IMG/VR virus record: IMGVR_UViG_3300033995_001164 | Location: 186,001 to 250,000 of that record | Strand: one strand, 5' to 3' | DNA: 64,000 nt | Part shown: positions 1 through 64,000 of the stretch, one piece after another | Numbering within the stretch: the stretch's first letter is position 1 | Layout: every line of letters starts with the position of its first letter | Notes under the pieces: generated by a model | The model's database searches: none | What the model was told of the DNA's origin: nothing | Seen by the model: only the letters and a program-made list of their open reading frames with translations | Made by a program: the position numbers and the translations under genes

Positions 1-711
1 AAACAATTAATAACAACACAAGATTTTTCATTATTAACTAAATCGGACACAATTAAATTCATTAACGCATTTATTAAAAAATGTAATGATAAAAGTCCTT
101 CAATTGGGGGAGTTGTAACTTTTTCATCTAATGCTCAAGACACCAATTTCCCAATATTTTTTAGACCATCAAATTCAATGTATTCATTAATTAATTCAAC
201 CTCATCTAGCATTGAATCAATTAATATTTCTCAAATATATAAAGAGGTTAAATTAAACTCTGCAGACCCAGGAGGTTATGGATTTATTTATGTTAAAGGT
301 AAAGTGACTTTACGTACTCCTTTAGTTCCTGTTAAAGTAGTTGTCCCACAAGATACTTATATTAGTACAGAGTCAACATATGGCGCTATTGGTGCGGATA
401 AATTATATTTGTTGTCTCATCTATCTCAAATACCGGGTAAATCAAAAATAAATTTTGATAATACATTATATGGAATTGATACTAAAAAATTCGCAGATGA
501 CATTGAACCTAATACTTCAAGTATGGTTAGAGGTGAAGAACTTTTAGAATTAATCAGTTTAATTGTTAGATTCTTGGTTAGTCACACACACGCTTATCCA
601 GGATTACCCCCTGTTAATGTCACTCAAGATGGTTCTAACGTTGCAAACATACTTACTGAAATGCAAAATGCCTATACTAAAATACTTAATGAAAATATTC
701 GACTTAATTGA
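1..711 (+). CDS. Baseplate central spike (gp5/gpV-like), C-terminal part, 5'-truncated by the window
   Basis: Frame is open from base 1 into the 178..711 ORF. The C-terminal SHTHAYPGLPP has the HxH tip motif typical of phage spike proteins. Confidence 0.55.
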   Translation, partial: KQLITTQDFSLLTKSDTIKFINAFIKKCNDKSPSIGGVVTFSSNAQDTNFPIFFRPSNSMYSLINSTSSSIESINISQIYKEVKLNSADPGGYGFIYVKGKVTLRTPLVPVKVVVPQDTYISTESTYGAIGADKLYLLSHLSQIPGKSKINFDNTLYGIDTKKFADDIEPNTSSMVRGEELLELISLIVRFLVSHTHAYPGLPPVNVTQDGSNVANILTEMQNAYTKILNENIRLN

Positions 712-732
712 TATTTATAATTAAAAAGATAG

Positions 733-2235
733 ATGTCAATTTTAAGGTCTTATATAGATAAAAACAATACCATTATTTCAAACTCTTATGTTAATACAGG
801 AAGGAACCCTGTTATTGAGTTAAATTTTGGTGCTTCTGATTTAATTGTTCCAAACTTTGGGTATACGAGATTCATCTTCGATTTAGATTTATCTTTACTA
901 CGTCAAAACATTCAATCGGGTGTAATCTCAACAGGTTGTACTACCGGAATGACACATACATTAAACATGACTAATACCTCTTCATTTGATAACGAATTAT
1001 TAAATACTTTCATGTCAAACGAAAGAAGAAGGGCAACCTCATTTGATTTAATCCTATTTAGAATCCCTGAGATTTCCGGAACTACCGGAGGACCTCAACT
1101 ATGGGATGAAGGTGTTGGATTTGATTATAGTGATTTTAATGTTAGTAAAGGAACCTCAAATGGTTCTTCAACCCCACTTACCTATGTTGATAGTCGTGCA
1201 TATTCGTCAAGACCATCTAACTGGTTTCAAACAACCACAATAGATAATTGGTCTCAACCGGGAATATATGACAACACTAATCAAGGGGTTGTTAATTATT
1301 CGGGATTAACTATTGTTAGTCGACAACATTTTGAATTAGGTAATGAAGACTTATATATGGATATGTCCGCCGAAATTAATGGAGTGTTAAATGGAAGTAT
1401 CACAGGAGTTACCGGGTGGGGATTGGCGTATCTCCCTCAAATTGAGAATATTTCAGGTCTTACCGATAGTTATAGTGTTGCATTCTTTTCAAGACAAACC
1501 CAGACGTTTTACCAACCATTCCTACAAACAACATATAATGATTTAATTCAAGACGATAGAAATCAATTTCTAAAAAACCAAGTTAATAAACTTTATCTAT
1601 ATATCTACCAAAATGGGAATTTTGTAAATTTAGATAGAAACCCTATTGTAAACGTTTATACTCGAGATAATTCACTTTGGTCAGGTGCGACCGGATTAAC
1701 TTCTTGTCTAATTACAAAAGGAATATATGAAGTCACTATTCCTAATGTATTTTCAGGATGTGCCGCCCCATGTGTTTTTTACGATGTATGGTCAAACCTT
1801 TCAATAAATGGACAAGGAATACCAAATGTAGAAAATCAATTTATTCTCCAAGAATATACTTCAGGAATACAAATTGGGTCAACATCTAAGGAGCCTCAAA
1901 AATATGGATTTAATTTTTATGGTATATTACAAAATGAAAATATCCTTAATACCGACATCAGGAAAGTTGGGGTAACCATTAAAAAGGCGTATACCGCTCA
2001 ACAAATGTTATTAGATGTTTCTTCATATTATCGAGTATATGTAAAAGAAGGGACGACTGAAGTTTTAGTTCAAGATTGGACCCCAATTAATAGAACACCG
2101 AATGAATATTATTTTATGTTTGACATGAGAGATAAAATACCAAATCAATATTATGTTGATATTCAAGTAAATACATCAGGTGAAAAAGACACCTATAAAA
2201 AACAATTAACCTTTAATATTGTAAATCACAAGTAA
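733..2235 (+). CDS. Putative virion structural protein (500 aa, beta-rich, Ig-like C-terminus)
   Basis: Long ORF rich in T/G/N/S, next to the spike gene and preceded by the ATATTTATA late-type motif at 711-719. Confidence 0.5.
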   Translation: MSILRSYIDKNNTIISNSYVNTGRNPVIELNFGASDLIVPNFGYTRFIFDLDLSLLRQNIQSGVISTGCTTGMTHTLNMTNTSSFDNELLNTFMSNERRRATSFDLILFRIPEISGTTGGPQLWDEGVGFDYSDFNVSKGTSNGSSTPLTYVDSRAYSSRPSNWFQTTTIDNWSQPGIYDNTNQGVVNYSGLTIVSRQHFELGNEDLYMDMSAEINGVLNGSITGVTGWGLAYLPQIENISGLTDSYSVAFFSRQTQTFYQPFLQTTYNDLIQDDRNQFLKNQVNKLYLYIYQNGNFVNLDRNPIVNVYTRDNSLWSGATGLTSCLITKGIYEVTIPNVFSGCAAPCVFYDVWSNLSINGQGIPNVENQFILQEYTSGIQIGSTSKEPQKYGFNFYGILQNENILNTDIRKVGVTIKKAYTAQQMLLDVSSYYRVYVKEGTTEVLVQDWTPINRTPNEYYFMFDMRDKIPNQYYVDIQVNTSGEKDTYKKQLTFNIVNHK

Positions 2236-2680
2236 TGAATAAAATAGTTAAACTAACGGAATCCGATTTAAATAGAATCGTAAAGAAAGTTCTTAAAGAA
2301 CAAGAAGTTGCTGATTATATGTTTTTTAGTAATCTTCAACAAATTAAAAGACAATGTGAAGTCTTATTAGAAATGGACCCTCAACAAATCGATGAAATTA
2401 TTAATGAAGGGGGGCATGATTGGGCGGATGACCATGTAACTGAAGCCAAAAATAATATGGACCAAGTATTTGATTTTTTAATGAATGAAACCAAAAAAGA
2501 ATATATCGATTATGAGGAGGTAAACGAAGGTAAAAAAAAAATGTTGCAACCAATAAAAAATTATGGAAACAATCTTTAGATTGGGCGAGGCAACGATATG
2601 ACGTTTGTCCTAGCGCTTATTGTAATGGTGCTGCCGTCAAACGATACAATTCTAAGGGGGGTAAATGGAAAAAAGAGTAA
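2235..2680 (+). CDS. Leader-bearing virion protein that extends past a -1 frameshift at A10 (2532-2541)
   Basis: N-terminus is MNKIVKLTESDLNRIVKKVLKEQ. The 0 frame stops at 2579; the -1 frame 2540..2680 reads NVATNKKLWKQSLDWARQRYDVCPSAYCNGAAVKRYNSKGGKWKKE, resembling a small conserved phage domain. Confidence 0.6.
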
Positions 2681-2750
2681 TAATACTCTTTTTTTTCCGT
2701 AAAAAATTACATACTTAGACACTTTACCCAAAAACCATATATTTATATAT

Positions 2751-3659
2751 ATGGAAACAAAATATTGTAAAAAATGTGATAATTTTATCCCTATCGGTGA
2801 ATTTCATCAATCACAAAATTCTTCATTGTGTAAATACCATCATAATGAGATTGGTAGAAATAATAAAAAAAAATATCGAAAAGACCCGAAAAACAAAGAA
2901 AAAGAGAGATTAAACTATCACGAAAGAAAAGTTAGACTATGGGCAAATTATCTCCTATCCTCAACCAAAAAAAGAAATTATGAAAATAATTTAACTGTTG
3001 AAGATATTTTAGAGATATATAACAAACAAGAGGGTAAATGTTATTGGTTTAAAATCCCTTTAATCCCTTCAACTATTAAAAAACACCCTCAAAAACCATC
3101 TTTAGATAGAATAGATGGGTTAAAAGGTTATACAAAAGAAAATGTTGTATTATCCTGTTATGCTGCTAATATCGGAAGAAATGAAACTTCAAGTGAAATT
3201 TGGTCTGATTTTTTAGAGGTCTTGTTTAATGGTGTTAATAAAACTGAAAAAAAGATAAATAACGAAGTAATTAAATTAAATAAAAAAATTGAGGAAACCG
3301 ATGACAGGGACGAGTTCGCAATTTATGATGAAAATTTAAATTGTACTGTAGTTAAAAATTTAAATCAATATGCTAGAGATAATAATATTAGCGTAAATAC
3401 TATACATTCAAGTCGGAAAAAAATAAATAGAGTTATTCAAAAAGGATTAATTATATTAAATCGAAGTAAAAAAGAGACCGTGGAAAAACGAATGTATCTA
3501 TTAACATCACCAAACGGTAATAAATACACGGTTCAATCATTACGAAAATTTTGTAATGAAAACAACCTTAATGATAGTGCATTACAAAAAGTGGGAAAAG
3601 GAGAAATTAAACATTATAAAGGTTGGGGATGTGAATATGTGACAAAAATTTTAATTTAA
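2751..3659 (+). CDS. Homing endonuclease (His-Me/HNH-like core, NUMOD-like C-terminal repeats)
   Basis: N-terminal CxxC; CYW...PSLDRID..KGYTKENVVLSC...N core; basic C-terminal DNA-binding repeats. Confidence 0.7.
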   Translation: METKYCKKCDNFIPIGEFHQSQNSSLCKYHHNEIGRNNKKKYRKDPKNKEKERLNYHERKVRLWANYLLSSTKKRNYENNLTVEDILEIYNKQEGKCYWFKIPLIPSTIKKHPQKPSLDRIDGLKGYTKENVVLSCYAANIGRNETSSEIWSDFLEVLFNGVNKTEKKINNEVIKLNKKIEETDDRDEFAIYDENLNCTVVKNLNQYARDNNISVNTIHSSRKKINRVIQKGLIILNRSKKETVEKRMYLLTSPNGNKYTVQSLRKFCNENNLNDSALQKVGKGEIKHYKGWGCEYVTKILI

Positions 3660-3718
3660 AAAGTTTGGTGTATTCAAAAAAATATGTTTACCTTTGTCGA
3701 GTTAAAACACGATAAACT

Positions 3719-4117
3719 ATGAGGCATTTTTTTAGAAAAACGAGATTAAAAATTTACTTGAAATTTAGGGGGATTACCCGAATTAAAATGTCGTCTGTTG
3801 ATAAGAATGAGATAAAATCTTCTGCGATTTGTCGGCGTTTAATATCTCACCCGGATTCTAAATTTTTAATTGCTCCATTATCCCATAAAAGATATATTAA
3901 AAACGACCCATTAGGGATGTTTATTGTTTTATCAAACAATAGAATTAACATCACTAATCACATATATAACTATGATGTTAATTTAAGTCCAGCAATTTCC
4001 GATAAATTAAACGATATGTTTGATAATAAAGTTGAATTGTTAAGACAAACTTTTGAAACTGAAATTAAAAGTCAAATTAAGCATTCTCTTACCACAATAC
4101 TTGAAAAACTTATGTAG
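3719..4117 (+). CDS. Hypothetical protein
   Basis: 132-aa ORF with upstream TACCTTTG host-type promoter element. Confidence 0.6.
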   Translation: MRHFFRKTRLKIYLKFRGITRIKMSSVDKNEIKSSAICRRLISHPDSKFLIAPLSHKRYIKNDPLGMFIVLSNNRINITNHIYNYDVNLSPAISDKLNDMFDNKVELLRQTFETEIKSQIKHSLTTILEKLM

Positions 4118-4553
4118 ATAGTTGTTCTTTAATCACTTTTAAAATTAAACCTCTTAATGATTCATTTTGAGGTTTTTTTATTGGGGTTTTAATTAATCTT
4201 TTTTTAGTCCCATTCCACACCGATTCTGACTCTTTAATTGGATTACCACTTAAAGTGGGATTAACAGCGGAACCCTCTTCATCATTCTGACCTCGGTAAC
4301 TTTGTTTTTGTTTCATTAACAAATGAGACATTTTTTTAGTCTTAGACTCTATCTCTTTTCTTTTTTGGGGGGTTTCCTTATAATCTCCATCCGCCTCTTC
4401 ATAAGCCAATTCTGCATTTGTATAGTGGTAAACTTCATCAGTAAATGGGTCTAATTGTTTTTTTTCCCATATTTGAGGGGCTAAAACAATTGGTGTTTTA
4501 TAATTTCCGGAACTTCCGGAACCTGTTGCTTCATTTATTCTATTTTTTTTCAT
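4110..4553 (-). CDS. Hypothetical protein, probably virion-associated
   Basis: Likely start MKKNRINEA at 4553, with the TATTTATA motif about 10 nt upstream. Confidence 0.55.
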   Translation of the reverse strand: MKKNRINEATGSGSSGNYKTPIVLAPQIWEKKQLDPFTDEVYHYTNAELAYEEADGDYKETPQKRKEIESKTKKMSHLLMKQKQSYRGQNDEEGSAVNPTLSGNPIKESESVWNGTKKRLIKTPIKKPQNESLRGLILKVIKEQLST

Positions 4554-4585
4554 ATACTTAACTATAAATATACAATTAAAGAATA

Positions 4586-4831
4586 ATGGAACAAGAAAGA
4601 CAACCACTAGGGTTATTATTTGATAGCGTGGGATATAACTCCCCTGAAGATGTTGATAGATTAATAGATGACATGACTATTGAACAATCTTTTTATATCT
4701 TAACTCAATCGTTACACTATGTTCATAGTTCTCGATTATTTACGATGCAAGAAACTGAATTAGTTTCAAAATCGTTAAGGATACTACATAAAGTAATGTC
4801 GGGTAATAATGAATCAGAAACAACTGAATAA
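4586..4831 (+). CDS. Hypothetical protein
   Basis: 81-aa ORF followed by a terminator hairpin. Confidence 0.55.
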   Translation: MEQERQPLGLLFDSVGYNSPEDVDRLIDDMTIEQSFYILTQSLHYVHSSRLFTMQETELVSKSLRILHKVMSGNNESETTE

Positions 4832-4860
4832 AAAAAAAAAGGTCTCACGGGACCTTTTTT
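4831..4860. terminator. Bidirectional intrinsic terminator
   Basis: AAAAGGTC-TCACGG-GACCTTTT flanked by A and T tracts, between convergent genes. Confidence 0.7.
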
Positions 4861-4867
4861 TATTTAA

Positions 4868-5716
4868 TTATAGTTTGTTTCCACAAGAAGGACAAAATTT
4901 AAAATTACTTTTTGTTTTGACCCCGCATTCCGTACAGTAATTTCTTATGTCAGAACTTGTTTTGTTTTTAGTACTCAAAGGTTGTATTTGAATTCGAATC
5001 TGATGAGACGCATAATACTCAAATTCTTTATTTGAGTTTTGAAAATGTTGATTTGTTTTTTCACCCTTTTCAACTCTTCCGGTTTCAATACTTTTACTTA
5101 TTGGGGTTTGGGATGAATTGTAAAATGCCGTATTAGTTATACCGGCAGTATTAGTTATACCGGCAGTATTTATGACCCCACTAACATTTGACGATGTGTT
5201 AAATGCCGTTGAAGAAATGCCATTAGTGAAAGTTGAACTACCACAAGTCCCAAAAATTGAATTATCTGTTGTTGTTGAAATAAAGGTTGGATTGTATGTA
5301 CTATTCAATTGATTTAGATTGGTGGTACCGTAACGATAATTATTACTCAATGTTAAATGGTTATTTCGTTTCTCATTGTAGAACTCAATTCGTATGTCCC
5401 CGTTTAAGGCAATTGCCGATTGATTTTCCGAAGTATTATTAACAGTGTAGGTACTGAACTGAAATTTGTTATTTGTGTCGAAGAAACGTTCTAAAAACAC
5501 TCTTTCTCCGGGTCTTAAAACTAAACCACTTTGTGAGATATAATCACCATGTAATTTTATTTTACAAAGAATAGTGTTTTGGGTTGGATTATGAATTTCG
5601 AATTCAAAATTGTCATTGTCTTCCATGAAGACTACGTGTCCGTTATAAACTTTTAGACGCGATTTTTTCTTAGTGATGTGAGCATTTGGTTTGCTCACCG
5701 CAGTTGTGTAATTCAT
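4868..5716 (-). CDS. Hypothetical protein with C-terminal zinc ribbon
   Basis: Ends in CTECG...FKFCPSCGNKL (two CxxC). Confidence 0.65.
   Translation of the reverse strand: MNYTTAVSKPNAHITKKKSRLKVYNGHVVFMEDNDNFEFEIHNPTQNTILCKIKLHGDYISQSGLVLRPGERVFLERFFDTNNKFQFSTYTVNNTSENQSAIALNGDIRIEFYNEKRNNHLTLSNNYRYGTTNLNQLNSTYNPTFISTTTDNSIFGTCGSSTFTNGISSTAFNTSSNVSGVINTAGITNTAGITNTAFYNSSQTPISKSIETGRVEKGEKTNQHFQNSNKEFEYYASHQIRIQIQPLSTKNKTSSDIRNYCTECGVKTKSNFKFCPSCGNKL
5130..5165. repeat. 18-nt tandem duplication (GITNTA x2 in the protein)
   Basis: gtattagttataccggca occurs twice in tandem. Confidence 0.8.
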
Positions 5717-5888
5717 TTTACTTAATTTTATAATAGTTAATGACTATGTTACTGATACCTTTGTGTCCGTGAATACTCTAAAGTCAAATTGACTCGGGAC
5801 CAATAATCTAAAATCTATTAATAAATATATCTGAAAAAATTTTGCAGTGAAGTAAAAAATATTTATTTTTGTAGGAAATATTTAAATT

Positions 5889-6143
5889 ATGAAAAAGTTA
5901 TTATTATTGATTCTACTTATGGGAAGTTTATCGTCATTTTCACAAGTAAAGAAAAAAACCCCTAAACCCAAAAATTTGGATAAAGAGGTTAATCTTTCTT
6001 TAGATTCACTTTCCAAAATTTATAAAAAAAATGTTCTTGTGGTAAAAACATTTATTATAAATGACACATTAAAAAGATATATTGGGTACATTAAAGATGA
6101 TAAATTATACCACGAATTGATTGAAGTAAAACGTATTAACTAA
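5889..6143 (+). CDS. Small exported hypothetical protein
   Basis: MKKLLLLILLMGSLSSFSQ is a Bacteroidota-style signal peptide. Confidence 0.55.
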   Translation: MKKLLLLILLMGSLSSFSQVKKKTPKPKNLDKEVNLSLDSLSKIYKKNVLVVKTFIINDTLKRYIGYIKDDKLYHELIEVKRIN

Positions 6144-7269
6144 TACAACGCCCAATTAAACCATATCCTGTTTTAATTTTATCCGTACCTATTGGGGAAA
6201 ATACTTTAACTTTTTTATCCCCTGATGGTGAGTCAAATGGTATGGTAATGCCTTTATTAGATAAATTATAAATAACAAACTCAGTCTGACCTTGTTCTAT
6301 CATTCTTTTCATCTTCAACAATGGTGGTCCAATTTCATCACCTGATTTTTGATACTGAATTGAATTTGAGTTATTTAATAATTGTCTAACCAAATCATTA
6401 TAATCAGTAACTGTTATTGTTAAAATCTTACTTCCTGAAACGGCCACTGAATTATTAATTTTTAATTTAGTTAAGAAAAAAACAGATAATGGAGTATATT
6501 TCCAATCTTTATATTTGCTAACCTCACTTGTGATATAACCAGTGTCTGTTTCAATGTTACCATCATTTGTCGTGATAATTAACCTATCAGGTATTTGGCC
6601 TGGAGTAAATACCATTTCCCCTTTACCATTCAAGAACTCATCAGTTAAAACATAATTTAATTTTGGGTCTCCCTGACCTGCATTAATTCCTAAATTAAAA
6701 TTACATTTTGTACCTCCACCTTTAATATCAAAGGTTACAAATTGTTCTTGACGATATTTTTTAATTAAATCAGGATTTCTATTATCCCCTTTTGTTTTAT
6801 CATATGGGGTTGACCCTATTTTAACATCTGATTCGGATTTTGGAGTGTTAATTGTTAAAACATTCTTTTTTATTAAATCAGGAAATATTTCATCAAAATA
6901 TTTTTTAACGGAATTAGCCCTTGCCAAACCTAAACTACCTTTAGTCTCAAAACCTTTAGGGTTTGTAACATTAGATTCTCCGGATGAAATATTCACAACA
7001 AATTGACCACCGCCAGAATTTTTAATAAACTCTTCTATTTTAGGTTTTAATGATAATATAACATTTTTAACTTTTTCAGAATCATACTCACCAAATCCAA
7101 AATTATTTCCAATATTTTGAGTTGGGAAAGTTTTTTGTACGGGTGTGTTATTAATATTTTTTGAAATTAATTGTTCGTTAATTAAATATAAATTTTTAGT
7201 CGCACTTTCATGTAAATTAAGAATTCTATTTCTTTCATCCTTGTTAATATCCCAAGTTTGTTTAATCAT
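6136..7269 (-). CDS. Leader-bearing head protein with OmpA-like domain
   Basis: Leader ERNRILNLHESATKNLYLINEQ; SGES...SLGLARANSVKKYF resembles the OmpA-like peptidoglycan-binding motif. Confidence 0.5.
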   Translation of the reverse strand: MIKQTWDINKDERNRILNLHESATKNLYLINEQLISKNINNTPVQKTFPTQNIGNNFGFGEYDSEKVKNVILSLKPKIEEFIKNSGGGQFVVNISSGESNVTNPKGFETKGSLGLARANSVKKYFDEIFPDLIKKNVLTINTPKSESDVKIGSTPYDKTKGDNRNPDLIKKYRQEQFVTFDIKGGGTKCNFNLGINAGQGDPKLNYVLTDEFLNGKGEMVFTPGQIPDRLIITTNDGNIETDTGYITSEVSKYKDWKYTPLSVFFLTKLKINNSVAVSGSKILTITVTDYNDLVRQLLNNSNSIQYQKSGDEIGPPLLKMKRMIEQGQTEFVIYNLSNKGITIPFDSPSGDKKVKVFSPIGTDKIKTGYGLIGRCIS

Positions 7270-7364
7270 TTTTATTTTTAATTATAAATAGTTTAAATTA
7301 TCTTATTAATTTTATTTTGTGAATTACCATAATATCATTATCTTTGTACTCTAAAATAATAGAT

Positions 7365-7967
7365 ATGAAAAAAAAAATTTTATTATTCGTTATTGGTGTT
7401 CTAAGTTTAGTTTCAGAATCTTGTATCTCCCAAAAATTTAAAAATGGTGATATCATATTCCAAACATCAAAATCGTCTCAAAGTAAAATGATTCAAATTA
7501 TTACCGAATCAAAATTAACTCATTGTGGTATAATTTTTTATCAAAACGGAAAACCTTACGTATTTGAAGCGGTTCAACCTGTAAAAATAACACCTTTACA
7601 AAAATGGATTAGTCGTGGTTTTAATGAAAAATATATTGTATCTAGAGTTAAACTCCCATTAACTAATAATCAATTAAAGGAAATGTACGGATATTCCAAA
7701 TCTTTACTTGGTAAAAATTATGATATTAAGTTTGAATGGTCGGATAAAAACATGTATTGCTCAGAATTAGTTTATAAAGTATTTGTTGCTGGAGACCGAT
7801 TTATTGGACGAGCAAAAAAATTCTCCGATTACAACTTAAACAATAAAATTGTTAAAGACGCAATCAAGAGAAGATATGGGGATTCTATTAATCTAAATGA
7901 AATGGTTATTACACCTGTTGATATATATCAAAGTTCTGAACTTAATACAATATACGATAATTACTAA
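7365..7967 (+). CDS. YiiX/YebB-like permuted papain (NlpC/P60) amidase
   Basis: GDIIFQTS...THCGII...YDIKFEWSDKNMYCSELVYK (His before Cys); signal peptide; TATCTTTG promoter upstream. Confidence 0.85.
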   Translation: MKKKILLFVIGVLSLVSESCISQKFKNGDIIFQTSKSSQSKMIQIITESKLTHCGIIFYQNGKPYVFEAVQPVKITPLQKWISRGFNEKYIVSRVKLPLTNNQLKEMYGYSKSLLGKNYDIKFEWSDKNMYCSELVYKVFVAGDRFIGRAKKFSDYNLNNKIVKDAIKRRYGDSINLNEMVITPVDIYQSSELNTIYDNY

Positions 7968-9094
7968 ACTTGGAAGAAACTATCTGATTGGTCTTTAAAA
8001 CTATTTACCACTGAAATTGGGGTTGGGAAACAAAAAGACCCCGTTTGAATCCCTCCTGATTTAGCTACATCACGATTGAACGTACCACAATTAGCGTCCT
8101 CGTCACCAATAGAGAAATCAAGAGCACTGTATTCTCTTTGCTTTACCGATGCATAATCAATTGCCCCGGATGGGTTTGGTAATTTAACGACCGCAACAGT
8201 CATTGACATTGTTGGTCCCGGTGGATAAGTTTTTTGTTTTGCCAATTTTGATACTTGTTTAGGGTTTAGTAGTTGACCATCTTTAATTTTACCTACTCTA
8301 CCTAATGGGTGGGATAACACTTTACCATACCCTTTTTTAGAACCAGGGTATCTACCAAATTCATAACAAGTTGCATTACCGTCCGGTGATATTATAATAC
8401 AACCACCGTGACCTAATTTACCATAAGTACCTTCTTTACCACCACCTGACGTAACTCTAACTAAAGAACCAAGTAATTGAGATAAACCACTTTTCCCATC
8501 AATTTTAGGTTGATATTCGGGGAATGCCCATATTAACATAAACCCACCGTTTTTTGACGGTGAAGTTACTTTATTAGTTTTATTACCTTTAATCTTATCT
8601 AATCTTCTATCTTTCCCTAAACTAACTCTAGTATTATCAATTTCGGTTGGATTTAATTCCGGTTTAAGTTTAAATTTATCTGAACCTATAGATGTCTGAG
8701 TTTTTTTCTTTACTGGTTGTACTTTAGTTTGACCAACAACGGGAGGTGTTACTGTGTTTATAACAGGAATTTTTTCATTATATATTTTACCCTTTATTGA
8801 ATTAATTGACTTAGGGTTATTTGCTAAGACCCAATTAGGGTTGTCCCCATCCGACGATTTAGCGTAATAATAATCATTCCCCATTTTACCGTAAACATAA
8901 GGGTCTCCCACATTACCTTTTTTGATTATGGCTCCTTGAGTGTTTTGAAGATTTTGAGGACCAACTTGTGGTTGTGTGGGTAGTCCCATATCTAAAGTAG
9001 GTTGTTCGGATAAATATTGTCTTTTAGTCGCAGACTCGTGAAGATTTAAAATTCGGTCTTTTTCTTCATTATTAATTAAAAATAAATTATTCAT
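7964..9094 (-). CDS. Leader-bearing head protein with putative permuted papain-like C-terminal domain
   Basis: Leader EEKDRILNLHESATKRQYLSEQ; GHGGCIII...YEFGRY...ANCGTF. Confidence 0.45.
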   Translation of the reverse strand: MNNLFLINNEEKDRILNLHESATKRQYLSEQPTLDMGLPTQPQVGPQNLQNTQGAIIKKGNVGDPYVYGKMGNDYYYAKSSDGDNPNWVLANNPKSINSIKGKIYNEKIPVINTVTPPVVGQTKVQPVKKKTQTSIGSDKFKLKPELNPTEIDNTRVSLGKDRRLDKIKGNKTNKVTSPSKNGGFMLIWAFPEYQPKIDGKSGLSQLLGSLVRVTSGGGKEGTYGKLGHGGCIIISPDGNATCYEFGRYPGSKKGYGKVLSHPLGRVGKIKDGQLLNPKQVSKLAKQKTYPPGPTMSMTVAVVKLPNPSGAIDYASVKQREYSALDFSIGDEDANCGTFNRDVAKSGGIQTGSFCFPTPISVVNSFKDQSDSFFQV

Positions 9095-9095
9095 A

Positions 9096-9545
9096 TTATT
9101 TTGGTGTTGAAACTGTTGTTGGAATTTGTGGTGCGTTAATTTGTGGTGCCGGTTGTTGTGTAGTTTCGGCGGGTTTTAAATCTGATTCAACGGGTTTAAG
9201 TTGTAATTTGTTGATTGCGACAATATTTTTATAAATTGCATTTGCTGTTTTTGGACCATATAAACCATCAGCAATTAATCCCGATTGAAATTTATCGTTT
9301 AATAATTGTTGTAATACCTGAACTCTTGGATTTTTAACCCCCATTTTAATTGGTTGAACGTTATTTGTTGGAGGTGGTGGTGTAGGCGCCACAGGTGTCT
9401 CAGGTGTGGTAGTTGTGGTTGCGGGTACTGCAGTTGTAGGTGCGGCAACCGGAGTTGATTGTTCTGAAACAACAATACCTCTTTTATACCCTAATAGGTA
9501 TTTCATATTTTCAATCTCTTCTGATATAATTTTTTTCATCTCCAT
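9096..9545 (-). CDS. Leader-bearing protein with peptidoglycan-binding domain
   Basis: MGVKNPRVQVLQQLL...IADGLYGPKTANAI matches PG_binding_1 pattern; leader ends VVSEQ. Confidence 0.7.
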   Translation of the reverse strand: MEMKKIISEEIENMKYLLGYKRGIVVSEQSTPVAAPTTAVPATTTTTPETPVAPTPPPPTNNVQPIKMGVKNPRVQVLQQLLNDKFQSGLIADGLYGPKTANAIYKNIVAINKLQLKPVESDLKPAETTQQPAPQINAPQIPTTVSTPK

Positions 9546-9549
9546 AATA

Positions 9550-10188
9550 TTATTGGCTTAACAAATCAATCATTTTTTCAACATTAAGAGAATCAAGATT
9601 ACCTGTTTGGTTTTGACCTAACAATTTTTGAATTTCCTTGGTTGTTCTTTGAGTTTGTTGTGTTATTTGTTGTCTTCTTTGTTGAATCTTTTGTTGTTGA
9701 ACCATTTTAGGGTCAACTACTTGTGTTTTTGTTTTCGTTGCCGGTTTTTCTTTTTTAGGGTTTGTTATTGGTGTTGTTGAAGTCACCTTAAATGTTCCTT
9801 TATTTAACCAATCACCAGTTTTTGATATATCGGCAGTACTTTGAATTCCTATCGATTTTAAATGGGCGATAATTGATTTCATTCCCGGAACATCAATTGT
9901 CTCCCCATTAATCATAGAAGGTATATCGGAATATCCACCACCTTGTAACGCTAATTGAGCATTTACTGCATTATATGTTGGTATGTCCTTAATTTGAGAT
10001 ATCCAAGCAGGTAGTCCTGATGTTAAAGTTGTGTTTGTTCCAGGTCCACGAAAACCGGCGTATAAGTTTCTAGCAATTTTTTGAGCCTCAGTTTCTTGTT
10101 CTGTTAAGTATTGTTTCTTCGCAGCACTTTCGTGAATACTTAAGATTCTATTTTTTTCCTCTTCATCCAAGAAATATAATTTTTCCAT
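9550..10188 (-). CDS. Leader-bearing head protein, weak annexin-like repeat
   Basis: Leader EEEKNRILSIHESAAKKQYLTEQ; IARNLYAGFRGPGT resembles the start of an annexin repeat. Confidence 0.45.
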   Translation of the reverse strand: MEKLYFLDEEEKNRILSIHESAAKKQYLTEQETEAQKIARNLYAGFRGPGTNTTLTSGLPAWISQIKDIPTYNAVNAQLALQGGGYSDIPSMINGETIDVPGMKSIIAHLKSIGIQSTADISKTGDWLNKGTFKVTSTTPITNPKKEKPATKTKTQVVDPKMVQQQKIQQRRQQITQQTQRTTKEIQKLLGQNQTGNLDSLNVEKMIDLLSQ

Positions 10189-10218
10189 AAAATATTTTAT
10201 TTATAAATATCCAATATT

Positions 10219-10899
10219 TTATAATAATTTATTTGACTTACGAATATTCTCCTCACCCCACATCGGTTGGAGATTGTTTAACGACCAACATCTCATAAAC
10301 TCATCATCTCCCATCTCTTGAATATTAAAAGAAGTGATTGGTAGTTTATGGTCAACATGCCAAATCCCATAATTATCCCAAGTCATCGTGTCCGTGAATT
10401 GTTTTTCTAAATGATTAATTAATTCTTCCGGTGTATATTGTAGGATGTCAAAGTAATGACCGTATTTATCCACATTACTTTCTTTTAAGACTGTGTAAAT
10501 GGCGGTTCTGAAATTAGATATTAGTTTATATAATGGGTCTGAGTCTTTACGGTTTTTTTCATAATCACGTTTGGTTTTTCTCCACTTATCAACATTTTCA
10601 GTCCTCCATTTTTTATGATATTCTGTTAAATATTCTCTATTTTTTTCAGACCATTTTTTGTGATATTCTAATTTTTTTTCTTTATGTTTGTGATAAGTTC
10701 GTTTATCTGATTCTTTTTTACCACCAAGAAATCTTCTACCGGATGGGCCCATTATAACTCCATTTTCTTTTAATACTCTTAAAATTGTTGGTTTACTAAT
10801 TCCCGTTTTTTCAGAAATAGTATGTGAACCTAAAAGGTCTTGATTATACATTTTAAGTATATTTTTTAACTCCTCTTCTGTTGGTATAAATTTTTTCAT
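10219..10899 (-). CDS. HNH homing endonuclease
   Basis: WHVDHKLPITSF...CWSLNNLQPMWGEENIRKSN; N-terminal HTH-like segment; sits directly downstream of the capsid gene. Confidence 0.75.
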   Translation of the reverse strand: MKKFIPTEEELKNILKMYNQDLLGSHTISEKTGISKPTILRVLKENGVIMGPSGRRFLGGKKESDKRTYHKHKEKKLEYHKKWSEKNREYLTEYHKKWRTENVDKWRKTKRDYEKNRKDSDPLYKLISNFRTAIYTVLKESNVDKYGHYFDILQYTPEELINHLEKQFTDTMTWDNYGIWHVDHKLPITSFNIQEMGDDEFMRCWSLNNLQPMWGEENIRKSNKLL

Positions 10900-10955
10900 A
10901 TAATATAAATATACAACAATTATACCAAAAAACCGATTATTGAAAATAAAGGAAT

Positions 10956-10982
10956 AAAAAAAGGGACATATAGTCCCTTTTT
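10956..10982 (-). terminator. Terminator after major capsid gene
   Basis: AAAGGGAC-ATATA-GTCCCTTT hairpin with A/T tracts. Confidence 0.7.
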
Positions 10983-11004
10983 ATTAAATATTTTAAGATT
11001 TTGA

Positions 11005-12792
11005 TTATCTCAATTCTCTTAAATCGAATGTTCTAACACCATCAACAGTAATTCTTCCGTAAAATCTGTTGTTCACCATTTTTTTCGCGTAACGAGTCAT
11101 TATACCTTTAATCGGTGTAAAGTTGAATGGGTTGTACATTGTTGGAGTTAATTGTAATGGTACGTATGGTGCGTAGATGTATCCTGTGTCTAACAATGAT
11201 GTTCCTTTGTGTCCCATTAACACTTGGTTTGGTGGGAAGTAAGGGTCACGGTAAACTTGGTAACGTCCTGCAAGAGTACCAACTCTTTCAATACCCATGT
11301 TGTATTGGTCTTGCTCAGGAGAAGCATTTGATACGTGGAAGTATTCTAAATCGTCAAAGATAGCAGAGATTTCAGAAGAAACAACAATCCAGTTAGCTCC
11401 ACCTCTTAATGTAGATTTGTGGATTTGAGCAGAGATTTGGTTAATCGCTGTAATAAGCGTTTGGTTCCAGTCTTTTTGAGTATAAGGAACAGCAGAAGAA
11501 CCTAAACGTTTCCAACCATTGTAATCCCATCTCAAGTTCCAAGCAGCACCTTTACGTAAATCTCTTAAGATTTCACGGTCAATTTCTGCCGCCACTTGCT
11601 CAGATAATAAAGCTGTTAATTCAGCTTCAGCATCGATGTTGTGGAATGCAGCAACGTCTTGTGCCATTTCAGGAGACCATTGTGCTCTTAATTTTCTTTC
11701 TGTTACAGAAACAGTAACTGACATAAGGTCAAAAGAAACCTCACCAATTTTATCTTCAAACTCTAAGTTTTTGTAGATTTTATAAGATGCGGTGAATGCA
11801 GCATCATTAGCAGTTGAAGATGAGAATGTTGAACCTGTGTAACCGTCCATTGAACCACCACAAGTAATACAAACTGGTACTTGTAAGTCAACCTCTAAGT
11901 AGATTTTACCTTGAGCATCACATACGTTGTCATATTGACCACCTCCTGTTTTACTATCAGGGAATACTAATGTAGAGTTATTATTTCCGTATTCAACAAT
12001 ACCTTTACCATATTTTTGAGTTACAACTCTAAATAAATAAGGGTTATTTACGTTAGCCGCAGTTGTTGGGTTACCAGCAGCGCCTTTAATAGTTAAATCA
12101 GCTAAGAAAGATTCGTTATCCATTGGTTGACCGTCAGGACCGATTAATTTACCTGCTCCATCAGATGCGAAACCTGACATAACGATTAATACTTTTCTGT
12201 AATCAGATGTTCCATATCCTGAAACAACTAATTGGTCTCCAGCCCACGCAACAGTTGCAACAGACGCAGTAATAGCGGAAAATTGTCCTTTTGAATAGTC
12301 ATATAAACCTGGTGGGTCTAAAGCTGGTTCATTACCTTCATAGAATCTGTCATAAAGGTCTTTTGTATTATTGTAGTCATATCCACTGTTTGGTGTTTGA
12401 CCTTCAGTTGCATTTGGTGCTCCGTAAGGTGCGTAGTGAGCTCCCGGAGTTTCGTATGCTTGAATGTTTGGTACGAAGTAGAATAATTTACCAATTGGTA
12501 AGTTCATTGCTTGTACTGAAACGATGTCGTTAGATAATAATTTAGAGAATACTCTTCTAACGATTGGGAAAACCACTGTTTCAAATGCACCTGTATCAGA
12601 TGTAGATGATGCTTCGTTAATTAAATACGATGCTTGGTTTTCATATAATTGTGCAACGTTTTCTCTCATGTGACCTTTAAGACCCTCTAAGAATCCTAAT
12701 TTATCCCATTTGTTGATTGTGTCTTCTTTGATAACTTTAAGGTGTTTTAACCCGATGTTACCAACTAATCCTGATTCTAATAATGCTCCCAT
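11005..12792 (-). CDS. gp23: Major capsid protein, T4 gp23 family
   Basis: FPIVRRVF...VSVQAMNLPIGKLFY, VTERKLRAQWSPEMAQDVAAFHNIDAEAEL, YAPYVPL...PIKGIMTRYA. Confidence 0.95.
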   Translation of the reverse strand: MGALLESGLVGNIGLKHLKVIKEDTINKWDKLGFLEGLKGHMRENVAQLYENQASYLINEASSTSDTGAFETVVFPIVRRVFSKLLSNDIVSVQAMNLPIGKLFYFVPNIQAYETPGAHYAPYGAPNATEGQTPNSGYDYNNTKDLYDRFYEGNEPALDPPGLYDYSKGQFSAITASVATVAWAGDQLVVSGYGTSDYRKVLIVMSGFASDGAGKLIGPDGQPMDNESFLADLTIKGAAGNPTTAANVNNPYLFRVVTQKYGKGIVEYGNNNSTLVFPDSKTGGGQYDNVCDAQGKIYLEVDLQVPVCITCGGSMDGYTGSTFSSSTANDAAFTASYKIYKNLEFEDKIGEVSFDLMSVTVSVTERKLRAQWSPEMAQDVAAFHNIDAEAELTALLSEQVAAEIDREILRDLRKGAAWNLRWDYNGWKRLGSSAVPYTQKDWNQTLITAINQISAQIHKSTLRGGANWIVVSSEISAIFDDLEYFHVSNASPEQDQYNMGIERVGTLAGRYQVYRDPYFPPNQVLMGHKGTSLLDTGYIYAPYVPLQLTPTMYNPFNFTPIKGIMTRYAKKMVNNRFYGRITVDGVRTFDLRELR

Positions 12793-12833
12793 TTTAAAAT
12801 ATTTTGTTTTTGATTTTTATTTATTTATTTTGA

Positions 12834-14336
12834 TTACCCTAATTTACTCATTAAATCTTTCATTCTAAGGAATTGAGGATTTTCATAAGTTTTTGATTCA
12901 AGTAGAGTAGTCGATGAACCTGTAGATACTGTTTTTTGAATTTTGTTTCCTACTGATTCACTAATTGATTTTTTAATTTCTGGTTTAGATAATTCACCTT
13001 TAATTGACTGATAAAGATTTTTAGATTCTTTTAAAGTTTCAACATCGTCAAATCTTCTTAAGATATTAATTTTCTCTTTTTTAGTAGTCGAATGTTCAGT
13101 GAACAATCTTGTTGCGTAAGCTAAGTTTGAATTAAATATTGCAACTTCATTAAGTTTTTCTCTGAAAACATTTAACGCTTTTCTATACTCTTCATTTTTC
13201 TCTCTTAACAACGAAACTTCTTCAGTAGATTCTTTATAAACTTTATTACGATTTGGTGTAATACCTTTTCTTAATCCTCTACCTTCTTTGGAACCCATTC
13301 CATAAGTGTGGGCAGCTTCTTTAGTTTCCTCTTTTTCAAAAGCTTTTCTTTTTAAAGTGTCACCTTGTTTAGTAGTGTAATCTTTATCACCTTTAAAGGT
13401 TTTAGATTTATCACCCTTATTCATTCCGTAATCACCTTCTTTTGTTTCTACCTTAACAACTTTGGATTTTCCCCCCATATTTGCCCCTGCTTTGTATTCG
13501 AATTTAGGTTTACCTGTCCCTACTGATTTAGGCCCTTGTTTTCTTTTTTCATTGAATCCTCCAGCCACTTTTTTAATTTCAGTTTTACCTGGTCCATTTC
13601 CAATTCCAACACCTTTAGGTTTGATTGTTGATTTCGCTTCTCTCACAGCTCTTCTTGAATTGTAAGACTCTTCTAAATCCTCTTCTTCGTCGTCCATCAT
13701 GTCATCTTCAAATTCGATTTCAAACATAATTTCTTCATCATCTTGGTCTAAATCGATGTCATTCGTACTACCACCCGCAAAAATCGCATCAAGTACGTCA
13801 TCTGTAGTTTGGTCATCCATTTCACCTAATTCATCAAATTCCATGTCGTCCTCTTCGTCTAACATTTCCTCTTCTTCTTCAGATTCCCCAAGTTTAACAA
13901 GATACTCAGAGTCATTATCGTTATCAGTTAAATGAATGTCATTACCGTCTTTTTGAACTATAATACCATCTTTTTCACCCATAGCTTTAAACACTTTAAG
14001 AATTTCTTCGTCAGAAGCTCCTGTTAAGTCAATTGGACTTTCATCAGAATCCATGTCCATGTCAAAATCCATGTCCATATCATCTTCATCTTCGTCTTCA
14101 TTATCAATGTCCATATCTAAGTCGATGTCTTCTTCATCAGAATCCATATCGTCTTCCACATCCATATCTAATTCAATCCCGTCTTCTTCTTGTTCAGAAA
14201 GAGATTCTTTTACTAGCTGATTGATTTCTTCCTTCATAGTTGAAGCAAGTATTCCTTTTGCGTTTTCGGCTATAGCTTCTTCAACTTGTCTCATTTGAAT
14301 AAGTGCCTCCTGTACTAATTTATTATTTTCTTGCAT
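12834..14336 (-). CDS. Prohead core scaffolding protein (gp22-like)
   Basis: Very acidic middle, coiled-coil C-terminus (LNEVAIFNSNLAYATRLF); lies between protease and capsid genes. Confidence 0.7.
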   Translation of the reverse strand: MQENNKLVQEALIQMRQVEEAIAENAKGILASTMKEEINQLVKESLSEQEEDGIELDMDVEDDMDSDEEDIDLDMDIDNEDEDEDDMDMDFDMDMDSDESPIDLTGASDEEILKVFKAMGEKDGIIVQKDGNDIHLTDNDNDSEYLVKLGESEEEEEMLDEEDDMEFDELGEMDDQTTDDVLDAIFAGGSTNDIDLDQDDEEIMFEIEFEDDMMDDEEEDLEESYNSRRAVREAKSTIKPKGVGIGNGPGKTEIKKVAGGFNEKRKQGPKSVGTGKPKFEYKAGANMGGKSKVVKVETKEGDYGMNKGDKSKTFKGDKDYTTKQGDTLKRKAFEKEETKEAAHTYGMGSKEGRGLRKGITPNRNKVYKESTEEVSLLREKNEEYRKALNVFREKLNEVAIFNSNLAYATRLFTEHSTTKKEKINILRRFDDVETLKESKNLYQSIKGELSKPEIKKSISESVGNKIQKTVSTGSSTTLLESKTYENPQFLRMKDLMSKLG

Positions 14337-14482
14337 GAAAAATTATTGTTATTTTCATTATAAATATTACCAAAAACAAAAAAAGTTTATTTTATCTAAC
14401 TAATAGACAAAATAAACTTTAATTTAGTGCAAAAAAAAGTAGTCGAATACGACTACTTTTTGTTTATTGATGATTAAATCAG

Positions 14483-14692
14483 TTATTGAATAACCTCATC
14501 AATTTTACTTTCAGAGACTGCGGTTATTCTCCACTCGTGTGTGAACCCCTCATATTTTTTTGTAACCTTGGCCTCAACATCTGTTACTGAATACCCTTCT
14601 ACAAGTTTTTCTTCTCTGATTTTTCTAATTTTACCTGTATTCTCATCAGGTAAGTCGTACTGAATTTTTGCTACGAAATACTTTTCTTCCAT
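14483..14692 (-). CDS. DUF4494-like small protein
   Basis: ENTGKIRKIREEKLVEGYSVTDVEAKV resembles the Bacteroidota DUF4494 pattern. Confidence 0.55.
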   Translation of the reverse strand: MEEKYFVAKIQYDLPDENTGKIRKIREEKLVEGYSVTDVEAKVTKKYEGFTHEWRITAVSESKIDEVIQ

Positions 14693-14699
14693 GTGTTTT

Positions 14700-15416
14700 T
14701 TATTTTCCTAAAAAGTCGTTTAATTTTTTCATTAAATCAACTGACTTCTCAACATAATCGTCTTTTTGTTTATGTTTTTTTTCTTCGTCTAAATTTTCCT
14801 CATATTTTTCTCTATCATCCGCATTTGAAAATAAATAAGCTCCCGGTGTGGACGGTGACGATACTAAGTCAAAACAGATTAATTCAAAATCTTCCTGAAC
14901 TTCATTTCTTTCTCCAACTTTTTTTAACGACCCAACCCCTCTTGATGATATACCTAAGGTTACTCCTTGTCTCATTAAGTTCGCTGCTATATCCCCTTTT
15001 GTGGATACAACTCCTGATTCGTGAAAACCCGGAGAAGTTAATAATTTTAGTTTTCCCATTAAAATATTTCGGTCCCACCATATTTCAGTGATAATATGGG
15101 ATACTCGGTCTAAATCGATTAAAGATGACTCAGGGTGGTTTAATTCGGATGTTGATAAACCTTTGTTAATTGTTTTTTGATAATTGTCCGCTTCTCTTCT
15201 TAATATCTTTTCAGGGTATGAACGACCATTTCTATTTGGTGTATCGTATTTTTGTAAAACAGCATAAAATTCAAATGGGTTTCTATAATCCATGTCTTTA
15301 GCTTCTTGTAAAACTTTTTCATTATGTTTGTCTTTAGGAGACACCCAACCGGCATCCGCTTCAACTAATATACCATGTCCTACTTCAGTCGCTTCTAATA
15401 TTCTTAATTGTTTCAT
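14700..15416 (-). CDS. gp21: Prohead core protease, T4 gp21 family
   Basis: NRNGRSYP, ELNHP, LGISSRGVGS, DLVSSPSTPGA motifs. Confidence 0.92.
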   Translation of the reverse strand: MKQLRILEATEVGHGILVEADAGWVSPKDKHNEKVLQEAKDMDYRNPFEFYAVLQKYDTPNRNGRSYPEKILRREADNYQKTINKGLSTSELNHPESSLIDLDRVSHIITEIWWDRNILMGKLKLLTSPGFHESGVVSTKGDIAANLMRQGVTLGISSRGVGSLKKVGERNEVQEDFELICFDLVSSPSTPGAYLFSNADDREKYEENLDEEKKHKQKDDYVEKSVDLMKKLNDFLGK

Positions 15417-15453
15417 TAATTCTTTTTAAGATAAATATATCGATTATGGTACT

Positions 15454-15894
15454 TTACAAGGATTCCTCTTTTTTTGTAGTAGAAAATTCAAAATATTTAT
15501 TGGTGGTAATATTATTATTAAAGATTGATTGGACAATATTTTTTACAGAATTTTTAATTTCTACGGATTTGAAATCAAATTCATTTGTGGTATATAAATT
15601 TATTTCTAAATTAAAAAATGATTTTTTTCCATGAGAAATGCCACTTGTCCTTAAGTCTAAATCAACAATACTTTTATCTTGGAAGATATTGGTATCAATT
15701 GATTTATAGACGGAATGTTTTATTTCTCTACTTAAATTAGAAACTATCCGATTCCAATTGTCATATTCATCTTTGGGGTTTACCCATGATTGAATGTTTA
15801 TGTATATTGATTTTAAATTTTTCGAATCTACTGTTCCGTAAACCGATTTAATTGGAGCGTATAAGTTTAATTTTACACTTTTTCCTTTTTTCAT
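15454..15894 (-). CDS. Hypothetical protein
   Basis: 146-aa ORF in the head operon. Confidence 0.6.
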   Translation of the reverse strand: MKKGKSVKLNLYAPIKSVYGTVDSKNLKSIYINIQSWVNPKDEYDNWNRIVSNLSREIKHSVYKSIDTNIFQDKSIVDLDLRTSGISHGKKSFFNLEINLYTTNEFDFKSVEIKNSVKNIVQSIFNNNITTNKYFEFSTTKKEESL

Positions 15895-16026
15895 TAATGT
15901 TTTTCATTATAAATGTTTATTGATTATAGTGAAAATATAAGTTAAATTATAATTGATGTCAAAAAAAAAGTGTTTCTACTAATTGAATAGTAAAAACACT
16001 TATCTTTTTTGATAAAATATGTTAAA

Positions 16027-16725
16027 TTAAATAGATTCTTCTAAACTTTTAAGTTTTAAAAAATTCATTTGGTCGAACTTTTCATCCCCCAATCTATCAA
16101 TTGTTTCGGAGATTTTTGTTTTTATTTCAAACTCTTGTTCCTTTTCTAAAATCACTTTTAATTTACTAATAGTGGTTTCACGTAAAACTTCAAATTTGGT
16201 TTCAAGTGATTTAGTATCTTCGGATATTAGTTGGAAAAATTCTTTTTTTGTTGTTTCATCTAAATTATCAATATATCCTCTTAATGTTTGGTTAGCAATA
16301 CTAACCATTGATTTAATTGGTATATTAATTGACCCTTTAACTACTTTTTTATTTTCTTTTAAAACATTAATTATTTGTTTCTTAACTGTTAATCTTTCGA
16401 TTAAGTCCAACTTATTGGAATAAACTAAAGTATCTAAATCCTCGTAATTATTTTTAACGGATTCAATTAATGATTTAGGTAATTTTATTGTCGGTAAAAT
16501 TTTATGTAACAGATTAATACCTTCTTCTAAGAATTCTTTAGCATCCTGTTCAGATAAACCTTGAGGAGTACTTAATTGGTCATATAAAGCATAGGCTTTC
16601 GACATAGATTTATTGTTCAATACATTATGTTTGAACTCTCTTAGAGATTTTTTAAAATCTTTCTCGTCATTATATGACTCAAGTAGATTTTTTTCGATTA
16701 TGGATTTTAGGTTTCCGAAGGTCAT
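16027..16725 (-). CDS. Hypothetical head-associated protein
   Basis: 232-aa helical ORF directly downstream of portal; late-type motif upstream. Confidence 0.6.
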   Translation of the reverse strand: MTFGNLKSIIEKNLLESYNDEKDFKKSLREFKHNVLNNKSMSKAYALYDQLSTPQGLSEQDAKEFLEEGINLLHKILPTIKLPKSLIESVKNNYEDLDTLVYSNKLDLIERLTVKKQIINVLKENKKVVKGSINIPIKSMVSIANQTLRGYIDNLDETTKKEFFQLISEDTKSLETKFEVLRETTISKLKVILEKEQEFEIKTKISETIDRLGDEKFDQMNFLKLKSLEESI

Positions 16726-16750
16726 TATATGTAATTTTATTAAATAAATA

Positions 16751-19567
16751 TTAGGAATTTAGTAACTTATCCAATTCTTTTGAAATTTCTCCTAAAGATT
16801 CTTGTCCATGACCTAAATTAATCATTTGAGCCCCTTCTATTAAGTTATTCTCAACCAACATATTTAAGTTATTAATTCGAGATTCCGGGGTTATTTCCGC
16901 TTCTCCTCCGACTGGTGGAGGTGGAACTGTTTCTTCCCCTGCCGGTGGTAATTCTTCGCCGCCTAAATCGGAGGTTTCAAATTCTCCCCCGCCAAATGAT
17001 GGAGGTGGTTCAGATGTTTCAGTTGAAGCTGTTTGGGTTCCTCCTGAGGTACTACCATAAAGTTTATCGATATTATCAAATAAACCTGTTTTAGTGATAA
17101 CCGTAGCAGTTGCCTTAAGCTCTTCCCCTACCGCTCTTTCAATTCTTTGTTGTTGTAAATCCAAACGAACTTCTTCATCTGACCATCCAAAAATATGTTT
17201 CTTAGCCCATGTTGCTGAAGTCGCTTGAATACCATTTCCTGGGTCCGCAACTAAATCTTTGTATAATAAAACTTTTTCTTTCCAAACGTCAATTTTTAAT
17301 AAATCTGCTTGGGTTGATGGATTACTTAATCCTAATGTGAAATTATCCAATTCGTCTTCAAATCCTAATAAAAATAAATGGACGATTGCAATTTTATTTA
17401 ATTCTGCAACCATACTTTTTTGAATTCTATTAATTGTTCTAGCAAAACGAATATCTTGTAAAGATAAATTTTTACCATCTCCTACAACTTCTTCAAAACC
17501 TAAAAATGCTTTAGGTACACGAAGAGCTGTTAATAGTTTCTTTTGGATATATTCAATATCGGCAATTTCTGAAAGGTTGGTCGCCCCTGGTAATGTAGTA
17601 ATCGGGTCAGGTGCTGAAGGGTCTCTAACTGGGATGAAATAATCTTGGTCTACCGCCATTTGGTTAAACCTCATGTCAACATTACCTGTTTTATTATCTA
17701 CAACCTGTTCTCTTTTAAATTTATTTGCAACTCTTTGTACGTATGCCTCGACATCGTCATCGTTCATATTACCAACAAATACTTTAAACATTCTTCTTTC
17801 AGGTGCTCTTGATGTACGATAAATTAACATCGCATCTTCTGATAGTAATAATTGTTTCCAAATTCTTCTTGCTTTCTCTAACATAGAAGTACCATAAGGA
17901 AGTTTTCTGTCGTCACCTAATAATCTAAAATGACCAATTTCCCATGTTTGGAATTCCATGTTTTTAATCTTCCAAGTAAAATGAAGAGATTTTTTGTCTT
18001 TATCTAATTCTTTAGTTATGTCAGTCGATATTTTTGCACTTACCCCTACTTCATGTCTTTCAATCTCGATTGTTGGTAATTGTTGAACACCTACAATTCC
18101 TTTTTCAGGGTCTAATTTTAAAAAAATAAAGTTATCACCATACTTGCAAGTGTTTCTTGTCCACATTGGTAGGTTAGTGTTAATGTCAAGTGAGTTATTA
18201 AACAAGTCGGCTAATACCCCTTTTATTCTGTTTGACTCTGAATAAATTTGTAATATAAACCCATCTTCATTTGTTGTGGTTGATTCTTCCGCATAAATGT
18301 CTAACGCTGCTGATATTTCAGGAGTGTTATGGGAAAATATAGTATCTGTTGCAAAGTTTTTATATCCGGGAACTGTTAAATCATAAACAGGAATAACTCC
18401 ATTAGGTTCTATTGACACTATTTTATGATTCAAATTAATTGAAGACCCCACACTTTTTGACGTAGAGTATTTTGATTTTTCAATACCATAAGCGTCGAGG
18501 AATGTTGACCAATCTTTGTAACCGGAATTTGTAATATCTCTTTGTAATTTCCTGTATGAAACATTCAACTTTAAAGATGTTTTTTTCAAAGATTTCTCAA
18601 TTCTCGCCGTTTCAATGATATTGTCAAAAGGTATCGAAAAATATGCTGGATTTTTATTACCTTTACGTTTTCCACCCCAAGTCATTTTACCTTTACGTTT
18701 GGCAACTTCAGACATTTTTAATCTATACTCAGGATTAGACCATAATTTTTCATTATTCAATCTTGCATGATATGCTCTATGTTCTGAAATATCCATAATT
18801 AATAAATTTTCAGGAAGATTATTTTTCCCATTAAAATCAATATGGTGTACTTCTTCGTTGTCTTTTATTTCTACTTCATTATACCATTTTGCAATTAAAC
18901 TATGTTCTGATACCCACCCATGGTGTCCTTCATCTTTATTGCAAGTGTAAACCCAATTATAGTTTTGGTTATTATAAAATGATTTACGATAAAACGGCAT
19001 CATAGAATCCCCGTCTTTGAGGTTCATAACTCTCTCAAATGACCCATCTCTTTTCATTAATTGGTGTTCCCATGTTGTGATAATAAATGAACCATCGTCA
19101 AAAATAACTTTATATGTCATTTCATCTCGAGTGTAATGTGCATTTCGAGCCTTTGAGGGTACGACTTTTTTCAAATTGTGGTCATACGAATAAGTGATAA
19201 ATTCGTAATCTCTGCCTTTGTCAGCAAGTTCTTTTATGGTTATAAAACCATCAGGAGTTGCTATTTTTGTGTCTCCGGCGATGCAATATTCCATACTTTC
19301 ATAATCGTATTGTGCCGATAATCTTGACGGTTCATAATATATTGCCTGAGAATATAAATTATTCTCAACTTTTGCCCATTGATTGGTTAAATAAAAGGTT
19401 TGTTGCGCCTGTAACTTTTCTTTCTCGTATTCTTCTTTACTTTTGGTACGTAGTAATTCCTTTTTATCAAACTTAAAAGTTGGATAATCTTGGTTTAATT
19501 GAGAATTAGGCCCAAATGTTTGGGATAATCTCTGCCATACCGTCATATTATTTTGTTGTTCGCTCAT
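16751..19567 (-). CDS. gp20: Portal protein, T4 gp20 family, interrupted by an intein
   Basis: TPEISAALDIYAEE, PYGTSMLEKARRIWKQLLLSEDAMLIYRTSRAPERR, DYFIPVR, DIEYIQKKLLTALRVPKAFL. Confidence 0.93.
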   Translation of the reverse strand: MSEQQNNMTVWQRLSQTFGPNSQLNQDYPTFKFDKKELLRTKSKEEYEKEKLQAQQTFYLTNQWAKVENNLYSQAIYYEPSRLSAQYDYESMEYCIAGDTKIATPDGFITIKELADKGRDYEFITYSYDHNLKKVVPSKARNAHYTRDEMTYKVIFDDGSFIITTWEHQLMKRDGSFERVMNLKDGDSMMPFYRKSFYNNQNYNWVYTCNKDEGHHGWVSEHSLIAKWYNEVEIKDNEEVHHIDFNGKNNLPENLLIMDISEHRAYHARLNNEKLWSNPEYRLKMSEVAKRKGKMTWGGKRKGNKNPAYFSIPFDNIIETARIEKSLKKTSLKLNVSYRKLQRDITNSGYKDWSTFLDAYGIEKSKYSTSKSVGSSINLNHKIVSIEPNGVIPVYDLTVPGYKNFATDTIFSHNTPEISAALDIYAEESTTTNEDGFILQIYSESNRIKGVLADLFNNSLDINTNLPMWTRNTCKYGDNFIFLKLDPEKGIVGVQQLPTIEIERHEVGVSAKISTDITKELDKDKKSLHFTWKIKNMEFQTWEIGHFRLLGDDRKLPYGTSMLEKARRIWKQLLLSEDAMLIYRTSRAPERRMFKVFVGNMNDDDVEAYVQRVANKFKREQVVDNKTGNVDMRFNQMAVDQDYFIPVRDPSAPDPITTLPGATNLSEIADIEYIQKKLLTALRVPKAFLGFEEVVGDGKNLSLQDIRFARTINRIQKSMVAELNKIAIVHLFLLGFEDELDNFTLGLSNPSTQADLLKIDVWKEKVLLYKDLVADPGNGIQATSATWAKKHIFGWSDEEVRLDLQQQRIERAVGEELKATATVITKTGLFDNIDKLYGSTSGGTQTASTETSEPPPSFGGGEFETSDLGGEELPPAGEETVPPPPVGGEAEITPESRINNLNMLVENNLIEGAQMINLGHGQESLGEISKELDKLLNS
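18326..19285 (-). mobile_element. Intein (320 aa) with HNH homing endonuclease in the portal
   Basis: Starts CIAGDTKIATPDG (block A) and ends VYDLTVPGYKNFATDTIFSHN followed by Thr; internal EVHHIDFNGKNNLPENL. Confidence 0.92.
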
Positions 19568-19606
19568 GATTTAAATTTACTTATTTCCTCAGTAATATAA
19601 ATAGTA

Positions 19607-21364
19607 TTACCCGCCAAATAACCACCCGTATTTTTGATAGTCTTCTCTCGTTGACCCCTGATTCATTGGATGTTGTCTACCCATTTGAGGCACCATCGGG
19701 TTAAAGAATTCTGAGGAGTTTTTATTTTCAGTCACAGCTGTCGACCAAGAGTTTAACATTGCTCTTGTGTGATTAGTAACTTTTTCTAGTGATTGGAATG
19801 ATTTCTCAGCAACATATATTGCCATAGCAATACTCATTATACAATCATCGTGATGCATTTTTTGGTGGTCAGGTCGTCCATTAATATAAACAAATGTGTT
19901 CATTTCATTATACAAACGACTCGAATAAATTCTAAACTTATGTCTCATCGCTTCTTCAAACGAGGCTATAATTTGAACCCTTTTTGAGTTAAAGTTAATT
20001 CCCGGGATTTTTTCATTTATTTTTGGGTCGTATTTCCATTTATTGGTCATATCAACACCATCAACATATAATCCACCTTGGTAATTCATTTCTTGGAGTT
20101 TTCTTGCGGTTGCAACTCCCATACCACCAGTTAAATCAACAACACAAAAGGCGCTATACATGGTTCCCCATTTATAAGCTATTTCTGCCAATACATCTGG
20201 TGGAATTTTTCCAACATATTCCAATACTTGTTCACGGGCGTCAAAATCAATTATTTCAATACTTGAGAAATCTTCGGAATCTCCTCGAGATACATCAACA
20301 CCCATTACATATTTATGACCATTTTCCGGTTCTTTCCATATCCAAAGACCTCCACCCATCATTTTAGCCTGCGGGTCTTTAACTTGGTTTTTAGAAATAT
20401 CTTGCATCATATCCGAATCAAATACATTATCTCCGGAACCTAAAAAGTTACATTCTAACTCTTGTGCAACTTTACGTCTATCATATTTTAATTTCTTAAC
20501 CATCCCTTCAAACCATGATGAACATGGTTTATACCCTTGTTCTATATAGTTTGTCACTATTGAATGGTCTCTTTCAAATGGGTTAGGCGTTGATAGGTTA
20601 ATTACAACCTCATCAAGATTATATTCTTCACGATTTAATAAGAAATGGACTAAGTCATTTGTTTTCACCATATATAAATCTTTTGTATATCGTGGGTCAC
20701 GATGCCAAAACATTTCAGTCACTTTGAAGTCATTCATACCTCTAAGTGATTGGTCATAAATTTCATAGTAGATTGGGTCGTATCCGTTAGGTGTGGAAAC
20801 AACTATAACCTTACCCCCTGTGGATAAGGATGCCATACAAGCAGCCCAAAAATCTCCATCCGCCTCAATATAAGCCGCCTCATCAAATATCAGAATAGTT
20901 GGGGTATAACCCCTAAGAGCATCTCGAGAGGTTGCAACTGCTTTAACTTCACATCCATTAGTTAGTTTAAAGTGACGTTGAGCATTTTTTTCTTGAGAGA
21001 ATCCAACACCAACCCACGCGGGCCATTGTTCAGTAAACCCTCTAACTTTATTAGCCATCTCCACCGCAGTATCTAACTTGTTGGCAATGATTAATATTTT
21101 TTCAGGTTTAGTTTTTTTTGCAAAGGCCAATTTTTTTGATGCCCAAGCGGCAGTTACGGTCGATACACCCGCTTGTCGATACTTTAGTGCAACATTTTCA
21201 TTGTGATTATCATAATCCTCAATAAGTGTAATTTGGTCGGGGAATAGGTCTAACGGTACGTATTTTGAGACCGTATTATCGTATGTCTGTAAATAAGTAC
21301 GAAGTGCGTAGGGAGTATTCCTCATGCACTTCGTTACTTCAATAATTAATTGTTCTTTATTCAA
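19607..21364 (-). CDS. gp17: Terminase large subunit, T4 gp17 family
   Basis: KYRQAGVST (Walker A), ILIFDEAAYI (Walker B), STPNG, GVDVSRGDSEDFS nuclease motif. Confidence 0.93.
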   Translation of the reverse strand: MNKEQLIIEVTKCMRNTPYALRTYLQTYDNTVSKYVPLDLFPDQITLIEDYDNHNENVALKYRQAGVSTVTAAWASKKLAFAKKTKPEKILIIANKLDTAVEMANKVRGFTEQWPAWVGVGFSQEKNAQRHFKLTNGCEVKAVATSRDALRGYTPTILIFDEAAYIEADGDFWAACMASLSTGGKVIVVSTPNGYDPIYYEIYDQSLRGMNDFKVTEMFWHRDPRYTKDLYMVKTNDLVHFLLNREEYNLDEVVINLSTPNPFERDHSIVTNYIEQGYKPCSSWFEGMVKKLKYDRRKVAQELECNFLGSGDNVFDSDMMQDISKNQVKDPQAKMMGGGLWIWKEPENGHKYVMGVDVSRGDSEDFSSIEIIDFDAREQVLEYVGKIPPDVLAEIAYKWGTMYSAFCVVDLTGGMGVATARKLQEMNYQGGLYVDGVDMTNKWKYDPKINEKIPGINFNSKRVQIIASFEEAMRHKFRIYSSRLYNEMNTFVYINGRPDHQKMHHDDCIMSIAMAIYVAEKSFQSLEKVTNHTRAMLNSWSTAVTENKNSSEFFNPMVPQMGRQHPMNQGSTREDYQKYGWLFGG

Positions 21365-21378
21365 GAGTTGTTTTTTGG

Positions 21379-22680
21379 TTATTTAGGTCTCGATATACCT
21401 AAACTACCCAAGAAATCATCTAATCCATCGTCGTCATCTTCGTCATCAGATTCAATCCCTTCTTCTTCTTTGTAGTTTTCAAACTCTTCTTTCATTTTAA
21501 TAGCCTCTTTCATGATTTCTTTAAATCTTGAAGTTGCTTTTGATACTTTTGAAGAGTCTTCAGAGATTGCATTTCCAATAATGTCTAAAAATTCTTGAGC
21601 TTCAATTTGGTATAAAACAGTATGAAACCAGTTTATCAAACCTTTATTTTCAGGTTCGTATATATCATCAGGTAAAGCAAACCTAATTCGTTCAACAATT
21701 TCAGGACCGATTCTTAGTTGCATTGGTTCATTACTCAATACATCTGTTTGTCCCATAACTTTTTGAGCCATTTCAGGGTCTTTTGGTAATCCATGTCTAC
21801 CTTTGGCTTCTTCTAAACCTTTAATAATTTCATGACATAAAATAGGGAAAATCATACCAAATGCTTTGATTACAGTATCAGGAGTTTCTTCCCCTTCTTC
21901 TCCTTCTTCACCATCTTCATCATCATTACTACCTAACTCAACTTTACCTGCAACTCCTTGACCTGTTTGACTCATCATTTCAATCATTTGTTCCATACTA
22001 AAATATAGGAAGTCATTAATTGCCATAATCCCTAAATAATCTCTATAAAGAGATGGGTCAATTTCATCAAGTCTTGCCTTAATATCCGGTTTTTGGAACA
22101 TATAATGTCCTTTCTTTGCGGCACCTTGAATAATTGCGTTGATGATATTTCTTTTATGTTTTTCTAATTCAAAAATTTCATCCTTAGTTAAATCCTCAAC
22201 CTCAAAAGATGGGATTTCAATTCCTTCTTCTTTTTCTTCTTCATCCTCCTCTTCCTCTTCAGGTTTCATTCTAAAGTTTGAAGTATCTATTGGTTCTCGA
22301 TTTAAATAAGCTTCAATTTTATACCAATCATCAGGAACTTCAGATTCTTCTAAAGATGCATCAATAGCCAATTGTTCTAACTCGTCTCTATGAGCGGCCT
22401 CAATTCTCATGATGTTTGGTAATTTTCTCATCATTTCTTGGTATATCATACCTTGAGTTTGTTGAGAACTTAAATTTTCAATACCTGTAACTTCACTTAA
22501 TTTTTCCGCAACTTTTTGGAAACGATTACTAATTAATCTTTGAACATCACCTTCTTTCTTTTTCATTGCAGGATTCTGAGCGTATAACCCCTCAGGACTT
22601 GCAAGTTTTCTTTCCAAATTTGGGTCCATTCTTTCAGGTCTATTCCCGTAATCTAATTGTTCTTTAATTTTCTTTGCCAT
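21379..22680 (-). CDS. Hypothetical acidic head-region protein
   Basis: 433-aa ORF in operon with terminase; starts MAKKIKEQ. Confidence 0.6.
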   Translation of the reverse strand: MAKKIKEQLDYGNRPERMDPNLERKLASPEGLYAQNPAMKKKEGDVQRLISNRFQKVAEKLSEVTGIENLSSQQTQGMIYQEMMRKLPNIMRIEAAHRDELEQLAIDASLEESEVPDDWYKIEAYLNREPIDTSNFRMKPEEEEEDEEEKEEGIEIPSFEVEDLTKDEIFELEKHKRNIINAIIQGAAKKGHYMFQKPDIKARLDEIDPSLYRDYLGIMAINDFLYFSMEQMIEMMSQTGQGVAGKVELGSNDDEDGEEGEEGEETPDTVIKAFGMIFPILCHEIIKGLEEAKGRHGLPKDPEMAQKVMGQTDVLSNEPMQLRIGPEIVERIRFALPDDIYEPENKGLINWFHTVLYQIEAQEFLDIIGNAISEDSSKVSKATSRFKEIMKEAIKMKEEFENYKEEEGIESDDEDDDDGLDDFLGSLGISRPK

Positions 22681-22682
22681 TA

Positions 22683-23519
22683 TTATTTTTCTAAGATTTG
22701 CATAATTACATCCATGATTTTATCTTTAGCTTCTTCCGGAGAAGGTCTATTAGCCTTTGGGGCTGGATTAACACCAGGGTTTGGATTTTTACCCGGATGA
22801 CTTGGTCTTGTTCCCGGTTTTGTTGTCGGTTTCACTCTTGTTGGTGCAACTTCAGTATCTCCTTTAGCTTTTGGGGCTGGATTAACACCAGGGTTTGGAT
22901 TTTTACCCGGATGACTTGGTCTTGTTCCCGGTTTTGTTGTCGGTTTCACTCTTGTTGGTGCAGGTGCCGTTTCGGCCTCTGTAAGATATTTAACAAGTTC
23001 ACCTTTAGTAATTCTTGGAGGTAAATTTCTCTCTACTATTTTCATAATTTCATTTTCAAGGAACAAAGATACAACATTTTTTCCTTCCCCCAACTGTTTT
23101 TTTACAGATTGTACACATCTTTCAAATTTTCTTGTTTTTTTTGGACCAACTTGTGCATGACAAATAGCCCATGGGTTTGATTTTCCTGTTTTTTCAGTTT
23201 CAAAAATACCCATTCCATCGTCGGTCGCATCAGGGTCTTTAGTGACATTAAGAGTTTCATCTTCTTCAATTTCCCCTTCCGCTGCAACCGCAATTGTTTT
23301 TTTAGTGACAGGGTCTGTTTTAACAGCGTAACCTTTAGGTGCTGAAGGTAAGCTCCCCCCTTGAGGTCCTATCTCGTATTTTGTAGTTTGTTTTTGAACT
23401 ACTTGTTCATTCACAAGCTTACTGTGTAACACATTAATTTGAGATTCAGTTAAATTACTGACAGTTTTTGACGATAGTCCTTTTTCAATAAGCTCTAATG
23501 CTTTCGTATTAATTTTCAT
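22683..23519 (-). CDS. Leader-bearing protein with Pro/Thr-rich repeats
   Basis: Likely start MKINTK at 23519; LTESQINVLHSKLVNEQ leader; NPWAICH...FERCV segment. Confidence 0.55.
   Translation of the reverse strand: MKINTKALELIEKGLSSKTVSNLTESQINVLHSKLVNEQVVQKQTTKYEIGPQGGSLPSAPKGYAVKTDPVTKKTIAVAAEGEIEEDETLNVTKDPDATDDGMGIFETEKTGKSNPWAICHAQVGPKKTRKFERCVQSVKKQLGEGKNVVSLFLENEIMKIVERNLPPRITKGELVKYLTEAETAPAPTRVKPTTKPGTRPSHPGKNPNPGVNPAPKAKGDTEVAPTRVKPTTKPGTRPSHPGKNPNPGVNPAPKANRPSPEEAKDKIMDVIMQILEK
22756..22962. repeat. Direct repeat, 93 nt identical, period 114 nt (38 aa)
   Basis: 22756-22848 equals 22870-22962; encodes APTRVKPTTKPGTRPSHPGKNPNPGVNPAPKA twice. Confidence 0.9.
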
Positions 23520-23904
23520 AAATAACTTTCTTTTCAAATTCTAATAACAAATCTTTTTCATAAAGTTTGTCTTTTATTTCTTGTTCCGGAGTTCCGAATC
23601 TAAATACCATTCTTTTTTTGATATTATCATCGTCCGATTCCCAGGCTAATGCGATAACATCATCCATTGCATCTGTTATGGAAAAAAAATCGGAGTTTTG
23701 AATCAATTCCAATTTTACATCAGTATCTCTCAAAACTCCTACTTTTTTAATATATTTTAAATCAGGTGGTTGAGGGTATCCATTAGATGGACGATTGTCC
23801 CACGATTCGCCCCACACATCCAAATTATTAGAAAATATGAATTCGTAAAGATTGTCTCCTTTATAATTAGGACCTAAACCATTTACGTAAATCAAATAGC
23901 TCAT
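23509..23904 (-). CDS. Hypothetical protein
   Basis: 131-aa ORF translationally coupled to neighbours. Confidence 0.6.
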   Translation of the reverse strand: MSYLIYVNGLGPNYKGDNLYEFIFSNNLDVWGESWDNRPSNGYPQPPDLKYIKKVGVLRDTDVKLELIQNSDFFSITDAMDDVIALAWESDDDNIKKRMVFRFGTPEQEIKDKLYEKDLLLEFEKKVIYEN

Positions 23905-25409
23905 GATAATAACCCTTCAGGTGTGATTTTAATTTCTTTTCCTTTATTTTCAAAAATTAAATTATTTTTGTTTGTTTTCCCAATAATTTTAGCTGATGAA
24001 TTTTCTTCTAAAAATTTTTGAGAAGCTAATTCTTGTTCAATAGTTTCTGTTAATTTAATAACCGATTTCATTTGTCTTCTAACATCAGTAATTGATTTTG
24101 TTTTTTTCGATGCAGTTTTCTGTCTATTTTCAACAATTTCTTTTTTAGAAACTTCAAAATATCTTGACAATACTTTATCTACTTTGGATTCTCCAAAGAT
24201 ACTATCAAAGATTGCCCCATTACCTAAACTAGGTTTTTTAGTTCTAACTTTGAATGGTTTTCCCCCTGATAATTGTTTATATCTATTAAACCATTTTTCA
24301 CCTTGGTCTCCATTTCCAAACCATCTAGTATCACCGTGTTTTTCTTTAAATGAAGGAAAATCATGAACTTCTTCTTCATCATAATCAAAGTCAAAATCAC
24401 CACTATAGTTAACATCATCATTGTCATACCAATTCTCATCATCAAATGAACCAAATTTATTGCCTTTACTTGACTTACGAGTATATGGTTCACTTATTTC
24501 ATCAGAATTTATATCAACACCATCATAGAAAAACTCATCCAATTCACCTTCCATTGGAATGTCCATGTCAGATTGAATATCTTCAACTTCACTATCATCA
24601 GTGAAATCCTCACCATCCATGTCATCTCCACCTAAATCTTCAGTTTCATCTTCAAATTTAGATAAAATATCTTCTCTATCTTCTTCACTTAATTCACTTA
24701 AATCAAATGAAGATAGTACCATATTGATAACATATTTAATATTCTCAGAAGTCAAACCTTCCTCACTTTCTAATGTTCTGATTTTTTGAGTTAATTTACC
24801 TGTTAACTTTTGGATTGTTTTAAAAGTTACTTGTCCGTTAGAACCACCCTCATCTTCAATATCCGTATCAACATTAGTATCGATTTCAGTGTCTATACCC
24901 ATATCATCTTCCATACCCATATCATCTTCCATACCTATATCATCCATTGGGGATGGAGGTAATTCCGGTGTCGGAACCGATGGTGGTGCAGAAGGGGTTT
25001 CAGCAGGTGACGGCATATCCATTTGAGGTTTTGGGGTTTTCAAGGTGAATTTTTTTTGTTCACCATAAAGAGACAAACCTTCTTCATTTTCATTAAGTCG
25101 ATTTAACTCACCCGCAACAAGATTTAACCTTTTGAATGCTTGAGAATATGAAGAATAGTATTTTCTATTTTTCATCGGCTCAATATAATCAGTTTCAGAT
25201 TCTGAAATTGTTTTTTTAATAATATACCCTTGTCTCTCTTTAACAATTTCATATTTATTACCATCTGCAAGACCAATAGAATATTCTGATTTCGCAGTTT
25301 CATTTATACGGTTTGGTATTACTTCGTTAAAACGAGCAATTTCCATTATTCTTTTTAGTTTTTGGTCCCCTGTTAGTTTTTCACTACCAATTGGTTTTAA
25401 ATTTCCCAT
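23901..25409 (-). CDS. Hypothetical acidic virion protein
   Basis: 502-aa ORF with D/E-rich and Pro-rich tracts, inside the head operon. Confidence 0.6.
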   Translation of the reverse strand: MGNLKPIGSEKLTGDQKLKRIMEIARFNEVIPNRINETAKSEYSIGLADGNKYEIVKERQGYIIKKTISESETDYIEPMKNRKYYSSYSQAFKRLNLVAGELNRLNENEEGLSLYGEQKKFTLKTPKPQMDMPSPAETPSAPPSVPTPELPPSPMDDIGMEDDMGMEDDMGIDTEIDTNVDTDIEDEGGSNGQVTFKTIQKLTGKLTQKIRTLESEEGLTSENIKYVINMVLSSFDLSELSEEDREDILSKFEDETEDLGGDDMDGEDFTDDSEVEDIQSDMDIPMEGELDEFFYDGVDINSDEISEPYTRKSSKGNKFGSFDDENWYDNDDVNYSGDFDFDYDEEEVHDFPSFKEKHGDTRWFGNGDQGEKWFNRYKQLSGGKPFKVRTKKPSLGNGAIFDSIFGESKVDKVLSRYFEVSKKEIVENRQKTASKKTKSITDVRRQMKSVIKLTETIEQELASQKFLEENSSAKIIGKTNKNNLIFENKGKEIKITPEGLLS

Positions 25410-25432
25410 CGTATATTAATTTGTTTTTGTTT

Positions 25433-25639
25433 TTAATTATTTAGTCCGTTAAAACCTCCAAGAGCGATTGCACTCAAATCGGTTACGGTATTCCCTGTAA
25501 GACCTGTTGATGTCGACATAGCAACTGGATGTGGTGCAACTCCATTTGCTGGCCCTCCAACATTAATAGACCCGCCACTAAAATTACCTAATATACCAAC
25601 TGAGTACTCATATTGAGAATTAACACTAATTTCCGCCAT
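25433..25639 (-). CDS. Small Gly-rich hypothetical protein
   Basis: 68 aa; TATTTATA motif about 12 nt upstream. Confidence 0.55.
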   Translation of the reverse strand: MAEISVNSQYEYSVGILGNFSGGSINVGGPANGVAPHPVAMSTSTGLTGNTVTDLSAIALGGFNGLNN

Positions 25640-25692
25640 TTTTTTTTTATTTATAAATATATGAATATTAACAATTATTGAAAATTTAGTAC

Positions 25693-26424
25693 CTAATCCT
25701 CAATTTTTCTTTCAATAGATAGTTTTTTATCTGTCCCTTTATTAATCGAATCGAATAATTTTTTAACATGTCCTGACCTTCTTAGGTATTTAAACACTAA
25801 ATTTTCGTAAGATAGTTCTCCGCCATCATCCAATCCTGATTGACGATATTTTTTTAATTTATCTTTAATTGATTCAAGAATTTTAATGTCCCCATTCTCA
25901 ACGGAAGTATCAATTTTCTCAGTCCAATTTTTGATTTTATCTTCAAGAGCTTTTTTATTTATTTCTAAATTTGTTTTTTTTGGAACATTAATCCATTCAT
26001 TATTCATAATAGAGTATACTCCTGAACTAATATGGGGTTCTTCGGCGTCTTGAGCATATAATTCCACATCATAACCAAAGATTTTAATGTTATGATTTAT
26101 ATTAAAAAGTTGTTTTTTTAAATTGAAAAGTTCTTTGTATAATTCATCCTCGTCTCCGTATTCATCCATATCCACAATAACATGTAAATCAAAATCTGAA
26201 AATTCAGACCAATTAAAATTTGATAATGAACCGGTTAGAACGACATCTTCAACAAATACATTATCACCCAAATAATCTACAAACTCTTCGGCGATACGCT
26301 CAAGGGCTTCTTTAACCTTAGGAATCATAGTCGCCTTCTTCGGGTTATCCGGATTTTCCCATACTTTTGGGTTAAGGGTTTCTTTAATAGAAAAACTATT
26401 AAGTATTTGTTGGAATTTACTCAT
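25693..26424 (-). CDS. Nucleotidyltransferase, Pol-beta superfamily
   Basis: LTGSLSNFNWSEFSDFDLHVIVD (GS...DxD) and third acidic residue in YDVELYAQD. Confidence 0.8.
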   Translation of the reverse strand: MSKFQQILNSFSIKETLNPKVWENPDNPKKATMIPKVKEALERIAEEFVDYLGDNVFVEDVVLTGSLSNFNWSEFSDFDLHVIVDMDEYGDEDELYKELFNLKKQLFNINHNIKIFGYDVELYAQDAEEPHISSGVYSIMNNEWINVPKKTNLEINKKALEDKIKNWTEKIDTSVENGDIKILESIKDKLKKYRQSGLDDGGELSYENLVFKYLRRSGHVKKLFDSINKGTDKKLSIERKIED

Positions 26425-26435
26425 TATTATAAATA

Positions 26436-26678
26436 CTACGCTTTCTTATACTTGTAGGCTTTTGATATTTCTGTTACAAAAAATTTTCCTTGGGATTCTG
26501 CAGCCCTAAATTTAGTGTATGTTTGGTGTGGAACTTCATCATACTCATACTTCAATCCATTGTTAAATTCAACAACTAATTTTTTTGTTTCAGTATCGTA
26601 TTCTGTTCTTTTAATGTTTGACGATTTAATTTCATTAATAATCTTCGTCCCCTTGATTTCCTCTCTCGTAATCCCCAT
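26436..26678 (-). CDS. KTSC domain protein
   Basis: SSNIKRTEYD...LVVEFNNGLKYEYDEVP..TY..F..AESQGKFF. Confidence 0.9.
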   Translation of the reverse strand: MGITREEIKGTKIINEIKSSNIKRTEYDTETKKLVVEFNNGLKYEYDEVPHQTYTKFRAAESQGKFFVTEISKAYKYKKA

Positions 26679-26967
26679 CGCTTAGTGGTGTTAGTTCGTT
26701 TATGTTTTGTAATATAGGTGTTAAATAACTAGTGAAGTCATTCCAATCTACATCAAAACCTAAGTCTTTTACCTGTTGAAATAAAGCTTTTTGTTCATCA
26801 CCAAAATTATGATATAATTTCATTAAACGATTTTCGTAATACGGTGGTTTTTCTAAATCTTTTTCACTCCATCCTTGAGATTGAAAATATTGTCTAATTT
26901 CAAGATATAATTCACTTAATCGTTGTAAACCAACGCTACTATTTAAAAATTTTTCAAATGGTTTCAT
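26635..26967 (-). CDS. Hypothetical protein
   Basis: Likely start MKPFEKFL at 26967; late-type motif upstream. Confidence 0.5.
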   Translation of the reverse strand: MKPFEKFLNSSVGLQRLSELYLEIRQYFQSQGWSEKDLEKPPYYENRLMKLYHNFGDEQKALFQQVKDLGFDVDWNDFTSYLTPILQNINELTPLSDGDYERGNQGDEDY

Positions 26968-27027
26968 ATTAATAAATATGGTGTATATTAGAATAAGAAA
27001 CCCCACCGGTGAGGGTGGGGTTTGATT

Positions 27028-27408
27028 TTAAAGTTTTAATTTTTTTAATTCATCACGAATTTCAATTGACCGTTCAAAGTTATGGTCTTTAATTGATTGT
27101 TTTAATTCTTCTTCAAGTTTAGAGATAGATTCTTGATTAGTTTCCATTTTTCTGATTTGGTCTCTAATCTCAACCGCTTTCTCAAAGTCTTCATTTTCGA
27201 TTGCCAACTCAAGTTGTCGTTTTAAACCATTACTACCTTTAGGTGTTTTTGGTTCTGAACTTCTATAGAATGAAGTCACTTTTATCGTACCATCTTCAGA
27301 TACTCTTGTTTCTGATTTCCATTCCCCTAACTGAGAAGAATCAAACTGAGAGAACATATTATCAAATTCTCTCAAAATGTCATTAAAATTTTTTCTGTTT
27401 CCAAACAT
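27028..27408 (-). CDS. Protein with two UvrB/UvrC (UVR) motifs
   Basis: LELAIENEDFEKAVEIRDQI and LKQSIKDHNFERSIEIRDEL. Confidence 0.85.
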   Translation of the reverse strand: MFGNRKNFNDILREFDNMFSQFDSSQLGEWKSETRVSEDGTIKVTSFYRSSEPKTPKGSNGLKRQLELAIENEDFEKAVEIRDQIRKMETNQESISKLEEELKQSIKDHNFERSIEIRDELKKLKL

Positions 27409-27578
27409 AATTTTATTTTTTAATTCAAATTTATTTTATACCTTTGTATTATTCAAATAATATACCAAACCAAAAAATATGTCAATATGTCAGGTTAAAA
27501 AAAACTTACTGACAATTTGTCTAAAAATTAGGATAAGAATAAAATTTGATACACCTTTGTAAAATAAAATTAGAAACT

Positions 27579-29594
27579 ATGAACGACTTAATGGACGACA
27601 ACGACAAATCAGGGAACAAAGCACAAAAACAAGCTATGGATACAAACACACCTGTATTAGACAACTTCAGTAGAGATTTAAATAAACTAGCTGAGGCGGG
27701 TAAATTAGACCCGGTTATTGGTAGAGATGCCGAGATTTTGAGAATCGCACAAATCCTTTCTCGTAGAAAAAAGAATAACCCTATTATCATAGGTGAACCC
27801 GGATGTGGTAAAACCGCATTGGTTGAAGGTTTGGCTATGAAAATTGTGAGTGGAGAATGTCCAAGAAACTTAGTGGACAAAAGAATCGTGAACCTTGATT
27901 TAACTTCAGTTGTTGCTGGTACAAAGTATCGTGGACAATTTGAGGAAAGAATGAAAGTGATTATCGAGGAACTTAGTGCTAATCCAAATATCATTGTGTT
28001 TATCGATGAGATTCACACATTGGTTGGTTCCGGTAATTCTTCAGGTTCAATGGATGGTTCAAACATCTTCAAACCGGCACTTGCCCGTGGAGAGGTTCAA
28101 TGTATTGGTGCGACAACTCTTGATGAGTTCCGTAAGAACATTGAGAAAGACGGAGCCTTGGAAAGAAGATTCCAAAAAGTAATTGTGGAGCCATCCACAG
28201 TTGAAGAAACAATCGAAATCCTTAAGAATGTTCGTGATAAATACGAATCATACCACAAAGTGTTGTATAGTGACGAAGTTGTGGAAACTTGTGTTAAGTT
28301 GGCTGACCGTTACATCACCGACCGTGAGTTCCCGGATAAAGCATTTGACATCTTAGATGAGGTTGGTGCTCGTATGCAAACCGAGATTAAAGTTCCTGAT
28401 GTTATTGAGGAATTAAAAAAGAAAGCCGCTGAGATTAAGATTGAAAAAATGGAAGTGGTTAAAAAACAAAACTACGAACAAGCAGCACAACTTAGAGATA
28501 AGGAGAAAAAGTTATTGATTAAACTTGAGGCGGAAAAAGATAAGTTTGCAAAACAAATGGATTTGGAGAAACAAACTATTGTTCTTGAAACCGTATATCA
28601 AGTTGTGTCAAGTATGACTAAAATCCCTGTGAGTAAAATGGATGCTGATGATTCCAAAGCGTTGATGAATTTAGATAAATCAATCATGGGTAAAGTGATT
28701 GGTCAGGATGCTGCTGTTGTTAAGATTGCAAAATCAATCAAGAGAAACCGTTTGGGTATCAAAGACCCTAACAGACCTATTGGTTCATTTATTTTCTTAG
28801 GTTCAACCGGTGTTGGTAAAACTCACTTGGCCAAACAATTAGCTAAAGAGATGTTTGGAACAGAAGATTCACTTATCCGTGTGGATATGTCAGAATACCA
28901 AGAGAAACACACCATCTCTAAATTGGTTGGAGCACCTCCGGGATATGTTGGTTACGAAGAAGGAGGTTTATTAACTGAGAAAGTTAAAAACAAACCATAT
29001 TCTGTAATCTTATTTGATGAGGTTGAAAAAGCTCACAAAGATGTTTTCACGGTATTACTTCAAATATTAGATGATGGACACGTAACCGATAGTTTAGGTA
29101 GAAAGATTAACTTCAAGAATACCTTAATCATCCTTACATCTAACTTAGGTGTTAAGAAATTACAAGACTTCGGTACTGGTATTGGATTCTCTAATAACTC
29201 TTACGCCGACGAAGAAGCTAAGAAAGAAATCTTGATGAAAGAGATGAAGAATTTCTTTTCTCCTGAGTTCATTAACCGTATTGATGACACTATTGTCTTT
29301 AATTCATTAACTCCTGAAGATATCGATAAAATCACCGATATTGAGTTAAAGAAATTAATGACTCGTCTTGGTGAGATGAAATACACCGTAACCTACGATG
29401 ATGAGGTTGTTAAATACCTATCTAAAATTGGATACGATGAAGTATATGGTGCAAGACCATTGAAGAGAGCAATCCAAGACAAAATTGAGGATTTGTTATC
29501 CGAAGAAGTATTAACCGGTAAAATGGTTGAGGGTAAATCCTACCAAATCAAAATGAAGGGTGAGGACATCACAATTCAGAAAAAAGGAAAATAA
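27579..29594 (+). CDS. clpC: ClpC-type AAA+ unfoldase lacking the N-terminal Clp-repeat domain
   Basis: GEPGCGKT/DEIH and GSTGVGKT/DEVEK ATPase modules, single UVR M-domain, TGIGF ClpP-docking loop. Confidence 0.9.
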   Translation: MNDLMDDNDKSGNKAQKQAMDTNTPVLDNFSRDLNKLAEAGKLDPVIGRDAEILRIAQILSRRKKNNPIIIGEPGCGKTALVEGLAMKIVSGECPRNLVDKRIVNLDLTSVVAGTKYRGQFEERMKVIIEELSANPNIIVFIDEIHTLVGSGNSSGSMDGSNIFKPALARGEVQCIGATTLDEFRKNIEKDGALERRFQKVIVEPSTVEETIEILKNVRDKYESYHKVLYSDEVVETCVKLADRYITDREFPDKAFDILDEVGARMQTEIKVPDVIEELKKKAAEIKIEKMEVVKKQNYEQAAQLRDKEKKLLIKLEAEKDKFAKQMDLEKQTIVLETVYQVVSSMTKIPVSKMDADDSKALMNLDKSIMGKVIGQDAAVVKIAKSIKRNRLGIKDPNRPIGSFIFLGSTGVGKTHLAKQLAKEMFGTEDSLIRVDMSEYQEKHTISKLVGAPPGYVGYEEGGLLTEKVKNKPYSVILFDEVEKAHKDVFTVLLQILDDGHVTDSLGRKINFKNTLIILTSNLGVKKLQDFGTGIGFSNNSYADEEAKKEILMKEMKNFFSPEFINRIDDTIVFNSLTPEDIDKITDIELKKLMTRLGEMKYTVTYDDEVVKYLSKIGYDEVYGARPLKRAIQDKIEDLLSEEVLTGKMVEGKSYQIKMKGEDITIQKKGK

Positions 29595-29598
29595 TAAG

Positions 29599-29626
29599 AA
29601 AGGGGGATGAAAATCCCCTTTTTTTT
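29599..29626. terminator. Bidirectional terminator
   Basis: AGGGGGAT-GAAA-ATCCCCTT followed by a T tract, between convergent genes. Confidence 0.7.
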
Positions 29627-29632
29627 ATATGG

Positions 29633-29974
29633 TTAATTGTCGGAATATGACTTCCAAATAGTCCTTGTAGTTGATAATGGTTCTATGACAATATCAACAT
29701 CTAAATTATATGAATTTTGGAACCATACTGCAACCATCTCTTTAGTTTCCAACCACGGTTTATTAAACATTTTCATAATGAAAGTTATAATACTATCATC
29801 AAGTCCGAGTCTACCGTATTTTTCATAATATTCCATAACAACATCACCATTTTTCATAAAATAATAAAGGTCAGGATAATCAACAGAAACTTTGTGTTTT
29901 AACCCTCCATATTCATCTTCCAACCACTTGTTGATTAGACTATCAACCCTATTTTCGTTAATTAATATTTTCAT
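29633..29974 (-). CDS. Hypothetical protein with leader-like N-terminus
   Basis: Starts MKILINE; late-type motif upstream. Confidence 0.55.
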   Translation of the reverse strand: MKILINENRVDSLINKWLEDEYGGLKHKVSVDYPDLYYFMKNGDVVMEYYEKYGRLGLDDSIITFIMKMFNKPWLETKEMVAVWFQNSYNLDVDIVIEPLSTTRTIWKSYSDN

Positions 29975-30025
29975 ATTAATAAATACCCTAAAACAAAAAA
30001 GAAACCATTTGGTCTCTTTTATATT

Positions 30026-30868
30026 TTAGAAGAATCTGTGATTATATCTTGGAATCTCAACTACTTCTTTGTAGTGTAACTTATTCCCAAGTTTTTCAAT
30101 CATTTGTCTTCCCATTTCAATCCCTTTGAAAACATCCTCAATCACCACATATTCGTTTGGTGTGTGGTAATCGTAATACCCAATTGAAAAGTTGATACAA
30201 GAAAAACTAAATTTACTTCTCAACGCATAAACATCAGTATATGGATGAACCATGTATTGCATATCTTCGTTATGCATCCCTTCGGTTAATACTTGGTCAC
30301 AAACTTCAAAGAATTCTGACTCTCTATCAAATAAATCTTGACTGAAACATTTTTCGGTAATCATCCAGTTCTCCGGAGCGTCAAATTGAATTCCATAACC
30401 AACATTAGTGAAGAATTCAGGGTCAGCCTTTTTGGAACCGTGACATCCGGTTTCTTCAGATACAAAGAAAGTGGCTTTTAAATTTGGTAATTCTTTTAGT
30501 AATTTTAAACAAGCAAATACTCCACATTTATCATCACCACCGATTCCGGTTGGTAATCCATGTAAGTTGTAAGCTTTCAACGAATCTTTAATCTCACCTT
30601 GAGCATTAGGTAATTGTTCTTCATGAACTATTATATTGTCTAATCTGTGGACTGTGTCAGTATGTGCAATAACACAAGGGAAGTAAAAGTCCTCAGGAAG
30701 TGTTTCAAGTTCTTGTTTGGTTGCATAAACATTTTTGTGTTCATCAACATAATGTTCTATATTGTTTTCGGTCAACCAATTCTGTAAAAATTCAACCATT
30801 AGGTCTTCTTTATAAGTTACGGTTGGAACACTAAGAACTTCTTTTAGTAATAATATATCGTTTGTCAT
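30026..30868 (-). CDS. Zinc exopeptidase, M20/M28/M42 clan
   Basis: IAHTDTVH, GGDDKCG, EETGCHGS, YHTPNE metal-binding motifs. Confidence 0.85.
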   Translation of the reverse strand: MTNDILLLKEVLSVPTVTYKEDLMVEFLQNWLTENNIEHYVDEHKNVYATKQELETLPEDFYFPCVIAHTDTVHRLDNIIVHEEQLPNAQGEIKDSLKAYNLHGLPTGIGGDDKCGVFACLKLLKELPNLKATFFVSEETGCHGSKKADPEFFTNVGYGIQFDAPENWMITEKCFSQDLFDRESEFFEVCDQVLTEGMHNEDMQYMVHPYTDVYALRSKFSFSCINFSIGYYDYHTPNEYVVIEDVFKGIEMGRQMIEKLGNKLHYKEVVEIPRYNHRFF

Positions 30869-30885
30869 GGGACAAAGGTAATAAA

Positions 30886-32025
30886 TTAATACATGTCATC
30901 CAAATTAAATAAGGTATTTTGATATAAAAAATTGTTAAATTCTTCTTCTTCCAATTCAAGTTTTTTAAATAATCCGGTATCTTTAGTTTTGACAATTAAT
31001 TTAACTGACATATTACCCGGATTAAACGATTCAATTTGAAAAATAATATTGTCGTCTTTAGGGGTTTCATACCAAGTTTTTAATTTATATTTAGATACAA
31101 CTCGGTTTCTAAATTCAACAAAGTCTTGAATTGTATATTCTTCGTCACTTTTTTCATCTAATTTTTCAATAATCTTTTCAAATTGTCTTGTAACCTCATT
31201 ATTAAATGATACTGAATCGAAATATTGTTCATCTTGAAACTCGTAAATTTTCTCATACCAACCACCAGGAGTTGACCCTCCAAAAGACTTATTTATTATT
31301 TTTGTAACAATCTCTTTGGCATTAGAATTAAATAAATTTAGTTGTAACGCACCCAAATATAAATCGGCAAGAGTGATTTCCACTTCATCCATATTGTAAT
31401 TAAGGTTAATACCATTTTCCTCTAACGGTTTATTAAATTCATCTTCGATTGCCTTTTTTGCGACAGTATTCATTTCGTGCTCTTTTTCAGATTGAAAATC
31501 CCCGAGGATATAATCAATTTCATTAGGAAATAAATCAAGTAACATTTCGGATAATTCTTGTCTGTATTCTTCACTCTCGAGATTAAATTCTTTTTCAGGT
31601 AATATTGTGGATGCGATGTCCTTAAGAGTTTCTTTATTCTCATCGTTCAATTCATAATACACATTGTACCCTTCTTTAAAATCTTGTTCTATTTGATATG
31701 AATCTTGAAAATCATATCCATTGTATGAATTAATAGCTTGCATGAACCAAACATCTGATTCGTCCATGTCAATTTCTTCTAAAAATTCTTTATCATCTTC
31801 AAATTTAATGGTTATAATAGATTGACCTAAAGGTTCCTTAGTTTGAATATAGTCTATAGTATTATCGATATTATATAACTCGTCAGTACTAATTCTACCT
31901 TTAGAAAAATTTCTAAGACCGACAACTAAGTTCTTATCTTCCTCTTTTTCAGTGTCTTGCTCTGTCTGTATGACCCTTCTGATAATATGATTAAGGTCTG
32001 ATTCAGTTAATTTTATTACTTTCAT
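30886..32025 (-). CDS. Leader-bearing acidic protein
   Basis: Likely start MKVIKLTESDLNHIIRRVIQTEQ at 32025. Confidence 0.55.
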   Translation of the reverse strand: MKVIKLTESDLNHIIRRVIQTEQDTEKEEDKNLVVGLRNFSKGRISTDELYNIDNTIDYIQTKEPLGQSIITIKFEDDKEFLEEIDMDESDVWFMQAINSYNGYDFQDSYQIEQDFKEGYNVYYELNDENKETLKDIASTILPEKEFNLESEEYRQELSEMLLDLFPNEIDYILGDFQSEKEHEMNTVAKKAIEDEFNKPLEENGINLNYNMDEVEITLADLYLGALQLNLFNSNAKEIVTKIINKSFGGSTPGGWYEKIYEFQDEQYFDSVSFNNEVTRQFEKIIEKLDEKSDEEYTIQDFVEFRNRVVSKYKLKTWYETPKDDNIIFQIESFNPGNMSVKLIVKTKDTGLFKKLELEEEEFNNFLYQNTLFNLDDMY

Positions 32026-32056
32026 TAAAATGATTTTACAATAAATACTTTTTTTG

Positions 32057-32087
32057 TTTGGAATTTCAATATTTATGTTTATCTTTG
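32057..32087 (+). promoter_or_regulatory. Bacteroidota sigma70-type promoter for tmRNA
   Basis: TTTG (32057-60), 19-nt spacer, TATCTTTG (32080-87). Confidence 0.75.
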
Positions 32088-32101
32088 TACCATAATAATA
32101 G

Positions 32102-32511
32102 GGGGATGAAATGGAATTGACTGACATATCTACTTATTTAGGGCACGTAGTGAGAAGTTTCCTATCACTTAAATCTATGGATGACAAAATTATAAATGGC
32201 AACATTTTAAACAAAATGGCTCTAGTAGGTCTTGTACGTCAAGATGAGCTTGTGAACGTAGCGTAAGCAAACACACATTGGGGTCGACGGATATATGTAC
32301 CTTGCAACAGAAATATCTTAAGGTGTGATACCACCCGAAGAGTGTCAAGGTCTCGTTTGAGGGTCTACCTATTAAAGTGAACCTCCCACAGTTGTAGGTA
32401 ATGATGGAAAAATTAAAACCTTCTTATTTGTCAGTTGAGAATTAATTGAATAAACGTGTAGACCTAAACACTTAGGATGGACAACACCCGATTTCGAAAT
32501 CGGCATCTCCA
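32102..32511 (+). ncRNA. ssrA: tmRNA; tag reading frame 32198-32266 encodes (A)GNILNKMALVGLVRQDELVNVA
   Basis: 5' GGGGATG pairs with 3' CATCTCC-A including the G3.U70 pair; GGAATTGAC D-loop; GGAC...TTCGAA T-arm; resume context ATAAAT-GGC. No encoded CCA. Confidence 0.9.
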
Positions 32512-32520
32512 CTTTAATAA

Positions 32521-32553
32521 AAAAAAAATCCATCATATGATGGATTTTTTTTT
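32521..32553 (+). terminator. Terminator after tmRNA
   Basis: AAAATCCATCAT-ATGATGGATTTT inverted repeat with T tract. Confidence 0.7.
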
Positions 32554-32616
32554 TATTAATTTTCTAAAATCATATCATTATATCCATTTTTTTTATTTAT
32601 ATTTGCAAGATAAAAT

Positions 32617-33348
32617 ATGCGTGAAATGAAAGGTAAATTAAAGAAAATAGATGATAAGTGGGTTGTTGAATACTCCGGTATTTCATATAGTGGTGGCAAT
32701 CCAAAACAATTAGGTAGTTACACCAAAAAAGTATGTAAAAAAACTTTACCATTACACCCCAATTTTATTACAATGACAGATTATGTTTGGGTTAAAGGAT
32801 ACAAATTTTACGATGGTTATGAAGTTGAATTTACCGAAGTATTGGTTAATTCTATAGGTAGAGAAGTTGACCCAAATAATTTAGGTCAAAATCACTCAAA
32901 ATGTATATGGTATGCCAGACCCTCTTTATCGGAAAAAGAAGATTTGGGTTATACAACCAAAATGGGAATTGGGGTTAGTGATGAGATGGTTCGAGCAACT
33001 ATGATTCCAAAAGAATATTTTGGAAAAGAAGAACAAAAACAACATCTAATTGATATGATGAAGGATGATGAAGAATTGGGGTTGTATGAACAAATCGACC
33101 AAAATAATCCTGTTACAAAAGGTAGTACTGCTTTAGTAAAAAAAATCAAATTTGAGGATGTCTTCAACGATGAGAAAAGAGAAGGGGTTAAAAGAGTAAT
33201 TCATCAACATAAAGTTTTAAAAGATTTAAGTTTAGTCAATCCCGCCCATTTACAAATGACAAGTAATGGTCATGGAGAATTCCCTGATAGTTATAAATTA
33301 ACTGAAAAAGGTATTCAATATATTATTGAACAATTAAATAAAGAGTAA
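32617..33348 (+). CDS. Hypothetical protein
   Basis: 243-aa ORF after a TATATTTG promoter element; first of a run of coupled small ORFs. Confidence 0.55.
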   Translation: MREMKGKLKKIDDKWVVEYSGISYSGGNPKQLGSYTKKVCKKTLPLHPNFITMTDYVWVKGYKFYDGYEVEFTEVLVNSIGREVDPNNLGQNHSKCIWYARPSLSEKEDLGYTTKMGIGVSDEMVRATMIPKEYFGKEEQKQHLIDMMKDDEELGLYEQIDQNNPVTKGSTALVKKIKFEDVFNDEKREGVKRVIHQHKVLKDLSLVNPAHLQMTSNGHGEFPDSYKLTEKGIQYIIEQLNKE

Positions 33349-33351
33349 GGA

Positions 33352-33765
33352 ATGGGTGAGAACAAAAAACCAAGAGTATATCATTCAAAAATATTAGAAG
33401 ATGTATTATCAAACATTACTCCGGAAGAGTTGGAATCAACTGAAATTGAAATGAGAAATATGGGGTATGAAGAGACCTATACCAATAAAGAAATTAGAAC
33501 TTGGTGGTTAAACCAAACTGAGGGAAGAAGACGAGATATGGTTCGGGAATACTTCAAAGGTGGTAATAGTGAAAGAATCAACACATTATACGGCATTATG
33601 CCGGAAGAAATGGAGGAAATATATAACATTAATGTTGATGTTATTATAATGGATTGGGAAGAAATCTTATTTGATTTTATAGATTTTTACCCGTGTCAAT
33701 TACCTGACGAATTATTTGAATGGTTGGATAATAATTACGAAATACCAAAGAAAAAAAATGGTTAA
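33352..33765 (+). CDS. Hypothetical protein
   Basis: Coupled ORF. Confidence 0.55.
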   Translation: MGENKKPRVYHSKILEDVLSNITPEELESTEIEMRNMGYEETYTNKEIRTWWLNQTEGRRRDMVREYFKGGNSERINTLYGIMPEEMEEIYNINVDVIIMDWEEILFDFIDFYPCQLPDELFEWLDNNYEIPKKKNG

Positions 33766-33865
33766 ATGTTATCAACATATTGATACCACATCTGATGAAT
33801 GGTGTTGGAAATGTCAGGGATTAACCGATAATGAGAGGTTTAATTCAACTAAAATAATAAATAAG

Positions 33866-34366
33866 ATGGAAAAGATTAAAATAATATTCCTTGATATCGA
33901 TGGAGTTCTTAATGTTTACTCCCACGACCACGATGAGTTTGGTAGTCAATTTCAACCCCAATTTGTTAATAACCTTAAACGAGTTATTGAAGAAACGGGT
34001 GCCAAGATTGTAATATCATCAACTTGGAGATATGGTGGATTACAGAGGATGAAAGATATGTGGGAAAAGAGGAACTTACCTGGTGAGGTGATTGATATCA
34101 CACCGGATTGTACTTACTTACATAATGAAGGTTTATTTGAATGGATAGATGAAGTTGAAAGAGGTCACGAAGTACAATATTGGTTGGATGAACATCCTGA
34201 AGTGGAAAGATATGTTATCTTAGATGATGATAACGATTTCTTACCCCACCAACGAGGTAATTTTGTTAGAACGGCAAACAATATCAATCATCCGGATGCG
34301 TTGGACATCGGATATGGATTAACGAATGAATGTACAAACAAATCAATTAGAATATTAAACGTGTAA
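33866..34366 (+). CDS. HAD-family phosphatase (Swiss-Army-Knife RNA-repair-like)
   Basis: IIFLDIDGVLN, IVISSTWR, RGHEVQYWL...YVILDDD. Confidence 0.85.
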   Translation: MEKIKIIFLDIDGVLNVYSHDHDEFGSQFQPQFVNNLKRVIEETGAKIVISSTWRYGGLQRMKDMWEKRNLPGEVIDITPDCTYLHNEGLFEWIDEVERGHEVQYWLDEHPEVERYVILDDDNDFLPHQRGNFVRTANNINHPDALDIGYGLTNECTNKSIRILNV

Positions 34367-34370
34367 TAAG

Positions 34371-34781
34371 ATGATAACAAAAGAAAAGTATTTAGATTTA
34401 ATTAAAACTAAAGAAGTGGTAGAAAATAGAGCGTATGAGGTATCAACTCTATTAAATAAATTAAATTCGTCAATGTGGGGAATGTATTCAGATTCCGGAG
34501 AGATGTATTTTTATGATGATTCAGTTTCATTAAACACTCACGATTATTTTAGAGGAAGTTATGATTCAACGTCAATGGACTTTAATTCGGATTATTTGTT
34601 TATGTCGGATGATGAAATTATAGAAGATGCTAATAGAATAATTGAATTTGACAAAGAAAAAACTAGACAAATTAAAGAGAATAAAGACAAATTATTAATA
34701 GAACAAACAGAAGAAAAAGAGAGAATAGAGTATGAGCGTCTAAAGAACAAATATCATAAACTTGAACCAAATGGAAAATAA
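34371..34781 (+). CDS. Hypothetical protein
   Basis: Coupled ORF. Confidence 0.55.
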   Translation: MITKEKYLDLIKTKEVVENRAYEVSTLLNKLNSSMWGMYSDSGEMYFYDDSVSLNTHDYFRGSYDSTSMDFNSDYLFMSDDEIIEDANRIIEFDKEKTRQIKENKDKLLIEQTEEKERIEYERLKNKYHKLEPNGK

Positions 34782-34786
34782 TTAAT

Positions 34787-34939
34787 ATGTTCAAGAAATT
34801 ATTCAAGAAGTTCTCTGATGTTAAATGTAACCATTCATTTATTATGGAAGAGGTGTGGGACCTTGAGAAAGACCCGGTTTGTACCAAATGCGGTAAACCA
34901 ATAAGTGAATTAACCCCTAAAGTTAAAAAGAAAAAATGA
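34787..34939 (+). CDS. Small Cys/His protein (50 aa, not in the ORF track)
   Basis: MFKKLFKKFSDVKCNHSF...VCTKCGKP; its stop overlaps the next ATG (ATGA). Confidence 0.5.
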   Translation: MFKKLFKKFSDVKCNHSFIMEEVWDLEKDPVCTKCGKPISELTPKVKKKK

Positions 34940-35193
34940 AAACACACACAAAAGGAAGCGTAATTGTTGAGGAGATTAAAATTGGTGATATTCATTATGA
35001 ATATGACTATGGTATGGGAATTAAATGTCAAGTAACAACCTTACCAAGAATAAACGAGTCAGGTCAATATGAATGGGAAAGTGAAAATATGAAAACAGGT
35101 AAAACAATCAATTATTTGGTTGACCCAAAATATTCACATTACTCCGCAAATCTTTATGATTATGAAGCGTATAAAGTTAATACCTACATATAA
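34936..35193 (+). CDS. Hypothetical protein
   Basis: Coupled ORF. Confidence 0.55.
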   Translation: MKTHTKGSVIVEEIKIGDIHYEYDYGMGIKCQVTTLPRINESGQYEWESENMKTGKTINYLVDPKYSHYSANLYDYEAYKVNTYI

Positions 35194-35194
35194 G

Positions 35195-35371
35195 ATGAGA
35201 GAAACATTTACAATAGATGAGATTAGGAAGTACATCCTATCACAGGATAGTTTGGGAGATGTTCTATACAATTTAAGTTCTTCTAAAATATTTGAAGCAA
35301 ATGAATTAGAAGATGATGAATTGGATTGGGACGATTTAGATGATAATGAAATTAGAGAAACGTATCGATAA
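35195..35371 (+). CDS. Hypothetical protein
   Basis: Likely start MRETFTIDEIRK. Confidence 0.45.
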   Translation: MRETFTIDEIRKYILSQDSLGDVLYNLSSSKIFEANELEDDELDWDDLDDNEIRETYR

Positions 35372-35556
35372 TGAAAGAAAAAATAAAATTAAGAATTAAT
35401 TTATTTTATGTATTTTTGCAATGGTGTTGTTTAGTACCAAGTGAGATTAAAGAACATTGGGATGATATGAATCGTAGATATTATAATGAGACAGACCCTG
35501 AAATGTTAAAAATATTTAAAGAATTAGAAGATAAATGGGAAGAGAAAATTGATTAA
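35371..35556 (+). CDS. Hypothetical protein
   Basis: Coupled ORF. Confidence 0.5.
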   Translation: MKEKIKLRINLFYVFLQWCCLVPSEIKEHWDDMNRRYYNETDPEMLKIFKELEDKWEEKID

Positions 35557-35980
35557 TAATAAAGAAATGGAAAAAGAGACATTTGAAGAATACTTACAGA
35601 GATTAAAAGACAGACGCACCGAAGGAGATTACAAATACAGTGATGAGGATTTTAAAAACTACATTTACCATATTATTGATTGTTATGAAAAGAATATTAG
35701 TGTTTATGAATGTCTTGAATTTATGTATTTTATAGTAAGAGAGCCCATCCAAGAATTGGGAGTACTGGAAGTACCGATGCCTATATCAAAACAAGAAACA
35801 CTTCCCGAATTAGTCAACATACCAATGATGGTTAGTATGGATGGGAAAAATTGGGAAAGAAGAAATGTAATTGCATTGTCAAAAGGAATCTATATTACCT
35901 CTGAAGGAAGAAAAACGTGTTTACATACAGAAGAGGAATTTGAATCAATCGATTATTGGAAATTTGCTAAACCTATTTAA
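35549..35980 (+). CDS. Hypothetical protein
   Basis: Coupled ORF. Confidence 0.5.
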   Translation: MINNKEMEKETFEEYLQRLKDRRTEGDYKYSDEDFKNYIYHIIDCYEKNISVYECLEFMYFIVREPIQELGVLEVPMPISKQETLPELVNIPMMVSMDGKNWERRNVIALSKGIYITSEGRKTCLHTEEEFESIDYWKFAKPI

Positions 35981-35982
35981 TT

Positions 35983-36270
35983 ATGGTAAATTTTGAAAAC
36001 TTACAAGAAGGGTGGGTTAAATTTTCACGAATACCTTGTGTTGAAGGATGTATTGATGTTTGGTATGGTGATTGTGCTTATAACCCAAATAGTGAAATTG
36101 AACCTCGTTGGAACCTAAACTCATTCACAACATTTATTAGATTAAATGGTGAAGGAGAATGGTTTCCAAACGGATATAGAAAAGGAATTAAAGGGTTTGC
36201 CGGAGAAATGGATGAAGTTGCAACATCACAAGAAATTTGGGACGAAATAAGTAAATGCAATGAAGAATGA
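35983..36270 (+). CDS. Hypothetical protein
   Basis: Coupled ORF. Confidence 0.5.
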   Translation: MVNFENLQEGWVKFSRIPCVEGCIDVWYGDCAYNPNSEIEPRWNLNSFTTFIRLNGEGEWFPNGYRKGIKGFAGEMDEVATSQEIWDEISKCNEE

Positions 36271-36518
36271 ATAAAGTAAAAATAACAGACATATCACAAC
36301 TAGTGGAAGGTCAATTAGATATTGATGTTGTTCGTCAATTCTATTTAGAGGTTTTGTATTGTGTTGTGGAGGATTATAGAAGTATAAACGACATTAACGA
36401 TATTGTTAATGATTTATCACCCCTCCCGGAAAAAAAGTTAGAACATTTCAAAATACATTTGGAAGGTTTTGTTGATGATTTAATTTATGATGGTGTAATA
36501 ACGAAAGTTCAAAAATGA
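36267..36518 (+). CDS. Hypothetical protein
   Basis: ATGA-coupled ORF. Confidence 0.5.
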   Translation: MNKVKITDISQLVEGQLDIDVVRQFYLEVLYCVVEDYRSINDINDIVNDLSPLPEKKLEHFKIHLEGFVDDLIYDGVITKVQK

Positions 36519-36910
36519 TGAAAGGGATTATAAAAGTTAGAAGTTTTGATTCATTAAAAAAATTGAATTACAAACGAGCAAAAGGGAAAAGTATAAACAT
36601 TAAATCGTTGGATACCTCAACTAGTGAATCAATTATAACTTTAGAGAAATTAGGTCTTTTAACTCCTGAATTGTTATGGGAGTTAGTTGAAAGACGAAAA
36701 TATCTCTGTATTGAAGAACATAAATTAGAATGGGTAATACGAGCCAGAGAAAAAAACTTACCTCTATTTGCTGAAGATATAGATAAGTATGTTAATCATT
36801 TTTCAGACGTTAAATTAGCGGTTTTAAGAATCCCGTATGAAATAAGAATAATACCTAAGTATAGAACTTACATTTGGAAAAAAGAAATTGGAGAAATAGA
36901 TGGAAACTAA
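36515..36910 (+). CDS. Hypothetical protein
   Basis: ATGA-coupled ORF. Confidence 0.5.
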   Translation: MMKGIIKVRSFDSLKKLNYKRAKGKSINIKSLDTSTSESIITLEKLGLLTPELLWELVERRKYLCIEEHKLEWVIRAREKNLPLFAEDIDKYVNHFSDVKLAVLRIPYEIRIIPKYRTYIWKKEIGEIDGN

Positions 36911-37487
36911 AAAAATATTGTTTTTGGATAATGATGGGGTAATCTGTCTCTCCAATAATTGGGGTGGGAGAACCAAAAAATGGGATAAGTATAAAAAACT
37001 TAATCCCGAGGCGACCAGTGATACTACGGCGCCCGTCGATGTGAGGTTTGATGATTTTGATAAAAAGGCCATCAAAGTATTAAATCAAGTATTAGAAGAG
37101 ACCGGAGCGGAAATCGTTGTTTCCTCTGATTGGAGATTACACGCAACATTAGAAGAAATCGGAGAATACTATCTCTCTCAAGGAATCTTAAAAGCTCCAA
37201 TTGCATTTACCAAACGATACATCGGTTGTGATAAACCTGATGAGTTTGAATGGGTTAGAAGAACAATGTACGAACAACAAAGATGTATAGAAGTTAGACA
37301 ATATCTAACCGACCATCCTGAAGTTACACATTGGGCTTGTATCGATGATTTAGAGTTAGGTGAAAAAGATACTCACGATAGAGAACAAAAGTGGGGTTTA
37401 TCCAACTTCGTTCACACGCCAAGAATGAATGAAGGAATTAAACAATCAGGCATTAAAGAAAAATTATTACAATACCTGAATGACTGA
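36900..37487 (+). CDS. Second HAD-family phosphatase (Swiss-Army-Knife-like)
   Basis: ILFLDNDGVI, IVVSSDWR, EVRQYLTDHPEVTHWACIDD. Confidence 0.8.
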   Translation: METKKILFLDNDGVICLSNNWGGRTKKWDKYKKLNPEATSDTTAPVDVRFDDFDKKAIKVLNQVLEETGAEIVVSSDWRLHATLEEIGEYYLSQGILKAPIAFTKRYIGCDKPDEFEWVRRTMYEQQRCIEVRQYLTDHPEVTHWACIDDLELGEKDTHDREQKWGLSNFVHTPRMNEGIKQSGIKEKLLQYLND

Positions 37488-37498
37488 TATTTATCAGT

Positions 37499-38020
37499 AT
37501 GATTCAATACTTCACAGAAATCCTTAAAACATTTTCAACAGCCCAACGTATTTGGGCTTTGATTATTTTATGTATATCCGTATTTTTAATAACATTCGGT
37601 TCAGATATAATTGACGCGTTAAAACCGGACTTCACACAACAGAATTTGGTAATTAAGAGACAAAGAACTATGATTACATCTCTGAATACCCAATTAGACA
37701 GTTTGACCTTCAGAGTTAATGATTTGACTCAAGAAGTGATTGATGGACAATCGGAATGTTCTTATAAAAGGATAGAAAGAGAAAAGGAGATTATTACTCA
37801 AATTGATGAGTTAGAAAAGATAATAAGAAATATGAATCCTCGTACAATGGTTAAAAACCCTCGTGTATTGGCAATGAAACGAACTAATGATACTATTGAG
37901 GTCGATACAATAAGAGTTATTCCGGATGAAAATACAGAATCAATTATGGAAGATAATACTGAACTCGCAATATCGGCGTTACATGAGTTGAAAAATAGGA
38001 TTAAAAATAAGAAATATTAA
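37499..38020 (+). CDS. Membrane-anchored coiled-coil protein (possibly lysis/spanin-like)
   Basis: One N-terminal hydrophobic helix then coiled coil; late-type motif upstream. Confidence 0.45.
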   Translation: MIQYFTEILKTFSTAQRIWALIILCISVFLITFGSDIIDALKPDFTQQNLVIKRQRTMITSLNTQLDSLTFRVNDLTQEVIDGQSECSYKRIEREKEIITQIDELEKIIRNMNPRTMVKNPRVLAMKRTNDTIEVDTIRVIPDENTESIMEDNTELAISALHELKNRIKNKKY

Positions 38021-38025
38021 TTTAT

Positions 38026-38388
38026 ATGAGTCAAGTTAAAGTATCTGCTAAACGACATTTAGCAAAAACAATAAGTTATCGAATAATCAGTACTGTAATT
38101 GGTTTTTTAATAATGTGGGTAATATCCGGTTCTATTAAAATTGGCGCAGCCTTTGGAATTGCGGAATTAATTTATAAGCCAATACAATATTATATTCATG
38201 AAAGAGTTTGGTATAGATGGATTACTTTTGGTTTGATTAAATCTATTCCGGTTAAGGAAAAAACTAAAAGAGTTTTTAAAAAGACTTATCATACACCACC
38301 TTTACAAGAACCAAGAGTTATTAAAGAAGAGGAACAACCAACACCTGAAATCAAAAGATTAACATATAGTAAGAAATCCGACAATTAG
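38026..38388 (+). CDS. DUF2061 membrane protein
   Basis: RHLAKTISYRIIST...YYIHERVW pattern. Confidence 0.8.
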   Translation: MSQVKVSAKRHLAKTISYRIISTVIGFLIMWVISGSIKIGAAFGIAELIYKPIQYYIHERVWYRWITFGLIKSIPVKEKTKRVFKKTYHTPPLQEPRVIKEEEQPTPEIKRLTYSKKSDN

Positions 38389-38428
38389 TCGGATTTTTTT
38401 TTTATCTAATAATGAGGTATTTATTATT

Positions 38429-39067
38429 ATGAATGAATTTAATAAAATAACTCGAACATATAATATCATTTCTGATATGAAAAAAAATAAAGTAACTGAG
38501 GCAACCGACATTAATGGTGTTGACGAATTAGTTTACAATCCTGTAACAAAAAAAGGCGGGGAGATAGGATACGGATATGACAATGGACAACGAAAAGAAG
38601 GGATGACTTGGTCCGGTCATGAAAATCATTTACACATAGGTTTTACCGACCGTAATGCCGCAATAGCAATCATAGATAAAGCACATTCGATGGGATTAAA
38701 AACTACTGAAAACCCATACGCAAAAAAAGACCCTAATAATAAAGTTGACAATGTTCACACAGGGGGGAGTTTACATTACAAAAATTTTCCGGGAACTCCG
38801 ACAGTTGGGATGGCTGTTGATATTAGTGGTAACCAAATTAAAATTACGGAATTAATTAAATGGATAGAATCTAAATATTCTAAAGAGTCAAGTTCCTCAT
38901 CAATAGACTCAAAAACCGGGACTGAAACCCCATCAGAAGAAGATGGTTATTTATCAAATTGGGCGGGTAATGTAGCTAAAACGATAATGCCGGTAGGAAC
39001 ATCAATCGATGTTCGTTCAATGGTTGGTCTTAAAGAAGAAATAGATAGGATTAAAAAATTATTATAA
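38429..39067 (+). CDS. Putative zinc peptidase-like virion protein
   Basis: HENHLHIGF and SLHY...MAVDI motifs; C-terminal LKEEIDRIKKLL; late-type motif upstream. Confidence 0.45.
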   Translation: MNEFNKITRTYNIISDMKKNKVTEATDINGVDELVYNPVTKKGGEIGYGYDNGQRKEGMTWSGHENHLHIGFTDRNAAIAIIDKAHSMGLKTTENPYAKKDPNNKVDNVHTGGSLHYKNFPGTPTVGMAVDISGNQIKITELIKWIESKYSKESSSSSIDSKTGTETPSEEDGYLSNWAGNVAKTIMPVGTSIDVRSMVGLKEEIDRIKKLL

Positions 39068-39118
39068 AAAAAAACCATCTTTAATGATGGTTTTTTTTTT
39101 ATATTTAATAATCTATTT

Positions 39119-39583
39119 TTATTTTAAAAATCTTAACTTATATACTGTGGAAAATATCAGTTCCTGAACTGTATCAATTTGGTTTTGGATGAACGATTCT
39201 TTAACACCTTTTCTTGCATTATCAATCATTGTATCTAATGATTTGAAATAATTAATCACTTGTTCAGAACTCTTGTAGTCCTCGGTTTTAATTGAATCGT
39301 AATTTTTAATAACATCGTACTTACCTTGGTAACTTTCAATAATACCATCTACCAATGTATCAATCCCTTCATAGTATCCTTGTAATGCCTTATGTTCAGA
39401 ATACGATTTGGTTTGTAAATGAAAAATGTGAACTTGAGTTTGTGAATGTAGTAATGTTGATACCATATTTTTAAACCCTGAATTACTTTTAGTGTTCGTA
39501 TTTTCTTCTTTTTTACTTTCTTGTTCACTTAATCTCATTGCCTTAAAGAGCATTTCTTTGGTCATTGTTATTTTATCGTTCAT
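39119..39583 (-). CDS. Ferritin/Dps-like protein (DUF5856-like)
   Basis: HIFHLQTKSYSEHKALQGYYEGIDTLVDGIIESYQG four-helix pattern; leader ends RLSEQ. Confidence 0.7.
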   Translation of the reverse strand: MNDKITMTKEMLFKAMRLSEQESKKEENTNTKSNSGFKNMVSTLLHSQTQVHIFHLQTKSYSEHKALQGYYEGIDTLVDGIIESYQGKYDVIKNYDSIKTEDYKSSEQVINYFKSLDTMIDNARKGVKESFIQNQIDTVQELIFSTVYKLRFLK

Positions 39584-39615
39584 AATTTACTATTTTTGTT
39601 TAGCAATAAATATCA

Positions 39616-40020
39616 TTAGTTTATCAATTGTAATAATATATACGATAATTTATATCCGGTGAACGCCCCAAGAGCGGATGGAATTGGGAAAACAATTAAC
39701 TGTCCCAAATCAGTAACATATTTGGGACGATTAACTATTTTACCCATGAAGAAGTAATAAGTTAAATACCCTAAGAATACTGCAATATCTGCCCTTGTCG
39801 AAATAAACACTACAAGCGTAGCACCAAGGAATCCAAATATAAAATTATCTCTTACTCCTTCGAATATTTCACGACGAGTTGCGGTTTTATATTCCTTAAC
39901 TATTTTCTTAATTTTGGTCTTCCTTTGTTTAAAGAAATTTGGATTTAATTCTTCATTTTCCATCATCCAATATATTAGGGTAATACAATAATGTCGGATT
40001 CTTTTTTTGAATGTCAACAT
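39616..40020 (-). CDS. Membrane protein
   Basis: Three hydrophobic segments. Confidence 0.55.
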   Translation of the reverse strand: MLTFKKRIRHYCITLIYWMMENEELNPNFFKQRKTKIKKIVKEYKTATRREIFEGVRDNFIFGFLGATLVVFISTRADIAVFLGYLTYYFFMGKIVNRPKYVTDLGQLIVFPIPSALGAFTGYKLSYILLQLIN

Positions 40021-40561
40021 CCGGATAAAGTTTACTAAACTCCATCACATTGAATTTTTGAGTGATTAAATGGAACCCATTTTTAGTGGGAATCACTTTT
40101 TCAACTTTACTCCCAACTGGCTGAATCTCCATAAGGTCCATGGTAATGTCCCTCAAGAATTTTTTATCCTTAGTGTCGATATCGATAATCCATCTCTTTT
40201 CCTGAGTTTTAATTTGTCCAACAACTGAATCAAATAACCCTTTTTGGACCTGAGCACCATTCTTAATCCTTTGGGCCAAGGTTGACAACATCTCCAATGA
40301 TACATCTCGGTGATTTTGTTTTTGAACATGGATATACGCTCGGGCTTTAAACATCTCACAAAGTTGTTTAATCTCATCATACCTTTTATCAAGGTATTCA
40401 AGACTATCGACGCAGTAAGTTTTAATAGTTCTCACTGATTGGTGATTATCTCTCTCCCCTTCAGGTTGGTCTTTTTTCCTTTTGAATACATACAACATAT
40501 AGAAGTCTCCCGGTTCGGAAAAATTTAATAAGGATTTTACTACGTCAATATTATCTATCAT
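39953..40561 (-). CDS. Hypothetical protein, possibly AEP (primase-polymerase) fold
   Basis: RWIIDID and PTKNGFHL resemble AEP motifs I and II. Confidence 0.45.
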   Translation of the reverse strand: MIDNIDVVKSLLNFSEPGDFYMLYVFKRKKDQPEGERDNHQSVRTIKTYCVDSLEYLDKRYDEIKQLCEMFKARAYIHVQKQNHRDVSLEMLSTLAQRIKNGAQVQKGLFDSVVGQIKTQEKRWIIDIDTKDKKFLRDITMDLMEIQPVGSKVEKVIPTKNGFHLITQKFNVMEFSKLYPDVDIQKKNPTLLYYPNILDDGK

Positions 40562-40566
40562 ATCTT

Positions 40567-41112
40567 TTATTTATTATCCATCCAATCAATTTTAGGACAG
40601 TATTTGTTATATTTTGCCTTTGCGAATTCCACCACCAAATAAGTTTTTTCTTCTTTTGGTTCACTCCATATTCTCCGACCATTCTCATCGTATTTTATCT
40701 TACGTTTTCGGTTCCGGTCTTTAAGAGCTGTAACACCTTCAATAACCCCAATCATAATTGATGCCATCCATAATATAGCACCTATTGTTCCCATAAAATC
40801 ATAAAAACTATCTTTAGTTGGTAATATAAAAAACCAACCAATAAATGACAACATGCAAAAGATGAAGAACAATAAAAAATAAAACAACACTCCAATCCCA
40901 ATACGCTTTCCGGTACTATTATCATTATATTCGTAATCTTTATCATAAAGTTCCATAACAATCGATGGAAGACCAACCAAAGAATAAGGGATTAACACTA
41001 ACCAAGCTAACACCAATTTCCAAAAATAAGGACATAAGTTGTTTGGTAAAACATTTGTTCCGTAGAACCATCTGTACAGTTTTGAACTGATTGAATTCGA
41101 ATTTAATTTCAT
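40567..41112 (-). CDS. Membrane protein
   Basis: Three hydrophobic segments; host-type promoter upstream (41128-41157). Confidence 0.6.
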   Translation of the reverse strand: MKLNSNSISSKLYRWFYGTNVLPNNLCPYFWKLVLAWLVLIPYSLVGLPSIVMELYDKDYEYNDNSTGKRIGIGVLFYFLLFFIFCMLSFIGWFFILPTKDSFYDFMGTIGAILWMASIMIGVIEGVTALKDRNRKRKIKYDENGRRIWSEPKEEKTYLVVEFAKAKYNKYCPKIDWMDNK

Positions 41113-41214
41113 ATTTTTATATTTTTGACAAAGATAATACTTTTTTTCATTACACCAAATAAAAAACCCCCAAATTAAAAATAATCTGAGGGTTTTTATA
41201 ATCCTTATTTTTTT

Positions 41215-41520
41215 TTATTCCATAAAATCGTTGTCATCGTAATCAAATTCACCAACTTCAGTGCCACCCATTTTTGTTCCATATGGGATGTCTTTTGGGT
41301 GAGATTCGTAACCTAATTCTTCACCATAAGAATTTGGGTGAAATCCAAGTCCGTGTTGGTAGGTACCAACAATTTTACCGGTTTCAATGTCTTTTACTAA
41401 TCTTTCAGGTCGTTTTTTGGTGGTTTCATAATGAGATTGTTCTGAAATAACCTTTCCTGATTTATACCCAAAAAGGTATTTTATATCACCTAATTCTTCA
41501 GTTAATATTTTCTTATCCAT
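41215..41520 (-). CDS. Leader-bearing protein
   Basis: Leader ILTEELGDIKYLFGYKSGKVISEQ, paralogous to that of 9096..9545. Confidence 0.6.
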   Translation of the reverse strand: MDKKILTEELGDIKYLFGYKSGKVISEQSHYETTKKRPERLVKDIETGKIVGTYQHGLGFHPNSYGEELGYESHPKDIPYGTKMGGTEVGEFDYDDNDFME

Positions 41521-41553
41521 TTTAATTGTTTTAATATAAATATAACGTATAAT

Positions 41554-41581
41554 AAAAAACCCCCAAGTTTCCTCGGAGGTT
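41554..41581 (-). terminator. Terminator at the end of the tRNA operon
   Basis: AACCTCCGAG-GAAA-CTTGGGGGTT-TTTT on the minus strand. Confidence 0.75.
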
Positions 41582-41694
41582 ATATGTAGGGTTGCCGGGT
41601 ACCTAAACTGATTAACGACAATCAGACCATCGTTCGCGACCTGTAAGAGTCCAACGACTGATATTATACTATACTTACACTCAAATATCTATTG

Positions 41695-41767
41695 TGGCCC
41701 CGGAGAATTACGATATCCCGACTTCTACATTATGAGTGTAGCACTCTAACCTCTGAGTTACGAGACC
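41695..41767 (-). tRNA. tRNA-Ile2 (CAT), atypical T-arm
   Basis: GGTCTCG/CGGGGCC-A; CTACA-CTCATAA-TGTAG; T-arm GGGAT-ATCGTAA-TTCTC. Confidence 0.75.
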
Positions 41768-41858
41768 TTAAATTAGGTTTTGGTGTAAACACCCTACACG
41801 ACTTTAACCTAAAAAGTACACTGAGTAATTTAAAACCCTCAGCGGTTTAATTGTTAAC

Positions 41859-42089
41859 CTATTGGTGGTGTTTTATATACCGACCAAACTTATCCACCCT
41901 CACAGAGAGTTTCTCCAATCTAAAGTTCCATTCTTTGAACTTTCCTAAGCCCGATTTTACTCTTGCTTGTTTAATCGCAGATTCTTCTGCCTTCTCACGT
42001 CCGTCTTCTGTTGTTTCAACAAAAAACGTGGGAGCCTGAACACCGTTTCTAACGGGAACTACTCTCCAAATTCTCAATTTCTGAGTCAT
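41859..42089 (-). CDS. Hypothetical protein
   Basis: 76-aa ORF. Confidence 0.5.
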   Translation of the reverse strand: MTQKLRIWRVVPVRNGVQAPTFFVETTEDGREKAEESAIKQARVKSGLGKFKEWNFRLEKLSVRVDKFGRYIKHHQ

Positions 42090-42173
42090 AAATTTTAGCT
42101 AATAGCTAAAACTATGTGGAGTTCGGATTTTGGTTTTTCATATTGATAATTTACACATTTTCTAATTAAAAGA

Positions 42174-42277
42174 AATATTAAACATATGGTGGTCTATCAC
42201 CTCACATTTTCAACGGGTCCAATTTTATGTGTGCCTCACTGGTTTACTTCTGCAATGTCACTTTAATGTTTAATATT
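42174..42277 (-). ncRNA. Candidate structured RNA, 104 nt
   Basis: Perfect 12-bp closing helix AATATTAAACAT/ATGTTTAATATT; internal CACAT/ATGTG and GGTG/CACC helices. Confidence 0.45.
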
Positions 42278-43073
42278 ACTTATTTTGGACAATTTTTATC
42301 ATTTCCATAATCCCATAATTTTTACACCATTTTCTAACCGCATTATCACTAACATTATAATGACGACCAACGGATGTAAATGTCTTGTGTTTCTCAAAAA
42401 TTTCCAATAATTCAGGAACTTTTGGGATTATGTTATTTATTCTTTTTCCTTCATAATAACACTCAATAGAACAATATTTTTTACTTTTTCCAGTATATTC
42501 TCCGTTACAAGTTAAACATTGTTTAATTTCTTTTTCCTTTGGTGGTAATTTAACTAACTCGGCATTTGTTAAATTATTTAACCACTCTATGGATGGTTCT
42601 GATTTTTTTGTTTTTACATTTTTACCTCGATAATTATTAGTCATAGCGTGACAATTAGGGCATAATATTTGTAAATTATTTAATCTATTATCATTTGAAT
42701 CACCATTTATATGATGTAATTCTAATTTAATTGGTTGTTCCATCCATTGTGATAATCCACAACATTCACAGGTTTTAGTTTTTAACCCGTCTTCAATTAA
42801 TCGTTTTCTTAAATTATGACTCCCATAAACAGAACCTTTAATTAATATTTTATCCAAACTCATTGGTGGGATAACTTTTCTATATCTATCACCCTGATTC
42901 CAACCTTGTCCGGTAAAATGGGATGTATCAATATTAAATTCTGTAATTTTATTTCTGAGTGTTTTATAATTTCCACCAGCAGCAATAATCCCTAATTTTT
43001 TACAAACTTCAGATATTGACAACGATTCTTTAATAACTTGTTCTAAACTCTCTTTTGTGTGTTTATATTTCAT
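42276..43073 (-). CDS. HNH homing endonuclease
   Basis: CECCG...LELHHINGDSNDNRLNNLQILCPNCHAMT; HTH-like termini. Confidence 0.9.
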   Translation of the reverse strand: MKYKHTKESLEQVIKESLSISEVCKKLGIIAAGGNYKTLRNKITEFNIDTSHFTGQGWNQGDRYRKVIPPMSLDKILIKGSVYGSHNLRKRLIEDGLKTKTCECCGLSQWMEQPIKLELHHINGDSNDNRLNNLQILCPNCHAMTNNYRGKNVKTKKSEPSIEWLNNLTNAELVKLPPKEKEIKQCLTCNGEYTGKSKKYCSIECYYEGKRINNIIPKVPELLEIFEKHKTFTSVGRHYNVSDNAVRKWCKNYGIMEMIKIVQNK

Positions 43074-43150
43074 AATGTTCCTTTATTATAAATATCTCGA
43101 ACCTACACAAAGTTTAAGTTTTTTAATTATTTTTTACGATTACCTTTTTG

Positions 43151-43235
43151 TACCCGGAGAGGGACTTGAACCCTCAACCCCCTTACGGAGGACTAGATTT
43201 TAAGTCTAGCGTGTATACCATTCCACCACCCGGGT
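43151..43235 (-). tRNA. tRNA-Leu (TAA)
   Basis: CTAGA-CTTAAAA-TCTAG; long variable arm; canonical T-arm. Confidence 0.95.
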
Positions 43236-43240
43236 AGTTG

Positions 43241-43316
43241 TTGATAAGGTGGGTTTCGAACCCACGGACTCTCGGCAGTTACCCACCGAGTGTTTCGCCA
43301 ACAAAACTTCTTACCA
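43241..43316 (-). ncRNA. tRNA-like RNA 1 with GNRA hairpin in place of the anticodon loop
   Basis: TGGTAAG/CTTATCA-A acceptor, GTTT/AAAC D-stem, GTGGG-TTCGAAA-CCCAC T-arm; central CTCGGTGG-GTAA-CTGCCGAG. Confidence 0.7.
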
Positions 43317-43327
43317 ATCCTTCCACC

Positions 43328-43528
43328 AATGAGATTATTTTGGTGTAGATGTCCACAGTTTTTCTATTCAAAACCCATCGCGTCTTACCGCTTAAAAGTC
43401 AACAACTACTCGGAGGGATTGTTGTCAGTTCCCTTTATTCCGACAGACCCCCTCTGTAAAACCGTATGAGGCGTCAGCTACATCATTATTTCGAACGATG
43501 CCAAATCATTGAGTATCTCTATCTCATT
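43328..43528 (-). ncRNA. Candidate structured RNA, 201 nt
   Basis: AATGAGAT/ATCTCATT closing helix and several internal hairpins; no ORF. Confidence 0.45.
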
Positions 43529-43531
43529 TGT

Positions 43532-43619
43532 TGTTAGAACAGGAATCGAACCCGTGCTCTGCCGAAGATACCCCACTTTCGTGAATCGACGACCAAATAC
43601 TACCACTATATCATCTAAC
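43532..43619 (-). ncRNA. tRNA-like RNA 2
   Basis: GTTAGA/TCTAAC-A acceptor, AGTGGTAG D-loop, ACGGG-TTCGATT-CCTGT T-arm; central GTCGA/TCGGC helix bearing TTCAC-GAAA-GTGGG. Confidence 0.6.
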
Positions 43620-43624
43620 AATTG

Positions 43625-43698
43625 AGGTTCCTGTCAGAATCGAACTGACTCTATTCGGGGTTACAAAACCCGTGCACCACCTTTTATGCGTAGGAACC
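43625..43698 (-). tRNA. Atypical tRNA, tentatively Thr (TGT)
   Basis: GGTTCCT/AGGAACC-T; CGGG-TTTTGTAAC-CCCG (U31.C39 mismatch); canonical T-arm. Confidence 0.55.
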
Positions 43699-43751
43699 CT
43701 GTTGCAGAGTATTTTTTTTAAGTAGAAGTCAACTCTGTCTCTTAAACTACT

Positions 43752-43811
43752 AAAAGAAACTGTCCAAGGTCTATCCTGCTTTCGCTGTCCAGATTTTTCT
43801 CTGTTTCTTTT
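43752..43811 (-). ncRNA. Candidate small structured RNA, 60 nt
   Basis: AAAAGAAAC/GTTTCTTTT closing helix; GC-GAAA-GC hairpin; TGGACAG occurs twice. Confidence 0.35.
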
Positions 43812-43812
43812 A

Positions 43813-43905
43813 ACATCATCACTTCGGCCACATTGGGAGAACCGCAGTTCCCACGTTGTTTAAGGAGGTAGTTTGGCGGTGTATCACACCGAGTTATGAT
43901 AATGT
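43813..43905 (-). ncRNA. Candidate structured RNA, 93 nt, with ACCTCCTTA loop
   Basis: 10-bp closing helix with two G.U pairs on the minus strand; CGGTG/CACCG and GGGAAC/GTTCTCC hairpins. Confidence 0.45.
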
Positions 43906-43910
43906 ATTTG

Positions 43911-43984
43911 TACCCCCGGTGAGAGTCGAACTCACAAAACTCTTCATCCTAAGTGAAGCGGCTTTCCCGTTTGCCCACGAGGGT
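43911..43984 (-). tRNA. tRNA-Leu (TAG) without long variable arm
   Basis: CTTCA-CTTAGGA-TGAAG; only 74 nt. Confidence 0.8.
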
Positions 43985-43991
43985 ATTATTG

Positions 43992-44064
43992 TATCCTTAT
44001 CGGGATTCGAACCCAAACGACAAATTTAGAAGATTTGTATGCCAATCCATTACATCATAAGGAC
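43992..44064 (-). tRNA. tRNA-Arg (TCT)
   Basis: CAAAT-CTTCTAA-ATTTG; cloverleaf intact. Confidence 0.9.
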
Positions 44065-44077
44065 GTTTTTTTTTTTG

Positions 44078-44151
44078 AGACGATAGTCGGTCTCGAACCG
44101 ACCTTATTCCACATTGGAAGTGTGGTGCCATACCTACTAGGCGATACCGTC
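44078..44151 (-). tRNA. tRNA-Gly (TCC)
   Basis: CCACA-CTTCCAA-TGTGG; U73. Confidence 0.92.
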
Positions 44152-44230
44152 ATTTTTTGGGTAGATTCAGACTAGTACTGTCTACCGGGACCTCAAGTTT
44201 GAATTTCTTCAGGGAATTGAGACACATTCG

Positions 44231-44302
44231 TAGCAGGTGCTGGATTCGAACCAACGACCTAGAGGTTATGAGCCTCCCGAGCTACCTCTGCTCTAACCTG
44301 CA
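44231..44302 (-). tRNA. Initiator tRNA-fMet (CAT)
   Basis: 1.72 mismatch, GAGC/GCTC D-stem, GGAGG-CTCATAA-CCTCT. Confidence 0.85.
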
Positions 44303-44318
44303 ATTTATTTGTTTTTAG

Positions 44319-44394
44319 TAGCGAAGTACAGGTACCGCCCCTGTCTTATGTCAAGTTTATGAGACTTGCGGAAACTCTATGCCCCCCACTCGCG
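44319..44394 (-). tRNA. Atypical CAT tRNA (fMet-like acceptor, non-canonical T-loop)
   Basis: CGCGAGT acceptor with a bulge and C1.U72; CAAGT-CTCATAA-ACTTG; ACAGG-GGCGGTA-CCTGT. Confidence 0.6.
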
Positions 44395-44410
44395 ATGTAT
44401 TATTTAATTG

Positions 44411-44486
44411 CGGTCCCGGAGGGTTTCGAACCCTCATTTTAGAGCAGTGACAGTGCAATTCCCCTACCAATGGGGCTCACAAGACC
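44411..44486 (-). tRNA. tRNA-Asp (GTC)
   Basis: GCA-CTGTCAC-TGC (weak stem); G73. Confidence 0.85.
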
Positions 44487-44586
44487 AAAATTTTCAATTC
44501 AAAGGTGACTATCCTATAACAATTGAAGGAGAAAGAACCGTGTTTCCCGGGTAGTGACTTCCCGTATTCTGTCTTTCTGTTTTTTG

Positions 44587-44660
44587 TGGAACTGACGGGG
44601 GTCGAACCCGCATACCTTCTCGTTGCAAACGAGCTATTCAGCCAATTGAACTACAGCCCC
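44587..44660 (-). tRNA. tRNA-Ala (TGC)
   Basis: G3.U70 pair; CTCG-TTTGCAA-CGAG. Confidence 0.92.
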
Positions 44661-44724
44661 AATTATTCGTCTTTCCGAATCGTCAACATTGTGTAATTAG
44701 GGGACACGTTGCTCATAACCCTTG

Positions 44725-44796
44725 TACTGCCACGGAGAATCGAACTCCGATTTTATGGATGAAAACCATATATCCTGACCGTTAGATGATGGCAGC
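44725..44796 (-). tRNA. tRNA-Glu (TTC)
   Basis: TATGG-TTTTCAT-CCATA. Confidence 0.92.
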
Positions 44797-44842
44797 TTAT
44801 GAATAACCAATATTTCAATTAACTTGTTTCTTTTTGATGGTA

Positions 44843-44873
44843 CAAAGATAATGCTTTATTTCATTCTACCAAA
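44843..44873 (-). promoter_or_regulatory. Bacteroidota sigma70-type promoter for the tRNA sub-operon
   Basis: Minus strand TTTG-GTAGAATGAAATAAAGCAT-TATCTTTG (19-nt spacer). Confidence 0.75.
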
Positions 44874-45102
44874 CTTTACTCTTCTTTTTTTTCTTCTTCG
44901 ACTAAAACATTTTTTAATCCGTAGGTTACTCCCAATATCGGTGAGTAATCCATAACCAACTCTTCTCTAATCATACCTGTTATTATTATTTTTAGTTATT
45001 GTATCAATATATTTTTTACCTGCGAGTATCAATACCAGTAAACATACCAACAATCCACCCATTATGACCAATATTTGTTCTCCTGTATATTCTTCCATAA
45101 CT

Positions 45103-45345
45103 TTAATTTGATTTTCTCCAATTATTGGTGTTATAAATACAAAATTGTGAACCCACTTGGGCGTTTCTCCAATCATTCGGGTATAGATAAAATAATTTAT
45201 CATCTCCGGTACATTCATTTCTAATTACAACAGAATAATCTCTCACTCTATTACTAATTACTAGCCCACAATTACAACTCACATATCCATCAACAGAACA
45301 AGATAAGAATAGTGGGATGGACATAATTAAAATTAATTTTTTCAT
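45103..45345 (-). CDS. Small putative lipoprotein
   Basis: MKKLILIMSIPLFLSC lipobox-like; promoter at 45363-45394. Confidence 0.6.
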   Translation of the reverse strand: MKKLILIMSIPLFLSCSVDGYVSCNCGLVISNRVRDYSVVIRNECTGDDKLFYLYPNDWRNAQVGSQFCIYNTNNWRKSN

Positions 45346-45599
45346 AATCCTTTTATTTGTTACAAAGGTAATACATTATTTCATTCTACCAAATAAAAAC
45401 AAAAAAAAAATCCACCTTTTTTGAAGATGGATTTTTAAATATTTTTTTTTACTTAAATATATATCATACCATCTCCTTCCAAGTCGTATCTCTACCCTCA
45501 GTTCCCGCTATCGTAAGTAATATGTTTAAAGTTTGCATTTTCTGTGTTATTGTAATTTCTAATAAATATACACCTTTTTATAAAAGTGTCAAGTATTAA

Positions 45600-45986
45600 T
45601 TATTTATTTTCTATAAGTTCATCTAAAACAGCCGGAATGTATTGTTTAAACAATTTAATTGCATTCATTTTAAGTTCAATCATTTCCTTAATATTGTCAG
45701 ATAATTTTTTAATCTTATCGTATTCATCCGGAGTTAATAAGAACACTTCTTTTGGTATAGTGTTATATGTCTTCCCTATAATTGGACTTGTTATTTCAAT
45801 AATATTGGTATCTCCATCGTAATAATACGGTGTTAACCCCTGAGACTTAAATTTAAGTAAACTCATTGGAGTTATATCAAAATCTAATATTTTTCTATTC
45901 TCCGGAAGTTTTGGTTTATCCATCATTTCTTTGTGTTGGTTTAATATATCGTCTTTTTCTTCTTCGGTAATTATAAATTTTCTCAT
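45600..45986 (-). CDS. Leader-bearing protein
   Basis: MRKFIITEEEKDDILNQHK; late-type motif upstream. Confidence 0.6.
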   Translation of the reverse strand: MRKFIITEEEKDDILNQHKEMMDKPKLPENRKILDFDITPMSLLKFKSQGLTPYYYDGDTNIIEITSPIIGKTYNTIPKEVFLLTPDEYDKIKKLSDNIKEMIELKMNAIKLFKQYIPAVLDELIENK

Positions 45987-46127
45987 ACTAATAAATATCT
46001 TAACATAATGAATTACTATTCAAATACATTTTTTTTTAAACCGGTATAGATAATATTGTTTTAACAATTATCGGAAATGGATAATTTCTTCGAGGTGAAG
46101 GTATTTTAATCATAAGTAATATTATTA

Positions 46128-46325
46128 AAAAAGTTTAACAACCCCGCCCTCGGGTCGTAGCGGGCTACATGGGAATTCCGGAATTCGTCGTGTTCGTCAC
46201 CGGCGTACTAGTCCTTATCTATCCTTTACCGTATTACTACGGTGCTACTATTGGGAGGTCACCCCTATCAACACGCTAGTCCATTAATTTTTTAGAGTAT
46301 GGACACCCCGGTTGTTAAACTTTTT
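46128..46325 (-). ncRNA. Candidate structured RNA, 198 nt, GC-rich
   Basis: Perfect 16-bp terminal inverted repeat AAAAAGTTTAACAACC/GGTTGTTAAACTTTTT; internal CCGTA-GTAA-TACGG, GTCCAT/ATGGAC and GTAGC/GCTAC hairpins. Confidence 0.55.
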
Positions 46326-46387
46326 ATTTACATTCACCGTATTTCTACGGCGATTATCGCCGGTATTCACCGTATCGATAAATTTTG

Positions 46388-46528
46388 TGGGTAACAGGGG
46401 ATTCGCACCGAGAGCCTTGACATATCTTTTTTTCTAGAAATATTACAATACATTGTACTCCAATTAACCTTATTCTCTGACACCACCCTCACCGAATGGC
46501 CCGATTCGCTACACCGGAAAGGTTACCC
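46388..46528 (-). ncRNA. tRNA-like RNA 3 (141 nt, weak T-arm)
   Basis: Perfect GGGTAAC/GTTACCC-A acceptor-like helix; GG-TGCGAAT-CC T-loop-like segment. Confidence 0.4.
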
Positions 46529-46536
46529 AAATAATT

Positions 46537-46687
46537 AAAAACAGACAGAATGATTCTCCGATATTTACGTCTTAGGGGACTAGACGGGCATCATACCCGT
46601 GTTTACCCTCGGCGGTCTCTTGGTTTGGTTGATTACTCCGAACCTCACATCCGTATTACCACTGACTTAAGTTATGTGTCTGTTTTT
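46537..46687 (-). ncRNA. Candidate structured RNA, 151 nt
   Basis: 11-bp AAAAACAGACA/TGTCTGTTTTT closing helix; GGGTA/TGCCC and CGTCT/AGACG hairpins. Confidence 0.5.
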
Positions 46688-46688
46688 G

Positions 46689-46855
46689 TGGAATATTTGG
46701 GATTCGAACCCATGCCTCGCACCGTCTGATGCTTGCACATCCTTATGTGCTTTTATCCCTTTTTTTTGTAAAACAACAGACGGCTTTGAAGTACATCCAC
46801 ACCAACAATTATGACCGACTTCACCTTATGTGGAAGTTTAGTTTTACAATATTTC
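46689..46855 (-). ncRNA. tRNA-like RNA 4 (167 nt)
   Basis: GAAATAT/ATATTCC-A acceptor; TGGG-TTCGAAT-CCCA T-arm; 7-bp CCGTCTG/CAGACGG helix enclosing a long insert. Confidence 0.6.
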
Positions 46856-46921
46856 TTCGGGAGAGACCCTCAAGGGGTCACCTAACGGAATTATACCCTT
46901 AAATCACTCTCCGTCTTCTTG

Positions 46922-46992
46922 CACGTTTGATAGGTCTCGAACCCATACAAATTCTTTTGGAGAGAATTATGCTACCATTACATCACAAACGT
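46922..46992 (-). tRNA. tRNA-Trp (CCA)
   Basis: ATTCT-CTCCAAA-AGAAT; G73. Confidence 0.92.
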
Positions 46993-46993
46993 A

Positions 46994-47641
46994 TTATTTT
47001 AACCATTTTCTAATGGCGTTATCACTAACACCATATTTACGACCTGTTCCTTTATACCCAAGATTAATTACATCTTGTTTTATTTGTTCTATGGATGGTC
47101 TCTCAACTTTTCTATTTTGTTTATTTGTACATTTGATACATTTATCACTTTTTTTATCTTTTGTACCACCACACTCACAATGGTATTTAATTTTATTAGA
47201 TTTCCCGGAATATGTGCTAGTTTGGGAGTGACAATTAGGACATAAAAATCTTAAATTTTCTATTCTATTGTCATTATTAACCCCATTAATATGGTCTAAA
47301 TGTAGGCTAATATTTTTACCATTCCATTCCCCATTATTGCCACATTCGACACATTTATACTCAAGTAAATTTTTCTTTAATATTCTATTTTTAATTTTAC
47401 CTCTCGCAAATGTTGAATCTTTAACAAAAACGTCCTCGTCTAATCTAACTTCTTTAGGTCCTGTACCATAATAATTATATTTAGGAATCTCTAAACCCAA
47501 TTTAATAATTCTGTCTTTAATATTTCTATAACCACCCGACCCATTTGGTGATAAATTAAATAATAAAATAACCTCTCTCATTGATTTTGAATTATTTAAT
47601 ATTTCAAATAATTCTTCTTTTGTTACAGTTTTTAAATTCAT
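46994..47641 (-). CDS. HNH homing endonuclease
   Basis: CVECG...LHLDHINGVNNDNRIENLRFLCPNCHSQT; same C-terminal YGVSDNAIRKW as 42276..43073. Confidence 0.9.
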   Translation of the reverse strand: MNLKTVTKEELFEILNNSKSMREVILLFNLSPNGSGGYRNIKDRIIKLGLEIPKYNYYGTGPKEVRLDEDVFVKDSTFARGKIKNRILKKNLLEYKCVECGNNGEWNGKNISLHLDHINGVNNDNRIENLRFLCPNCHSQTSTYSGKSNKIKYHCECGGTKDKKSDKCIKCTNKQNRKVERPSIEQIKQDVINLGYKGTGRKYGVSDNAIRKWLK

Positions 47642-47711
47642 ATACTTTATTTTAATATAAATATCTTAAAAAACTAAAAAGGGTCACCATAACCTATGTT
47701 TCACCAAAAAT

Positions 47712-47872
47712 AATAACATAATTTTTTGTAGTCCCCCGCCGGGTAACCCCCCTACTTTTTCACACAACCCGGATGCCTCCGAATCTAATTTTCTATTTCA
47801 CCTCTTACTAAGAAACGCGTTTTCCATTCAGAGATTCAAGCCGATTTTCGCGAGTTAAAAAACTATGTTATT
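47712..47872 (-). ncRNA. Candidate structured RNA, 161 nt
   Basis: 16-bp closing helix with one G.U pair on the minus strand; CCGGGT/ACCCGG and CGCG/CGCG helices. Confidence 0.5.
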
Positions 47873-47874
47873 TG

Positions 47875-47944
47875 AGGTCTCGGGGGGAATCGAACCCACT
47901 CTATTAGTTTTGCAGACTAACCGGTCGCCACGACCAACAAGACC
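47875..47944 (-). tRNA. tRNA-Cys (GCA)
   Basis: TTAGT-CTGCAAA-ACTAA; U73; short D-arm. Confidence 0.9.
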
Positions 47945-48017
47945 ATTTAACCTACGACCTAAAGAACAGGAATTGTATCCATATCATTCTATGAGCACTG
48001 TAGGTTTTCTATTTTAA

Positions 48018-48089
48018 AAAACACCCGGACTGACCTTTTCTCCCTTGTCTGTACGTGTTATCCGGCCGTGACTACGTAGCGGGTGTTTT
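48018..48089 (-). ncRNA. Candidate small structured RNA, 72 nt
   Basis: AAAACACCC/GGGTGTTTT closing helix and CCGGA/TCCGG. Confidence 0.35.
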
Positions 48090-48254
48090 AATAAATCACA
48101 CATCCATCAAGATTGGGATAATTAGAAGGGCTATTTATTTTCAAACTATTTCATTCCTCCCTAAAACTAACTTACTCAACAAACATAACACTTCTTGTAG
48201 TGTTACATTTTCTAACTTTAACGCTGTTTGTCTTTCTATGTGTAAATTTAATTT

Positions 48255-48641
48255 TTATGTGTCAATTCCAAAAAACTCCTTACCGGTTGATTCTTGTAAT
48301 CCATACATATATTCTTCCGCTTCTTCTTCAGAATCAAAATACGTGCTATGTGATGTCTTATCAGATAAATTAACGGTTATTTGAGATTTTTGTCGAATTT
48401 CTTTAGTTTCTTCATTGATAAGATACCATTTGTATTCACTTAAATATTCCGTAGTTCTTCGGTTTATTCCGGAATTATAATTACTCCACCCTTCAGGTGT
48501 TTCTTCTGTCATACCATACTTAATCCCTAAAAATGTTTTAGGTTTTGATGGTACTTTATCAAACCACTTATAACCTGTTTCTTTTTCCGGTTGGAAACTC
48601 ATTGACGCCACTCTATCTACTTGGAAATAATATCTACCCAT
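48255..48641 (-). CDS. Hypothetical protein
   Basis: 128-aa ORF. Confidence 0.55.
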   Translation of the reverse strand: MGRYYFQVDRVASMSFQPEKETGYKWFDKVPSKPKTFLGIKYGMTEETPEGWSNYNSGINRRTTEYLSEYKWYLINEETKEIRQKSQITVNLSDKTSHSTYFDSEEEAEEYMYGLQESTGKEFFGIDT

Positions 48642-48801
48642 ATTTGTTTATTTAATATCTTCTCTAAAATATGACATCTCAACATTGTATAATTCACAAA
48701 TTCTTTCTGTGGACATTTTGGAGAATAAACTTCCCAAACAATGGATAAAATATCCATCAATAAACCACTTTAATCTTTGTTTTGCTTCGTATTCTGTCAT
48801 C

Positions 48802-49044
48802 TTAATATCCTATTTCATCTTTAATCTTCCATTGTTCATCAATGGGGATTCTTTCAACCCTTTCAACCGGAACAAATCCGTCCAATCTTTTTTCTTTAAC
48901 ATCCTCAAAATGTTCAATGGTGTCCAAATAAAACCCGAACTGATATCGAATGTATTGGAACTTTTCACCATCCCAATATGCCATGTGGTTGTTTCTACAG
49001 AAACCATTATACCACCCTTCAACCATATCTTTTTTTAATATCAT
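48802..49044 (-). CDS. Hypothetical protein
   Basis: 80-aa ORF after host-type promoter (TACCTTTG near 49096-49103). Confidence 0.55.
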   Translation of the reverse strand: MILKKDMVEGWYNGFCRNNHMAYWDGEKFQYIRYQFGFYLDTIEHFEDVKEKRLDGFVPVERVERIPIDEQWKIKDEIGY

Positions 49045-49142
49045 AATTTCTATTTTTAATCCTCTTACACCAAGAGTTAATCTTTAATTTTTTTACAAAG
49101 GTAGGAATAAATTTTTAACCAACCAAATTAAAAATTAGAAAA

Positions 49143-49305
49143 TTATATAGGAAGTTTTACTTTACTTAAAATATTATTTGAAACGTGAGTATAAACTTTC
49201 TAAGAAAGGTTTAACATGCGATAAATAATTATTTCCAGTTTTAGGGGAGTAGTTCAGATATATAAACTTTTCTTCACAAATCTTTATAATTTTTTGGTTT
49301 TTCAT
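49143..49305 (-). pseudogene. Internally deleted tyrosine recombinase (integron-integrase-like)
   Basis: N-terminal MKNQKIIKICEEKFIYLNYSPKTGNNYLSHVKPFLESL (SAM-like YS..T...Y motif) is joined out of frame to C-terminal YTHVSNNILSKVKLPI (catalytic-Tyr motif). Confidence 0.75.
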
Positions 49306-49340
49306 AATATAACTTACTAATAATTAATGTTTTACACAAT

Positions 49341-49369
49341 ATTACATATATAACATAGTTATGTGTAAT
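49341..49369 (+). other. attI-like site
   Basis: GTTATGT core at 49358, just upstream of the integrase start; its flank is complementary to the R'' of the first attC. Confidence 0.55.
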
Positions 49370-49385
49370 AAAATAAAAATTATGA

Positions 49386-49598
49386 TTATCCTATATCACA
49401 TTTGGTTATTAATCCTTTATCAATCTCCAAGTTTATTCTATCAAATCGTAAATCCATTGTGATTACATAATTATTAGAATCTTCTCTTGTTATTCTAACT
49501 TTATAATCATTTTCTTTACATAATTCTGTTCCTGATTCTTTATTCATTCCGATTAAAGATTCTAATAATTCATTACTTCCGTTTCTATTTCGTCCCAT
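49386..49598 (-). CDS. Cassette 1 gene: peptidase-inhibitor I78/potato-inhibitor-like protein
   Basis: VITMDLRFDRINLEIDKGLITKCDIG matches the TMDyr.dR...D...I....G pattern. Confidence 0.6.
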   Translation of the reverse strand: MGRNRNGSNELLESLIGMNKESGTELCKENDYKVRITREDSNNYVITMDLRFDRINLEIDKGLITKCDIG

Positions 49599-49632
49599 AA
49601 TTTTAAATTTGTATAATTTTTATTTTACATAC

Positions 49633-49686
49633 ACATAACAAATGATAAACAACATTAAAACGATTGTTTATCATCGGACGTTATAA
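49633..49686 (+). mobile_element. attC site 1 (54 nt)
   Basis: ACATAAC-AA-ATGATAAAC-loop-GTTTATCAT-CGGAC-GTTATAA. Confidence 0.8.
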
Positions 49687-49701
49687 AACATTAAAACGAT
49701 T

Positions 49702-49831
49702 TTATAACAAAGTATAAAAGAAATGCTCCAAAAGTTCGACATTGGAAATCCTCTGTTACGGAGTTGAACCGCATCTACCTTGCAAGATAGTTGTTACACA
49801 ACCGCACTTCTTTTATACTCAATCGTTATGT
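49702..49831 (+). mobile_element. attC site 2 (130 nt), closing an ORF-less cassette
   Basis: TTATAAC-AA-AGTATAAAAGAA...TTCTTTTATACT-CAATC-GTTATGT. Confidence 0.8.
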
Positions 49832-49846
49832 TTAATTTTAAGAAAT

Positions 49847-50116
49847 TTATTTGTTTTTTAATTTGTCTTGAAGTATTTTGTTTACATCAAATTTAGTCCA
49901 AGAAGTTTGTTCTTCAAGTGGTTTTCGTTCTGTTGGTGGCGTTGGTACATCATCAATAACCATATAGTGACTAAATGTTAAATGAGACAAACTTCTTCCC
50001 ATTTGTCCTTTCAATTTACTTGGAAACATATGACCATTTGTTCTATTTACCCACCAACAAAATAATTCTTCATTTGGTAAATCTTGTTCTGAATTTATCT
50101 CTATCCATTCTTTCAT
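49847..50116 (-). CDS. Cassette 3 gene: DUF551-like hypothetical protein
   Basis: Likely start MKEWIEINSEQDLP; ends with SHYM...PTPP pattern. Confidence 0.5.
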   Translation of the reverse strand: MKEWIEINSEQDLPNEELFCWWVNRTNGHMFPSKLKGQMGRSLSHLTFSHYMVIDDVPTPPTERKPLEEQTSWTKFDVNKILQDKLKNK

Positions 50117-50155
50117 ATAATATATTTTTAAGTTGTATAAATTTTTTAAAACTAA

Positions 50156-50209
50156 ACATAACAAAGTGTAAAAAACATTAAAACAATTTTTTACACCCAA
50201 CCGTTATGT
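50156..50209 (+). mobile_element. attC site 3 (54 nt)
   Basis: ACATAAC-AAA-GTGTAAAAA-loop-TTTTTACAC-CCAACC-GTTATGT; loop nearly identical to attC1. Confidence 0.8.
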
Positions 50210-50226
50210 GTAATAAAAAACTAAAA

Positions 50227-50451
50227 TTAAACTACCTCAACTTTATACAGTGTTCTATTATCGAAGTTTTCTTTTGAAAACCCCTTTATTACATCATTAT
50301 TTTTGTGTGAAATTGTTTCAATGTCATCTATGTTGTTTTTGATGTCATTCAGTGTTTTACTCAATCTACTCCAGTAAATTTGTTCACACAAAAATAAACC
50401 AGTCCATTGTAGGTTTTTCAAAATAAAATCTGTTAATTTAGTTCGTTTCAT
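50227..50451 (-). CDS. Cassette 4 gene: hypothetical protein
   Basis: 74-aa ORF between attC3 and attC4. Confidence 0.55.
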   Translation of the reverse strand: MKRTKLTDFILKNLQWTGLFLCEQIYWSRLSKTLNDIKNNIDDIETISHKNNDVIKGFSKENFDNRTLYKVEVV

Positions 50452-50489
50452 ATATTTAAAAGTTTAATTTTTTTACGTTTTTTACATAC

Positions 50490-50512
50490 ACATAACAAGG
50501 TGTATATGTAAT
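50490..50512 (+). mobile_element. Truncated attC site 4 (left arm only)
   Basis: ACATAAC-AAGGTGTATA with no right arm; same upstream TTTACATACACATAACAA as attC1. Confidence 0.55.
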
Positions 50513-50517
50513 AATTT

Positions 50518-50703
50518 TTACAAAGATACGATTATATTCCTACTCCGGAGTGTTTTTCTTAAAAGAGATAATCTTTTTCTATGATTGACATATTGGTCAC
50601 CATCATTAGCTTTATGTCCTTTAAAAATTGATTCAGTTATCTCACATTCCAATTTAATAATTTCACTTATTAGCTCTTCTGTTGTTAAATCACTCTCAAT
50701 CAT
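50518..50703 (-). CDS. Hypothetical protein
   Basis: Coupled ORF. Confidence 0.5.
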   Translation of the reverse strand: MIESDLTTEELISEIIKLECEITESIFKGHKANDGDQYVNHRKRLSLLRKTLRSRNIIVSL

Positions 50704-51023
50704 ATTTTCTCAAATTCGTCTTCAAATCCGTACCATTCCTCACCTTCTTCATCTTCGTACCAATATGTGTATGCCCGGTCGTATTTATGCCAATCAATTC
50801 TAGTCAATTCAACCTCATTTCCACTATTTTTATCTCTAACCACATTACCAACTTGAAATGCTTGTGGTACGTAATCATTGATTGTTTCACTTTTAATAAT
50901 CAATTCTCCAACACTTTTAACCTCATCAGTTTGGATATTGGTATAGTTTCCTTCGGATGATAATTCCCACCCATTGTCATACAACCAATTCGTAAAATCT
51001 AAAATTTCGTTTTCTAATAACAT
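50700..51023 (-). CDS. Hypothetical protein
   Basis: ORF after a TATCTTTG promoter element near 51046-51053. Confidence 0.55.
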   Translation of the reverse strand: MLLENEILDFTNWLYDNGWELSSEGNYTNIQTDEVKSVGELIIKSETINDYVPQAFQVGNVVRDKNSGNEVELTRIDWHKYDRAYTYWYEDEEGEEWYGFEDEFEKI

Positions 51024-51063
51024 AATATATCAGTTTTTGTGGGGACAAAGATACTACGATTTT

Positions 51064-51339
51064 TTAATCTACCAAATTTTTATCTTTATTTTCCAAATAT
51101 TTTCTTGACTCACTACACATTTTTTCCAAAACCTCTAATGATTTGAGATTCTTAAAGATGATTGTTAGAATTTCCTCACTTTCACCACCTAACACATCAA
51201 CACCAACCTCATTCGGTTCTGACAATGAATCAATCGTAATGAATGGTAATTTAACACTGTTCTCAATTCCCATTCCAAATGATAATTCACCATCTCCGGC
51301 CACAATAACTCTCTCACGTTGTTTTTTTACTTCTGACAT
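51064..51339 (-). CDS. Hypothetical protein
   Basis: 91-aa ORF. Confidence 0.55.
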   Translation of the reverse strand: MSEVKKQRERVIVAGDGELSFGMGIENSVKLPFITIDSLSEPNEVGVDVLGGESEEILTIIFKNLKSLEVLEKMCSESRKYLENKDKNLVD

Positions 51340-51344
51340 AATAT

Positions 51345-52187
51345 TTAATTTTCTGTTTCTAATCTTTTAATAACGTCCTTAATATTAATATATGATGTTA
51401 AAATTGTTGGTAACCCAAGAAGAGCATTACAAAAATCAAACATATATCTATAAGTTGAGAATACACTTCCCACACTCACCTTATTGTACATTACGTAGTA
51501 TGTTAATAATGCTGTCACACTTCCATAAACAATACCTTGAATCCAAATTGAAAACTTAGCATCAATACTTGACATTTTAAGTGATAAGAACTGACCTCTC
51601 TTTAATAAATTATTAATTGAGGCAATTTTTCTTGTACCAATCACATCAGTTTGTTCTTCAGACAAATCATTATATTTACTTGTAATGTTGGCAATTTTTG
51701 GTGAATAATATGCTGTTGCCCCCAAGATTAATATTGTTGTAATAATCAAGAATCCAACAATCGGTAAACTTACCATTGCCAAGAAGTAGATGGCGCCAAC
51801 CAAACCAATAATCGTCTGTATTACCAATAACATATCTCGTTCAAAAAACAGGACAATATAGTGCATTAAGGTTAATCTTCCGTTGATTTTTGTTGTCTCA
51901 ACATCATTATCAAGTTGATTACTTGTTTCAATAGAGGCAAATCTCCTATAAATCCCGGAGAATACTTTAGTGTCATAAATTTTACTGATGTACCCGAAGA
52001 ACATAATTGATGCAAATGTAGAAACCAAATACCATATGTATGAATAATCTTTGGTAATTAAGTGGTCAATTGCATTACCCAAAACTTTGGGATACATAAC
52101 CATCAATATCGCATTAATCATGAACAATGAATATGAAAATATTATTGATTTCCAATTCTCACTAAACATTATTTTTAACTTATCCAT
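51345..52187 (-). CDS. ABC-transporter-type six-helix transmembrane domain, no ATPase
   Basis: Six hydrophobic helices; YPKVLGNAID, YDTKVFSGIY, GSVFSTYRYMFDF patterns. Confidence 0.7.
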   Translation of the reverse strand: MDKLKIMFSENWKSIIFSYSLFMINAILMVMYPKVLGNAIDHLITKDYSYIWYLVSTFASIMFFGYISKIYDTKVFSGIYRRFASIETSNQLDNDVETTKINGRLTLMHYIVLFFERDMLLVIQTIIGLVGAIYFLAMVSLPIVGFLIITTILILGATAYYSPKIANITSKYNDLSEEQTDVIGTRKIASINNLLKRGQFLSLKMSSIDAKFSIWIQGIVYGSVTALLTYYVMYNKVSVGSVFSTYRYMFDFCNALLGLPTILTSYINIKDVIKRLETEN

Positions 52188-52256
52188 ATCTTATCTTTTT
52201 TGATTTTGACAAAGATACAACTAAAATTTAATCTACCAAATAATTATGAATTTTCT

Positions 52257-52484
52257 TTAAATTGTTTTCCAAGTCTTTTTAATGGTTTTTGAAAAGTTAA
52301 CAATTTTTTGACAGTCTTCACAATTTACATTTTCATTTGTTTTTACAAATTGACCACAAGTCATAAAATCCCCATCAAGTGTTAAACCACATAAAGTGTA
52401 ATCACTTCCAACCGGTGATGTAAAATGAATTTCATTTTTGAATATATCATCACCATTACCAATGAATTTTATTTTATTTGACAT
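52257..52484 (-). CDS. Small Cys/His (zinc-finger-like) protein
   Basis: H...CG...C...CEDC spacing. Confidence 0.5.
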   Translation of the reverse strand: MSNKIKFIGNGDDIFKNEIHFTSPVGSDYTLCGLTLDGDFMTCGQFVKTNENVNCEDCQKIVNFSKTIKKTWKTI

Positions 52485-52687
52485 TATTCCTCACTTTTTT
52501 TAGGTCCCTTGAAATCACAATCAAGACAAACGTATCTCTGTTCTTCAATGCTCCAATCCATATTATAATGTTGACATTCCTTAGGTTTTAAATATTTTTG
52601 TTGTTTCTTGTATTCCGACACCACTTTAAGTGCTGTTTTATACTGACTTTCTGTTATCATAGTTAAAAGAATAAGTAGGGTCTCCAT
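52484..52687 (-). CDS. Small zinc-ribbon protein
   Basis: ECQH...YVCLDC. Confidence 0.45.
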   Translation of the reverse strand: METLLILLTMITESQYKTALKVVSEYKKQQKYLKPKECQHYNMDWSIEEQRYVCLDCDFKGPKKSEE

Positions 52688-53172
52688 TCATCAGGGATTT
52701 CGTGATGAACTTGTTTCATTAACATCAAGTAATGAGGTCTCCTTGGTTGAGGAATTTCCTTACCGTATTCCTCCAACGTCAAATTGGACTTCTCACCGTT
52801 ACACCTTCTACAAGCGGTAACTAAGTTGTCCCAACTGTCTTTCCCCCCCTTAGATTGGGGTATTACGTGGTCCAAAGTTAGCGTCTTTCTATTATTGTCT
52901 CCACAATATACACACTCAAAGTTATCTCTACGATAAACATTCTCTCTACTTAAAGGAACTTTTTGAATTATCTGATTCACATATTTGTAGACCCGAATAA
53001 TTGAAGGTTTTTTGATATCCAATTCAGGATTCACTAATTTGAATGATTCCGGATGTTCATTTATAACGTCAGCATTACCCTTATAAGAAATGACGAAAGC
53101 CCTCTCTGTGGAAATAATACTCCTCGCCATAAAACTTGAATCCAAAACCAAAGTTTTTTGGTAACTACTCAC
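52663..53172 (-). CDS. HNH endonuclease (McrA-like)
   Basis: RENVYRRDNFECVYCG...TLDHVIPQSKGGKDSWDNLVTACRRCNGEK. Confidence 0.9.
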   Translation of the reverse strand: MSSYQKTLVLDSSFMARSIISTERAFVISYKGNADVINEHPESFKLVNPELDIKKPSIIRVYKYVNQIIQKVPLSRENVYRRDNFECVYCGDNNRKTLTLDHVIPQSKGGKDSWDNLVTACRRCNGEKSNLTLEEYGKEIPQPRRPHYLMLMKQVHHEIPDEWRPYLFF

Positions 53173-53206
53173 GACTATTAATTTTTAATTAAACATTTTT
53201 TTTTTG

Positions 53207-53277
53207 TTCCCCCAAATGGTACTGGCCCATTTTCCCGATATTAAAAGTATCGTGCTTCACCTTAAAGCTTTAGGGGA
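53207..53277 (-). tRNA. tRNA-Lys (TTT), non-canonical T-loop
   Basis: CGATA-CTTTTAA-TATCG; AATGG-GCCAGTA-CCATT. Confidence 0.8.
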
Positions 53278-53360
53278 TTATTGAGCTCATTTTGTTTTGT
53301 TATTCGGCTCAAAATATAAGTAATTTGAGATTAATAATCAAACTTTATGAGCCACATTTG

Positions 53361-53433
53361 TCGGTCAGGTGGGTATCGAACCCACTACCTTTCGCGTATC
53401 AGGCGAATGCTCTACCGATTGAGCTACTGACCG
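53361..53433 (-). tRNA. tRNA-Ile (GAT)
   Basis: TTCGC-CTGATAC-GCGAA. Confidence 0.95.
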
Positions 53434-53438
53434 AATTG

Positions 53439-53510
53439 TTAGGGTGGAGAGGGTCGAACTCTCCGCTTCCTGCCTCCAATGCAGGCTTCTCACCCCGAGA
53501 ATACACCCTA
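53439..53510 (-). tRNA. tRNA-Pro (TGG)
   Basis: CCTGC-ATTGGAG-GCAGG. Confidence 0.88.
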
Positions 53511-53524
53511 ATATATTTTTTTTG

Positions 53525-53609
53525 TAGAGAATATGGGATTCGAACCCATACCCCCATTTAAGGAGGGACACATTAGCAGTGTGTTCTGATACCGTTACAG
53601 CAATTCTCT
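53525..53609 (-). tRNA. tRNA-Ser (GCT)
   Basis: ACACA-CTGCTAA-TGTGT; long variable arm. Confidence 0.9.
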
Positions 53610-54389
53610 TTTTGAATAATTAACAATAAATTCTGATTTACCTGTTTCAGTTATTTCTTCGTGTATTTCACAATGACAATTACTACAAACCAAAACACAT
53701 TTATCAACCTCTTTTTTCATTTTTTCTTCTGAATAATTTTTACCCCCTATAGTAAAATCTTTTTCATCAGGATTGATATGGTGAAATTGTAAGGCGTTCA
53801 TAGATTTACTATAACCACATCTCTGACAACAACCACCTTTATACTCAACTAATCTTTTTTTTCTATTTTTACGACATCTAACTACGTGTTCAACAGAACT
53901 TTTCCTACGTTCAATCGCGGTTTGAGTTTTGACCTCAACAATACTACTAATAATCTTTCTACCAACTCCTAATATTTCACTAACTTTTCGGATGCTACCA
54001 ATTTTGTCATATAATTCTTTTATTTTTTTTATAAAATCCTCATCTTTAAATCTTAATTCATTTTTATTTTTATTAAGATTAAAAATTTTACAAATTCTGA
54101 TTACTTTATCTTGACTAATATTAACTTGGGGAAAAATACTTTTATATGTTTCACCATTTTGTTTTAAATTAATAATTTTATCAATTACCGATTTGTCAAT
54201 TAGTTTTAAAAAATCTTCATCATTTATTGTTGTTGTTTTATAATTTTCGTGAACACCTCCCATACCATTTTTATTAATATGATATGAAATAACACCGACG
54301 CTACAACCCAATATATTTTTAATATTTGTAATACTATATCCTTCTAACCTCAATTTTAATATTGAATCTTTTAATTTTTCTGTTTCCAT
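53595..54389 (-). CDS. HNH-type homing endonuclease with multiple HTH-like segments
   Basis: GGCCQRCGY...LQFHHINPDEKDF...EVDKCVLVCSNCHCEIH; stop codon lies inside tRNA-Ser. Confidence 0.85.
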   Translation of the reverse strand: METEKLKDSILKLRLEGYSITNIKNILGCSVGVISYHINKNGMGGVHENYKTTTINDEDFLKLIDKSVIDKIINLKQNGETYKSIFPQVNISQDKVIRICKIFNLNKNKNELRFKDEDFIKKIKELYDKIGSIRKVSEILGVGRKIISSIVEVKTQTAIERRKSSVEHVVRCRKNRKKRLVEYKGGCCQRCGYSKSMNALQFHHINPDEKDFTIGGKNYSEEKMKKEVDKCVLVCSNCHCEIHEEITETGKSEFIVNYSKRELL

Positions 54390-54449
54390 TTACTTAATTT
54401 GTTTATTAATAAATATATCAAAAATATTGAAAAGTTCAAGTTTTTTTTG

Positions 54450-54522
54450 TGTCCCCAAGAGGATTCGAACCCCTATTCTATCTGTCGTAAAGATAAGTCC
54501 TTTCCAGTTGAACGATGGAGAC
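54450..54522 (-). tRNA. tRNA-Arg (ACG)
   Basis: TATCT-TTACGAC-AGATA. Confidence 0.9.
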
Positions 54523-54579
54523 AATTTGATGTCTTTCCATCAGTCATCCCTATTATTTGGTAAGGGTGGAACATCCTTG

Positions 54580-54722
54580 TGGTCAGGACAGGTCTCGAAC
54601 CTGTACGATTGAAAAGACCAATTTTACTCGGTTCTTCGGGATGGTCAACATATTTAATGTGATGTCTCACGGCCCGATTAATCAATCACCCATTACGCGT
54701 CTACCAATTCCGCCACCTGACC
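54580..54722 (-). ncRNA. tRNA-like RNA 5 (143 nt, Leu-type D-arm)
   Basis: GGTCAGG/CCTGACC-A; TGGCGGAATTGGTAGACGC; ACAGG-TTCGAGA-CCTGT; about 90-nt insert with no 7-nt anticodon loop. Confidence 0.75.
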
Positions 54723-54726
54723 AATT

Positions 54727-54825
54727 TGAGGTTGAGAATTCCTCTGTGTCATAGAGAACTTATACTCTAGTTTTTAGTACCCCTCATCTCACAACGGTTT
54801 GCGTACCGTATCGGGAATAACACAT
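54727..54825 (-). ncRNA. Pseudoknotted RNA motif, copy A
   Basis: Shares ends and an internal GTGAGAT with copy B; P1 TGTGTTA/TGACACA; 3' hairpin GAGG-AATTCTCAA-CCTC. Confidence 0.6.
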
Positions 54826-54829
54826 TTCG

Positions 54830-54967
54830 AATTAAAGGTAGGACTCGAACCTACGACCTGATTTCCTTTTCCACTTAGTTCGGTATTGGATGTGACTCCG
54901 TCCCTTATTCGTTGTTTTTCTCTTTCGAGTTAGGTATGTCTGTTCTAACCAACTGAACTACTTTAAT
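54830..54967 (-). ncRNA. tRNA-like RNA 6 (138 nt)
   Basis: ATTAAAG/CTTTAAT; TAGTTCAGTTGGTTAGAACA D-arm; AGGTC-GTAGG-TTCGAGT-CCTAC; about 80-nt purine-rich insert replaces the anticodon arm. Confidence 0.75.
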
Positions 54968-54969
54968 TT

Positions 54970-55072
54970 TGAGGTTGAGAACTCCTCGTGTTGTGCAAAT
55001 ATAGACATAAATCCTTTAAAATTTATAATCTCACCCGACTATTCCATTCCCCTCCCACCGGGAACAACACAT
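54970..55072 (-). ncRNA. Pseudoknotted RNA motif, copy B
   Basis: P1 GTGTTGT/ACAACAC; GTGAGAT; GAGG-AGTTCTCAA-CCTC. Confidence 0.6.
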
Positions 55073-55086
55073 TTACCATTACTGAT

Positions 55087-55208
55087 AGTATCTTTATGTA
55101 AATTAGAGATATTCTATTCCAGACTTACCTGGACTTCTGTATTATATTTCAGAAACTTTTAAGGTTTCACCTCTATCTGATTGTCCCAGATTAATTTACA
55201 AAGATACT
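55087..55208 (-). ncRNA. Candidate multibranch RNA, 122 nt
   Basis: About 17-bp closing helix plus four short hairpins (ATCTG/CAGAT, AGG/CCT, TTCTG/CAGAA, TCCAG/CTGGA). Confidence 0.5.
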
Positions 55209-55224
55209 TAATATTTACCAATTT

Positions 55225-55428
55225 TTATTTCCATTGAGTTTTTCGGTTATACTTCCAAGTTTTGTGTTCTCTATATTTGTGAGAGAACTGACCTTTTCTG
55301 TAATGAACACCCTCGTCCCAATATGGTGGGTATTCAAACTTTAACCAAATCAATCTATAATCTTTTGAACAAGTCGCCTTGTTCAATTTCATTCTGTTTG
55401 TGTTTACACTCATAATCTCTGAGTCCAT
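55225..55428 (-). CDS. Small basic hypothetical protein
   Basis: 67-aa ORF within the RNA operon. Confidence 0.5.
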   Translation of the reverse strand: MDSEIMSVNTNRMKLNKATCSKDYRLIWLKFEYPPYWDEGVHYRKGQFSHKYREHKTWKYNRKTQWK

Positions 55429-55483
55429 TGTTTAGTGGACCTCAAAGATTGTCTAATACCTTTTTCATAATATTTTAATTAAG

Positions 55484-55557
55484 TGTGAAAGGTGGGACTC
55501 GAACCCACAATCTCCTGGACCACAACCAGACGCTTTACCAATTCAGCTACAATCACC
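55484..55557 (-). tRNA. tRNA-His (GTG)
   Basis: CTGG-TTGTGGT-CCAG; encoded G-1; two U.U mismatches in the acceptor. Confidence 0.85.
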
Positions 55558-55572
55558 ATGTACTTTATTTTG

Positions 55573-55646
55573 CTCTCCAGCTAGGACTTGAACCTAGGAC
55601 TCTCGTATTAACAGTACGATGCTCTAACCAACTGAGCTACTGAAGA
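55573..55646 (-). tRNA. tRNA-Asn (GTT), canonical
   Basis: TCGTA-CTGTTAA-TACGA; U1-A72, G73. Confidence 0.95.
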
Positions 55647-55710
55647 ATTTTTACCTTACTTCCCCGGCTTAACGGACCGAGTGCCATATAGGAGGTGTAA
55701 GGTGACCTCG

Positions 55711-55782
55711 AGGACCGGGGGAATTTCGAAATCCCGACCCGCAGACTAACAACCTGCCGCTCTTCCTCTGAGCTACCAATCC
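55711..55782 (-). tRNA. Second GTT tRNA, atypical
   Basis: GCAGG-TTGTTAG-TCTGC; G1-C72, U73, U53.U61. Confidence 0.7.
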
Positions 55783-55932
55783 GATTTTGACCACTATGTT
55801 ATTTTGCGAACGTATGAAGCTCGTATCATTATTAAGTCATAGTAGTCCAAGGCGTTACGCATCCATCTGTAACTTTACTTTTCTTGAGTCCCGGTAAGGC
55901 CTTACCAACTCTGGGAACGATTACCTCGTTTG

Positions 55933-56005
55933 TGTGTCCTACAGGAATCGAACCTGTTCCTTTCGCTCTTCAGGCGGACGTACGCACCAGCTATACGAAA
56001 GACAC
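55933..56005 (-). tRNA. tRNA-Phe (GAA)
   Basis: CGC-CTGAAGA-GCG; cloverleaf intact. Confidence 0.9.
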
Positions 56006-56008
56006 AAT

Positions 56009-56163
56009 TATAATAATGTTGGAGTACCCGTCTCGCTCCAATCTTAAGTGCTTAATCGTAGTTTTACGAGGCCCTCGGCACATTCCCTTTTCAGGGGGGT
56101 GATGATTTCTTTGACCTATCCTGAATTGTCGACATCCGATGGATAGAGAAAACCATTATTATA
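56009..56163 (-). ncRNA. Candidate multibranch RNA, 155 nt
   Basis: TATAATAATG/CATTATTATA closing helix; four internal hairpins. Confidence 0.45.
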
Positions 56164-56164
56164 G

Positions 56165-56245
56165 TGGAAAATAGTGGACTCGAACCACTCCCGTGAGGAC
56201 CTGATTTACAGTCAGGGTGCCGTATCCGAACGACTTTTATTTTCC
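56165..56245 (-). tRNA. tRNA-Tyr (GTA)
   Basis: CCTGA-CTGTAAA-TCAGG; variable arm. Confidence 0.92.
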
Positions 56246-56250
56246 TTTTG

Positions 56251-56321
56251 TACCTCGTGATGGTTACGCTCCACCGCCATTTGTATGTAAAACAAATACG
56301 CTCCTATTACGCCAACGAGGT
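56251..56321 (-). tRNA. tRNA-Val (TAC), non-canonical T-loop
   Basis: TTTGT-TTTACAT-ACAAA; GGTGG-AGCGTAA-CCATC. Confidence 0.8.
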
Positions 56322-56327
56322 AAATTG

Positions 56328-56399
56328 TACCGATGGGTGGGATTGAACCACCGACACCTTCCGTATGAAAGAAGTGCTCTACCACTGAGCTACATCAGT
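56328..56399 (-). tRNA. Elongator tRNA-Met (CAT)
   Basis: CTTCT-TTCATAC-GGAAG; paired 1-72. Confidence 0.85.
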
Positions 56400-56453
56400 A
56401 TTGTGGTGGACATAGGCTCATCACCTACTCGTGGGTTTCCACCGAACCCCTTG

Positions 56454-56525
56454 TTACCCCTAATGGAATCGAACCACTCCCGCATGGACCAAAACCATGT
56501 GTACTAACCGATATACGAAGGGGCA
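56454..56525 (-). tRNA. tRNA-Gln (TTG)
   Basis: CATGG-TTTTGGT-CCATG; U1-A72. Confidence 0.92.
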
Positions 56526-56536
56526 AAATATTTTTT

Positions 56537-56622
56537 AGTTAAAGAACGGTTACCACAATTACGTTCGCCTCGGCTTCACTCCGAACATTCTTTTTTGGGT
56601 GTGGATTAAACTATTTAACTAA
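56537..56622 (-). ncRNA. Candidate small structured RNA, about 86 nt
   Basis: TTAGTTAAA/TTTAACTAA closing helix; CCACA/TGTGG and GTTCG/CGAAC helices. Confidence 0.4.
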
Positions 56623-56626
56623 CCCG

Positions 56627-56709
56627 CGGAGGAGACAGGATTCGAACCTGCAACCCGTTTCCGAGCGACGGTTTTCAAGACCGCTCGACAACCAACTGTC
56701 CACTCCTCC
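56627..56709 (-). tRNA. tRNA-Ser (TGA)
   Basis: GCGGT-CTTGAAA-ACCGT; long variable arm; G73. Confidence 0.95.
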
Positions 56710-56759
56710 ATTTTTCTTACCAATATGTCAAATAACTAATTCCTTTATTTTTGATGGGA

Positions 56760-56790
56760 CAAAGGTAATCCTTTTTTTGTTTCTACCAAA
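56760..56790 (-). promoter_or_regulatory. Bacteroidota sigma70-type promoter heading the tRNA region
   Basis: Minus strand TTTG-N19-TACCTTTG. Confidence 0.75.
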
Positions 56791-56799
56791 CTTTTTTGT

Positions 56800-56834
56800 A
56801 AAAAAAAATCCCGAACTTTTTGAGTTCAGGATTT
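56800..56834 (-). terminator. Terminator upstream of the tRNA promoter
   Basis: ATCCTGAAC-TCAAAAA-GTTCGGGAT-TTTTTT on the minus strand. Confidence 0.65.
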
Positions 56835-57222
56835 AGGTTATATTTTATGTTTAACTTTTATATTGTCGTTAAATCATTTAATAAACTATCTGAACTTGTA
56901 TGCGAAATACGCGGATACGAACAATTACTAAACTGTTGGTTCCAAATCGAGACATTCATATGTTTATTACTATTTTTCATTTTTCTTTTTTTTTTTAGGT
57001 ATTTCTACCTGTGTTTTTAATAACTATTACAAACTTACGAAAAGTTTAAAAACTTGTCAATATTTTTTCTGATAATTTTATTAATTCTTCTTGGAGGTAT
57101 TCTTCCATCCACTCAGCTATTTTACTGTTGGTATCAGCGTAGGCTCCAAATTCAGTGAAATGTTCCTCTTGTTTTTTATCTAAAAAAATTTTTGCATTTA
57201 AATAATTCATTTTCTTTTTTTT

Positions 57223-57933
57223 TTAAAAATTTGTTTCAAATAATGTATTTGAATCGTTTTCTTCAATATTTTCAGTGTGATATAAAGTGACGGTATTATC
57301 ATTAAAGTTAAACATAAAATACCCTTCACCACCTTCATTATTTTCCCAACCACCAAAATTATTTGATAATACAGTATAACAAAAATCTTCCATAAGACTT
57401 GGGACTGACTCATTAATCTCGTCAAAACTACCATCAAGGGAACCGTCATCACCACCACCATTATAACGAGCGGTTAATATACCATCTTCAGGGATTTCAA
57501 CATTATTAGATGATAATTCATCCCTAAATGAATCCATATCCACTTCATCCCCTTCAAAATCAACCTCAGATTTACCACCAACATCATAATAACTGTAAAT
57601 TTGTCTTATAGTTAATTCTCTATTTCTTGTGTCAAAATCTATTAAAAAATCGTGGTAATTAATTCCCTCAATGTCAGGAAAAGAATAACTACCTGATGAA
57701 TCTAAATAATTAAAAATTTTCTGTAATATTTCAATAAATCCTGATGGAATATCTAAAGTTGAGTTATAATCAAAATTAGTTACATATTCCCACTCAATAT
57801 TACTGATTTCTGATTTGTTATCCCATTCATTAGCTTCAATTCTAATTTCAACAACTTTCTGTCCCATTGATTGGACATATCTCGAAACTCTTTCTAAATA
57901 TTTTTTCTCTTCCGGTGTTAATAATTCATTCAT
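57223..57933 (-). CDS. DUF6878-like protein
   Basis: ARYNGGGDDG...GGWENNEGGEGYF pattern. Confidence 0.55.
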   Translation of the reverse strand: MNELLTPEEKKYLERVSRYVQSMGQKVVEIRIEANEWDNKSEISNIEWEYVTNFDYNSTLDIPSGFIEILQKIFNYLDSSGSYSFPDIEGINYHDFLIDFDTRNRELTIRQIYSYYDVGGKSEVDFEGDEVDMDSFRDELSSNNVEIPEDGILTARYNGGGDDGSLDGSFDEINESVPSLMEDFCYTVLSNNFGGWENNEGGEGYFMFNFNDNTVTLYHTENIEENDSNTLFETNF

Positions 57934-57944
57934 ACTAATAAATA

Positions 57945-58292
57945 TTAGTCTTCTAGTTTAAGTGTCTTTAACATCCATAATGGACGTGTTTTTTCTCTAA
58001 TATTGTCAACCCACTCTTTCGCAGTTGGTATATAATTATTACAATCTTCTCTAACATGTTGCTCTCCAATATATCGGGTGTAGACAATTTTCCCATCACT
58101 ATTTAGGAATTCTGAACCAAATCTTTTTTCCATCTCAAAGATTCCTTCTGAGTGATGTCTCCATATTCTATGTAATGAATCCGCATACCATGATTTGGTT
58201 TCATCCATCCATTCATGTAAATGAGTGTAATCTTCCGGTTTTCCTCCAAATTTCTTTGCCGAGGATTTTGAATGTAAATTTGGGTGAGCCAT
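57945..58292 (-). CDS. DUF6915-like His-rich protein
   Basis: MAHPNLHSKSSAKKFGGKPEDYTHLHEWMDETK...HRIWRHH...GEQHVREDC. Confidence 0.7.
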   Translation of the reverse strand: MAHPNLHSKSSAKKFGGKPEDYTHLHEWMDETKSWYADSLHRIWRHHSEGIFEMEKRFGSEFLNSDGKIVYTRYIGEQHVREDCNNYIPTAKEWVDNIREKTRPLWMLKTLKLED

Positions 58293-58296
58293 AAAG

Positions 58297-58551
58297 TTAA
58301 AGTCTATTTGAAATGTTTTTGATAATCATTTCCTCATCGTTTGTTAACATTAGTCGGGACTTCATTAATTTACTCATAATAACACTCCATTCCTCATCTA
58401 AAAGGTTATGGTGTCTGTTGGATGTGATTGGTCCCCCATCTAAATATCCTTCCTCAATAAGGATATCGACTAATTCTTCAATATCTGAATCCCGACAATT
58501 TTCAACATATTCGGAGGGTTCAATGTTAACATAGGTACTAAAGTTTGGCAT
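58297..58551 (-). CDS. Hypothetical protein
   Basis: 84-aa ORF with host-type promoter upstream. Confidence 0.55.
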   Translation of the reverse strand: MPNFSTYVNIEPSEYVENCRDSDIEELVDILIEEGYLDGGPITSNRHHNLLDEEWSVIMSKLMKSRLMLTNDEEMIIKNISNRL

Positions 58552-58796
58552 AATATTTTAATTTAATTTCGACAAAAATATAAAATAAAATTGATACTAC
58601 AAACTATTTTGAAGATATTTATTAATATGATGATGACCAATTATAAATTGGGACTTTTGGAAATCATACAAATATGAGAAGGGTTGTGTTATTAGGATTG
58701 GAAACCTTATACAATCGAATAATTTAACATTTAAAAAGGGGTCTACCCCTTTTTTTTATTACCAAAATTTATTAGATTTAAAAAAAAACTTATTAT

Positions 58797-59120
58797 ATGG
58801 AAAATTACACAAACCCTGAGACGGGAGAAACAACACAAGACGTTCAAGATTTACTTAATGCATCATTAATTTTTGCAAGAGCATTGGGTCTTATTTTTAA
58901 AGAGGGTGAGGGAATTGTTGTTGATATTAAAGGAGACATTAAATTAAATGACGGTTCTAAAAAAGTAATTGTTTTTGGTCATAACGACCAAATTCACATA
59001 TACAAATGTGAAGAAGATTTAGAAGAAGGAACGGCTGTTAGTATGAATAATGATGAAGTTGACCCATCAAATATTGATGTTGTTGATTCAGAAATTATAT
59101 CTCCAACTGAAGAAAATTAA
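58797..59120 (+). CDS. Hypothetical acidic protein
   Basis: 107-aa ORF. Confidence 0.55.
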   Translation: MENYTNPETGETTQDVQDLLNASLIFARALGLIFKEGEGIVVDIKGDIKLNDGSKKVIVFGHNDQIHIYKCEEDLEEGTAVSMNNDEVDPSNIDVVDSEIISPTEEN

Positions 59121-59128
59121 AATTATAT

Positions 59129-59160
59129 TTTGGTGAATCAATTATTTTTATATATCTTTG
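59129..59160 (+). promoter_or_regulatory. Bacteroidota sigma70-type promoter for clpP
   Basis: TTTG-N20-TATCTTTG. Confidence 0.7.
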
Positions 59161-59176
59161 TCAAAAATTAAAACAT

Positions 59177-59920
59177 ATGAACGTAGGACAAGAATTTCAA
59201 AATTATTACACAAAACATTTAGGTAAACCATCTTTGGATTTACATAACTTCAACAATCACATTCAAAACTCGATGACTCCATATATTTTAGAGGAAAGAG
59301 AGATGAGAGTAACTCAAATGGATATTTTTTCTCGTTTGATGATGGATAGAATTCTTTGGGCTTCGGGTCCGGTTGACGATAGAATGGGTGATATTATACA
59401 ATCACAACTTATCTTCTTAGATAATTTGGATAAGAAAAAAGATATCAATTTATATCTACAAACTCCGGGTGGTAGTGTATTAAGTGGTTTAGGTATTAGA
59501 GATACTATGAACTTCATCAATGCCGATGTTGCAACCACAAATATTGGTATGTGTGCGTCCATGGGTTCGGTATTACTATCTTCAGGGGCAAAAGGTAAAA
59601 GGGAATCTTTAATTTTTTCAAAGGTTATGACTCACATGGTGTCTCACGGAACACAAGGGAATGTTCAAGACACTAGAATTGGTCAACTTGAAGCTGAAAA
59701 ATATAACTACTTGTTATTTAAAATATTAGCTGAGAATTGTGGTAAAACATTTGAACAAATGTTAGAATCATCAAGAAATGACAAATGGTTTAATTCAGAT
59801 GAAGCGTTAGAGTTTGGATTAATTGATAAAATTATCGGTGTTGAGAAAAATCAATCAATGACTGATATGATGATTGGTTTTGATGAGTATTATGAGAAAG
59901 AAATTCTTAAAAGAAAATAA
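59177..59920 (+). CDS. clpP: ATP-dependent Clp protease proteolytic subunit
   Basis: DIFSRLMMDRI, TPGGSV, CASMGS (catalytic Ser), VMTH (His), RNDKWF (Asp). Confidence 0.92.
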   Translation: MNVGQEFQNYYTKHLGKPSLDLHNFNNHIQNSMTPYILEEREMRVTQMDIFSRLMMDRILWASGPVDDRMGDIIQSQLIFLDNLDKKKDINLYLQTPGGSVLSGLGIRDTMNFINADVATTNIGMCASMGSVLLSSGAKGKRESLIFSKVMTHMVSHGTQGNVQDTRIGQLEAEKYNYLLFKILAENCGKTFEQMLESSRNDKWFNSDEALEFGLIDKIIGVEKNQSMTDMMIGFDEYYEKEILKRK

Positions 59921-60032
59921 GAATAAGTGTTAAATGAAAAAAGAAGGTATTACTACCTTCTTTTTTTTTTAGATAAGATAAACACCCCCTTGTTTTTAAA
60001 AATCTAATTTATATAATAGAGTTTTATATCTA

Positions 60033-60689
60033 TTATGTTGTAACCACAGGTTTAATTTTATTATAAACATCTGTCGCTTTTTTGTTAAAACCATTAAACA
60101 TTCCACAAACTATTCCGGATAATTGATTTTCTAAACTTGAGATAAATGCGGTGTCTTTAACGGCGCCTCCCAAAGCATTTCTTAAGAATGAATACCCTTG
60201 ACCTTCAAGTCCAGCTTTTTCTCCTAACATTTGAACAACCGCCTCAGATAATGATTCAGCAATTAATTTAGTTAATTCTTTACAATCTTTAAGAGCTAAA
60301 GCTAATCTTCTTGGGTCTGAAACTATAAATGATGTTATTGCATTTGTAAAAAAATTACTTAACCCTAACTTTCCAACTAAAGATTTAACCATTGGTTCAA
60401 CAACTGTTTGAGCAATTCCACTCAAAGCATTACTCCCAAATAATTTTCCTAAAACGTCCATCAATTGTTCGTTTAAGATTTTATTCTCACTTAAAAAATT
60501 AATCTCTTCAAGAAGAGAATAAGCAATTTTTTCTTGTTTCTTTTTAGGTAATTTATTAAAATTTTTAATATTATCTTCCGATTCAACAATCATTAATATT
60601 CTACTTCTAACTAAATTCTCTTCAATTAAAGTTTTTTCTTGATTATCTTTCGCTTCTAATATCGCTCTTTTTATTTGTTTTTCTAACAT
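60033..60689 (-). CDS. Hypothetical protein, probably virion-associated
   Basis: MLEKQIKRAILEA leader-like start; in operon with leader-bearing genes. Confidence 0.55.
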   Translation of the reverse strand: MLEKQIKRAILEAKDNQEKTLIEENLVRSRILMIVESEDNIKNFNKLPKKKQEKIAYSLLEEINFLSENKILNEQLMDVLGKLFGSNALSGIAQTVVEPMVKSLVGKLGLSNFFTNAITSFIVSDPRRLALALKDCKELTKLIAESLSEAVVQMLGEKAGLEGQGYSFLRNALGGAVKDTAFISSLENQLSGIVCGMFNGFNKKATDVYNKIKPVVTT

Positions 60690-60699
60690 AACTTATTGA

Positions 60700-61623
60700 T
60701 TATTTCAATCTCCATTTAGCGTCTTCACCATAAGATAATGGCCCACCCGTTCCACCTCTTAATGTTTTAATATAATTGTCAACAATACTAAAAACTCCAC
60801 CCCATTTACCGTTAAATTGGTTGGCACAAGCCTGAACTTGAGATTTTAATGAATCAAATTGACTTTGAGGTATGTCTTCTCTTTTAGTTTTCCAATAATC
60901 ATAATATTGTTTCACTTTATCTCGACACACTTTTTTATCTTGTTCTCCGGCAGCTGGTTTATACATGATTAAACCTCCAGGGAAATATTGTTCACTACCT
61001 TGAACATTAACTTTTTGATAAGTCCCAGATGCTAATTGTTCAGGGGTTAGTTTTTCAACATATCCTTCGTTTTTTATCCATTGATTGATAAAAGCTTGTT
61101 GTTCCGGAGTATAACCACCTTGTTTTGCAGTATTAACCTTTAATTTATATAAATCGTATTTTGGATGTTTTTGGTATAATTGAGAAAGTTCTGTATCTGT
61201 TACGGCAATGTCAGCTCTTTTTTTCCATCCGTATTGTTCCAATTCTCTTGCAATGTCAGTATCTACTGTTGCTTTTTGAGATGCTTGTGTCGCTTGTTGA
61301 GAATCCATTTGAGCAATCTTATCACATTTCCAATTACCACTTTTACTTCCATCTCTAAATTTATAAGTCATATCACCATAAAAGTCGATTTCTTTACCAC
61401 TTTTAGTAGTTGCACGATAAACAAATTTAGTTTTATCAGGATTTGTAAATAATTGACCATTAATTAAACATCCCGCAGCTTTAGCCTTTCTTAATATTTC
61501 TTCACCCGTGTTTGAAACTGGCGTGACAGGTACAATAGGTTGTATTTGTTCCTTCATCAATGATTTGTGCATTGATAAAATTTCATTCTTTTCGGATTCT
61601 TCTATAATATATCTTTTCTTCAT
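60700..61623 (-). CDS. Leader-bearing protein
   Basis: MKKRYIIEESEKNEILSMHKSLMKEQ. Confidence 0.6.
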   Translation of the reverse strand: MKKRYIIEESEKNEILSMHKSLMKEQIQPIVPVTPVSNTGEEILRKAKAAGCLINGQLFTNPDKTKFVYRATTKSGKEIDFYGDMTYKFRDGSKSGNWKCDKIAQMDSQQATQASQKATVDTDIARELEQYGWKKRADIAVTDTELSQLYQKHPKYDLYKLKVNTAKQGGYTPEQQAFINQWIKNEGYVEKLTPEQLASGTYQKVNVQGSEQYFPGGLIMYKPAAGEQDKKVCRDKVKQYYDYWKTKREDIPQSQFDSLKSQVQACANQFNGKWGGVFSIVDNYIKTLRGGTGGPLSYGEDAKWRLK

Positions 61624-61631
61624 TTTTAAAA

Positions 61632-62696
61632 TTAAGTATTAATCAATGATAATGAATCGTCCGCATCTGCTTGAACTGAGAATTCATCTGTTTGTGGTTT
61701 AACCGGTTGTTTAGATGCACAGATTTTTGTAACATCAGCATCAGTAAATGAGGTAAACCCTTTAGATGCTAACGCGGCTTTAGTCTTTTTACCAAATTTT
61801 CCGTCAGGAGTTAATCCTAAACATCCTTGAACTTTTGCAATTGTATTTGATTTACATCCATAGGAATAAGTTCCTGAACATGGTTTGTAAGTACTTTTAC
61901 CGGGTGTTTTACCACCTGTTTTATTACCACCTCCGCCACTACTAGTGTCTTTAATAGTTAATAAAGAATCCTCAACACAATTTCTAATTGGTCTGTATAT
62001 TTGTTTCCATTCAGACTCCGAATCAATGTCGATATCTAAATCATCAAATAAATCACCACTATCGGAATGTGCGTTATAATATTTAACTAACGCACAGAAA
62101 TCAGATGCAGTACCGGATTCTAATTTTTTGAATGCTCCAAATAATTTTTCTTCATCAGTTCCTCCTTGAAATCCGTAACTATCATTAACAATTGCGTCTT
62201 CAATATCATCAGTAATTGAACGTAAATCAGTATCTTGTAATTTTCGTTGTAATTTGGCAATTTTAATACCCTCAGATGAACACATTTCAAACATTTTTTT
62301 CACTTTGTTCATTCCCGTATCTTTTGTTACAAACCAATAAACTAATGGTAGTAACGCAAGTCCGGCTGCTCCTCCTACAATTGCTCCAGCTGCTGTCGCC
62401 CCAACCCCAAGAGATGATAACGCACCTACTAATCCCGTACCTTGTGACGCGGCAATTGCAGTTGCACCAGCGATTTTAGGTAACGCAACCCCCGCAGCCC
62501 CTAAAGCACCCGACGCACCTAATCCTGCTCCCGCAGCGGCTCCTAATCCAGCTCCTGCAACGGTTGGTGACACGTATTGTTCTTCAATAATTCCAATTTC
62601 TTTTTTATTTTCGTTCAGAGTTTTTGACATATCGTAAGACATCATCAATTTAACTCTTTCTAACGCCTCCGCCGGGCTATATTTTGGTTGTACCAT
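61632..62696 (-). CDS. Leader + Gly-zipper/hydrophobic + annexin-like + PG-binding protein
   Basis: AGAGLGAAAGAGLG...LALLPLVYWF; GGTDEEKLFGAF...YYN...GDLFDDLD; GCKSNTIAKVQGCLGLTPDGKFGKKT. Confidence 0.55.
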   Translation of the reverse strand: MVQPKYSPAEALERVKLMMSYDMSKTLNENKKEIGIIEEQYVSPTVAGAGLGAAAGAGLGASGALGAAGVALPKIAGATAIAASQGTGLVGALSSLGVGATAAGAIVGGAAGLALLPLVYWFVTKDTGMNKVKKMFEMCSSEGIKIAKLQRKLQDTDLRSITDDIEDAIVNDSYGFQGGTDEEKLFGAFKKLESGTASDFCALVKYYNAHSDSGDLFDDLDIDIDSESEWKQIYRPIRNCVEDSLLTIKDTSSGGGGNKTGGKTPGKSTYKPCSGTYSYGCKSNTIAKVQGCLGLTPDGKFGKKTKAALASKGFTSFTDADVTKICASKQPVKPQTDEFSVQADADDSLSLINT

Positions 62697-62729
62697 CTTT
62701 AAAGTATTTTAATTATAAATATGTTGTTA

Positions 62730-62978
62730 TTACCAAATCTGATTAGCAGCACCTCGGGTTAATCCAGTTTGCCATTTTTGACCTGATTTCATTAGTGGAT
62801 TTGCTTTACCTCGAGTTAATGTATATGTATCTTCCCATTTAGGTATTGACCCTCCACCACCTCCAGATGAGGGAGTTGATGCCGCAGCATCGTCTTGTTC
62901 TTCCATTTCTTCCCTTGGTTCACTATCTGAAGTGTATTTTTTAAAGAAGTCGATAAGTGCATTAATATCTCTAACCAT
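62730..62978 (-). CDS. Hypothetical virion-type protein
   Basis: EMEEQDDAAA...KWE...TRGKANPL...W.TGLTRGAANQI internal repeat. Confidence 0.55.
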   Translation of the reverse strand: MVRDINALIDFFKKYTSDSEPREEMEEQDDAAASTPSSGGGGGSIPKWEDTYTLTRGKANPLMKSGQKWQTGLTRGAANQIW

Positions 62979-63010
62979 TTTTAATATTTTTTTGTTATTT
63001 AAATAAATAG

Positions 63011-63337
63011 TTAATAAAACTCATTTTTTGGTAATTGGAGTGGGTTAATTAAATAATATTCATTTAAGAATATGATTAGTTCATCTTCATCTAATTCGAT
63101 TGTCTCATGTTCAAAAATTCCCCCTTCAAAATCGTCCTCATCATCTCCGAAAAAATCGAATGTTTCTGTGACAAGGTCAAATCCGTATTCCTCAACAATA
63201 CTATAATCGATTGTGTCATTTCTTAACACATCTTCTTCATCATCTATAGTTCTAAATGATACCTCAATCATATTAGTCTCTCCGTTCAAATAATATGATA
63301 TAATTTCTTTAATTTCCATAATAACTTTTATAAACAA
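63011..63337 (-). CDS. Hypothetical acidic protein
   Basis: 108-aa ORF. Confidence 0.55.
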   Translation of the reverse strand: MFIKVIMEIKEIISYYLNGETNMIEVSFRTIDDEEDVLRNDTIDYSIVEEYGFDLVTETFDFFGDDEDDFEGGIFEHETIELDEDELIIFLNEYYLINPLQLPKNEFY

Positions 63338-63385
63338 ATATGTTAAAATATCTCAAAAGACAATATTTTTATCACTAAATCGCAT

Positions 63386-63412
63386 AAAAAACCCCTCCGG
63401 TTAGAGGGGTTT
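63386..63412 (-). terminator. Intrinsic terminator
   Basis: AAACCCCTC-CGGTTA-GAGGGGTTT. Confidence 0.65.
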
Positions 63413-63424
63413 ATTAAATTAGTT

Positions 63425-64000
63425 TTAAAGTTTAATATCACCACCAACATTAATCATTTTTCTTATTTCGTTTTCATTATGTTTTTTAGATAATGGTGTT
63501 TGCATAATATTTAAATTTTCTCCCACACTTTTTAATTCACCAAAAGTCTTAATTGGGCAATTTTGGATAAATAAATTTTCTACCGATTCTAATTTCCCCA
63601 AAGACTTTAAATTAAGGCAATTCATAATTCTTATATATTTTGCCGATTTTATATTACCCAAAGATTCTAAATTAGGACAATGTTGGATATCTATCATTTC
63701 GGCGAATGTTACAACACCTAAATTTTCAATTGATGTCTCAGAAATCACTAAAATATTTACATATTTTAACATATTTAATGATTTTAAATTAGGACAATTA
63801 CGAATTTCTAACGATGTAACACTTTTTAAGTTTTCTAAAGATTTAAAATTACAATTATTTAATACAAGTCTTCCATCAACTGATGTTAAATCACCTAAAG
63901 TATTGGTTGAGTTAAGAATTAAATCTCCTTTAGACCCATCTTTAATATATTTTTGTATTTTCTTTTGTTCAGCGATTTGATGATTTTTAGAACGTTCCCC
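63425..64000 (-). CDS. Leucine-rich-repeat protein, 5'-truncated by the window
   Basis: Frame open to base 64000; repeats such as CPNLKSL, LESLGNIKSA, LKSLGKLESV, IKTFGELKSV. Confidence 0.75.
   Translation of the reverse strand, partial: GERSKNHQIAEQKKIQKYIKDGSKGDLILNSTNTLGDLTSVDGRLVLNNCNFKSLENLKSVTSLEIRNCPNLKSLNMLKYVNILVISETSIENLGVVTFAEMIDIQHCPNLESLGNIKSAKYIRIMNCLNLKSLGKLESVENLFIQNCPIKTFGELKSVGENLNIMQTPLSKKHNENEIRKMINVGGDIKL

What the first reader, a model, noticed from the sequence alone, without database searches (positions are those of the whole stretch)
43241..54967. A family of anticodon-less tRNA mimics co-transcribed with real tRNAs
Seen: six RNAs (43241, 43532, 46388, 46689, 54580, 54830) keep a 7-bp acceptor helix, a discriminator and a T-arm, and four also keep a D-arm. 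The anticodon arm is replaced by unrelated structures of about 20-100 nt. They sit in tRNA-like spacing, so RNase P and 3' processing should release them (inference). Keeping the elbow while varying the insert suggests the tRNA body is a stabilising scaffold for functional RNA modules. Possible roles: decoys for anticodon nucleases or tRNA-sensing defences, aptamers, or RelA/ribosome ligands. No group I core or BHB motif was seen, so they are not obviously intron-containing tRNAs.
Basis: partly seen in the sequence, partly recalled or inferred. Interest (0 to 1): 0.85.

Follow-up and report, generated by a model that had tools for sequence, protein, structure and literature searches.

The report
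Anticodon-less tRNA-shaped RNAs in phage
A large T4-like phage carries, among its real tRNA genes, several conserved tRNA-shaped RNAs that have no anticodon, and one of them belongs to a virus-only family found in more than a hundred phage contigs, so phages appear to use the tRNA body for something other than decoding.

Summary
The observation largely holds. On the minus strand, four elements (43241, 43531, 54580, 54830) have a 7-bp acceptor helix, D arm, T arm and discriminator, but no anticodon arm. A fifth (46689) is a compact 71-nt version. The sixth (46388) is a conserved RNA closed by an acceptor-like helix, with only a T-loop-like sequence. These are not decayed tRNAs as a class. The 76-nt element keeps 24/24 pairs across six variants, 16 with double changes. 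Its anticodon arm is always an 8-bp stem with a tetraloop. The 71-nt element covaries and keeps G3.U70 plus A73 in all eight variants. The 143-nt element has a tRNA-Leu-type body. That body occurs in over 100 viral stretches (73 distinct elements, 79-184 nt, none a credible tRNA-Leu). Its 26-mer was found once in 185,579 bacterial and archaeal genomes. Inserts are almost all unrelated, yet covary within subfamilies. No intron signature was found. The closest known thing is T4 species 1 RNA. Function is unproven. I favour non-decoding small RNAs matured like tRNAs, with the body serving as processing and stability handle. Being charged (Leu/Ala identity) is a serious rival. Element 54830 has no relatives and may be a dying tRNA.

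The parts
43241..43316 (-). c1: a 76-nt tRNA-like RNA. It has a 7-bp acceptor helix, a 4-bp D arm and a 5-bp T arm with loop TTCGAAA. The anticodon arm is replaced by an 8-bp stem (with a tandem U.G/G.U) capped by a GUAA tetraloop. The discriminator is A.
   Evidence: Six variants in IMG/VR keep 100% of 24 pairs, 16 of them with changes on both sides.
43531..43620 (-). c2: a 90-nt tRNA-like RNA with acceptor, D and T arms intact. A 39-nt arm ending in a 5-bp stem with a GAAA tetraloop replaces the anticodon arm.
   Evidence: Rfam tRNA 37.3 bits with a 35-nt local insert. In the homologue in L169 the body and flanks are identical, while the arm has diverged but still ends in a 5-bp stem with a GUGA loop.
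46388..46529 (-). c3: a conserved RNA of about 141 nt, closed by an 8-bp acceptor-like helix followed by A and then CAAAA. It has a D-arm-like hairpin and a T-loop-like sequence (GGTGCGAATCC) but no canonical T stem.
   Evidence: It is 83-94% identical in four lineages. One compensatory pair lies in the closing helix and two in an internal hairpin. There is no Rfam hit.
46689..46759 (-). c4: a 71-nt compact tRNA-like RNA. It has a 6-bp acceptor helix with G3.U70 and A73, a 6-bp hairpin (AAGG loop) in the D-arm position, a 5-bp hairpin with an invariant AGAC loop in the anticodon-arm position, and a T arm.
   Evidence: Across eight variants 99.4% of cells are paired and 5 pairs have double changes. 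G3.U70 and A73 are invariant, and one variant encodes CCA.
54580..54722 (-). c5: a 143-nt member of a virus-restricted tRNA-Leu-type family. The body reads GGTCAGG-TG-GCGGAATTGGTAGACGC ... ACAGGTTCGAGACCTGT-CCTGACC-A. It carries a 92-nt insert where the anticodon and variable arms would be.
   Evidence: The same insert occurs in three metagenome contigs; two have unrelated flanks and one (L171) keeps the window's leader hairpin and the following tRNA.
54830..54967 (-). c6: a 138-nt tRNA-like RNA with acceptor (ATTAAAG/CTTTAAT), D and T arms intact. It carries an A-rich insert of about 80 nt, and the discriminator is U.
   Evidence: Rfam tRNA 43.0 bits with a 77-nt insert. It has no stable fold (z = +0.89). 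It is found only in contigs of the same phage.
54728..54744 (-). Leader hairpin GAGGAATTCTCAACCTC, 5 nt upstream of c5.
   Evidence: Read from the sequence. The same hairpin precedes c6 and precedes Leu-type elements in other phages (L081, L171).
54971..54987 (-). Leader hairpin GAGGAGTTCTCAACCTC, 3 nt upstream of c6.
   Evidence: Read from the sequence.
44829..44876 (-). Promoter-like repeat (TTTG, 19 nt, TAnnTTTG) upstream of tRNA-Glu. It is the likely start of the unit that contains c2 and c1.
   Evidence: Repeat families D1 and D2. No terminator-like site lies on the minus strand between here and 41581-41558. The match to a Bacteroidota promoter type rests on my own knowledge.
56746..56793 (-). 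Promoter-like repeat of the same type upstream of tRNA-Ser(UGA). It is the likely start of the unit that contains c6 and c5.

Best explanation
These are genuine, selected, non-decoding small RNAs derived from tRNA genes. They are transcribed within or beside the phage's tRNA arrays.

Proposed mechanism, inferred rather than shown: the retained acceptor helix, D/T elbow, discriminator and the tRNA-like C-A-rich 3' trailer let the host tRNA machinery cut them out. That machinery is RNase P at the 5' end, and 3' trimming followed by CCA addition at the 3' end. The compact tRNA body then protects them from decay.

The anticodon arm has been rebuilt into something that cannot read a codon. In c1 and c2 it is a GNRA-capped helix, in c4 a short AGAC-loop hairpin, and in c5, c6 and c3 a longer structured insert. 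I take this rebuilt arm to be the working part presented by the body. It most plausibly binds or titrates a host or phage factor during infection. That would explain why one body carries many unrelated inserts across phages.

The six elements are several independent lineages, not one family.
For: Body intact, anticodon absent.

Selection on RNA structure:
- c1 keeps 24/24 pairs in six variants. Sixteen pairs changed on both sides, and 0 of 500 shuffles reached this.
- c4 is 99.4% paired with 5 double-changed pairs.
- c3 has compensatory pairs in the closing helix and in a hairpin.

Selection on the rebuilt arm itself:
- The c1 hairpin (YTCGGTGG-GNAA-CTGCCGAR) is the most conserved part, while all three body stems are rewritten.
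- The AGAC loop of c4 is invariant over a covarying stem.
- The c2 tip stays a 5-bp stem with a GNRA loop while the rest of the arm diverges.
- The c5 insert is 96% identical in four contexts; two have unrelated flanks and one keeps the window's leader hairpin and the following tRNA. It shows a G.U to U.G swap.

Scaffold behaviour of the Leu-type body:
- There are 73 distinct elements of 79-184 nt, and none is a credible tRNA-Leu.
- The T-arm sequence is conserved even though it was not part of the search pattern.
- 55 inserts fall into 48 unrelated groups.
- Inserts fold better than shuffles (mean z = -1.06) and covary inside subfamilies.

Link to tRNA operons:
- Neighbouring tRNAs are on the same strand in 94 of 94 cases.
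- Mimics and real tRNAs share the same C-A-rich 3' trailer.

Precedent: RNase P processes non-tRNA substrates that have tRNA-like features (PMC11143913).
Against: - There are no expression, end-mapping or binding data of any kind.
- c6 has no relatives and no stable fold. c2 and c5 as whole molecules are not more stable than shuffles.
- Most Leu-type inserts are singletons, so their diversity could be neutral drift in an unconstrained arm rather than diverse modules.
- No protein gene travels with the Leu-type elements, and no antisense target was found in the window.
- The whole tRNA region, spacers included, is unusually conserved among relatives. It also holds four HNH endonuclease genes. 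Co-conversion by homing could therefore inflate plain sequence conservation, although it does not explain the compensatory changes.
Confidence: 0.55

Rival explanations
1. The function lies in the body, not the insert. On this view the RNAs are chargeable but non-decoding tRNA bodies. Host LeuRS charges the c5 family and host AlaRS charges c4. The charged RNAs then act as amino-acid carriers for a non-ribosomal transferase, or as sponges for a synthetase, EF-Tu or a defence factor that senses or attacks the tRNA acceptor end. The anticodon arm is simply released from constraint.
For: - The two best-defined bodies belong to two of the three systems that, from my own knowledge, do not read the anticodon (Ala, Leu and Ser). 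The review supports this for Ala and Leu.
- The c5 family keeps U8, A14, G18G19 and, in 60 of 73 elements, A73. For E. coli tRNA-Leu, identity is essentially A73 and A14, and the anticodon arm is dispensable for aminoacylation (PMC9976931).
- c4 keeps G1-C72, G2-C71, G3.U70 and A73 in all eight variants. These are the bacterial Ala determinants (PMC9976931).
- The Leu-type body is nearly invariant in sequence across phages that share no neighbouring proteins. That is more than a generic processing handle would need.
- Inserts are mostly unrelated to each other.
Against: - The discriminator is G or U in 13 of 73 Leu-type elements.
- The c1 family changes acceptor stem and discriminator freely, and G3.U70 occurs only in the window's copy.
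- Some inserts are clearly conserved.
- No tRNA-dependent transferase or other partner gene was seen in the window or next to the elements.
Confidence: 0.22
2. They are decaying tRNA genes. Their anticodon arms were wrecked by insertions, imprecise intron loss or endonuclease-driven repair in a region full of homing endonucleases. On this view they have no function of their own.
For: - Four HNH endonuclease ORFs lie inside the tRNA region.
- c6 is unique to this phage, A-rich and unstructured.
- A cultured Cellulophaga phage carries a 'tRNA-Pseudo' with an unpaired anticodon stem.
- Most Leu-type inserts are singletons.
Against: - Pseudogenes do not keep 24 of 24 pairs through 16 double changes. 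They also do not keep an identical body in more than 70 distinct elements from unrelated phages.
- The rebuilt arms of c1, c4 and c5 are themselves conserved.

This reading remains reasonable for c6 alone, at roughly 0.4 for that element.
Confidence: 0.1
3. They are intron-containing tRNA genes, and splicing restores normal tRNAs.
For: - Rfam's tRNA model spans c6 and c2 with one large local insert at the anticodon arm.
- ARAGORN in intron mode returns a solution for four of the six.
- No tRNA-Lys was detected in this window.
Against: - No group I or other intron family matches at E<=1.
- The inserts (20-92 nt) are far below the size of self-splicing introns (my own knowledge).
- The ARAGORN solutions need a 3-nt 'intron', an A34 Asp anticodon, C33, or mismatched stems. 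They also duplicate tRNAs already present.
- c1 and c4 have no room for an anticodon loop, and their hairpins covary as hairpins.
- The shortest Leu-type inserts (28-31 nt) cannot hold an anticodon arm, a long variable arm and an intron together.
Confidence: 0.03
4. The conserved sequences matter mainly as DNA. They would be recognition or recombination sites for homing endonucleases that spread the tRNA region between co-infecting phages.
For: - T4 SegB, encoded inside the T4 tRNA cluster, recognises a site that includes a conserved tRNA motif and drives inheritance of the tRNA region (PMC2330249).
- HNH genes lie in this region.
- Spacers as well as genes are highly conserved.
Against: - Compensatory changes that preserve base pairing point to selection on RNA.
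- Leu-type elements also occur away from tRNA clusters, and no endonuclease family is shared among their neighbours.
Confidence: 0.05

Closest known systems
Phage T4 species 1 RNA (rnaC) and species 2 RNA (rnaD)
   Same: These are small stable RNAs of unknown function encoded inside the tRNA gene cluster of a T4-type phage, next to a homing endonuclease gene. rnaC is 139 nt. It carries a canonical T arm (CCGGGTTCGAATCCCGG) next to an imperfect terminal helix, with a large structured insert (z = -4.6). The window's phage has T4-type capsid, portal and terminase genes.
   Different: No sequence similarity was seen, and none of the window's elements matched T4. T4 rnaC has a mismatched terminal helix and no D arm, whereas four of the window's elements keep a full body. 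T4 has two such RNAs. This phage clade has many lineages, one of which is spread across over 100 viral stretches.
Engineered 'tRNA scaffold' for recombinant RNA expression (anticodon arm replaced by a cargo RNA)
   Same: The architecture is the same as in c2, c5 and c6: an intact acceptor, D and T body with a foreign structured RNA in place of the anticodon arm. In the engineered system the body is what gives processing and stability. This comparison rests on my own knowledge, not on anything tested here.
   Different: The scaffold is a laboratory construct. Here the arrangement is natural, conserved and diversified.
Other natural tRNA-like non-coding RNAs: mascRNA from MALAT1, gammaherpesvirus tRNA-miRNA hybrids, bacterial YrlA (Y RNA), the tmRNA tRNA-like domain, and Bacillus cereus tRNA-Other
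   Same: All are tRNA mimics that use tRNA-processing or tRNA-binding proteins without decoding (PMC4201824 and PMC3399842, from the abstracts; the rest from my own knowledge). c4 shares G3.U70 and A73 with tmRNA.
   Different: - There is no credible Rfam match to mascRNA, Y RNA or tmRNA at these loci.
- In YrlA the tRNA-like module is permuted and works with Ro, and no Ro gene was seen.
- tmRNA has pseudoknots and a tag reading frame, and the phage has its own tmRNA elsewhere.
- The eukaryotic examples use RNase Z and Pol III contexts.
Group I intron-containing tRNA-Leu(UAA) and other bacterial or phage intron tRNAs
   Same: An insertion sits at the anticodon arm of a tRNA body, and homing endonuclease genes lie nearby.
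   Different: There is no intron core. The inserts are 20-92 nt. No anticodon arm is restored by excision.

Membership tests
Canonical tRNA (Rfam RF00005) | 7-bp acceptor helix with an unpaired discriminator | tested here: met
   c1, c2, c5 and c6 have 7 of 7 pairs. c3 has 8 bp. c4 has 6 bp plus an A.A mismatch.
Canonical tRNA (Rfam RF00005) | T arm: a 5-bp stem with a 7-nt TTCRANN loop directly stacked on the acceptor helix | tested here: met
   Met for c1, c2, c5 and c6. c4 has 4 bp. c3 has only the loop-like sequence GGTGCGAATCC and no stem.
Canonical tRNA (Rfam RF00005) | Anticodon arm: a 5-bp stem and a 7-nt loop with U33 and a 3-nt anticodon | tested here: not met
   No element has it. 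c1 has an 8-bp stem with a 4-nt loop, c4 a 5-bp stem with a 4-nt loop, and the others have 35-92-nt replacements. ARAGORN finds no anticodon except a 4-base call for c1.
Canonical tRNA (Rfam RF00005) | Score at or above the family's gathering score (29 bits) | tested here: inconclusive
   c6 scores 43.0 and c2 scores 37.3, both only by skipping the insert. c4 scores 22.8. c1 gets only 18.9 bits to tRNA-Sec. c5 and c3 have no hit.
Group I intron-containing tRNA | Match to the group I intron core (Rfam Intron_gpI), or an insert of self-splicing size | tested here: not met
   No intron family matched at E<=1 in 41000-58000. The inserts are 20-92 nt.
Group I intron-containing tRNA | Excision restores a normal anticodon stem-loop with a sensible anticodon | tested here: not met
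   ARAGORN -i returns Val(AAC) with a 3-nt intron, Asp(AUC), His(GUG) with a mismatched stem, and Leu(UAA) with C33 and a mismatch. It returns nothing for c3 and c4.
Archaeal or eukaryal BHB-intron tRNA | Bulge-helix-bulge motif at the exon-intron junctions, and a splicing endonuclease in the host | not tested
   No dedicated BHB search was run. The promoter motifs suggest a bacterial (Bacteroidota) host, and such hosts lack this enzyme (my own knowledge).
tmRNA | tRNA-like domain with G3.U70, plus pseudoknots and a tag-peptide reading frame | tested here: not met
   c4 has G3.U70 and A73 but is only 71 nt with two short hairpins. Rfam tmRNA matches only 32102-32514 on the plus strand.
T4 species 1 RNA type (stable tRNA-like RNA in a phage tRNA cluster) | Encoded within a phage tRNA cluster on the tRNA strand, with a T arm and a terminal helix but no anticodon | tested here: met
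   The window's elements are documented. T4 rnaC is documented.
T4 species 1 RNA type (stable tRNA-like RNA in a phage tRNA cluster) | Sequence or model-level homology to T4 rnaC | not tested
   No covariance model of rnaC was built. Megablast of the window's region 43000-48000 against phage records found only a tRNA-Glu match in Cellulophaga phages. I treat rnaC as an analogue, not a relative.
T4 species 1 RNA type (stable tRNA-like RNA in a phage tRNA cluster) | Accumulates as a stable, processed RNA during infection | not testable with these tools
   This is shown for T4 RNAC and RNAD by northern blot (PMC9697503). No transcript data exist for this phage.
Y RNA / YrlA | Ro-binding helix formed by the 5' and 3' ends, with a Ro (TROVE) gene nearby | tested here: not met
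   Here the ends form the acceptor helix. There is no Y_RNA hit. No TROVE domain was found among the 27 ORFs scanned against Pfam.

The most novel reading that the evidence does not exclude
Phages, mostly uncultured and some probably infecting Bacteroidota, maintain a virus-only superfamily of tRNA bodies that can still be recognised by the tRNA machinery. Some may be charged, since Leu-type and Ala-type identity sets are kept. None can decode. The bodies serve as a natural display platform on which rapidly diversifying RNA arms are presented. This would be an RNA-level arms-race toolkit (sponges, decoys or carriers) embedded in tRNA operons. T4 species 1 RNA would be the long-unexplained first example.
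Probability: 0.3. Interest if true: 0.9.

Novelty: new variant of a known kind. Interest (0 to 1): 0.72.

Why it matters
Phage tRNA clusters are usually read as codon-usage or anti-defence supplements, and odd members are dismissed as 'pseudo-tRNAs'.

Three results here argue against that reading:
- Several such members are under clear structural selection.
- One tRNA-Leu-type body is shared by more than a hundred viral stretches, yet its 26-mer is essentially absent from 185,579 bacterial and archaeal genomes.
- That one body carries dozens of unrelated, structured inserts.

This gives a concrete and testable handle on a 50-year-old loose end, the function of T4 species 1 and 2 RNAs. It suggests that non-decoding uses of the tRNA fold are common in phages. 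It also offers natural examples of the tRNA-scaffold principle used in RNA engineering. If the Ala-type and Leu-type bodies are charged, it would add a new class of aminoacyl carriers outside translation.

Tried and rejected
1. Intron reading. The Rfam scan at E<=1 found no intron family, and ARAGORN -i gave only forced solutions. Rejected.
2. Known RNA families. No Rfam family other than tRNA matches any element.
3. Alanine identity for c1. G3.U70 is present only in the window's copy and becomes G-C in a close variant. Rejected for c1 and kept for c4.
4. The Leu-type body as a copy of a host tRNA-Leu. The 26-mer occurs once in 185,579 genomes, and that hit is itself an insert-bearing element. 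Cultured phages match only through the generic tRNA-Leu D arm. Rejected.
5. Guilt by association. Clustering ORFs within 4 kb of 63 Leu-type elements gave no family shared by more than 4 loci. Small ORFs in the window's tRNA region have no Pfam or PHROG function apart from the HNH domains.
6. Antisense targets of the inserts within the window. Only chance-level matches of 12-13 nt were found.
7. GNRA enrichment in Leu-type inserts. Eleven were observed against 7.6 +/- 2.6 expected, which is not significant.
8. Bacteroidota-type promoter directly upstream of stand-alone Leu-type elements. It was present in only 5 of 63, so host assignment of the wider family stays open.
9. Relatives of c6. None were found beyond the same phage.
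10. Literature searches for a prior description found nothing specific.

Full report
**Setting**

The window is part of a 309-kb uncultured phage contig (IMGVR_UViG_3300033995_001164, identical over the loci fetched). It has T4-type major capsid, portal (with an intein) and large terminase genes.

All tRNA genes lie on the minus strand. ARAGORN finds 23. Rfam adds tRNA-Thr(UGU) at 43625-43698, a third CAU tRNA at 41695-41767 and tRNA-Val(UAC) at 56251-56321. A tmRNA lies at 32102-32514 on the plus strand.

A repeated motif reads, on the minus strand, TTTG, about 19 nt, then TAnnTTTG. It precedes tRNA-Glu (44876-44829), tRNA-Ser(UGA) (56793-56746) and several ORFs. From my own knowledge this is the Bacteroidota housekeeping promoter type, so the host is probably in that phylum. 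Four ORFs with HNH endonuclease domains sit among the tRNAs.

**The observation**

Four of the six elements are just as described.

- c1 (43241-43316) folds into a clean cloverleaf (z = -3.7). Its anticodon arm is an 8-bp stem capped by GUAA.
- c2 (43531-43620) and c6 (54830-54967) pass the Rfam tRNA gathering score only because the model skips 35 and 77 nt at the anticodon arm.
- c5 (54580-54722) has a perfect acceptor helix, a D arm identical to that of enterobacterial tRNA-Leu, and a canonical T arm, with 92 nt in between.
- c4 (46689-46759) is a compact 71-nt version with a 6-bp acceptor helix, two short hairpins and a 4-bp T stem.
- c3 (46388-46529) is a conserved RNA closed by an 8-bp helix. 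Its 'T arm' is only a T-loop-like sequence.

A simple scan for a T arm followed by an acceptor strand with a complementary 7-mer upstream finds such elements only in the tRNA region.

**Are they real?**

Relatives were fetched through a neighbouring protein (21 loci at 64-100% amino-acid identity) and through DNA patterns.

- *c1.* Six variants exist. The acceptor, D and T stems are rewritten wholesale, yet every one of 144 cells is paired. Sixteen of 24 pairs changed on both sides, and no shuffle reached this. The rebuilt arm is the most conserved part. It is always an 8-bp stem with a tetraloop (GUAA, GAAA or GAGG), and its top pairs covary.
- *c4.* Eight variants exist. The AGAC-loop hairpin covaries strongly, and single compensatory changes occur in the acceptor and T stems.
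- *c3.* It is 83-94% identical in four lineages, with compensatory pairs in the closing helix and in one hairpin.
- *c2.* A relative (L169) has an identical body and flanks, but its 39-nt arm has diverged. The arm still ends in a 5-bp stem with a GNRA loop, GAAA having become GUGA.
- *c6.* It has no relatives outside the same phage and no stable fold.

**The Leu-type family**

- About 100 of these are full elements, and 73 are distinct, at 79-184 nt.
- The T arm was not in the search pattern, yet it is ACAGGTTCGAATCCTGT or a compensated variant.
- None of the 73 is a credible tRNA-Leu.
- A stricter 26-mer is present in 18 of the 73. It occurs once in 185,579 bacterial and archaeal genomes, and that single hit is itself an insert-bearing element.
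- The inserts are nearly all unrelated: 55 parsed inserts fall into 48 BLAST groups. They fold somewhat better than shuffles (mean z = -1.06). Within the few multi-member groups, compensatory changes are plain.
- The window's own c5 insert recurs at 96% identity in three metagenome contigs. Two of them have unrelated flanks, and the third keeps the window's leader hairpin and the following tRNA.
- The elements share no neighbouring protein family.
- Where tRNAs are nearby, they are on the same strand in 94 of 94 cases. However, 41 of 63 elements have none within 1.5 kb.
- Relatives of the window's phage carry further lineages. One is a 93-nt RNA with two T arms, and others measure 99-160 nt. 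They often sit in the same slot between tRNA-Thr and tRNA-Leu(UAA).

**What they are not**

- No intron family matches.
- ARAGORN's intron mode yields only implausible tRNAs.
- The shortest inserts cannot hold the missing arms plus an intron.
- No Rfam family other than tRNA matches.

**How they most likely work**

What is shown: a conserved tRNA body, no anticodon, selection on pairing, and selection on several rebuilt arms.

What is inferred: they are transcribed with or like tRNAs. The strand, the spacing, the promoter-like motifs, the absence of terminator-like sites between promoter and element and the shared C-A-rich 3' trailer all point that way. They would then be released by RNase P and 3' maturation, as other tRNA-like substrates are (PMC11143913). 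The body would stabilise them, and the rebuilt arm would do the work.

I put 0.55 on this. The main rival (0.22) is that the body is the working part because it can still be charged.

- The Leu-type body keeps U8, A14, G18G19 and mostly A73. Leucine identity in E. coli rests on A73 and A14, and the anticodon arm is dispensable for charging (PMC9976931).
- c4 keeps the bacterial alanine set G2-C71, G3.U70 and A73 in every variant.
- It is notable that the two best-defined bodies come from systems that ignore the anticodon.
- Against this rival, 13 of 73 Leu-type elements have G or U at position 73, and c1 changes its acceptor stem and discriminator freely.

Decay, splicing and a purely DNA-level role get low weight overall. 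Decay is a fair reading for c6 alone.

**A caveat on conservation**

The spacers between tRNAs are also strongly conserved among relatives, and homing endonucleases could spread whole tracts, as T4 SegB does (PMC2330249). I therefore rest the case on compensatory changes, not on identity alone.

**Comparison with what is known**

The nearest precedent is T4 species 1 RNA (rnaC). It is a 139-nt stable RNA of unknown function in the T4 tRNA cluster, and here it is seen to carry a canonical T arm beside an imperfect terminal helix. I treat it as an analogue, because no homology was tested or seen.

The architecture equals the engineered tRNA scaffold. It also recalls mascRNA, herpesvirus tRNA-miRNA hybrids, YrlA and the tmRNA tRNA-like domain, but the defining features of those families are not met (see the membership table).

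A cultured Cellulophaga phage has a 'tRNA-Pseudo' of this kind and two unannotated T-arm elements next to its tRNA cluster. So annotation pipelines have seen such genes without anyone studying them. Searches of the held literature found no description of these families.

**Verdict**

It is a new variant of a known kind (phage tRNA-like stable RNAs). The mechanism is untested.

Noticed in passing
window 43806-43909 (-): The roughly 100 nt directly after tRNA-Leu(UAG) form a conserved structured RNA. It has a 10-bp closing stem and inner hairpins. It is 96-100% identical in relatives and about 72% identical in more distant phages, with six covarying pairs, and it has no Rfam match. In relatives, tRNA-like elements are inserted between it and a second conserved block (43699-43751).
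   Followed up: partly
window 41500-57100 (-), spacers between tRNAs: Most inter-tRNA spacers are as conserved among relatives as the tRNAs, or more so. Examples are 44487-44585 (96-98%), 56526-56625 (94-96%) and 46532-46688 (96%). The tRNA region therefore looks like a dense array of conserved non-coding RNAs, or like a tract homogenised by homing.
   Followed up: partly
window 44665-44680 (-) and 54527-54542 (-): Small leader hairpins (a 5-bp stem, a GAAAGA loop, then the return stem) end 4 nt before the 5' ends of tRNA-Ala and tRNA-Arg(ACG). The stems covary (ATTCG/CGAAT versus TGATG/CATCA). The same motif precedes Leu-type elements in other phages. They may be processing or protein-binding signals.
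   Followed up: partly
window 32102-32514 (+): The phage encodes a tmRNA (Rfam 50.6 bits against a gathering score of 47) with an unusual T loop. ARAGORN does not detect it.
   Followed up: partly
window 41695-41767 (-) and 56251-56321 (-): Two apparently functional tRNAs (anticodons CAU and UAC) have non-standard T loops (ATCGTAA and AGCGTAA). ARAGORN misses them and Rfam finds them. No tRNA-Lys was found in the window.
   Followed up: partly
window 43910-43984 (-): tRNA-Leu(UAG) is only 75 nt long and lacks the long variable arm expected of bacterial-type tRNA-Leu.
   Followed up: no
window 42276-43073, 46994-47641, 52663-53172, 53595-54389 (all -): Four free-standing ORFs with HNH endonuclease domains, some also with helix-turn-helix domains, are interspersed with the tRNAs. 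Two of them share a conserved 3' end (repeat D10).
   Followed up: partly
window 16751-19567 (-): The T4-type portal protein gene carries an intein splicing domain.
   Followed up: no
L006:15652-15744, L011:14569-14661, L012:20481-20573: Relatives carry a 93-nt RNA with an acceptor helix and two T-arm-like hairpins around a conserved GGAAGGTC linker. It is conserved with compensatory changes between distant relatives and is absent from the window.
   Followed up: partly
L170 (Cellulophaga phage phi4:1, NC_021788) 5175-5291 and 5294-5435 (-): Two unannotated elements of 117 and 142 nt, each with a T arm and a 7-bp terminal helix, lie 3 nt apart just downstream of the tRNA cluster of a cultured phage. 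They sit next to a 'tRNA-Pseudo' whose anticodon stem is unpaired.
   Followed up: partly

What the first reader, a model, noticed from the sequence alone, without database searches (positions are those of the whole stretch)
46388..46855. Two long tRNA mimics flanking a 151-nt stem-closed RNA
A 141-nt acceptor-ended RNA, a 151-nt element closed by an 11-bp helix and a 167-nt mimic (7-bp CCGTCTG/CAGACGG pseudo-anticodon helix) are packed with gaps of under 10 nt. This repeats the mimic-RNA-mimic layout at 43241-43619 and 54580-55072. Inference: mimics may act as processing punctuation that releases passenger RNAs.
Basis: partly seen in the sequence, partly recalled or inferred. Interest (0 to 1): 0.6.

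Follow-up and report, generated by a model that had tools for sequence, protein, structure and literature searches.

The report
RNA gene cassettes in phage tRNA-array
This stretch of an uncultured aquatic giant phage holds four separate small structured-RNA genes, two of them tRNA-shaped but unable to decode, rather than two long tRNA mimics built around a passenger; they are new RNA families of unknown role that recall phage T4's unexplained small RNAs C and D.

Summary
All elements are on the minus strand, inside the tRNA array of a 309-kb T4-like jumbo phage. The sequence features are real, but the layout is not a conserved unit.

In 20 or more related contigs the interval splits into four cassettes that occur independently:
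- **E3a** (46855..46763): a stem-closed hairpin.
- **E3b** (46759..46689): a 71-nt cloverleaf with a 6-nt "anticodon" loop and G3·U70/A73.
- **E2** (46687..46537): a ~150-nt multi-helix RNA with strong covariation.
- **E1** (46528..46388): a 141-nt RNA with tRNA-like ends.

Each occurs without the other, and covariation supports E3b's own anticodon stem, not the CCGTCTG/CAGACGG helix.

E2 is the constant part. Only 2 of 20 distinct copies have tRNA-like elements on both sides, and 11 have neither E1 nor E3b next to them.

E1 and E3b share the C74-A-A 3' trailer found on most genuine tRNAs in the array, so tRNA-type end processing is plausible. Obligatory "punctuation" is not supported.

None matches Rfam or T4 rnaC/rnaD. 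Metatranscriptome contigs cover the modules. Function is unknown.

The parts
46921..46992 (-). tRNA-Trp(CCA), a genuine tRNA that heads this block (context).
   Evidence: ARAGORN. Rfam tRNA 57.7 bits. It lies directly upstream of 'up' in relatives L009/L012.
46856..46920 (-). 'up': a conserved 65-nt hairpin element directly after tRNA-Trp. The variable cassettes are inserted 3' of it.
   Evidence: 78-98% identical in 15 or more loci. MFE -21 kcal/mol, z -1.8. In L009/L008/L012 it abuts the 'down' RNA directly.
46763..46855 (-). E3a: a ~90-nt cassette closed by UUGUAAAAC (46849..46841) pairing with GUUUUACAA (46774..46766). It contains CCGUCUG (46783..46777).
   Evidence: It is absent between 'up' and E3b in L014 and in an RNA-library contig of run X5. 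It is present without E3b in L035/L045/L048. It is 100% identical (88/88) in loci whose E2 is only 89-93% identical. Its predicted fold is weak on its own, z -0.97.
46689..46759 (-). E3b: a 71-nt non-decoding tRNA-like RNA. It has an acceptor stem with G3·U70 and A73, a D arm with GG, a 5-position anticodon stem (A·G on top) with a 6-nt loop CAGACG (46728..46723), and a canonical T arm (UUCGAAU).
   Evidence: Rfam tRNA 22.8 bits, below the threshold of 29; not called by ARAGORN. Cloverleaf on 5 homologues: 100% paired, 5 pairs with compensatory changes, 0/500 shuffles. MFE is the cloverleaf, z -3.08. G3·U70 occurs otherwise only in tRNA-Ala and the 43240 element.
46537..46687 (-). E2: a ~150-nt multi-helix RNA and the constant core of the block. 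It has an 11-bp closing helix, the long-range helix GGAUG/CAUUC, inner helices and a variable hairpin.
   Evidence: 20 distinct homologues. 98.4% of cells paired, 10 pairs with compensatory changes, 0/500 shuffles, slid controls 37-56% paired. G·U pairs fit only the minus strand. Single copy in the genome. No Rfam match.
46388..46528 (-). E1: a 141-nt RNA with tRNA-like ends. It has a 7-bp terminal helix plus A73, two 5' hairpins, a ~65-nt highly conserved middle, and a T-loop-like GGUGCGAAUCC next to the 3' strand of the terminal helix.
   Evidence: 8 homologues, 7 distinct, 89-97% identical. The terminal helix and hairpin 2 covary, 3 pairs, 1/500 shuffles. The T-like arm is invariant, so untested. 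No tRNA call by ARAGORN with or without introns, or by Rfam at E<=10. It occurs apart from E2, after tRNA-Pro, in G005.
46330..46387 (-). An optional 58-nt spacer cassette with two hairpins; one is capped by GAAA, the other contains an inner hairpin with a GAAU loop.
   Evidence: z -4.35. Present or absent independently of E1. It is homologous to the sequence after tRNA-Cys in L006.
46115..46329 (-). 'down': a conserved ~215-nt structured RNA closed by a 16-bp helix (AAAAAGUUUAACAACC/GGUUGUUAAACUUUUU). It ends the RNA block upstream of a 128-aa ORF (context).
   Evidence: 15 distinct homologues, with GNRA-capped hairpins gained or lost. No Rfam match at E<=10.

Best explanation
**What it is.** The interval is part of the minus-strand tRNA/ncRNA operon of an uncultured aquatic T4-like jumbo phage. 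It holds four separately inherited RNA-gene cassettes in a row (E3a, E3b, E2, E1), inserted between a conserved hairpin ('up', after tRNA-Trp) and a conserved 215-nt RNA ('down').

**What is shown**
- The cassettes are independent.
- E2 and E3b have covariation-supported folds on the minus strand.
- E1's terminal helix and one of its hairpins covary.
- E3b is a cloverleaf that cannot decode normally: it has a 6-nt loop, no U33, and scores below the Rfam threshold.
- Each cassette is closed by pairing of its own ends.

**What is inferred**
- The block is transcribed together with the tRNAs.
- E3b and E1 are cut by RNase P at the 5' end. At the 3' end they are trimmed and given CCA like the neighbouring tRNAs, because they share the N73-C-A-A trailer.
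- Those cuts incidentally free the neighbours. E2, E3a and 'down' owe their stability to their own terminal helices, not to flanking mimics.
- E3b (G3·U70, A73) is probably alanylated. It would act away from normal decoding, for example as a decoy or substrate for tRNA-binding host or phage factors.
- Cassette gain and loss is probably driven by recombination linked to the homing endonucleases scattered through the array, as with SegB in T4.
For: **Genome context**
- 309-kb virus record, tRNA array on the minus strand, tmRNA present.
- gp23-like capsid protein.
- HNH endonuclease ORFs among the tRNAs.

**Modularity**
- Eight different cassette orders are seen in relatives.
- RNA-library contigs of relatives that lack E3a or E1 join exactly at cassette borders.

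**Folds**
- E2, E3b, E1.

**Purifying selection**
- In the same loci the RNA modules are 84-100% identical, while the adjacent ORF is 71-83% identical at the nucleotide level.

**Shared end signature**
- C74 follows all 31 tRNAs and tRNA-like elements.
- CAA follows 20 of 25 tRNAs and also E1, E3b and three other tRNA-likes. It is invariant in the E1 and E3b homologues.

**Expression**
- Short contigs from metatranscriptomes of three studies lie on E1, E2, E3 and 'up'. None lies on the neighbouring ORF at 45618-45925.

**T4 precedent**
- T4 has tRNA-Arg, rnaD (119 nt) and rnaC (139 nt) with 1-6-nt gaps, and segB among its tRNAs (PMC2988022).
- The functions of RNAs C and D are still unknown (PMC9697503).
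Against: - No RNA ends were mapped. Contigs cannot show ends, strand or processing, and RNA libraries can carry DNA.
- E1's T-like arm has only 2 contiguous Watson-Crick pairs unless a 5-nt bulge is allowed, and it never varies, so its tRNA likeness rests on few features.
- In this genome the composite E3 fold (-42 kcal/mol) is slightly more stable than E3a plus E3b folded apart (-16.7 and -22.4 kcal/mol).
- A complement of the specific 6-nt loop arises in only 0.55% of shuffles, so a local E3a-E3b interaction cannot be excluded.
- Alanylation and any decoy role are inferences from identity rules and were not tested.
- The homologue sets are small (5-8 sequences) for E3b and E1.
Confidence: 0.65

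Rival explanations
1. One reading: two long tRNA mimics are purpose-built processing punctuation, and RNase P/Z cleavage at them releases a passenger RNA (a mimic-RNA-mimic unit).
For: In this genome and in L097, E2 is flanked by E3b and E1 with gaps of 1-8 nt. E3b's trailer is E2's P1 5' strand. Both share the tRNA-type CAA trailer. Similar layouts lie at 43240-43620 and 54579-54967.
Against: Only 2 of 20 distinct E2 copies have both flanks, and 11 have neither E1 nor E3b beside them. The 167-nt 'mimic' is two cassettes that occur apart. The mimics at the three loci are unrelated. E2 closes its own ends with a conserved helix.
Confidence: 0.15
2. These are decaying tRNA pseudogenes and junk spacers, left behind by homing-endonuclease traffic, with no RNA-level function.
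For: The array is full of HNH ORFs. Cassettes come and go. E3b and E1 fail tRNA detectors. A deviant tRNA-Lys also exists in the array.
Against: Compensatory changes keep the helices in E2, E3b and E1. The modules are far more conserved than the adjacent protein gene. RNA-library contigs cover them.
Confidence: 0.1
3. E3a is a cis- or trans-acting partner of E3b. Its CCGUCUG pairs with the CAGACG loop and masks or remodels the tRNA-like RNA, acting as a switch.
For: The complement to that exact 6-nt loop is rare in shuffles (0.55%). The composite fold is the MFE in this genome. E3a is 100% conserved.
Against: The choice of the loop is post hoc. Any 7-bp complement occurs in 23% of shuffles. 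E3a exists in a complete 322-kb genome with no E3b (best hits 27-30 bits, against 107 bits for the true copy). E3b exists without E3a in L014, L047 and L100.
Confidence: 0.07

Closest known systems
Phage T4 small stable RNAs C and D (species 1 and 2 RNAs) in the T4 tRNA gene cluster
   Same: Both are in T4-like phages. The RNAs are 119-139 nt (here 141 and ~150 nt), lie at the end of a tRNA run on the tRNA strand, and are separated by only 1-6 nt, with a homing endonuclease among the tRNAs. T4 rnaC ends in a canonical T arm (CCGGG-UUCGAAU-CCCGG) followed by a short helix with the 5' end, like E1. Function is unknown in both cases (PMC9697503).
   Different: No detectable homology: the E1 and E2 covariance models give only noise on T4 rnaC/rnaD. 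This array holds many more such modules, they are shuffled between relatives, and it includes a true cloverleaf with a 6-nt loop.
tRNA punctuation and tRNA-like processing signals (mitochondrial punctuation model; MALAT1 mascRNA). Recalled from the literature, not tested here.
   Same: tRNA-shaped elements inside a polycistronic transcript would recruit RNase P and 3' processing and so define the ends of their neighbours. E3b's trailer is E2's first helix strand.
   Different: Here the flanking tRNA-likes are dispensable for the neighbour and are themselves conserved, covarying RNAs, so they look like products rather than mere signals.
tRNA-like domains charged with alanine through G3·U70 (tRNA-Ala, tmRNA). 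The AlaRS identity rule is recalled from the literature.
   Same: E3b has G1-C72, G2-C71, G3·U70 and A73 in all five homologues. So does the 43240 element, whose anticodon arm is replaced by a GUAA-capped helix.
   Different: There is no mRNA-like domain. Charging is untested. The phage has a separate tmRNA at 32102-32514.
Phage tRNAs with altered anticodon loops that evade host anticodon nucleases (PMC10264068)
   Same: These are phage-encoded tRNA-shaped RNAs whose anticodon loops depart from the host norm. The genome also encodes an Rnl1-like RNA ligase.
   Different: Those are still decoding tRNAs with 7-nt loops. E3b, with its 6-nt loop, and E1 are not.

Membership tests
Canonical tRNA (Rfam RF00005 / ARAGORN) | Score at or above the family threshold (29 bits), or an ARAGORN call | tested here: not met
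   E3b scores 22.8 bits. E1 has no hit at E<=10. ARAGORN, with or without introns, calls neither.
Canonical tRNA (Rfam RF00005 / ARAGORN) | 7-bp acceptor stem, unpaired N73, and a T arm stacked on it | tested here: met
   E3b has 6 pairs plus A·A, A73, and a 4-bp T stem (plus an A·A mismatch) with a UUCGAAU loop. E1 has 7 pairs and A73. E1's T arm is only T-loop-like, so for E1 this feature is inconclusive.
Canonical tRNA (Rfam RF00005 / ARAGORN) | 7-nt anticodon loop with U33 | tested here: not met
   The E3b loop is YAGACG, 6 nt, in all 5 homologues. The E1 hairpin loops vary in length and sequence.
Intron-containing tRNA (group I or other) | A recognisable intron inserted in an otherwise complete tRNA | tested here: not met
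   No group I or group II intron match in 41-58 kb at E<=1. ARAGORN -i 0-400 finds none in this interval. The extra 90 nt (E3a) lies outside E3b, not inside it.
T4 rnaC / rnaD | Sequence or structure homology to the T4 RNAs | tested here: not met
   Models R1 and R3 give at most 5 bits on rnaC/rnaD.
T4 rnaC / rnaD | A small non-tRNA RNA at the end of a tRNA run, on the same strand, with few-nt gaps, in a T4-like phage | tested here: met
tRNA-punctuated processing unit (mimic-RNA-mimic) | Flanking tRNA-like elements conserved together with the released RNA | tested here: not met
   Only 2 of 20 distinct E2 copies have both flanks.
tRNA-punctuated processing unit (mimic-RNA-mimic) | Cleavage at the mimic boundaries | not testable with these tools
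   Only Logan contigs of RNA runs were available, with no ends or strand.
Miniature inverted-repeat mobile element (considered for E3a and E2) | Many copies per genome with terminal inverted repeats | tested here: not met
   Terminal inverted repeats exist, but each module is single-copy in the 309-kb genome. G·U pairs and compensatory changes point to RNA-level selection.
Rfam IMES-3 RNA motif | Score at or above 55 bits | tested here: not met
   17.8 bits, E 0.69, with many non-canonical pairs, over 'up' plus E3a.

The most novel reading that the evidence does not exclude
Aquatic T4-like jumbo phages carry a toolkit of non-decoding, tRNA-shaped RNAs alongside new structured RNAs. The tRNA-shaped ones include E3b and the 43240 element, which have alanine identity elements but a 6-nt loop or a GNRA-capped helix in place of an anticodon. 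The new structured RNAs are E2 and 'down'. On this reading the tRNA-shaped RNAs are charged or bound by host tRNA enzymes and serve as decoys or sponges against tRNA-targeting defences, or as non-ribosomal aminoacyl donors. This would finally suggest a role for the T4 RNA C/D class.
Probability: 0.15. Interest if true: 0.75.

Novelty: new variant of a known kind. Interest (0 to 1): 0.45.

Why it matters
Phage tRNA clusters have been known for 50 years to carry extra small stable RNAs, T4 RNAs C and D, whose function nobody knows.

- This locus shows that a clade of environmental T4-like jumbo phages has a much richer, modular set of such RNAs.
- At least two are new covariation-supported families, E2 and the E3b tRNA-like. 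A third conserved structured RNA, 'down', has only three compensatory pairs.
- One tRNA-like RNA keeps alanine identity marks but has lost a normal anticodon loop.
- Natural presence/absence variants give ready-made genetic contrasts for testing what these RNAs do and how they are cut out.
- The result also corrects the tempting reading that tRNA mimics are there to punctuate passengers.

Tried and rejected
- **One long tRNA with an intron:** ARAGORN with introns of 0-400 nt and Rfam give no call for E1 or the 167-nt element.
- **Group I/II introns or known ribozymes:** no Rfam hit in 41-58 kb at E<=1, or in 45990-46920 at E<=10.
- **IMES-3:** 17.8 bits against a threshold of 55, treated as chance.
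- **Paralogy among the modules:** local alignments are no better than shuffles. The E2 model finds no second copy in the genome. The E1 model finds no relative among the other long tRNA-likes.
- **Homology to T4 rnaC/rnaD:** none.
- **Relatives among 50,697 deposited phage genomes:** no blastn match for 46000-47200.
- **Coding potential:** only 41-59-aa ORFs overlap the interval, and homologues differ by 1-2-nt indels and swapped hairpins.
- **Sigma-70 promoters:** not enriched. TATAAATA is absent from the block.
- **E2's U-run as a terminator:** the U's pair with the A-run of its closing helix.
- **PHROG/NCBIfam annotation of the flanking 128-aa ORF:** nothing found.
- **Rnl2 family in the genome:** no hit, and the control genomes gave none either, so this is uninformative.

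Full report
**Context**

The window is bases 186001-250000 of a 309,177-bp virus record rated complete. It encodes a gp23-like major head protein, a portal protein and a large terminase. The best cultured relatives of the capsid protein, at about 42% identity, are Flavobacterium and Microcystis myoviruses, and thousands of T4-like phages follow. The phage is therefore an uncultured, distant T4-like jumbo phage.

Between about 41.7 and 56.7 kb the minus strand carries 23 ARAGORN tRNAs and further Rfam tRNAs. Among the Rfam-only calls are Val(UAC), a CAU tRNA and Thr(UGU). Several HNH endonuclease ORFs are interspersed. A tmRNA gene lies at 32102-32514. The finding must therefore be read on the minus strand.

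**Checking the observation**

On the minus strand the interval reads as follows.
- E3 (46855..46689).
- A single C.
- E2, closed by AAAAACAGACA/UGUCUGUUUUU (46687..46677 with 46547..46537).
- Eight A/U bases.
- E1 (46528..46388), with a perfect 7-bp GGGUAAC/GUUACCC terminal helix, an unpaired A, and GGUGCGAAUCC next to the 3' strand.

CCGTCTG (46783..46777) and CAGACGG (46728..46722) are complementary. The raw features are therefore present. ARAGORN finds no tRNA here, even when introns of 0-400 nt are allowed. Rfam gives only a sub-threshold tRNA hit (22.8 bits) on the last 71 nt of E3.

**Comparative anatomy**

Relatives were fetched three ways: through the neighbouring 128-aa ORF, through exact motifs in viral contigs, and through metagenome contigs. 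BLAST of the parts against these loci shows that the interval is a chain of independent cassettes.

The orders seen are:

| Order | Loci |
|---|---|
| Trp-up-down | L008, L009, L012 |
| up-E2-down | L043, L044, L060, L082/86, L095 |
| up-E2-spacer-down | L090 |
| E3a-E2-spacer-down | L045/54/65, L048 |
| up-E3b-E2-...-down | L047, L100 |
| up-E2-E1-(spacer)-down | L036/87, L038, L040 |
| E3a-E2-E1-spacer-down | L035/52 |
| Full window order | L097 only, plus identical copies |

In G005, 'up' is followed directly by E3b, and E1 sits 5 kb away behind tRNA-Pro. RNA-library contigs of relatives join exactly at cassette borders, for example 46759 to 46851, which skips E3a.

So E2 is the constant element. 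Of 20 distinct E2 copies, 2 have tRNA-like elements on both sides, 5 have E1 only, 2 have E3b only, and 11 have neither beside them.

**The '167-nt mimic'**

It is E3a plus E3b.

- E3b alone folds as a cloverleaf. This is the MFE, with z -3.08.
- On five homologues every proposed pair is kept. Five pairs show compensatory changes: acceptor 6-67, three anticodon-stem pairs and one T-stem pair. No shuffle in 500 reaches this, and slid controls are 14-58% paired.
- E3a occurs without E3b in a complete 322-kb genome. There the E3b model finds only ordinary tRNAs at 27-30 bits, against 107 bits for the true copy.
- A 7-bp complement between segments of this size appears in 23% of shuffles. A complement of that particular loop appears in only 0.55%, but the choice of loop is post hoc.
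- In this genome the composite fold is marginally more stable: -42 kcal/mol against -39.1 kcal/mol for the two parts summed.

A local E3a-E3b contact therefore stays a minor rival, but it is not a conserved unit.

**E3b in detail**

It has G1-C72, G2-C71, G3·U70 and A73 in all five homologues. Among the 25 genuine tRNAs of the array, only tRNA-Ala has G3·U70. The 43240 element, whose anticodon arm is an 8-bp helix capped by GUAA, also has it.

By the established AlaRS identity rule (recalled from the literature, not tested here), E3b should be chargeable with alanine. With a 6-nt loop, no U33 and A8, it is unlikely to decode normally.

**E2**

Twenty distinct sequences were aligned. The tested structure has these parts:
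- a closing helix;
- a long-range helix, GGAUG/CAUUC, which becomes AGGGG/CCUCAU in eight sequences;
- helices GGUU.GG/CC.AACC, CCGA/UCGG and GGG/CCC;
- a variable hairpin.

98.4% of cells are paired, 10 pairs have compensatory changes, 0/500 shuffles reach this, and slid controls give 37-56%. Many G·U pairs would be C·A on the other strand, so the selection acts on the minus-strand RNA.

A possible pseudoknot, CUUA/UAAG becoming CUUG/CAAG, is less clean at 88.8% paired. E2 is single-copy in the genome, has no Rfam family, and has no match in 50,697 deposited phage genomes.

**E1**

Eight homologues (7 distinct), 89-97% identical, were aligned. The terminal helix shows C-G to U-A and U-A to U·G. 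The second hairpin covaries, giving 3 pairs in all and 1/500 shuffles. The T-like arm never varies and needs a 5-nt bulge to make five pairs, so it remains untested.

The overall order is terminal helix, two hairpins, a long conserved insert, then a T-loop-like hairpin. This is tRNA-shaped, but no detector calls it a tRNA. The E1 model does not recognise the other long tRNA-likes of the window. The three 'repeats' of the layout are therefore analogous, not homologous.

**Selection and expression**

Within the same loci the RNA modules are 84-100% identical to the window, while the adjacent ORF is 71-83% identical at the nucleotide level. E3a is 100% identical over 88 nt in loci whose E2 differs by 7-11%. 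This suggests either very strong constraint or recent transfer.

Metatranscriptome contigs from marine, freshwater and aquatic runs (three studies) lie on E1, E2, E3b/E3a and 'up', and on the non-tRNA RNA at 43286-43491. No contig lies on the ORF at 45618-45925. This is consistent with abundant stable RNAs. However, contigs give no ends or strand, and DNA carry-over cannot be excluded.

**How it probably works**

Every tRNA and tRNA-like element in the array is followed by C at position 74. The trailer reads C-A-A after 20 of 25 tRNAs and after E1, E3b and three other tRNA-likes. It is invariant in the E1 and E3b homologues. CCA is never encoded in full.

From this I infer the following.
- E1 and E3b pass through the same maturation as the tRNAs: RNase P at the 5' end, then trimming and CCA addition at the 3' end.
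- E3b's trailer, CAAAAA, is the start of E2's closing helix, so that step would also set E2's 5' end.
- Because E2, E3a, the spacer and 'down' each close their own ends, and E2 thrives without tRNA-like neighbours, the mimics are best seen as RNA products in their own right that share the tRNA processing route.
- Cassette turnover fits the homing-endonuclease-rich setting. T4's SegB sits among the T4 tRNA genes and drives preferential inheritance of that region (PMC2988022).

**Comparison with known systems**

The closest known case is the T4 tRNA cluster. There tRNA-Arg is followed, after gaps of 1 and 6 nt, by rnaD (119 nt) and rnaC (139 nt). T4 rnaC ends in a canonical T arm. Both RNAs are still of unknown function (PMC9697503). 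The E1 and E2 models do not match them, so the likeness is in kind, not in family.

The genome also encodes an Rnl1-like RNA ligase outside the window. This fits the tRNA damage-and-repair arms race described for phage tRNAs (PMC10264068), but a decoy role here is only a hypothesis.

**Verdict**

The locus is a modular set of new small structured RNAs in a phage tRNA operon. It is a new variant of the T4 RNA C/D theme, of moderate interest and with its function open.

Noticed in passing
window 46115-46329 (-): 'down': a ~215-nt RNA closed by a 16-bp helix and very conserved in 15 distinct relatives. GNRA-capped hairpins (GUAA/GAAA) are gained or lost. It has no Rfam family and sits just upstream of a 128-aa ORF of unknown function.
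   Followed up: partly
window 43240-43316 (-): A tRNA-like RNA whose anticodon arm is an 8-bp helix capped by a GUAA tetraloop, with G3·U70 and A73 like E3b. ARAGORN reports it as tRNA-??? (gtaa).
   Followed up: partly
window 43240-43620 (-), compared with L009:7533-7702: The whole tRNA-like / 213-nt RNA / tRNA-like block between tRNA-Thr and tRNA-Leu(UAA) is missing in L009, where Thr and Leu are 5 nt apart. This second 'mimic-RNA-mimic' block is therefore also an optional cassette. RNA-library contigs are deepest on 43286-43491.
   Followed up: partly
window ~53203-53275 (-): A deviant tRNA-Lys(UUU) at the position syntenic with relatives' tRNA-Lys. It has a normal anticodon loop (CUUUUAA) but a non-canonical T loop, and both ARAGORN and Rfam miss it.
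   Followed up: partly
tRNA array, window 41695-56709 (-): No tRNA encodes CCA. All have C74, and 20 of 25 read C-A-A after the discriminator. This is a shared 3' trailer signature that implies trimming plus CCA addition.
   Followed up: yes
window 32102-32514 (+): A phage-encoded tmRNA gene (Rfam RF00023, 50.6 bits, full length).
   Followed up: no
window 16751-19567 (-): The 938-aa portal protein ORF carries an HNH endonuclease-like segment at about residues 194-282, ahead of the portal domain.
   Followed up: no
window 42276-43073, 46994-47641, 52663-53172, 53595-54389 (-): Four HNH homing-endonuclease-like ORFs are scattered among the tRNA genes. The one at 46994-47641 is 92% identical in L048 but only about 68% identical elsewhere.
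   Followed up: partly
L047:2500-2870 (-) and L100:3662-3746 (-): The same insertion hot spot holds other cargo in relatives. L047 has a small ORF between E2 and 'down' whose N-terminus resembles that of the 128-aa ORF. L100 has a different ~80-nt tRNA-like element in the E3a slot.
   Followed up: no
G000:C1:255134-255724 (outside the window): A T4 Rnl1-like RNA ligase relative (TIGR02308, E 7.7e-22, below the curated cut-off) in a 415-aa ORF.
   Followed up: no
window 7283, 14359, 19596, 41535, 43087, 47656, 62714 (+): TATAAATA on the plus strand, which reads TATTTATA in gene orientation, lies about 12-20 nt upstream of the start codons of several minus-strand genes. Overall the motif is not significantly enriched (19 found against 12 expected).
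   Followed up: no

What the first reader, a model, noticed from the sequence alone, without database searches (positions are those of the whole stretch)
49143..50512. A reverse-orientation integron inside a jumbo phage
Seen: an integrase remnant pointing away from an attI-like GTT site, then attC1-3 (R''-L''-loop-L'-R', each with a 2-3 nt left and 5-6 nt right spacer) and a truncated attC4. Every cassette's left end is the reverse complement of its own R'': GTTATGTGTA/TACACATAAC, GTTATAAAA/TTTTATAAC, GTTATGTTTA/TAAACATAAC, GTTATGTGTA/TACACATAAC. This is the signature of cassettes that circularise. The cassette ORFs face the integrase, as in the Treponema denticola integron (established), so phage promoters upstream on the minus strand can express them. 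Inference: this phage lineage sampled the Bacteroidota cassette pool with its own integrase.
Basis: partly seen in the sequence, partly recalled or inferred. Interest (0 to 1): 0.88.

Follow-up and report, generated by a model that had tools for sequence, protein, structure and literature searches.

The report
Decayed integron-like gene-cassette array in phage
This stretch of a 309-kb phage genome is the broken remains of an integron-like gene-capture device: a deleted recombinase gene, its docking site and four small gene cassettes. Intact versions prove to be common in related environmental phages and use a recombinase that is not a classical integron integrase.

Summary

**What the window holds (49146-50530)**
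- A recombinase remnant. The first 38 and last 18 codons of a 267-aa tyrosine recombinase survive; about 210 codons between them are deleted.
- A conserved attI-like junction 53 nt upstream of that gene.
- Four cassettes: three with ORFs and one ORF-less. They are bounded by attC-like sites of the form ATAAC-3 nt-stem-loop-stem-6 nt-GTTAK.

**Comparative evidence**
- The site family occurs in at least 120 IMG/VR stretches, and its stem covaries.
- Cassettes are exchanged between contexts with breakpoints at GTTA.
- In 77 loci fetched by the recombinase protein alone, 196 sites lie upstream of the gene in one orientation. Two lie opposite and 7 lie downstream.
- 63 of 69 distinct upstream regions carry the attI-like motif.

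**Differences from a canonical integron**
- The recombinase is Xer/IntI-like but lacks the IntI-specific insert and scores below the curated IntI cut-offs.
- Cassette ORFs are antisense to the canonical orientation, so each site lies upstream of its ORF. Some sites carry a Bacteroidota-type promoter.
- One site of this type, Polaribacter phage P12002L attC1, was published as a predicted attC, but IntI1 did not recombine it.

The window copy cannot recombine itself, because no intact recombinase lies in these 64 kb. Capture from a bacterial cassette pool is not shown.

The parts
49174..49305 (-). 43-codon ORF. Codons 1-38 (49192-49305) are the N-terminus of the tyrosine recombinase; the last 5 codons are out-of-frame sequence created by the deletion.
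   Evidence: tblastn of the L076 recombinase: residues 1-38, 87% identity, E 5e-17. The ORF matches the first 35-41 residues of about 80 intact homologues.
49146..49199 (-). C-terminal 18 codons of the same recombinase, including the catalytic-tyrosine motif YTHV. They lie in a different frame. Residues ~39-249 are deleted.
   Evidence: tblastn residues 250-267, 72% identity; frame translation.
49338..49362 (+). attI-like junction, TTACATATATAACATA|GTTAT. The G of GTTAT is at 49358, 53 nt upstream of the recombinase start codon.
   Evidence: Alignment of ten recombinase-proximal regions: ATATA and AGTTA are invariant and sequences diverge after GTTA. The motif is present 45-60 nt upstream of the start in 63 of 69 distinct recombinase loci.
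49359..49680 (-). Cassette A. ORF 49386-49598 (70 aa, no family) plus its site: R'' 49630-49639, AAA, L'' 49643-49652, loop CATTAAAACGA 49653-49663, L' 49664-49673, spacer TCGGAC, R' G at 49680.
   Evidence: CM hit 49623-49696, E 2e-15; flanking inverted repeats I9 and I14; no Pfam or PHROG hit.
49681..49825 (-). Cassette B, ORF-less. It consists of a bare R-box hairpin (49680-49708, loop CATTAAAACGA) and a long-loop site: L'' 49712-49722, an 85-nt terminal region, L' 49808-49818, spacer TCAATC, G at 49825.
   Evidence: inverted repeat I16; it belongs to a recurrent ~124-nt length class of the site; fold z-score -4.2; not a tRNA or any Rfam family.
49826..50203 (-). Cassette C. ORF 49847-50116 (89 aa, no family) plus its site: R'' 50153-50162, AAA, L'' 50166-50175, loop CATTAAAACAA 50176-50186, L' 50187-50196, spacer CCAACC, G at 50203.
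   Evidence: CM hit 50146-50219, E 1e-12; 26-nt flanking inverted repeat, 92% complementary (I1).
50204..50530 (-). Cassette D. ORF 50227-50451 (74 aa, no family), R'' 50487-50496, then the left half of a promoter-bearing long-loop site (50492-50530). On the minus strand, TATCTTTG (50528-50521) matches the Bacteroidota -7 box TAnnTTTG and overlaps the stop codon of the upstream gene.
   Evidence: homology of 50492-50530 to full promoter-bearing sites of L010 and L074; 13 of 198 long-loop sites carry TTTG-N17-22-TAnnTTTG in the ORF-sense strand and none in the other strand.
49090..49113 (+). Left copy of a 24-nt direct repeat (TTTTTACAAAGGTA...) that brackets the whole module. The right copy lies at 50515-50538.
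   Evidence: family D8 (83% identity). Relatives L228, L251 and L290 lack the module between the same two flanking genes.

Best explanation
The region is a degenerate copy of a phage-borne, integron-like gene-capture platform.

**The intact platform.** It is seen in many related environmental phage contigs. It consists of a ~267-aa Xer/IntI-type tyrosine recombinase gene and a conserved attI-like site about 55 nt upstream of it. Beyond that lies an array of up to ten or more small cassettes within 8 kb.

**The cassettes.** Each cassette is one small ORF, usually an orphan, plus one imperfect-palindrome site: R''(..ATAAC), 3 nt, L'', a loop of 11 to ~170 nt, L', 5-6 nt, R'(GTTAK..).

**Proposed mechanism (inferred).**
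- The strand complementary to ATAAC-AAA folds as single-stranded DNA. It forms an R helix, a 3-nt bulge, an L helix and a terminal loop.
- The recombinase exchanges strands at GTT.
- Cassettes are therefore excised as circles and reinserted at the attI-like site or at other sites. In a circle, a cassette's own two ends pair to complete the R helix.

**Differences from classical integrons.** The ORF is antisense to the site, so the site lies 5' of its ORF. Some sites carry a host-type promoter in their loop, so cassettes can bring their own promoter and are read towards the recombinase gene.

**State of the window copy.** The recombinase gene has lost residues ~39-249, so this copy is fixed unless a recombinase is supplied from elsewhere. 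The whole 1.4-kb module lies between two conserved genes that are near-adjacent in relatives. It is bracketed by a 24-nt promoter-like direct repeat, which suggests arrival by ordinary recombination.

**Shown versus inferred.** Shown: the sequence anatomy, the linkage and polarity of recombinase and sites, the breakpoints at GTTA, stem covariation, and the strand asymmetry. Inferred: that this recombinase acts on these sites, that the substrate is folded single-stranded DNA, and that circles form.
For: **Site family**
- At least 120 IMG/VR stretches match the motif.
- All 9 stem pairs show compensatory changes, and 98% of cells are paired.
- The family is absent from Rfam.

**Linkage to the recombinase**
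- A tyrosine recombinase (PF13495 + PF00589) is the second most frequent large protein family near sites.
- In 77 loci retrieved by that protein alone, the model's 92 hits are all on one strand and 91 lie upstream.
- Counting short- and long-loop sites together, 196 lie upstream in the array orientation. Two lie opposite and 7 lie downstream. 47 of 53 loci with enough upstream sequence have an array.

**attI-like site**
- The motif is present in 63 of 69 distinct upstream regions, 45-60 nt from the start codon. Sequences diverge beyond GTTA.

**Site-specific exchange**
- In 8 of 9 pairs sharing the right-hand cassette, identity ends 2-4 nt left of the G.
- In 32 of 36 pairs sharing the left-hand cassette, the inner hairpin stays with that cassette. 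Divergence then falls in the spacer or 3-6 nt after the G.

**Cassette ends**
- A cassette's own ends are more complementary than non-self pairs (0 of 5000 permutations reach the observed mean).

**Folding strand**
- G.T wobbles favour one strand 19 to 3, in phages and in bacterial chromosomes alike. In the bacterial chromosomes that strand is mostly antisense to the flanking genes.
- The predicted DNA fold has an R helix, a 3-nt bulge and an L helix.

**The window itself**
- Recombinase remnant.
- Relatives lack the array at this locus.

**Cargo**
- 200 array ORFs fall into 118 families. Only 2 of 98 representatives scanned have a Pfam hit.
Against: - No experiment links this recombinase to these sites.
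- The recombinase lacks the IntI-specific insert that in VchIntIA contacts the extrahelical bases (role of the insert recalled from memory). It scores below the curated cut-offs of every NCBIfam model.
- The one site of this type tested in the literature, P12002L_attC1, was not recombined by IntI1 (PMC9892861).
- The strand that folds best is the mRNA-sense strand in phages. An RNA role as terminator, attenuator or stabiliser therefore cannot be excluded there.
- A few chimeric hairpins (L076, L094) show that exchanges also occur inside the conserved loop, which looks like ordinary homologous recombination.
- About 40% of the strictly defined cassettes do not have complementary ends. They may contain undetected internal sites.
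- Breakpoints can only be bracketed to about 8 nt, because C-GTTA is invariant.
Confidence: 0.75

Rival explanations
1. PeSL-like regulatory cassettes. The repeats would be composite terminator-promoter modules between small early genes. Cassette shuffling would come from ordinary homologous recombination between these conserved intergenic sequences, as in T4-type phages. The nearby recombinase would be unrelated.
For: - In ORF-sense RNA each hairpin is followed by UUUGUUAU.
- Some long-loop versions contain a Bacteroidota-type promoter pointing at the next ORF.
- The whole module is bracketed by a promoter-like direct repeat (D8).
- Chimeric hairpins joined within the loop exist.
- The PeSL precedent includes detected mini-circles (PMC2839356, PMC4122927).
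Against: - Breakpoints cluster at GTTA, and the inner hairpin travels with one neighbour only (32 of 36 against 1 of 9).
- The polarity and linkage with a tyrosine recombinase and a conserved attI-like junction are strict.
- The same element in bacterial chromosomes mostly lies in the opposite orientation to the flanking genes, yet keeps the same folding strand.
- The stems are AT-rich with an 11-nt loop, so they are poor intrinsic terminators. The terminator scan does not call them.
- The upstream leader motif is not a genome-wide promoter.
Confidence: 0.12
2. RNA-level element. The hairpins and the long 5'/3' pairing around each ORF would act in the polycistronic transcript as processing, stability or translation-control signals, bound by a phage or host RNA-binding protein that recognises the conserved loop.
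For: - The strand with G.U-compatible pairing is the ORF-sense strand in phages.
- The 11-nt loop is conserved while the stems covary.
- Each ORF is enclosed by an 18-26 nt stem.
- The region lies inside a tRNA gene cluster, where RNA processing is intense.
Against: - In bacterial chromosomes the element mostly follows genes in the opposite orientation, so the favoured strand is not their mRNA there.
- Most sites in the arrays have long, non-conserved loops.
- An RNA role does not explain the GTTA breakpoints or the linked recombinase and attI-like site.
Confidence: 0.08
3. Chance or decayed repeats of no function in AT-rich intergenic DNA.
For: - The window has 29-36% G+C.
- Many short inverted repeats arise by chance: 85 pairs in 1.9 kb.
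Against: - CM E-values of 1e-12 to 1e-15 in the window.
- Hundreds of copies with compensatory stem changes in unrelated contigs.
- Fixed orientation relative to ORFs, 132 against 6.
Confidence: 0.01

Closest known systems
Integrons (IntI + attI + attC cassette arrays), including sedentary chromosomal integrons and CALINs
   Same: - A tyrosine recombinase gene reads away from a fixed primary site, followed by an array of small, mostly orphan cassettes.
- Sites have R''-L''-loop-L'-R' symmetry with AAC/GTT cores and loops of variable length.
- The 6-nt spacer before GTT resembles the classical TCAAGC-GTTAG (recalled from memory).
- Module boundaries fall at GTT.
- A cassette's two ends are complementary.
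- One strand folds preferentially.
   Different: - The recombinase lacks the IntI-specific insert and fails the curated IntI thresholds.
- ORFs are antisense to the canonical orientation, so the site is 5' of its ORF.
- Some sites carry promoters.
- One large subfamily has an invariant 11-nt loop.
- The asymmetry is a 3-nt bulge between the R and L helices, not extrahelical bases inside the L box.
- The host is a virulent-type jumbo phage.
- IntI1 did not recombine the one site of this type that was tested (PMC9892861).
CALINs in phage genomes (Qi et al. 2023, PMC9892861), in particular Polaribacter phage P12002L attC1
   Same: P12002L_attC1, as given by the published primers, is a member of this very site family. 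It has the loop CATTAAAACGA and corresponds to L317 29995-30069. It lies between antisense DNA methyltransferase genes.
   Different: - That study found sites only. It reported no recombinase, no attI-like site and no family.
- attC1 was the one site of six for which IntI1 recombination was not obtained.
- Here the sites are tied to a dedicated phage recombinase and to hundreds of copies.
PeSL mobile regulatory cassettes of T4-type phages (PMC2839356, PMC4122927)
   Same: - Small orphan ORFs lie in hyperplastic regions of large phages.
- They are separated by conserved stem-loop and promoter modules.
- Indels between relatives fall at these modules.
- Circular intermediates are proposed and were detected for PeSLs.
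   Different: - PeSLs recombine by homology and have no dedicated recombinase or primary site.
- Here there is a linked tyrosine recombinase, an attI-like junction and a fixed breakpoint.
Xer/dif-type module exchange (pdif modules of Acinetobacter plasmids; XerA of archaea). This comparison is from memory and is a lead only.
   Same: - The recombinase's best matches are XerA, XerC and XerD.
- Modules are flanked by inversely oriented half-sites.
   Different: - The sites here are 60-200 nt hairpin-type sites with covarying stems, not 28-bp duplex dif sites.
- They form one-directional arrays next to the recombinase gene.

Membership tests
Integron (sensu IntegronFinder) | An IntI, meaning a tyrosine recombinase with the integron-specific additional domain near the catalytic domain | tested here: not met
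   - The intact homologues are 266-271 aa.
- The alignment to VchIntIA (2a3v) splits into query 30-171 / IntI 37-173 and query 213-259 / IntI 263-309, so about 48 aa are missing.
- TIGR02249 scores 154-161 bits against a cut-off of 265. PRK15417 scores 105-107 against 435.
- The window copy is a deletion remnant.
Integron (sensu IntegronFinder) | attC sites: imperfect palindromes R''-L''-L'-R' with conserved AAC/GTT, 57-141 nt, variable loop, extrahelical bases | tested here: inconclusive
   - The symmetry, the cores, a length of 60-200 nt and the variable loops are present.
- A 3-nt bulge takes the place of classical extrahelical bases.
- The IntegronFinder and HattCI models could not be run here.
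- HattCI alone called P12002L_attC1 according to PMC9892861.
Integron (sensu IntegronFinder) | A primary site attI next to the recombinase gene, where cassettes are joined at GTT | tested here: met
   A conserved TATATAnnnTA|GTTAK lies 45-60 nt upstream of the start codon in 63 of 69 distinct loci. Sequence diverges after GTTA. The window copy is at 49338-49362.
Integron (sensu IntegronFinder) | Cassettes move as units bounded at G|TT of R', each carrying its own attC | tested here: met
   Breakpoint mapping in 45 informative pairs, with examples. A cassette's own ends are complementary. This is comparative evidence only; no circles were observed.
Integron (sensu IntegronFinder) | Canonical cassette orientation (ORF followed by attC) and expression from a Pc promoter at the integrase end | tested here: not met
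   ORFs are antisense to the site in 132 of 138 right-hand neighbours and in 26 of 27 cassettes. Where promoters are found, they lie inside the site loops and point towards the recombinase.
Integron (sensu IntegronFinder) | Recombination of folded bottom-strand attC by the integrase | not testable with these tools
   Only indirect support exists: wobble asymmetry of 19 to 3 and predicted DNA folds. According to the literature, IntI1 failed on P12002L_attC1.
PeSL regulatory cassettes | A composite terminator plus strong host promoter in every intergenic module, with exchange by homologous recombination at variable points | tested here: not met
   Only 13 of 198 long-loop sites match the host promoter consensus, and none of the short ones was seen to. 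No terminator is called. Breakpoints are fixed at GTTA.
Rfam Flavo-1 or any other Rfam family | A match to the covariance model | tested here: not met
   No hit was found in the window at E<=10 or in bacterial loci at E<=0.1.

The most novel reading that the evidence does not exclude
A previously undescribed class of integron-like gene-capture systems may be native to phages of Bacteroidota, many of them jumbo phages.

- It would be built on a short Xer-type recombinase that lacks the IntI insert, so it could be convergent with, or basal to, bacterial integrons.
- Its cassettes would carry the recombination site, and sometimes a promoter, upstream of the ORF.
- The same sites scattered singly after ordinary genes in Bacteroidota chromosomes would then be entry points for gene exchange between phage and host.
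Probability: 0.5. Interest if true: 0.9.

Novelty: new variant of a known kind. Interest (0 to 1): 0.8.

Why it matters
**Known background.** Integrons are the textbook bacterial device for capturing and shuffling genes. They are defined by a specialised integrase. In phages, only imported bacterial integrons or integrase-less attC clusters have been reported.

**What this adds.**
- A phage lineage carries its own recombinase-linked cassette platform. It is abundant in metagenomes: 226 IMG/VR stretches and more than 120 protein clusters above 82% identity.
- This offers a concrete mechanism for how the orphan-gene regions of large phages turn over.
- It would widen the definition of integron-like systems beyond IntI.
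- It would explain why a published phage attC was inert with IntI1.
- It gives a testable recombinase and site pair with a simple 60-nt substrate.
- The cargo is almost wholly unannotated small proteins, plus DNA methyltransferases near the arrays. That makes it a ready-made pool of candidate host-takeover or counter-defence genes.

Tried and rejected
- **Rfam.** Gathering and permissive searches of the window and of bacterial copies gave no Flavo-1 or other family.
- **tRNA searches.** ARAGORN and Rfam do not call the 85-nt insert of the site at 49712-49818 as a tRNA. The T-arm-like stretch I read by eye stays unconfirmed.
- **The 43-aa ORF against protein libraries.** Pfam, PHROGs and PDB searches gave nothing. 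BLASTP against one recombinase (L034) gave nothing either. I was ready to reject the 'integrase remnant' until nucleotide homology to the 5' ends of other recombinase genes appeared. Direct comparison then settled it.
- **Cassette A as a peptidase-inhibitor I78-like protein.** This was my recollection of the family; there is no Pfam support.
- **The leader motif AAAWTTATACAA as a genome-wide phage promoter.** It occurs only at the cassettes.
- **Close relatives in GenBank phages.** There are none. Only Cellulophaga phi39:1, Polaribacter P12002L and two huge uncultured phages carry single or few sites.
- **Relatives with the intact recombinase at the same locus (between f61 and g80).** None were found.
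- **Outer 21-nt inverted repeat around the whole array (I8).** It is 81% complementary in AT-rich DNA, so I did not rely on it.
- **Literature searches.** Searches for the loop sequence and for phage integron-like systems found no description of this system.
- **Not determined.**
  - Whether the 309-kb source genome has an intact recombinase elsewhere.
  - The phylogenetic position of the recombinase relative to IntI and Xer.
  - Recombinase-linked arrays in bacterial genomes.
Full report
**1. The observation**

On the + strand, the region 49350-50510 contains repeated units. Each unit is [arm' ATAAC] AAA [10-bp stem, 11-nt loop CATTAAAACRA, stem] 6 nt [GTTAT arm].

The complementarity extends to 18-26 nt around each ORF (I1, I9, I14, I17).

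All ORFs are on the minus strand. A covariance model built from copies found elsewhere scores the two complete units at E 2e-15 and 1e-12. It finds nothing else significant in the 64 kb.

The window is part of a tailed phage. It encodes a major head protein, a portal protein and a large terminase, plus 23 tRNAs and a tmRNA. It is identical to parts of a 309-kb IMG/VR contig.

**2. The repeat is a widespread, structured element**

In 93 distinct copies, all nine stem pairs show compensatory double changes and 98% of cells are paired. The loop and the ATAAC/GTTA cores stay fixed.

No Rfam family matches, including Flavo-1.

Besides the short-loop form there are at least 198 distinct long-loop forms. 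They run 75-200 nt, with length classes near 87 and 124 nt, and have the same cores and covarying two-tier stems. The site at 49704-49829 belongs to the 124-nt class.

The element also occurs in three other settings:
- Cellulophaga phage phi39:1 and two huge uncultured phages.
- Polaribacter phage P12002L.
- Bacteroidota chromosomes, as single copies placed mostly right after the stop codon of ordinary genes such as a peptidase, a dehydrogenase, a sulfatase and eCIS effectors.

**3. Which strand and which molecule**

In phages the flanking ORFs are antisense to the ATAAC-AAA orientation, 132 against 6. In the bacterial chromosomes they are mostly sense.

In both settings, stem mismatches are G.T wobbles on the same strand, the complement of ATAAC-AAA: 19 against 3. 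A strand preference that ignores gene orientation argues for a DNA-level hairpin rather than an mRNA element.

Folded as DNA, that strand gives a 6-9 bp R helix, a 3-nt bulge, an 11-12 bp L helix and the loop.

**4. Cassettes are exchanged at GTTA**

The same right-hand cassette is found behind different inner hairpins and different left neighbours. The same left-hand cassette, with its hairpin and spacer, is followed by four to seven different right neighbours.

Over 45 informative pairs:
- Identity ends 2-4 nt left of the G in 8 of 9 right-sharing pairs.
- Identity ends 3-6 nt after the G (20 pairs) or in the spacer (12 pairs) in 32 of 36 left-sharing pairs.

The inner hairpin therefore belongs to the cassette that ends in ATAAC, and the junction is at the R' core. 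This is the integron cassette geometry.

A cassette's own two ends are more complementary than non-self pairs (0 of 5000 permutations reach the observed mean). About 40% of strictly defined cassettes do not show this, probably because they contain undetected long-loop sites.

**5. A dedicated recombinase and primary site**

I clustered proteins near the sites. The second most common family was a 266-271 aa tyrosine recombinase with Pfam domains PF13495 and PF00589.

Loci fetched by this protein alone (226 stretches, 80 kept) show a strict arrangement:
- All 92 model hits are on one strand, and 91 lie upstream of the gene.
- With long-loop sites included, 196 lie upstream in the array orientation, 2 opposite and 7 downstream.
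- 47 of 53 loci with enough upstream sequence have an array, with a median of 3 and a maximum of 10 sites within 8 kb.

In 63 of 69 distinct upstream regions a conserved TATATAnnnTA|GTTAK lies 45-60 nt before the start codon. Beyond GTTA the sequence differs from locus to locus. This is what an attI-like primary site should look like.

The protein family is abundant. More than 120 clusters share over 82% identity, they occur on contigs up to 386 kb, and they are annotated only as XerD. Upstream genes are runs of 45-145-aa ORFs without Pfam hits.

**6. The window copy**

Positions 49305-49192 encode residues 1-38 of this recombinase (87% identity, E 5e-17). Positions 49199-49146 encode residues 250-267 in another frame. 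Residues ~39-249 are deleted. No other recombinase fragment lies in the window.

The attI-like junction lies at 49338-49362. Four cassettes follow:
- A, 49359-49680.
- B, 49681-49825, which is ORF-less.
- C, 49826-50203.
- D, 50204 onward.

Cassette D ends in the left half of a promoter-bearing long-loop site. On the minus strand this half-site supplies TATCTTTG, a match to the Bacteroidota -7 box, upstream of the array.

Close relatives have the two flanking genes near-adjacent, with other content between them and no array. The 1.4-kb module is bracketed by a 24-nt direct repeat (D8).

The three cassette ORFs have no family hit and no homologue in any other fetched locus.

**7. Comparison with known systems**

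The layout and the junction logic are those of an integron, but membership fails on its defining protein:
- The recombinase aligns to VchIntIA in two blocks and lacks about 48 aa between them, where IntI has its extra domain.
- It scores below every curated NCBIfam cut-off. The best matches are XerA_Arch/integron integrase at 167-195 bits against a cut-off of 220, and TIGR02249 at 154-161 bits against 265.

The cassette ORFs are inverted relative to the site, so the site sits upstream of its ORF. Thirteen of 198 long-loop sites carry a full TTTG-N-TAnnTTTG promoter in the ORF-sense strand, and none in the other strand.

Integrase-less attC clusters in phages have been published (PMC9892861). 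The primers given there show that P12002L_attC1 is a member of this family. It was the single site for which IntI1 recombination was not obtained.

PeSL cassettes of T4-type phages are the closest functional analogue without a recombinase (PMC2839356, PMC4122927). The fixed breakpoints and the recombinase linkage argue against a purely PeSL-like, homology-driven process. Occasional loop-to-loop chimeras show that such events also occur.

I found no paper describing the recombinase-linked system. The library searched is incomplete.

**8. Cargo**

Two hundred ORFs inside arrays fall into 118 families with a median length near 80 aa. Only 2 of 98 representatives scanned have a Pfam hit: YopX and an ADP-ribosyltransferase domain. 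DNA methyltransferases are the commonest large genes near arrays.

**9. Verdict**

Three corrections apply:
- The recombinase is not an IntI.
- It is the ORFs that are reversed.
- The window copy is an inactive fragment.

That cassettes were drawn from a bacterial pool remains an open inference.

Noticed in passing
window 43240-43316 (-): ARAGORN calls a tRNA with a four-base anticodon (gtaa), meaning an 8-nt anticodon loop. It lies next to tRNA-Leu(taa) and could be a frameshift-suppressor-type tRNA.
   Followed up: no
window 54830-54967 (-): Rfam calls a 138-nt tRNA here, about twice the normal length, and ARAGORN does not list it. It may contain an intron or insert.
   Followed up: no
window 32102-32514 (+): A phage-encoded tmRNA, 50.6 bits against a gathering score of 47.
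   Followed up: no
window 16751-19567 (-): The 938-aa portal protein carries an HNH endonuclease domain at residues ~195-280, ahead of the portal domain. This may be a homing-endonuclease fusion or an intein-like insert.
   Followed up: no
window 27546-29594 (+): A 682-aa protein matches a PHROG annotated as ATP-dependent protease at E 1e-238.
   Followed up: no
L251 11460-11750; L228 3600-3960; L290 12940-13300: In relatives that lack the array, the spacer between the two flanking genes holds a conserved non-coding stretch of about 250 nt. It has G+C-rich hairpin-like segments and may be a small RNA. L290 has one extra 70-aa ORF there.
   Followed up: partly
L126 1163-4680 (Algibacter MAG), L165: Single copies of the site stand before successive genes at an eCIS-type locus next to an AAA ATPase. 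At least two of these genes carry an eCIS-core domain. Here the outer arms pair within one site, GCCTATAAC...GTTATAGGC.
   Followed up: partly
L102, long-loop site at reverse-strand position 7949: The loop of one long site contains sequences that read like reverse-complemented tRNA T-arms. The window's site at 49712-49818 also has a T-arm-like stretch when read by eye. Neither is called as a tRNA.
   Followed up: partly
L076 9162-9190; L094 (reverse strand, about 3410): There are chimeric hairpins whose two arms come from different sites joined within the conserved loop. This is evidence of occasional loop-to-loop recombination and deletion.
   Followed up: partly
L240 10001-14000; L245: The 169-aa gene used as an anchor (window 52663-53172) is present in up to five tandem diverged copies in some relatives.
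   Followed up: no
window 46994-47641 (-): A 215-aa HNH homing-endonuclease-like gene lies between tRNA genes. It is the only part of 47000-53000 with DNA similarity to GenBank phages, namely T4-like phages and others.
   Followed up: no
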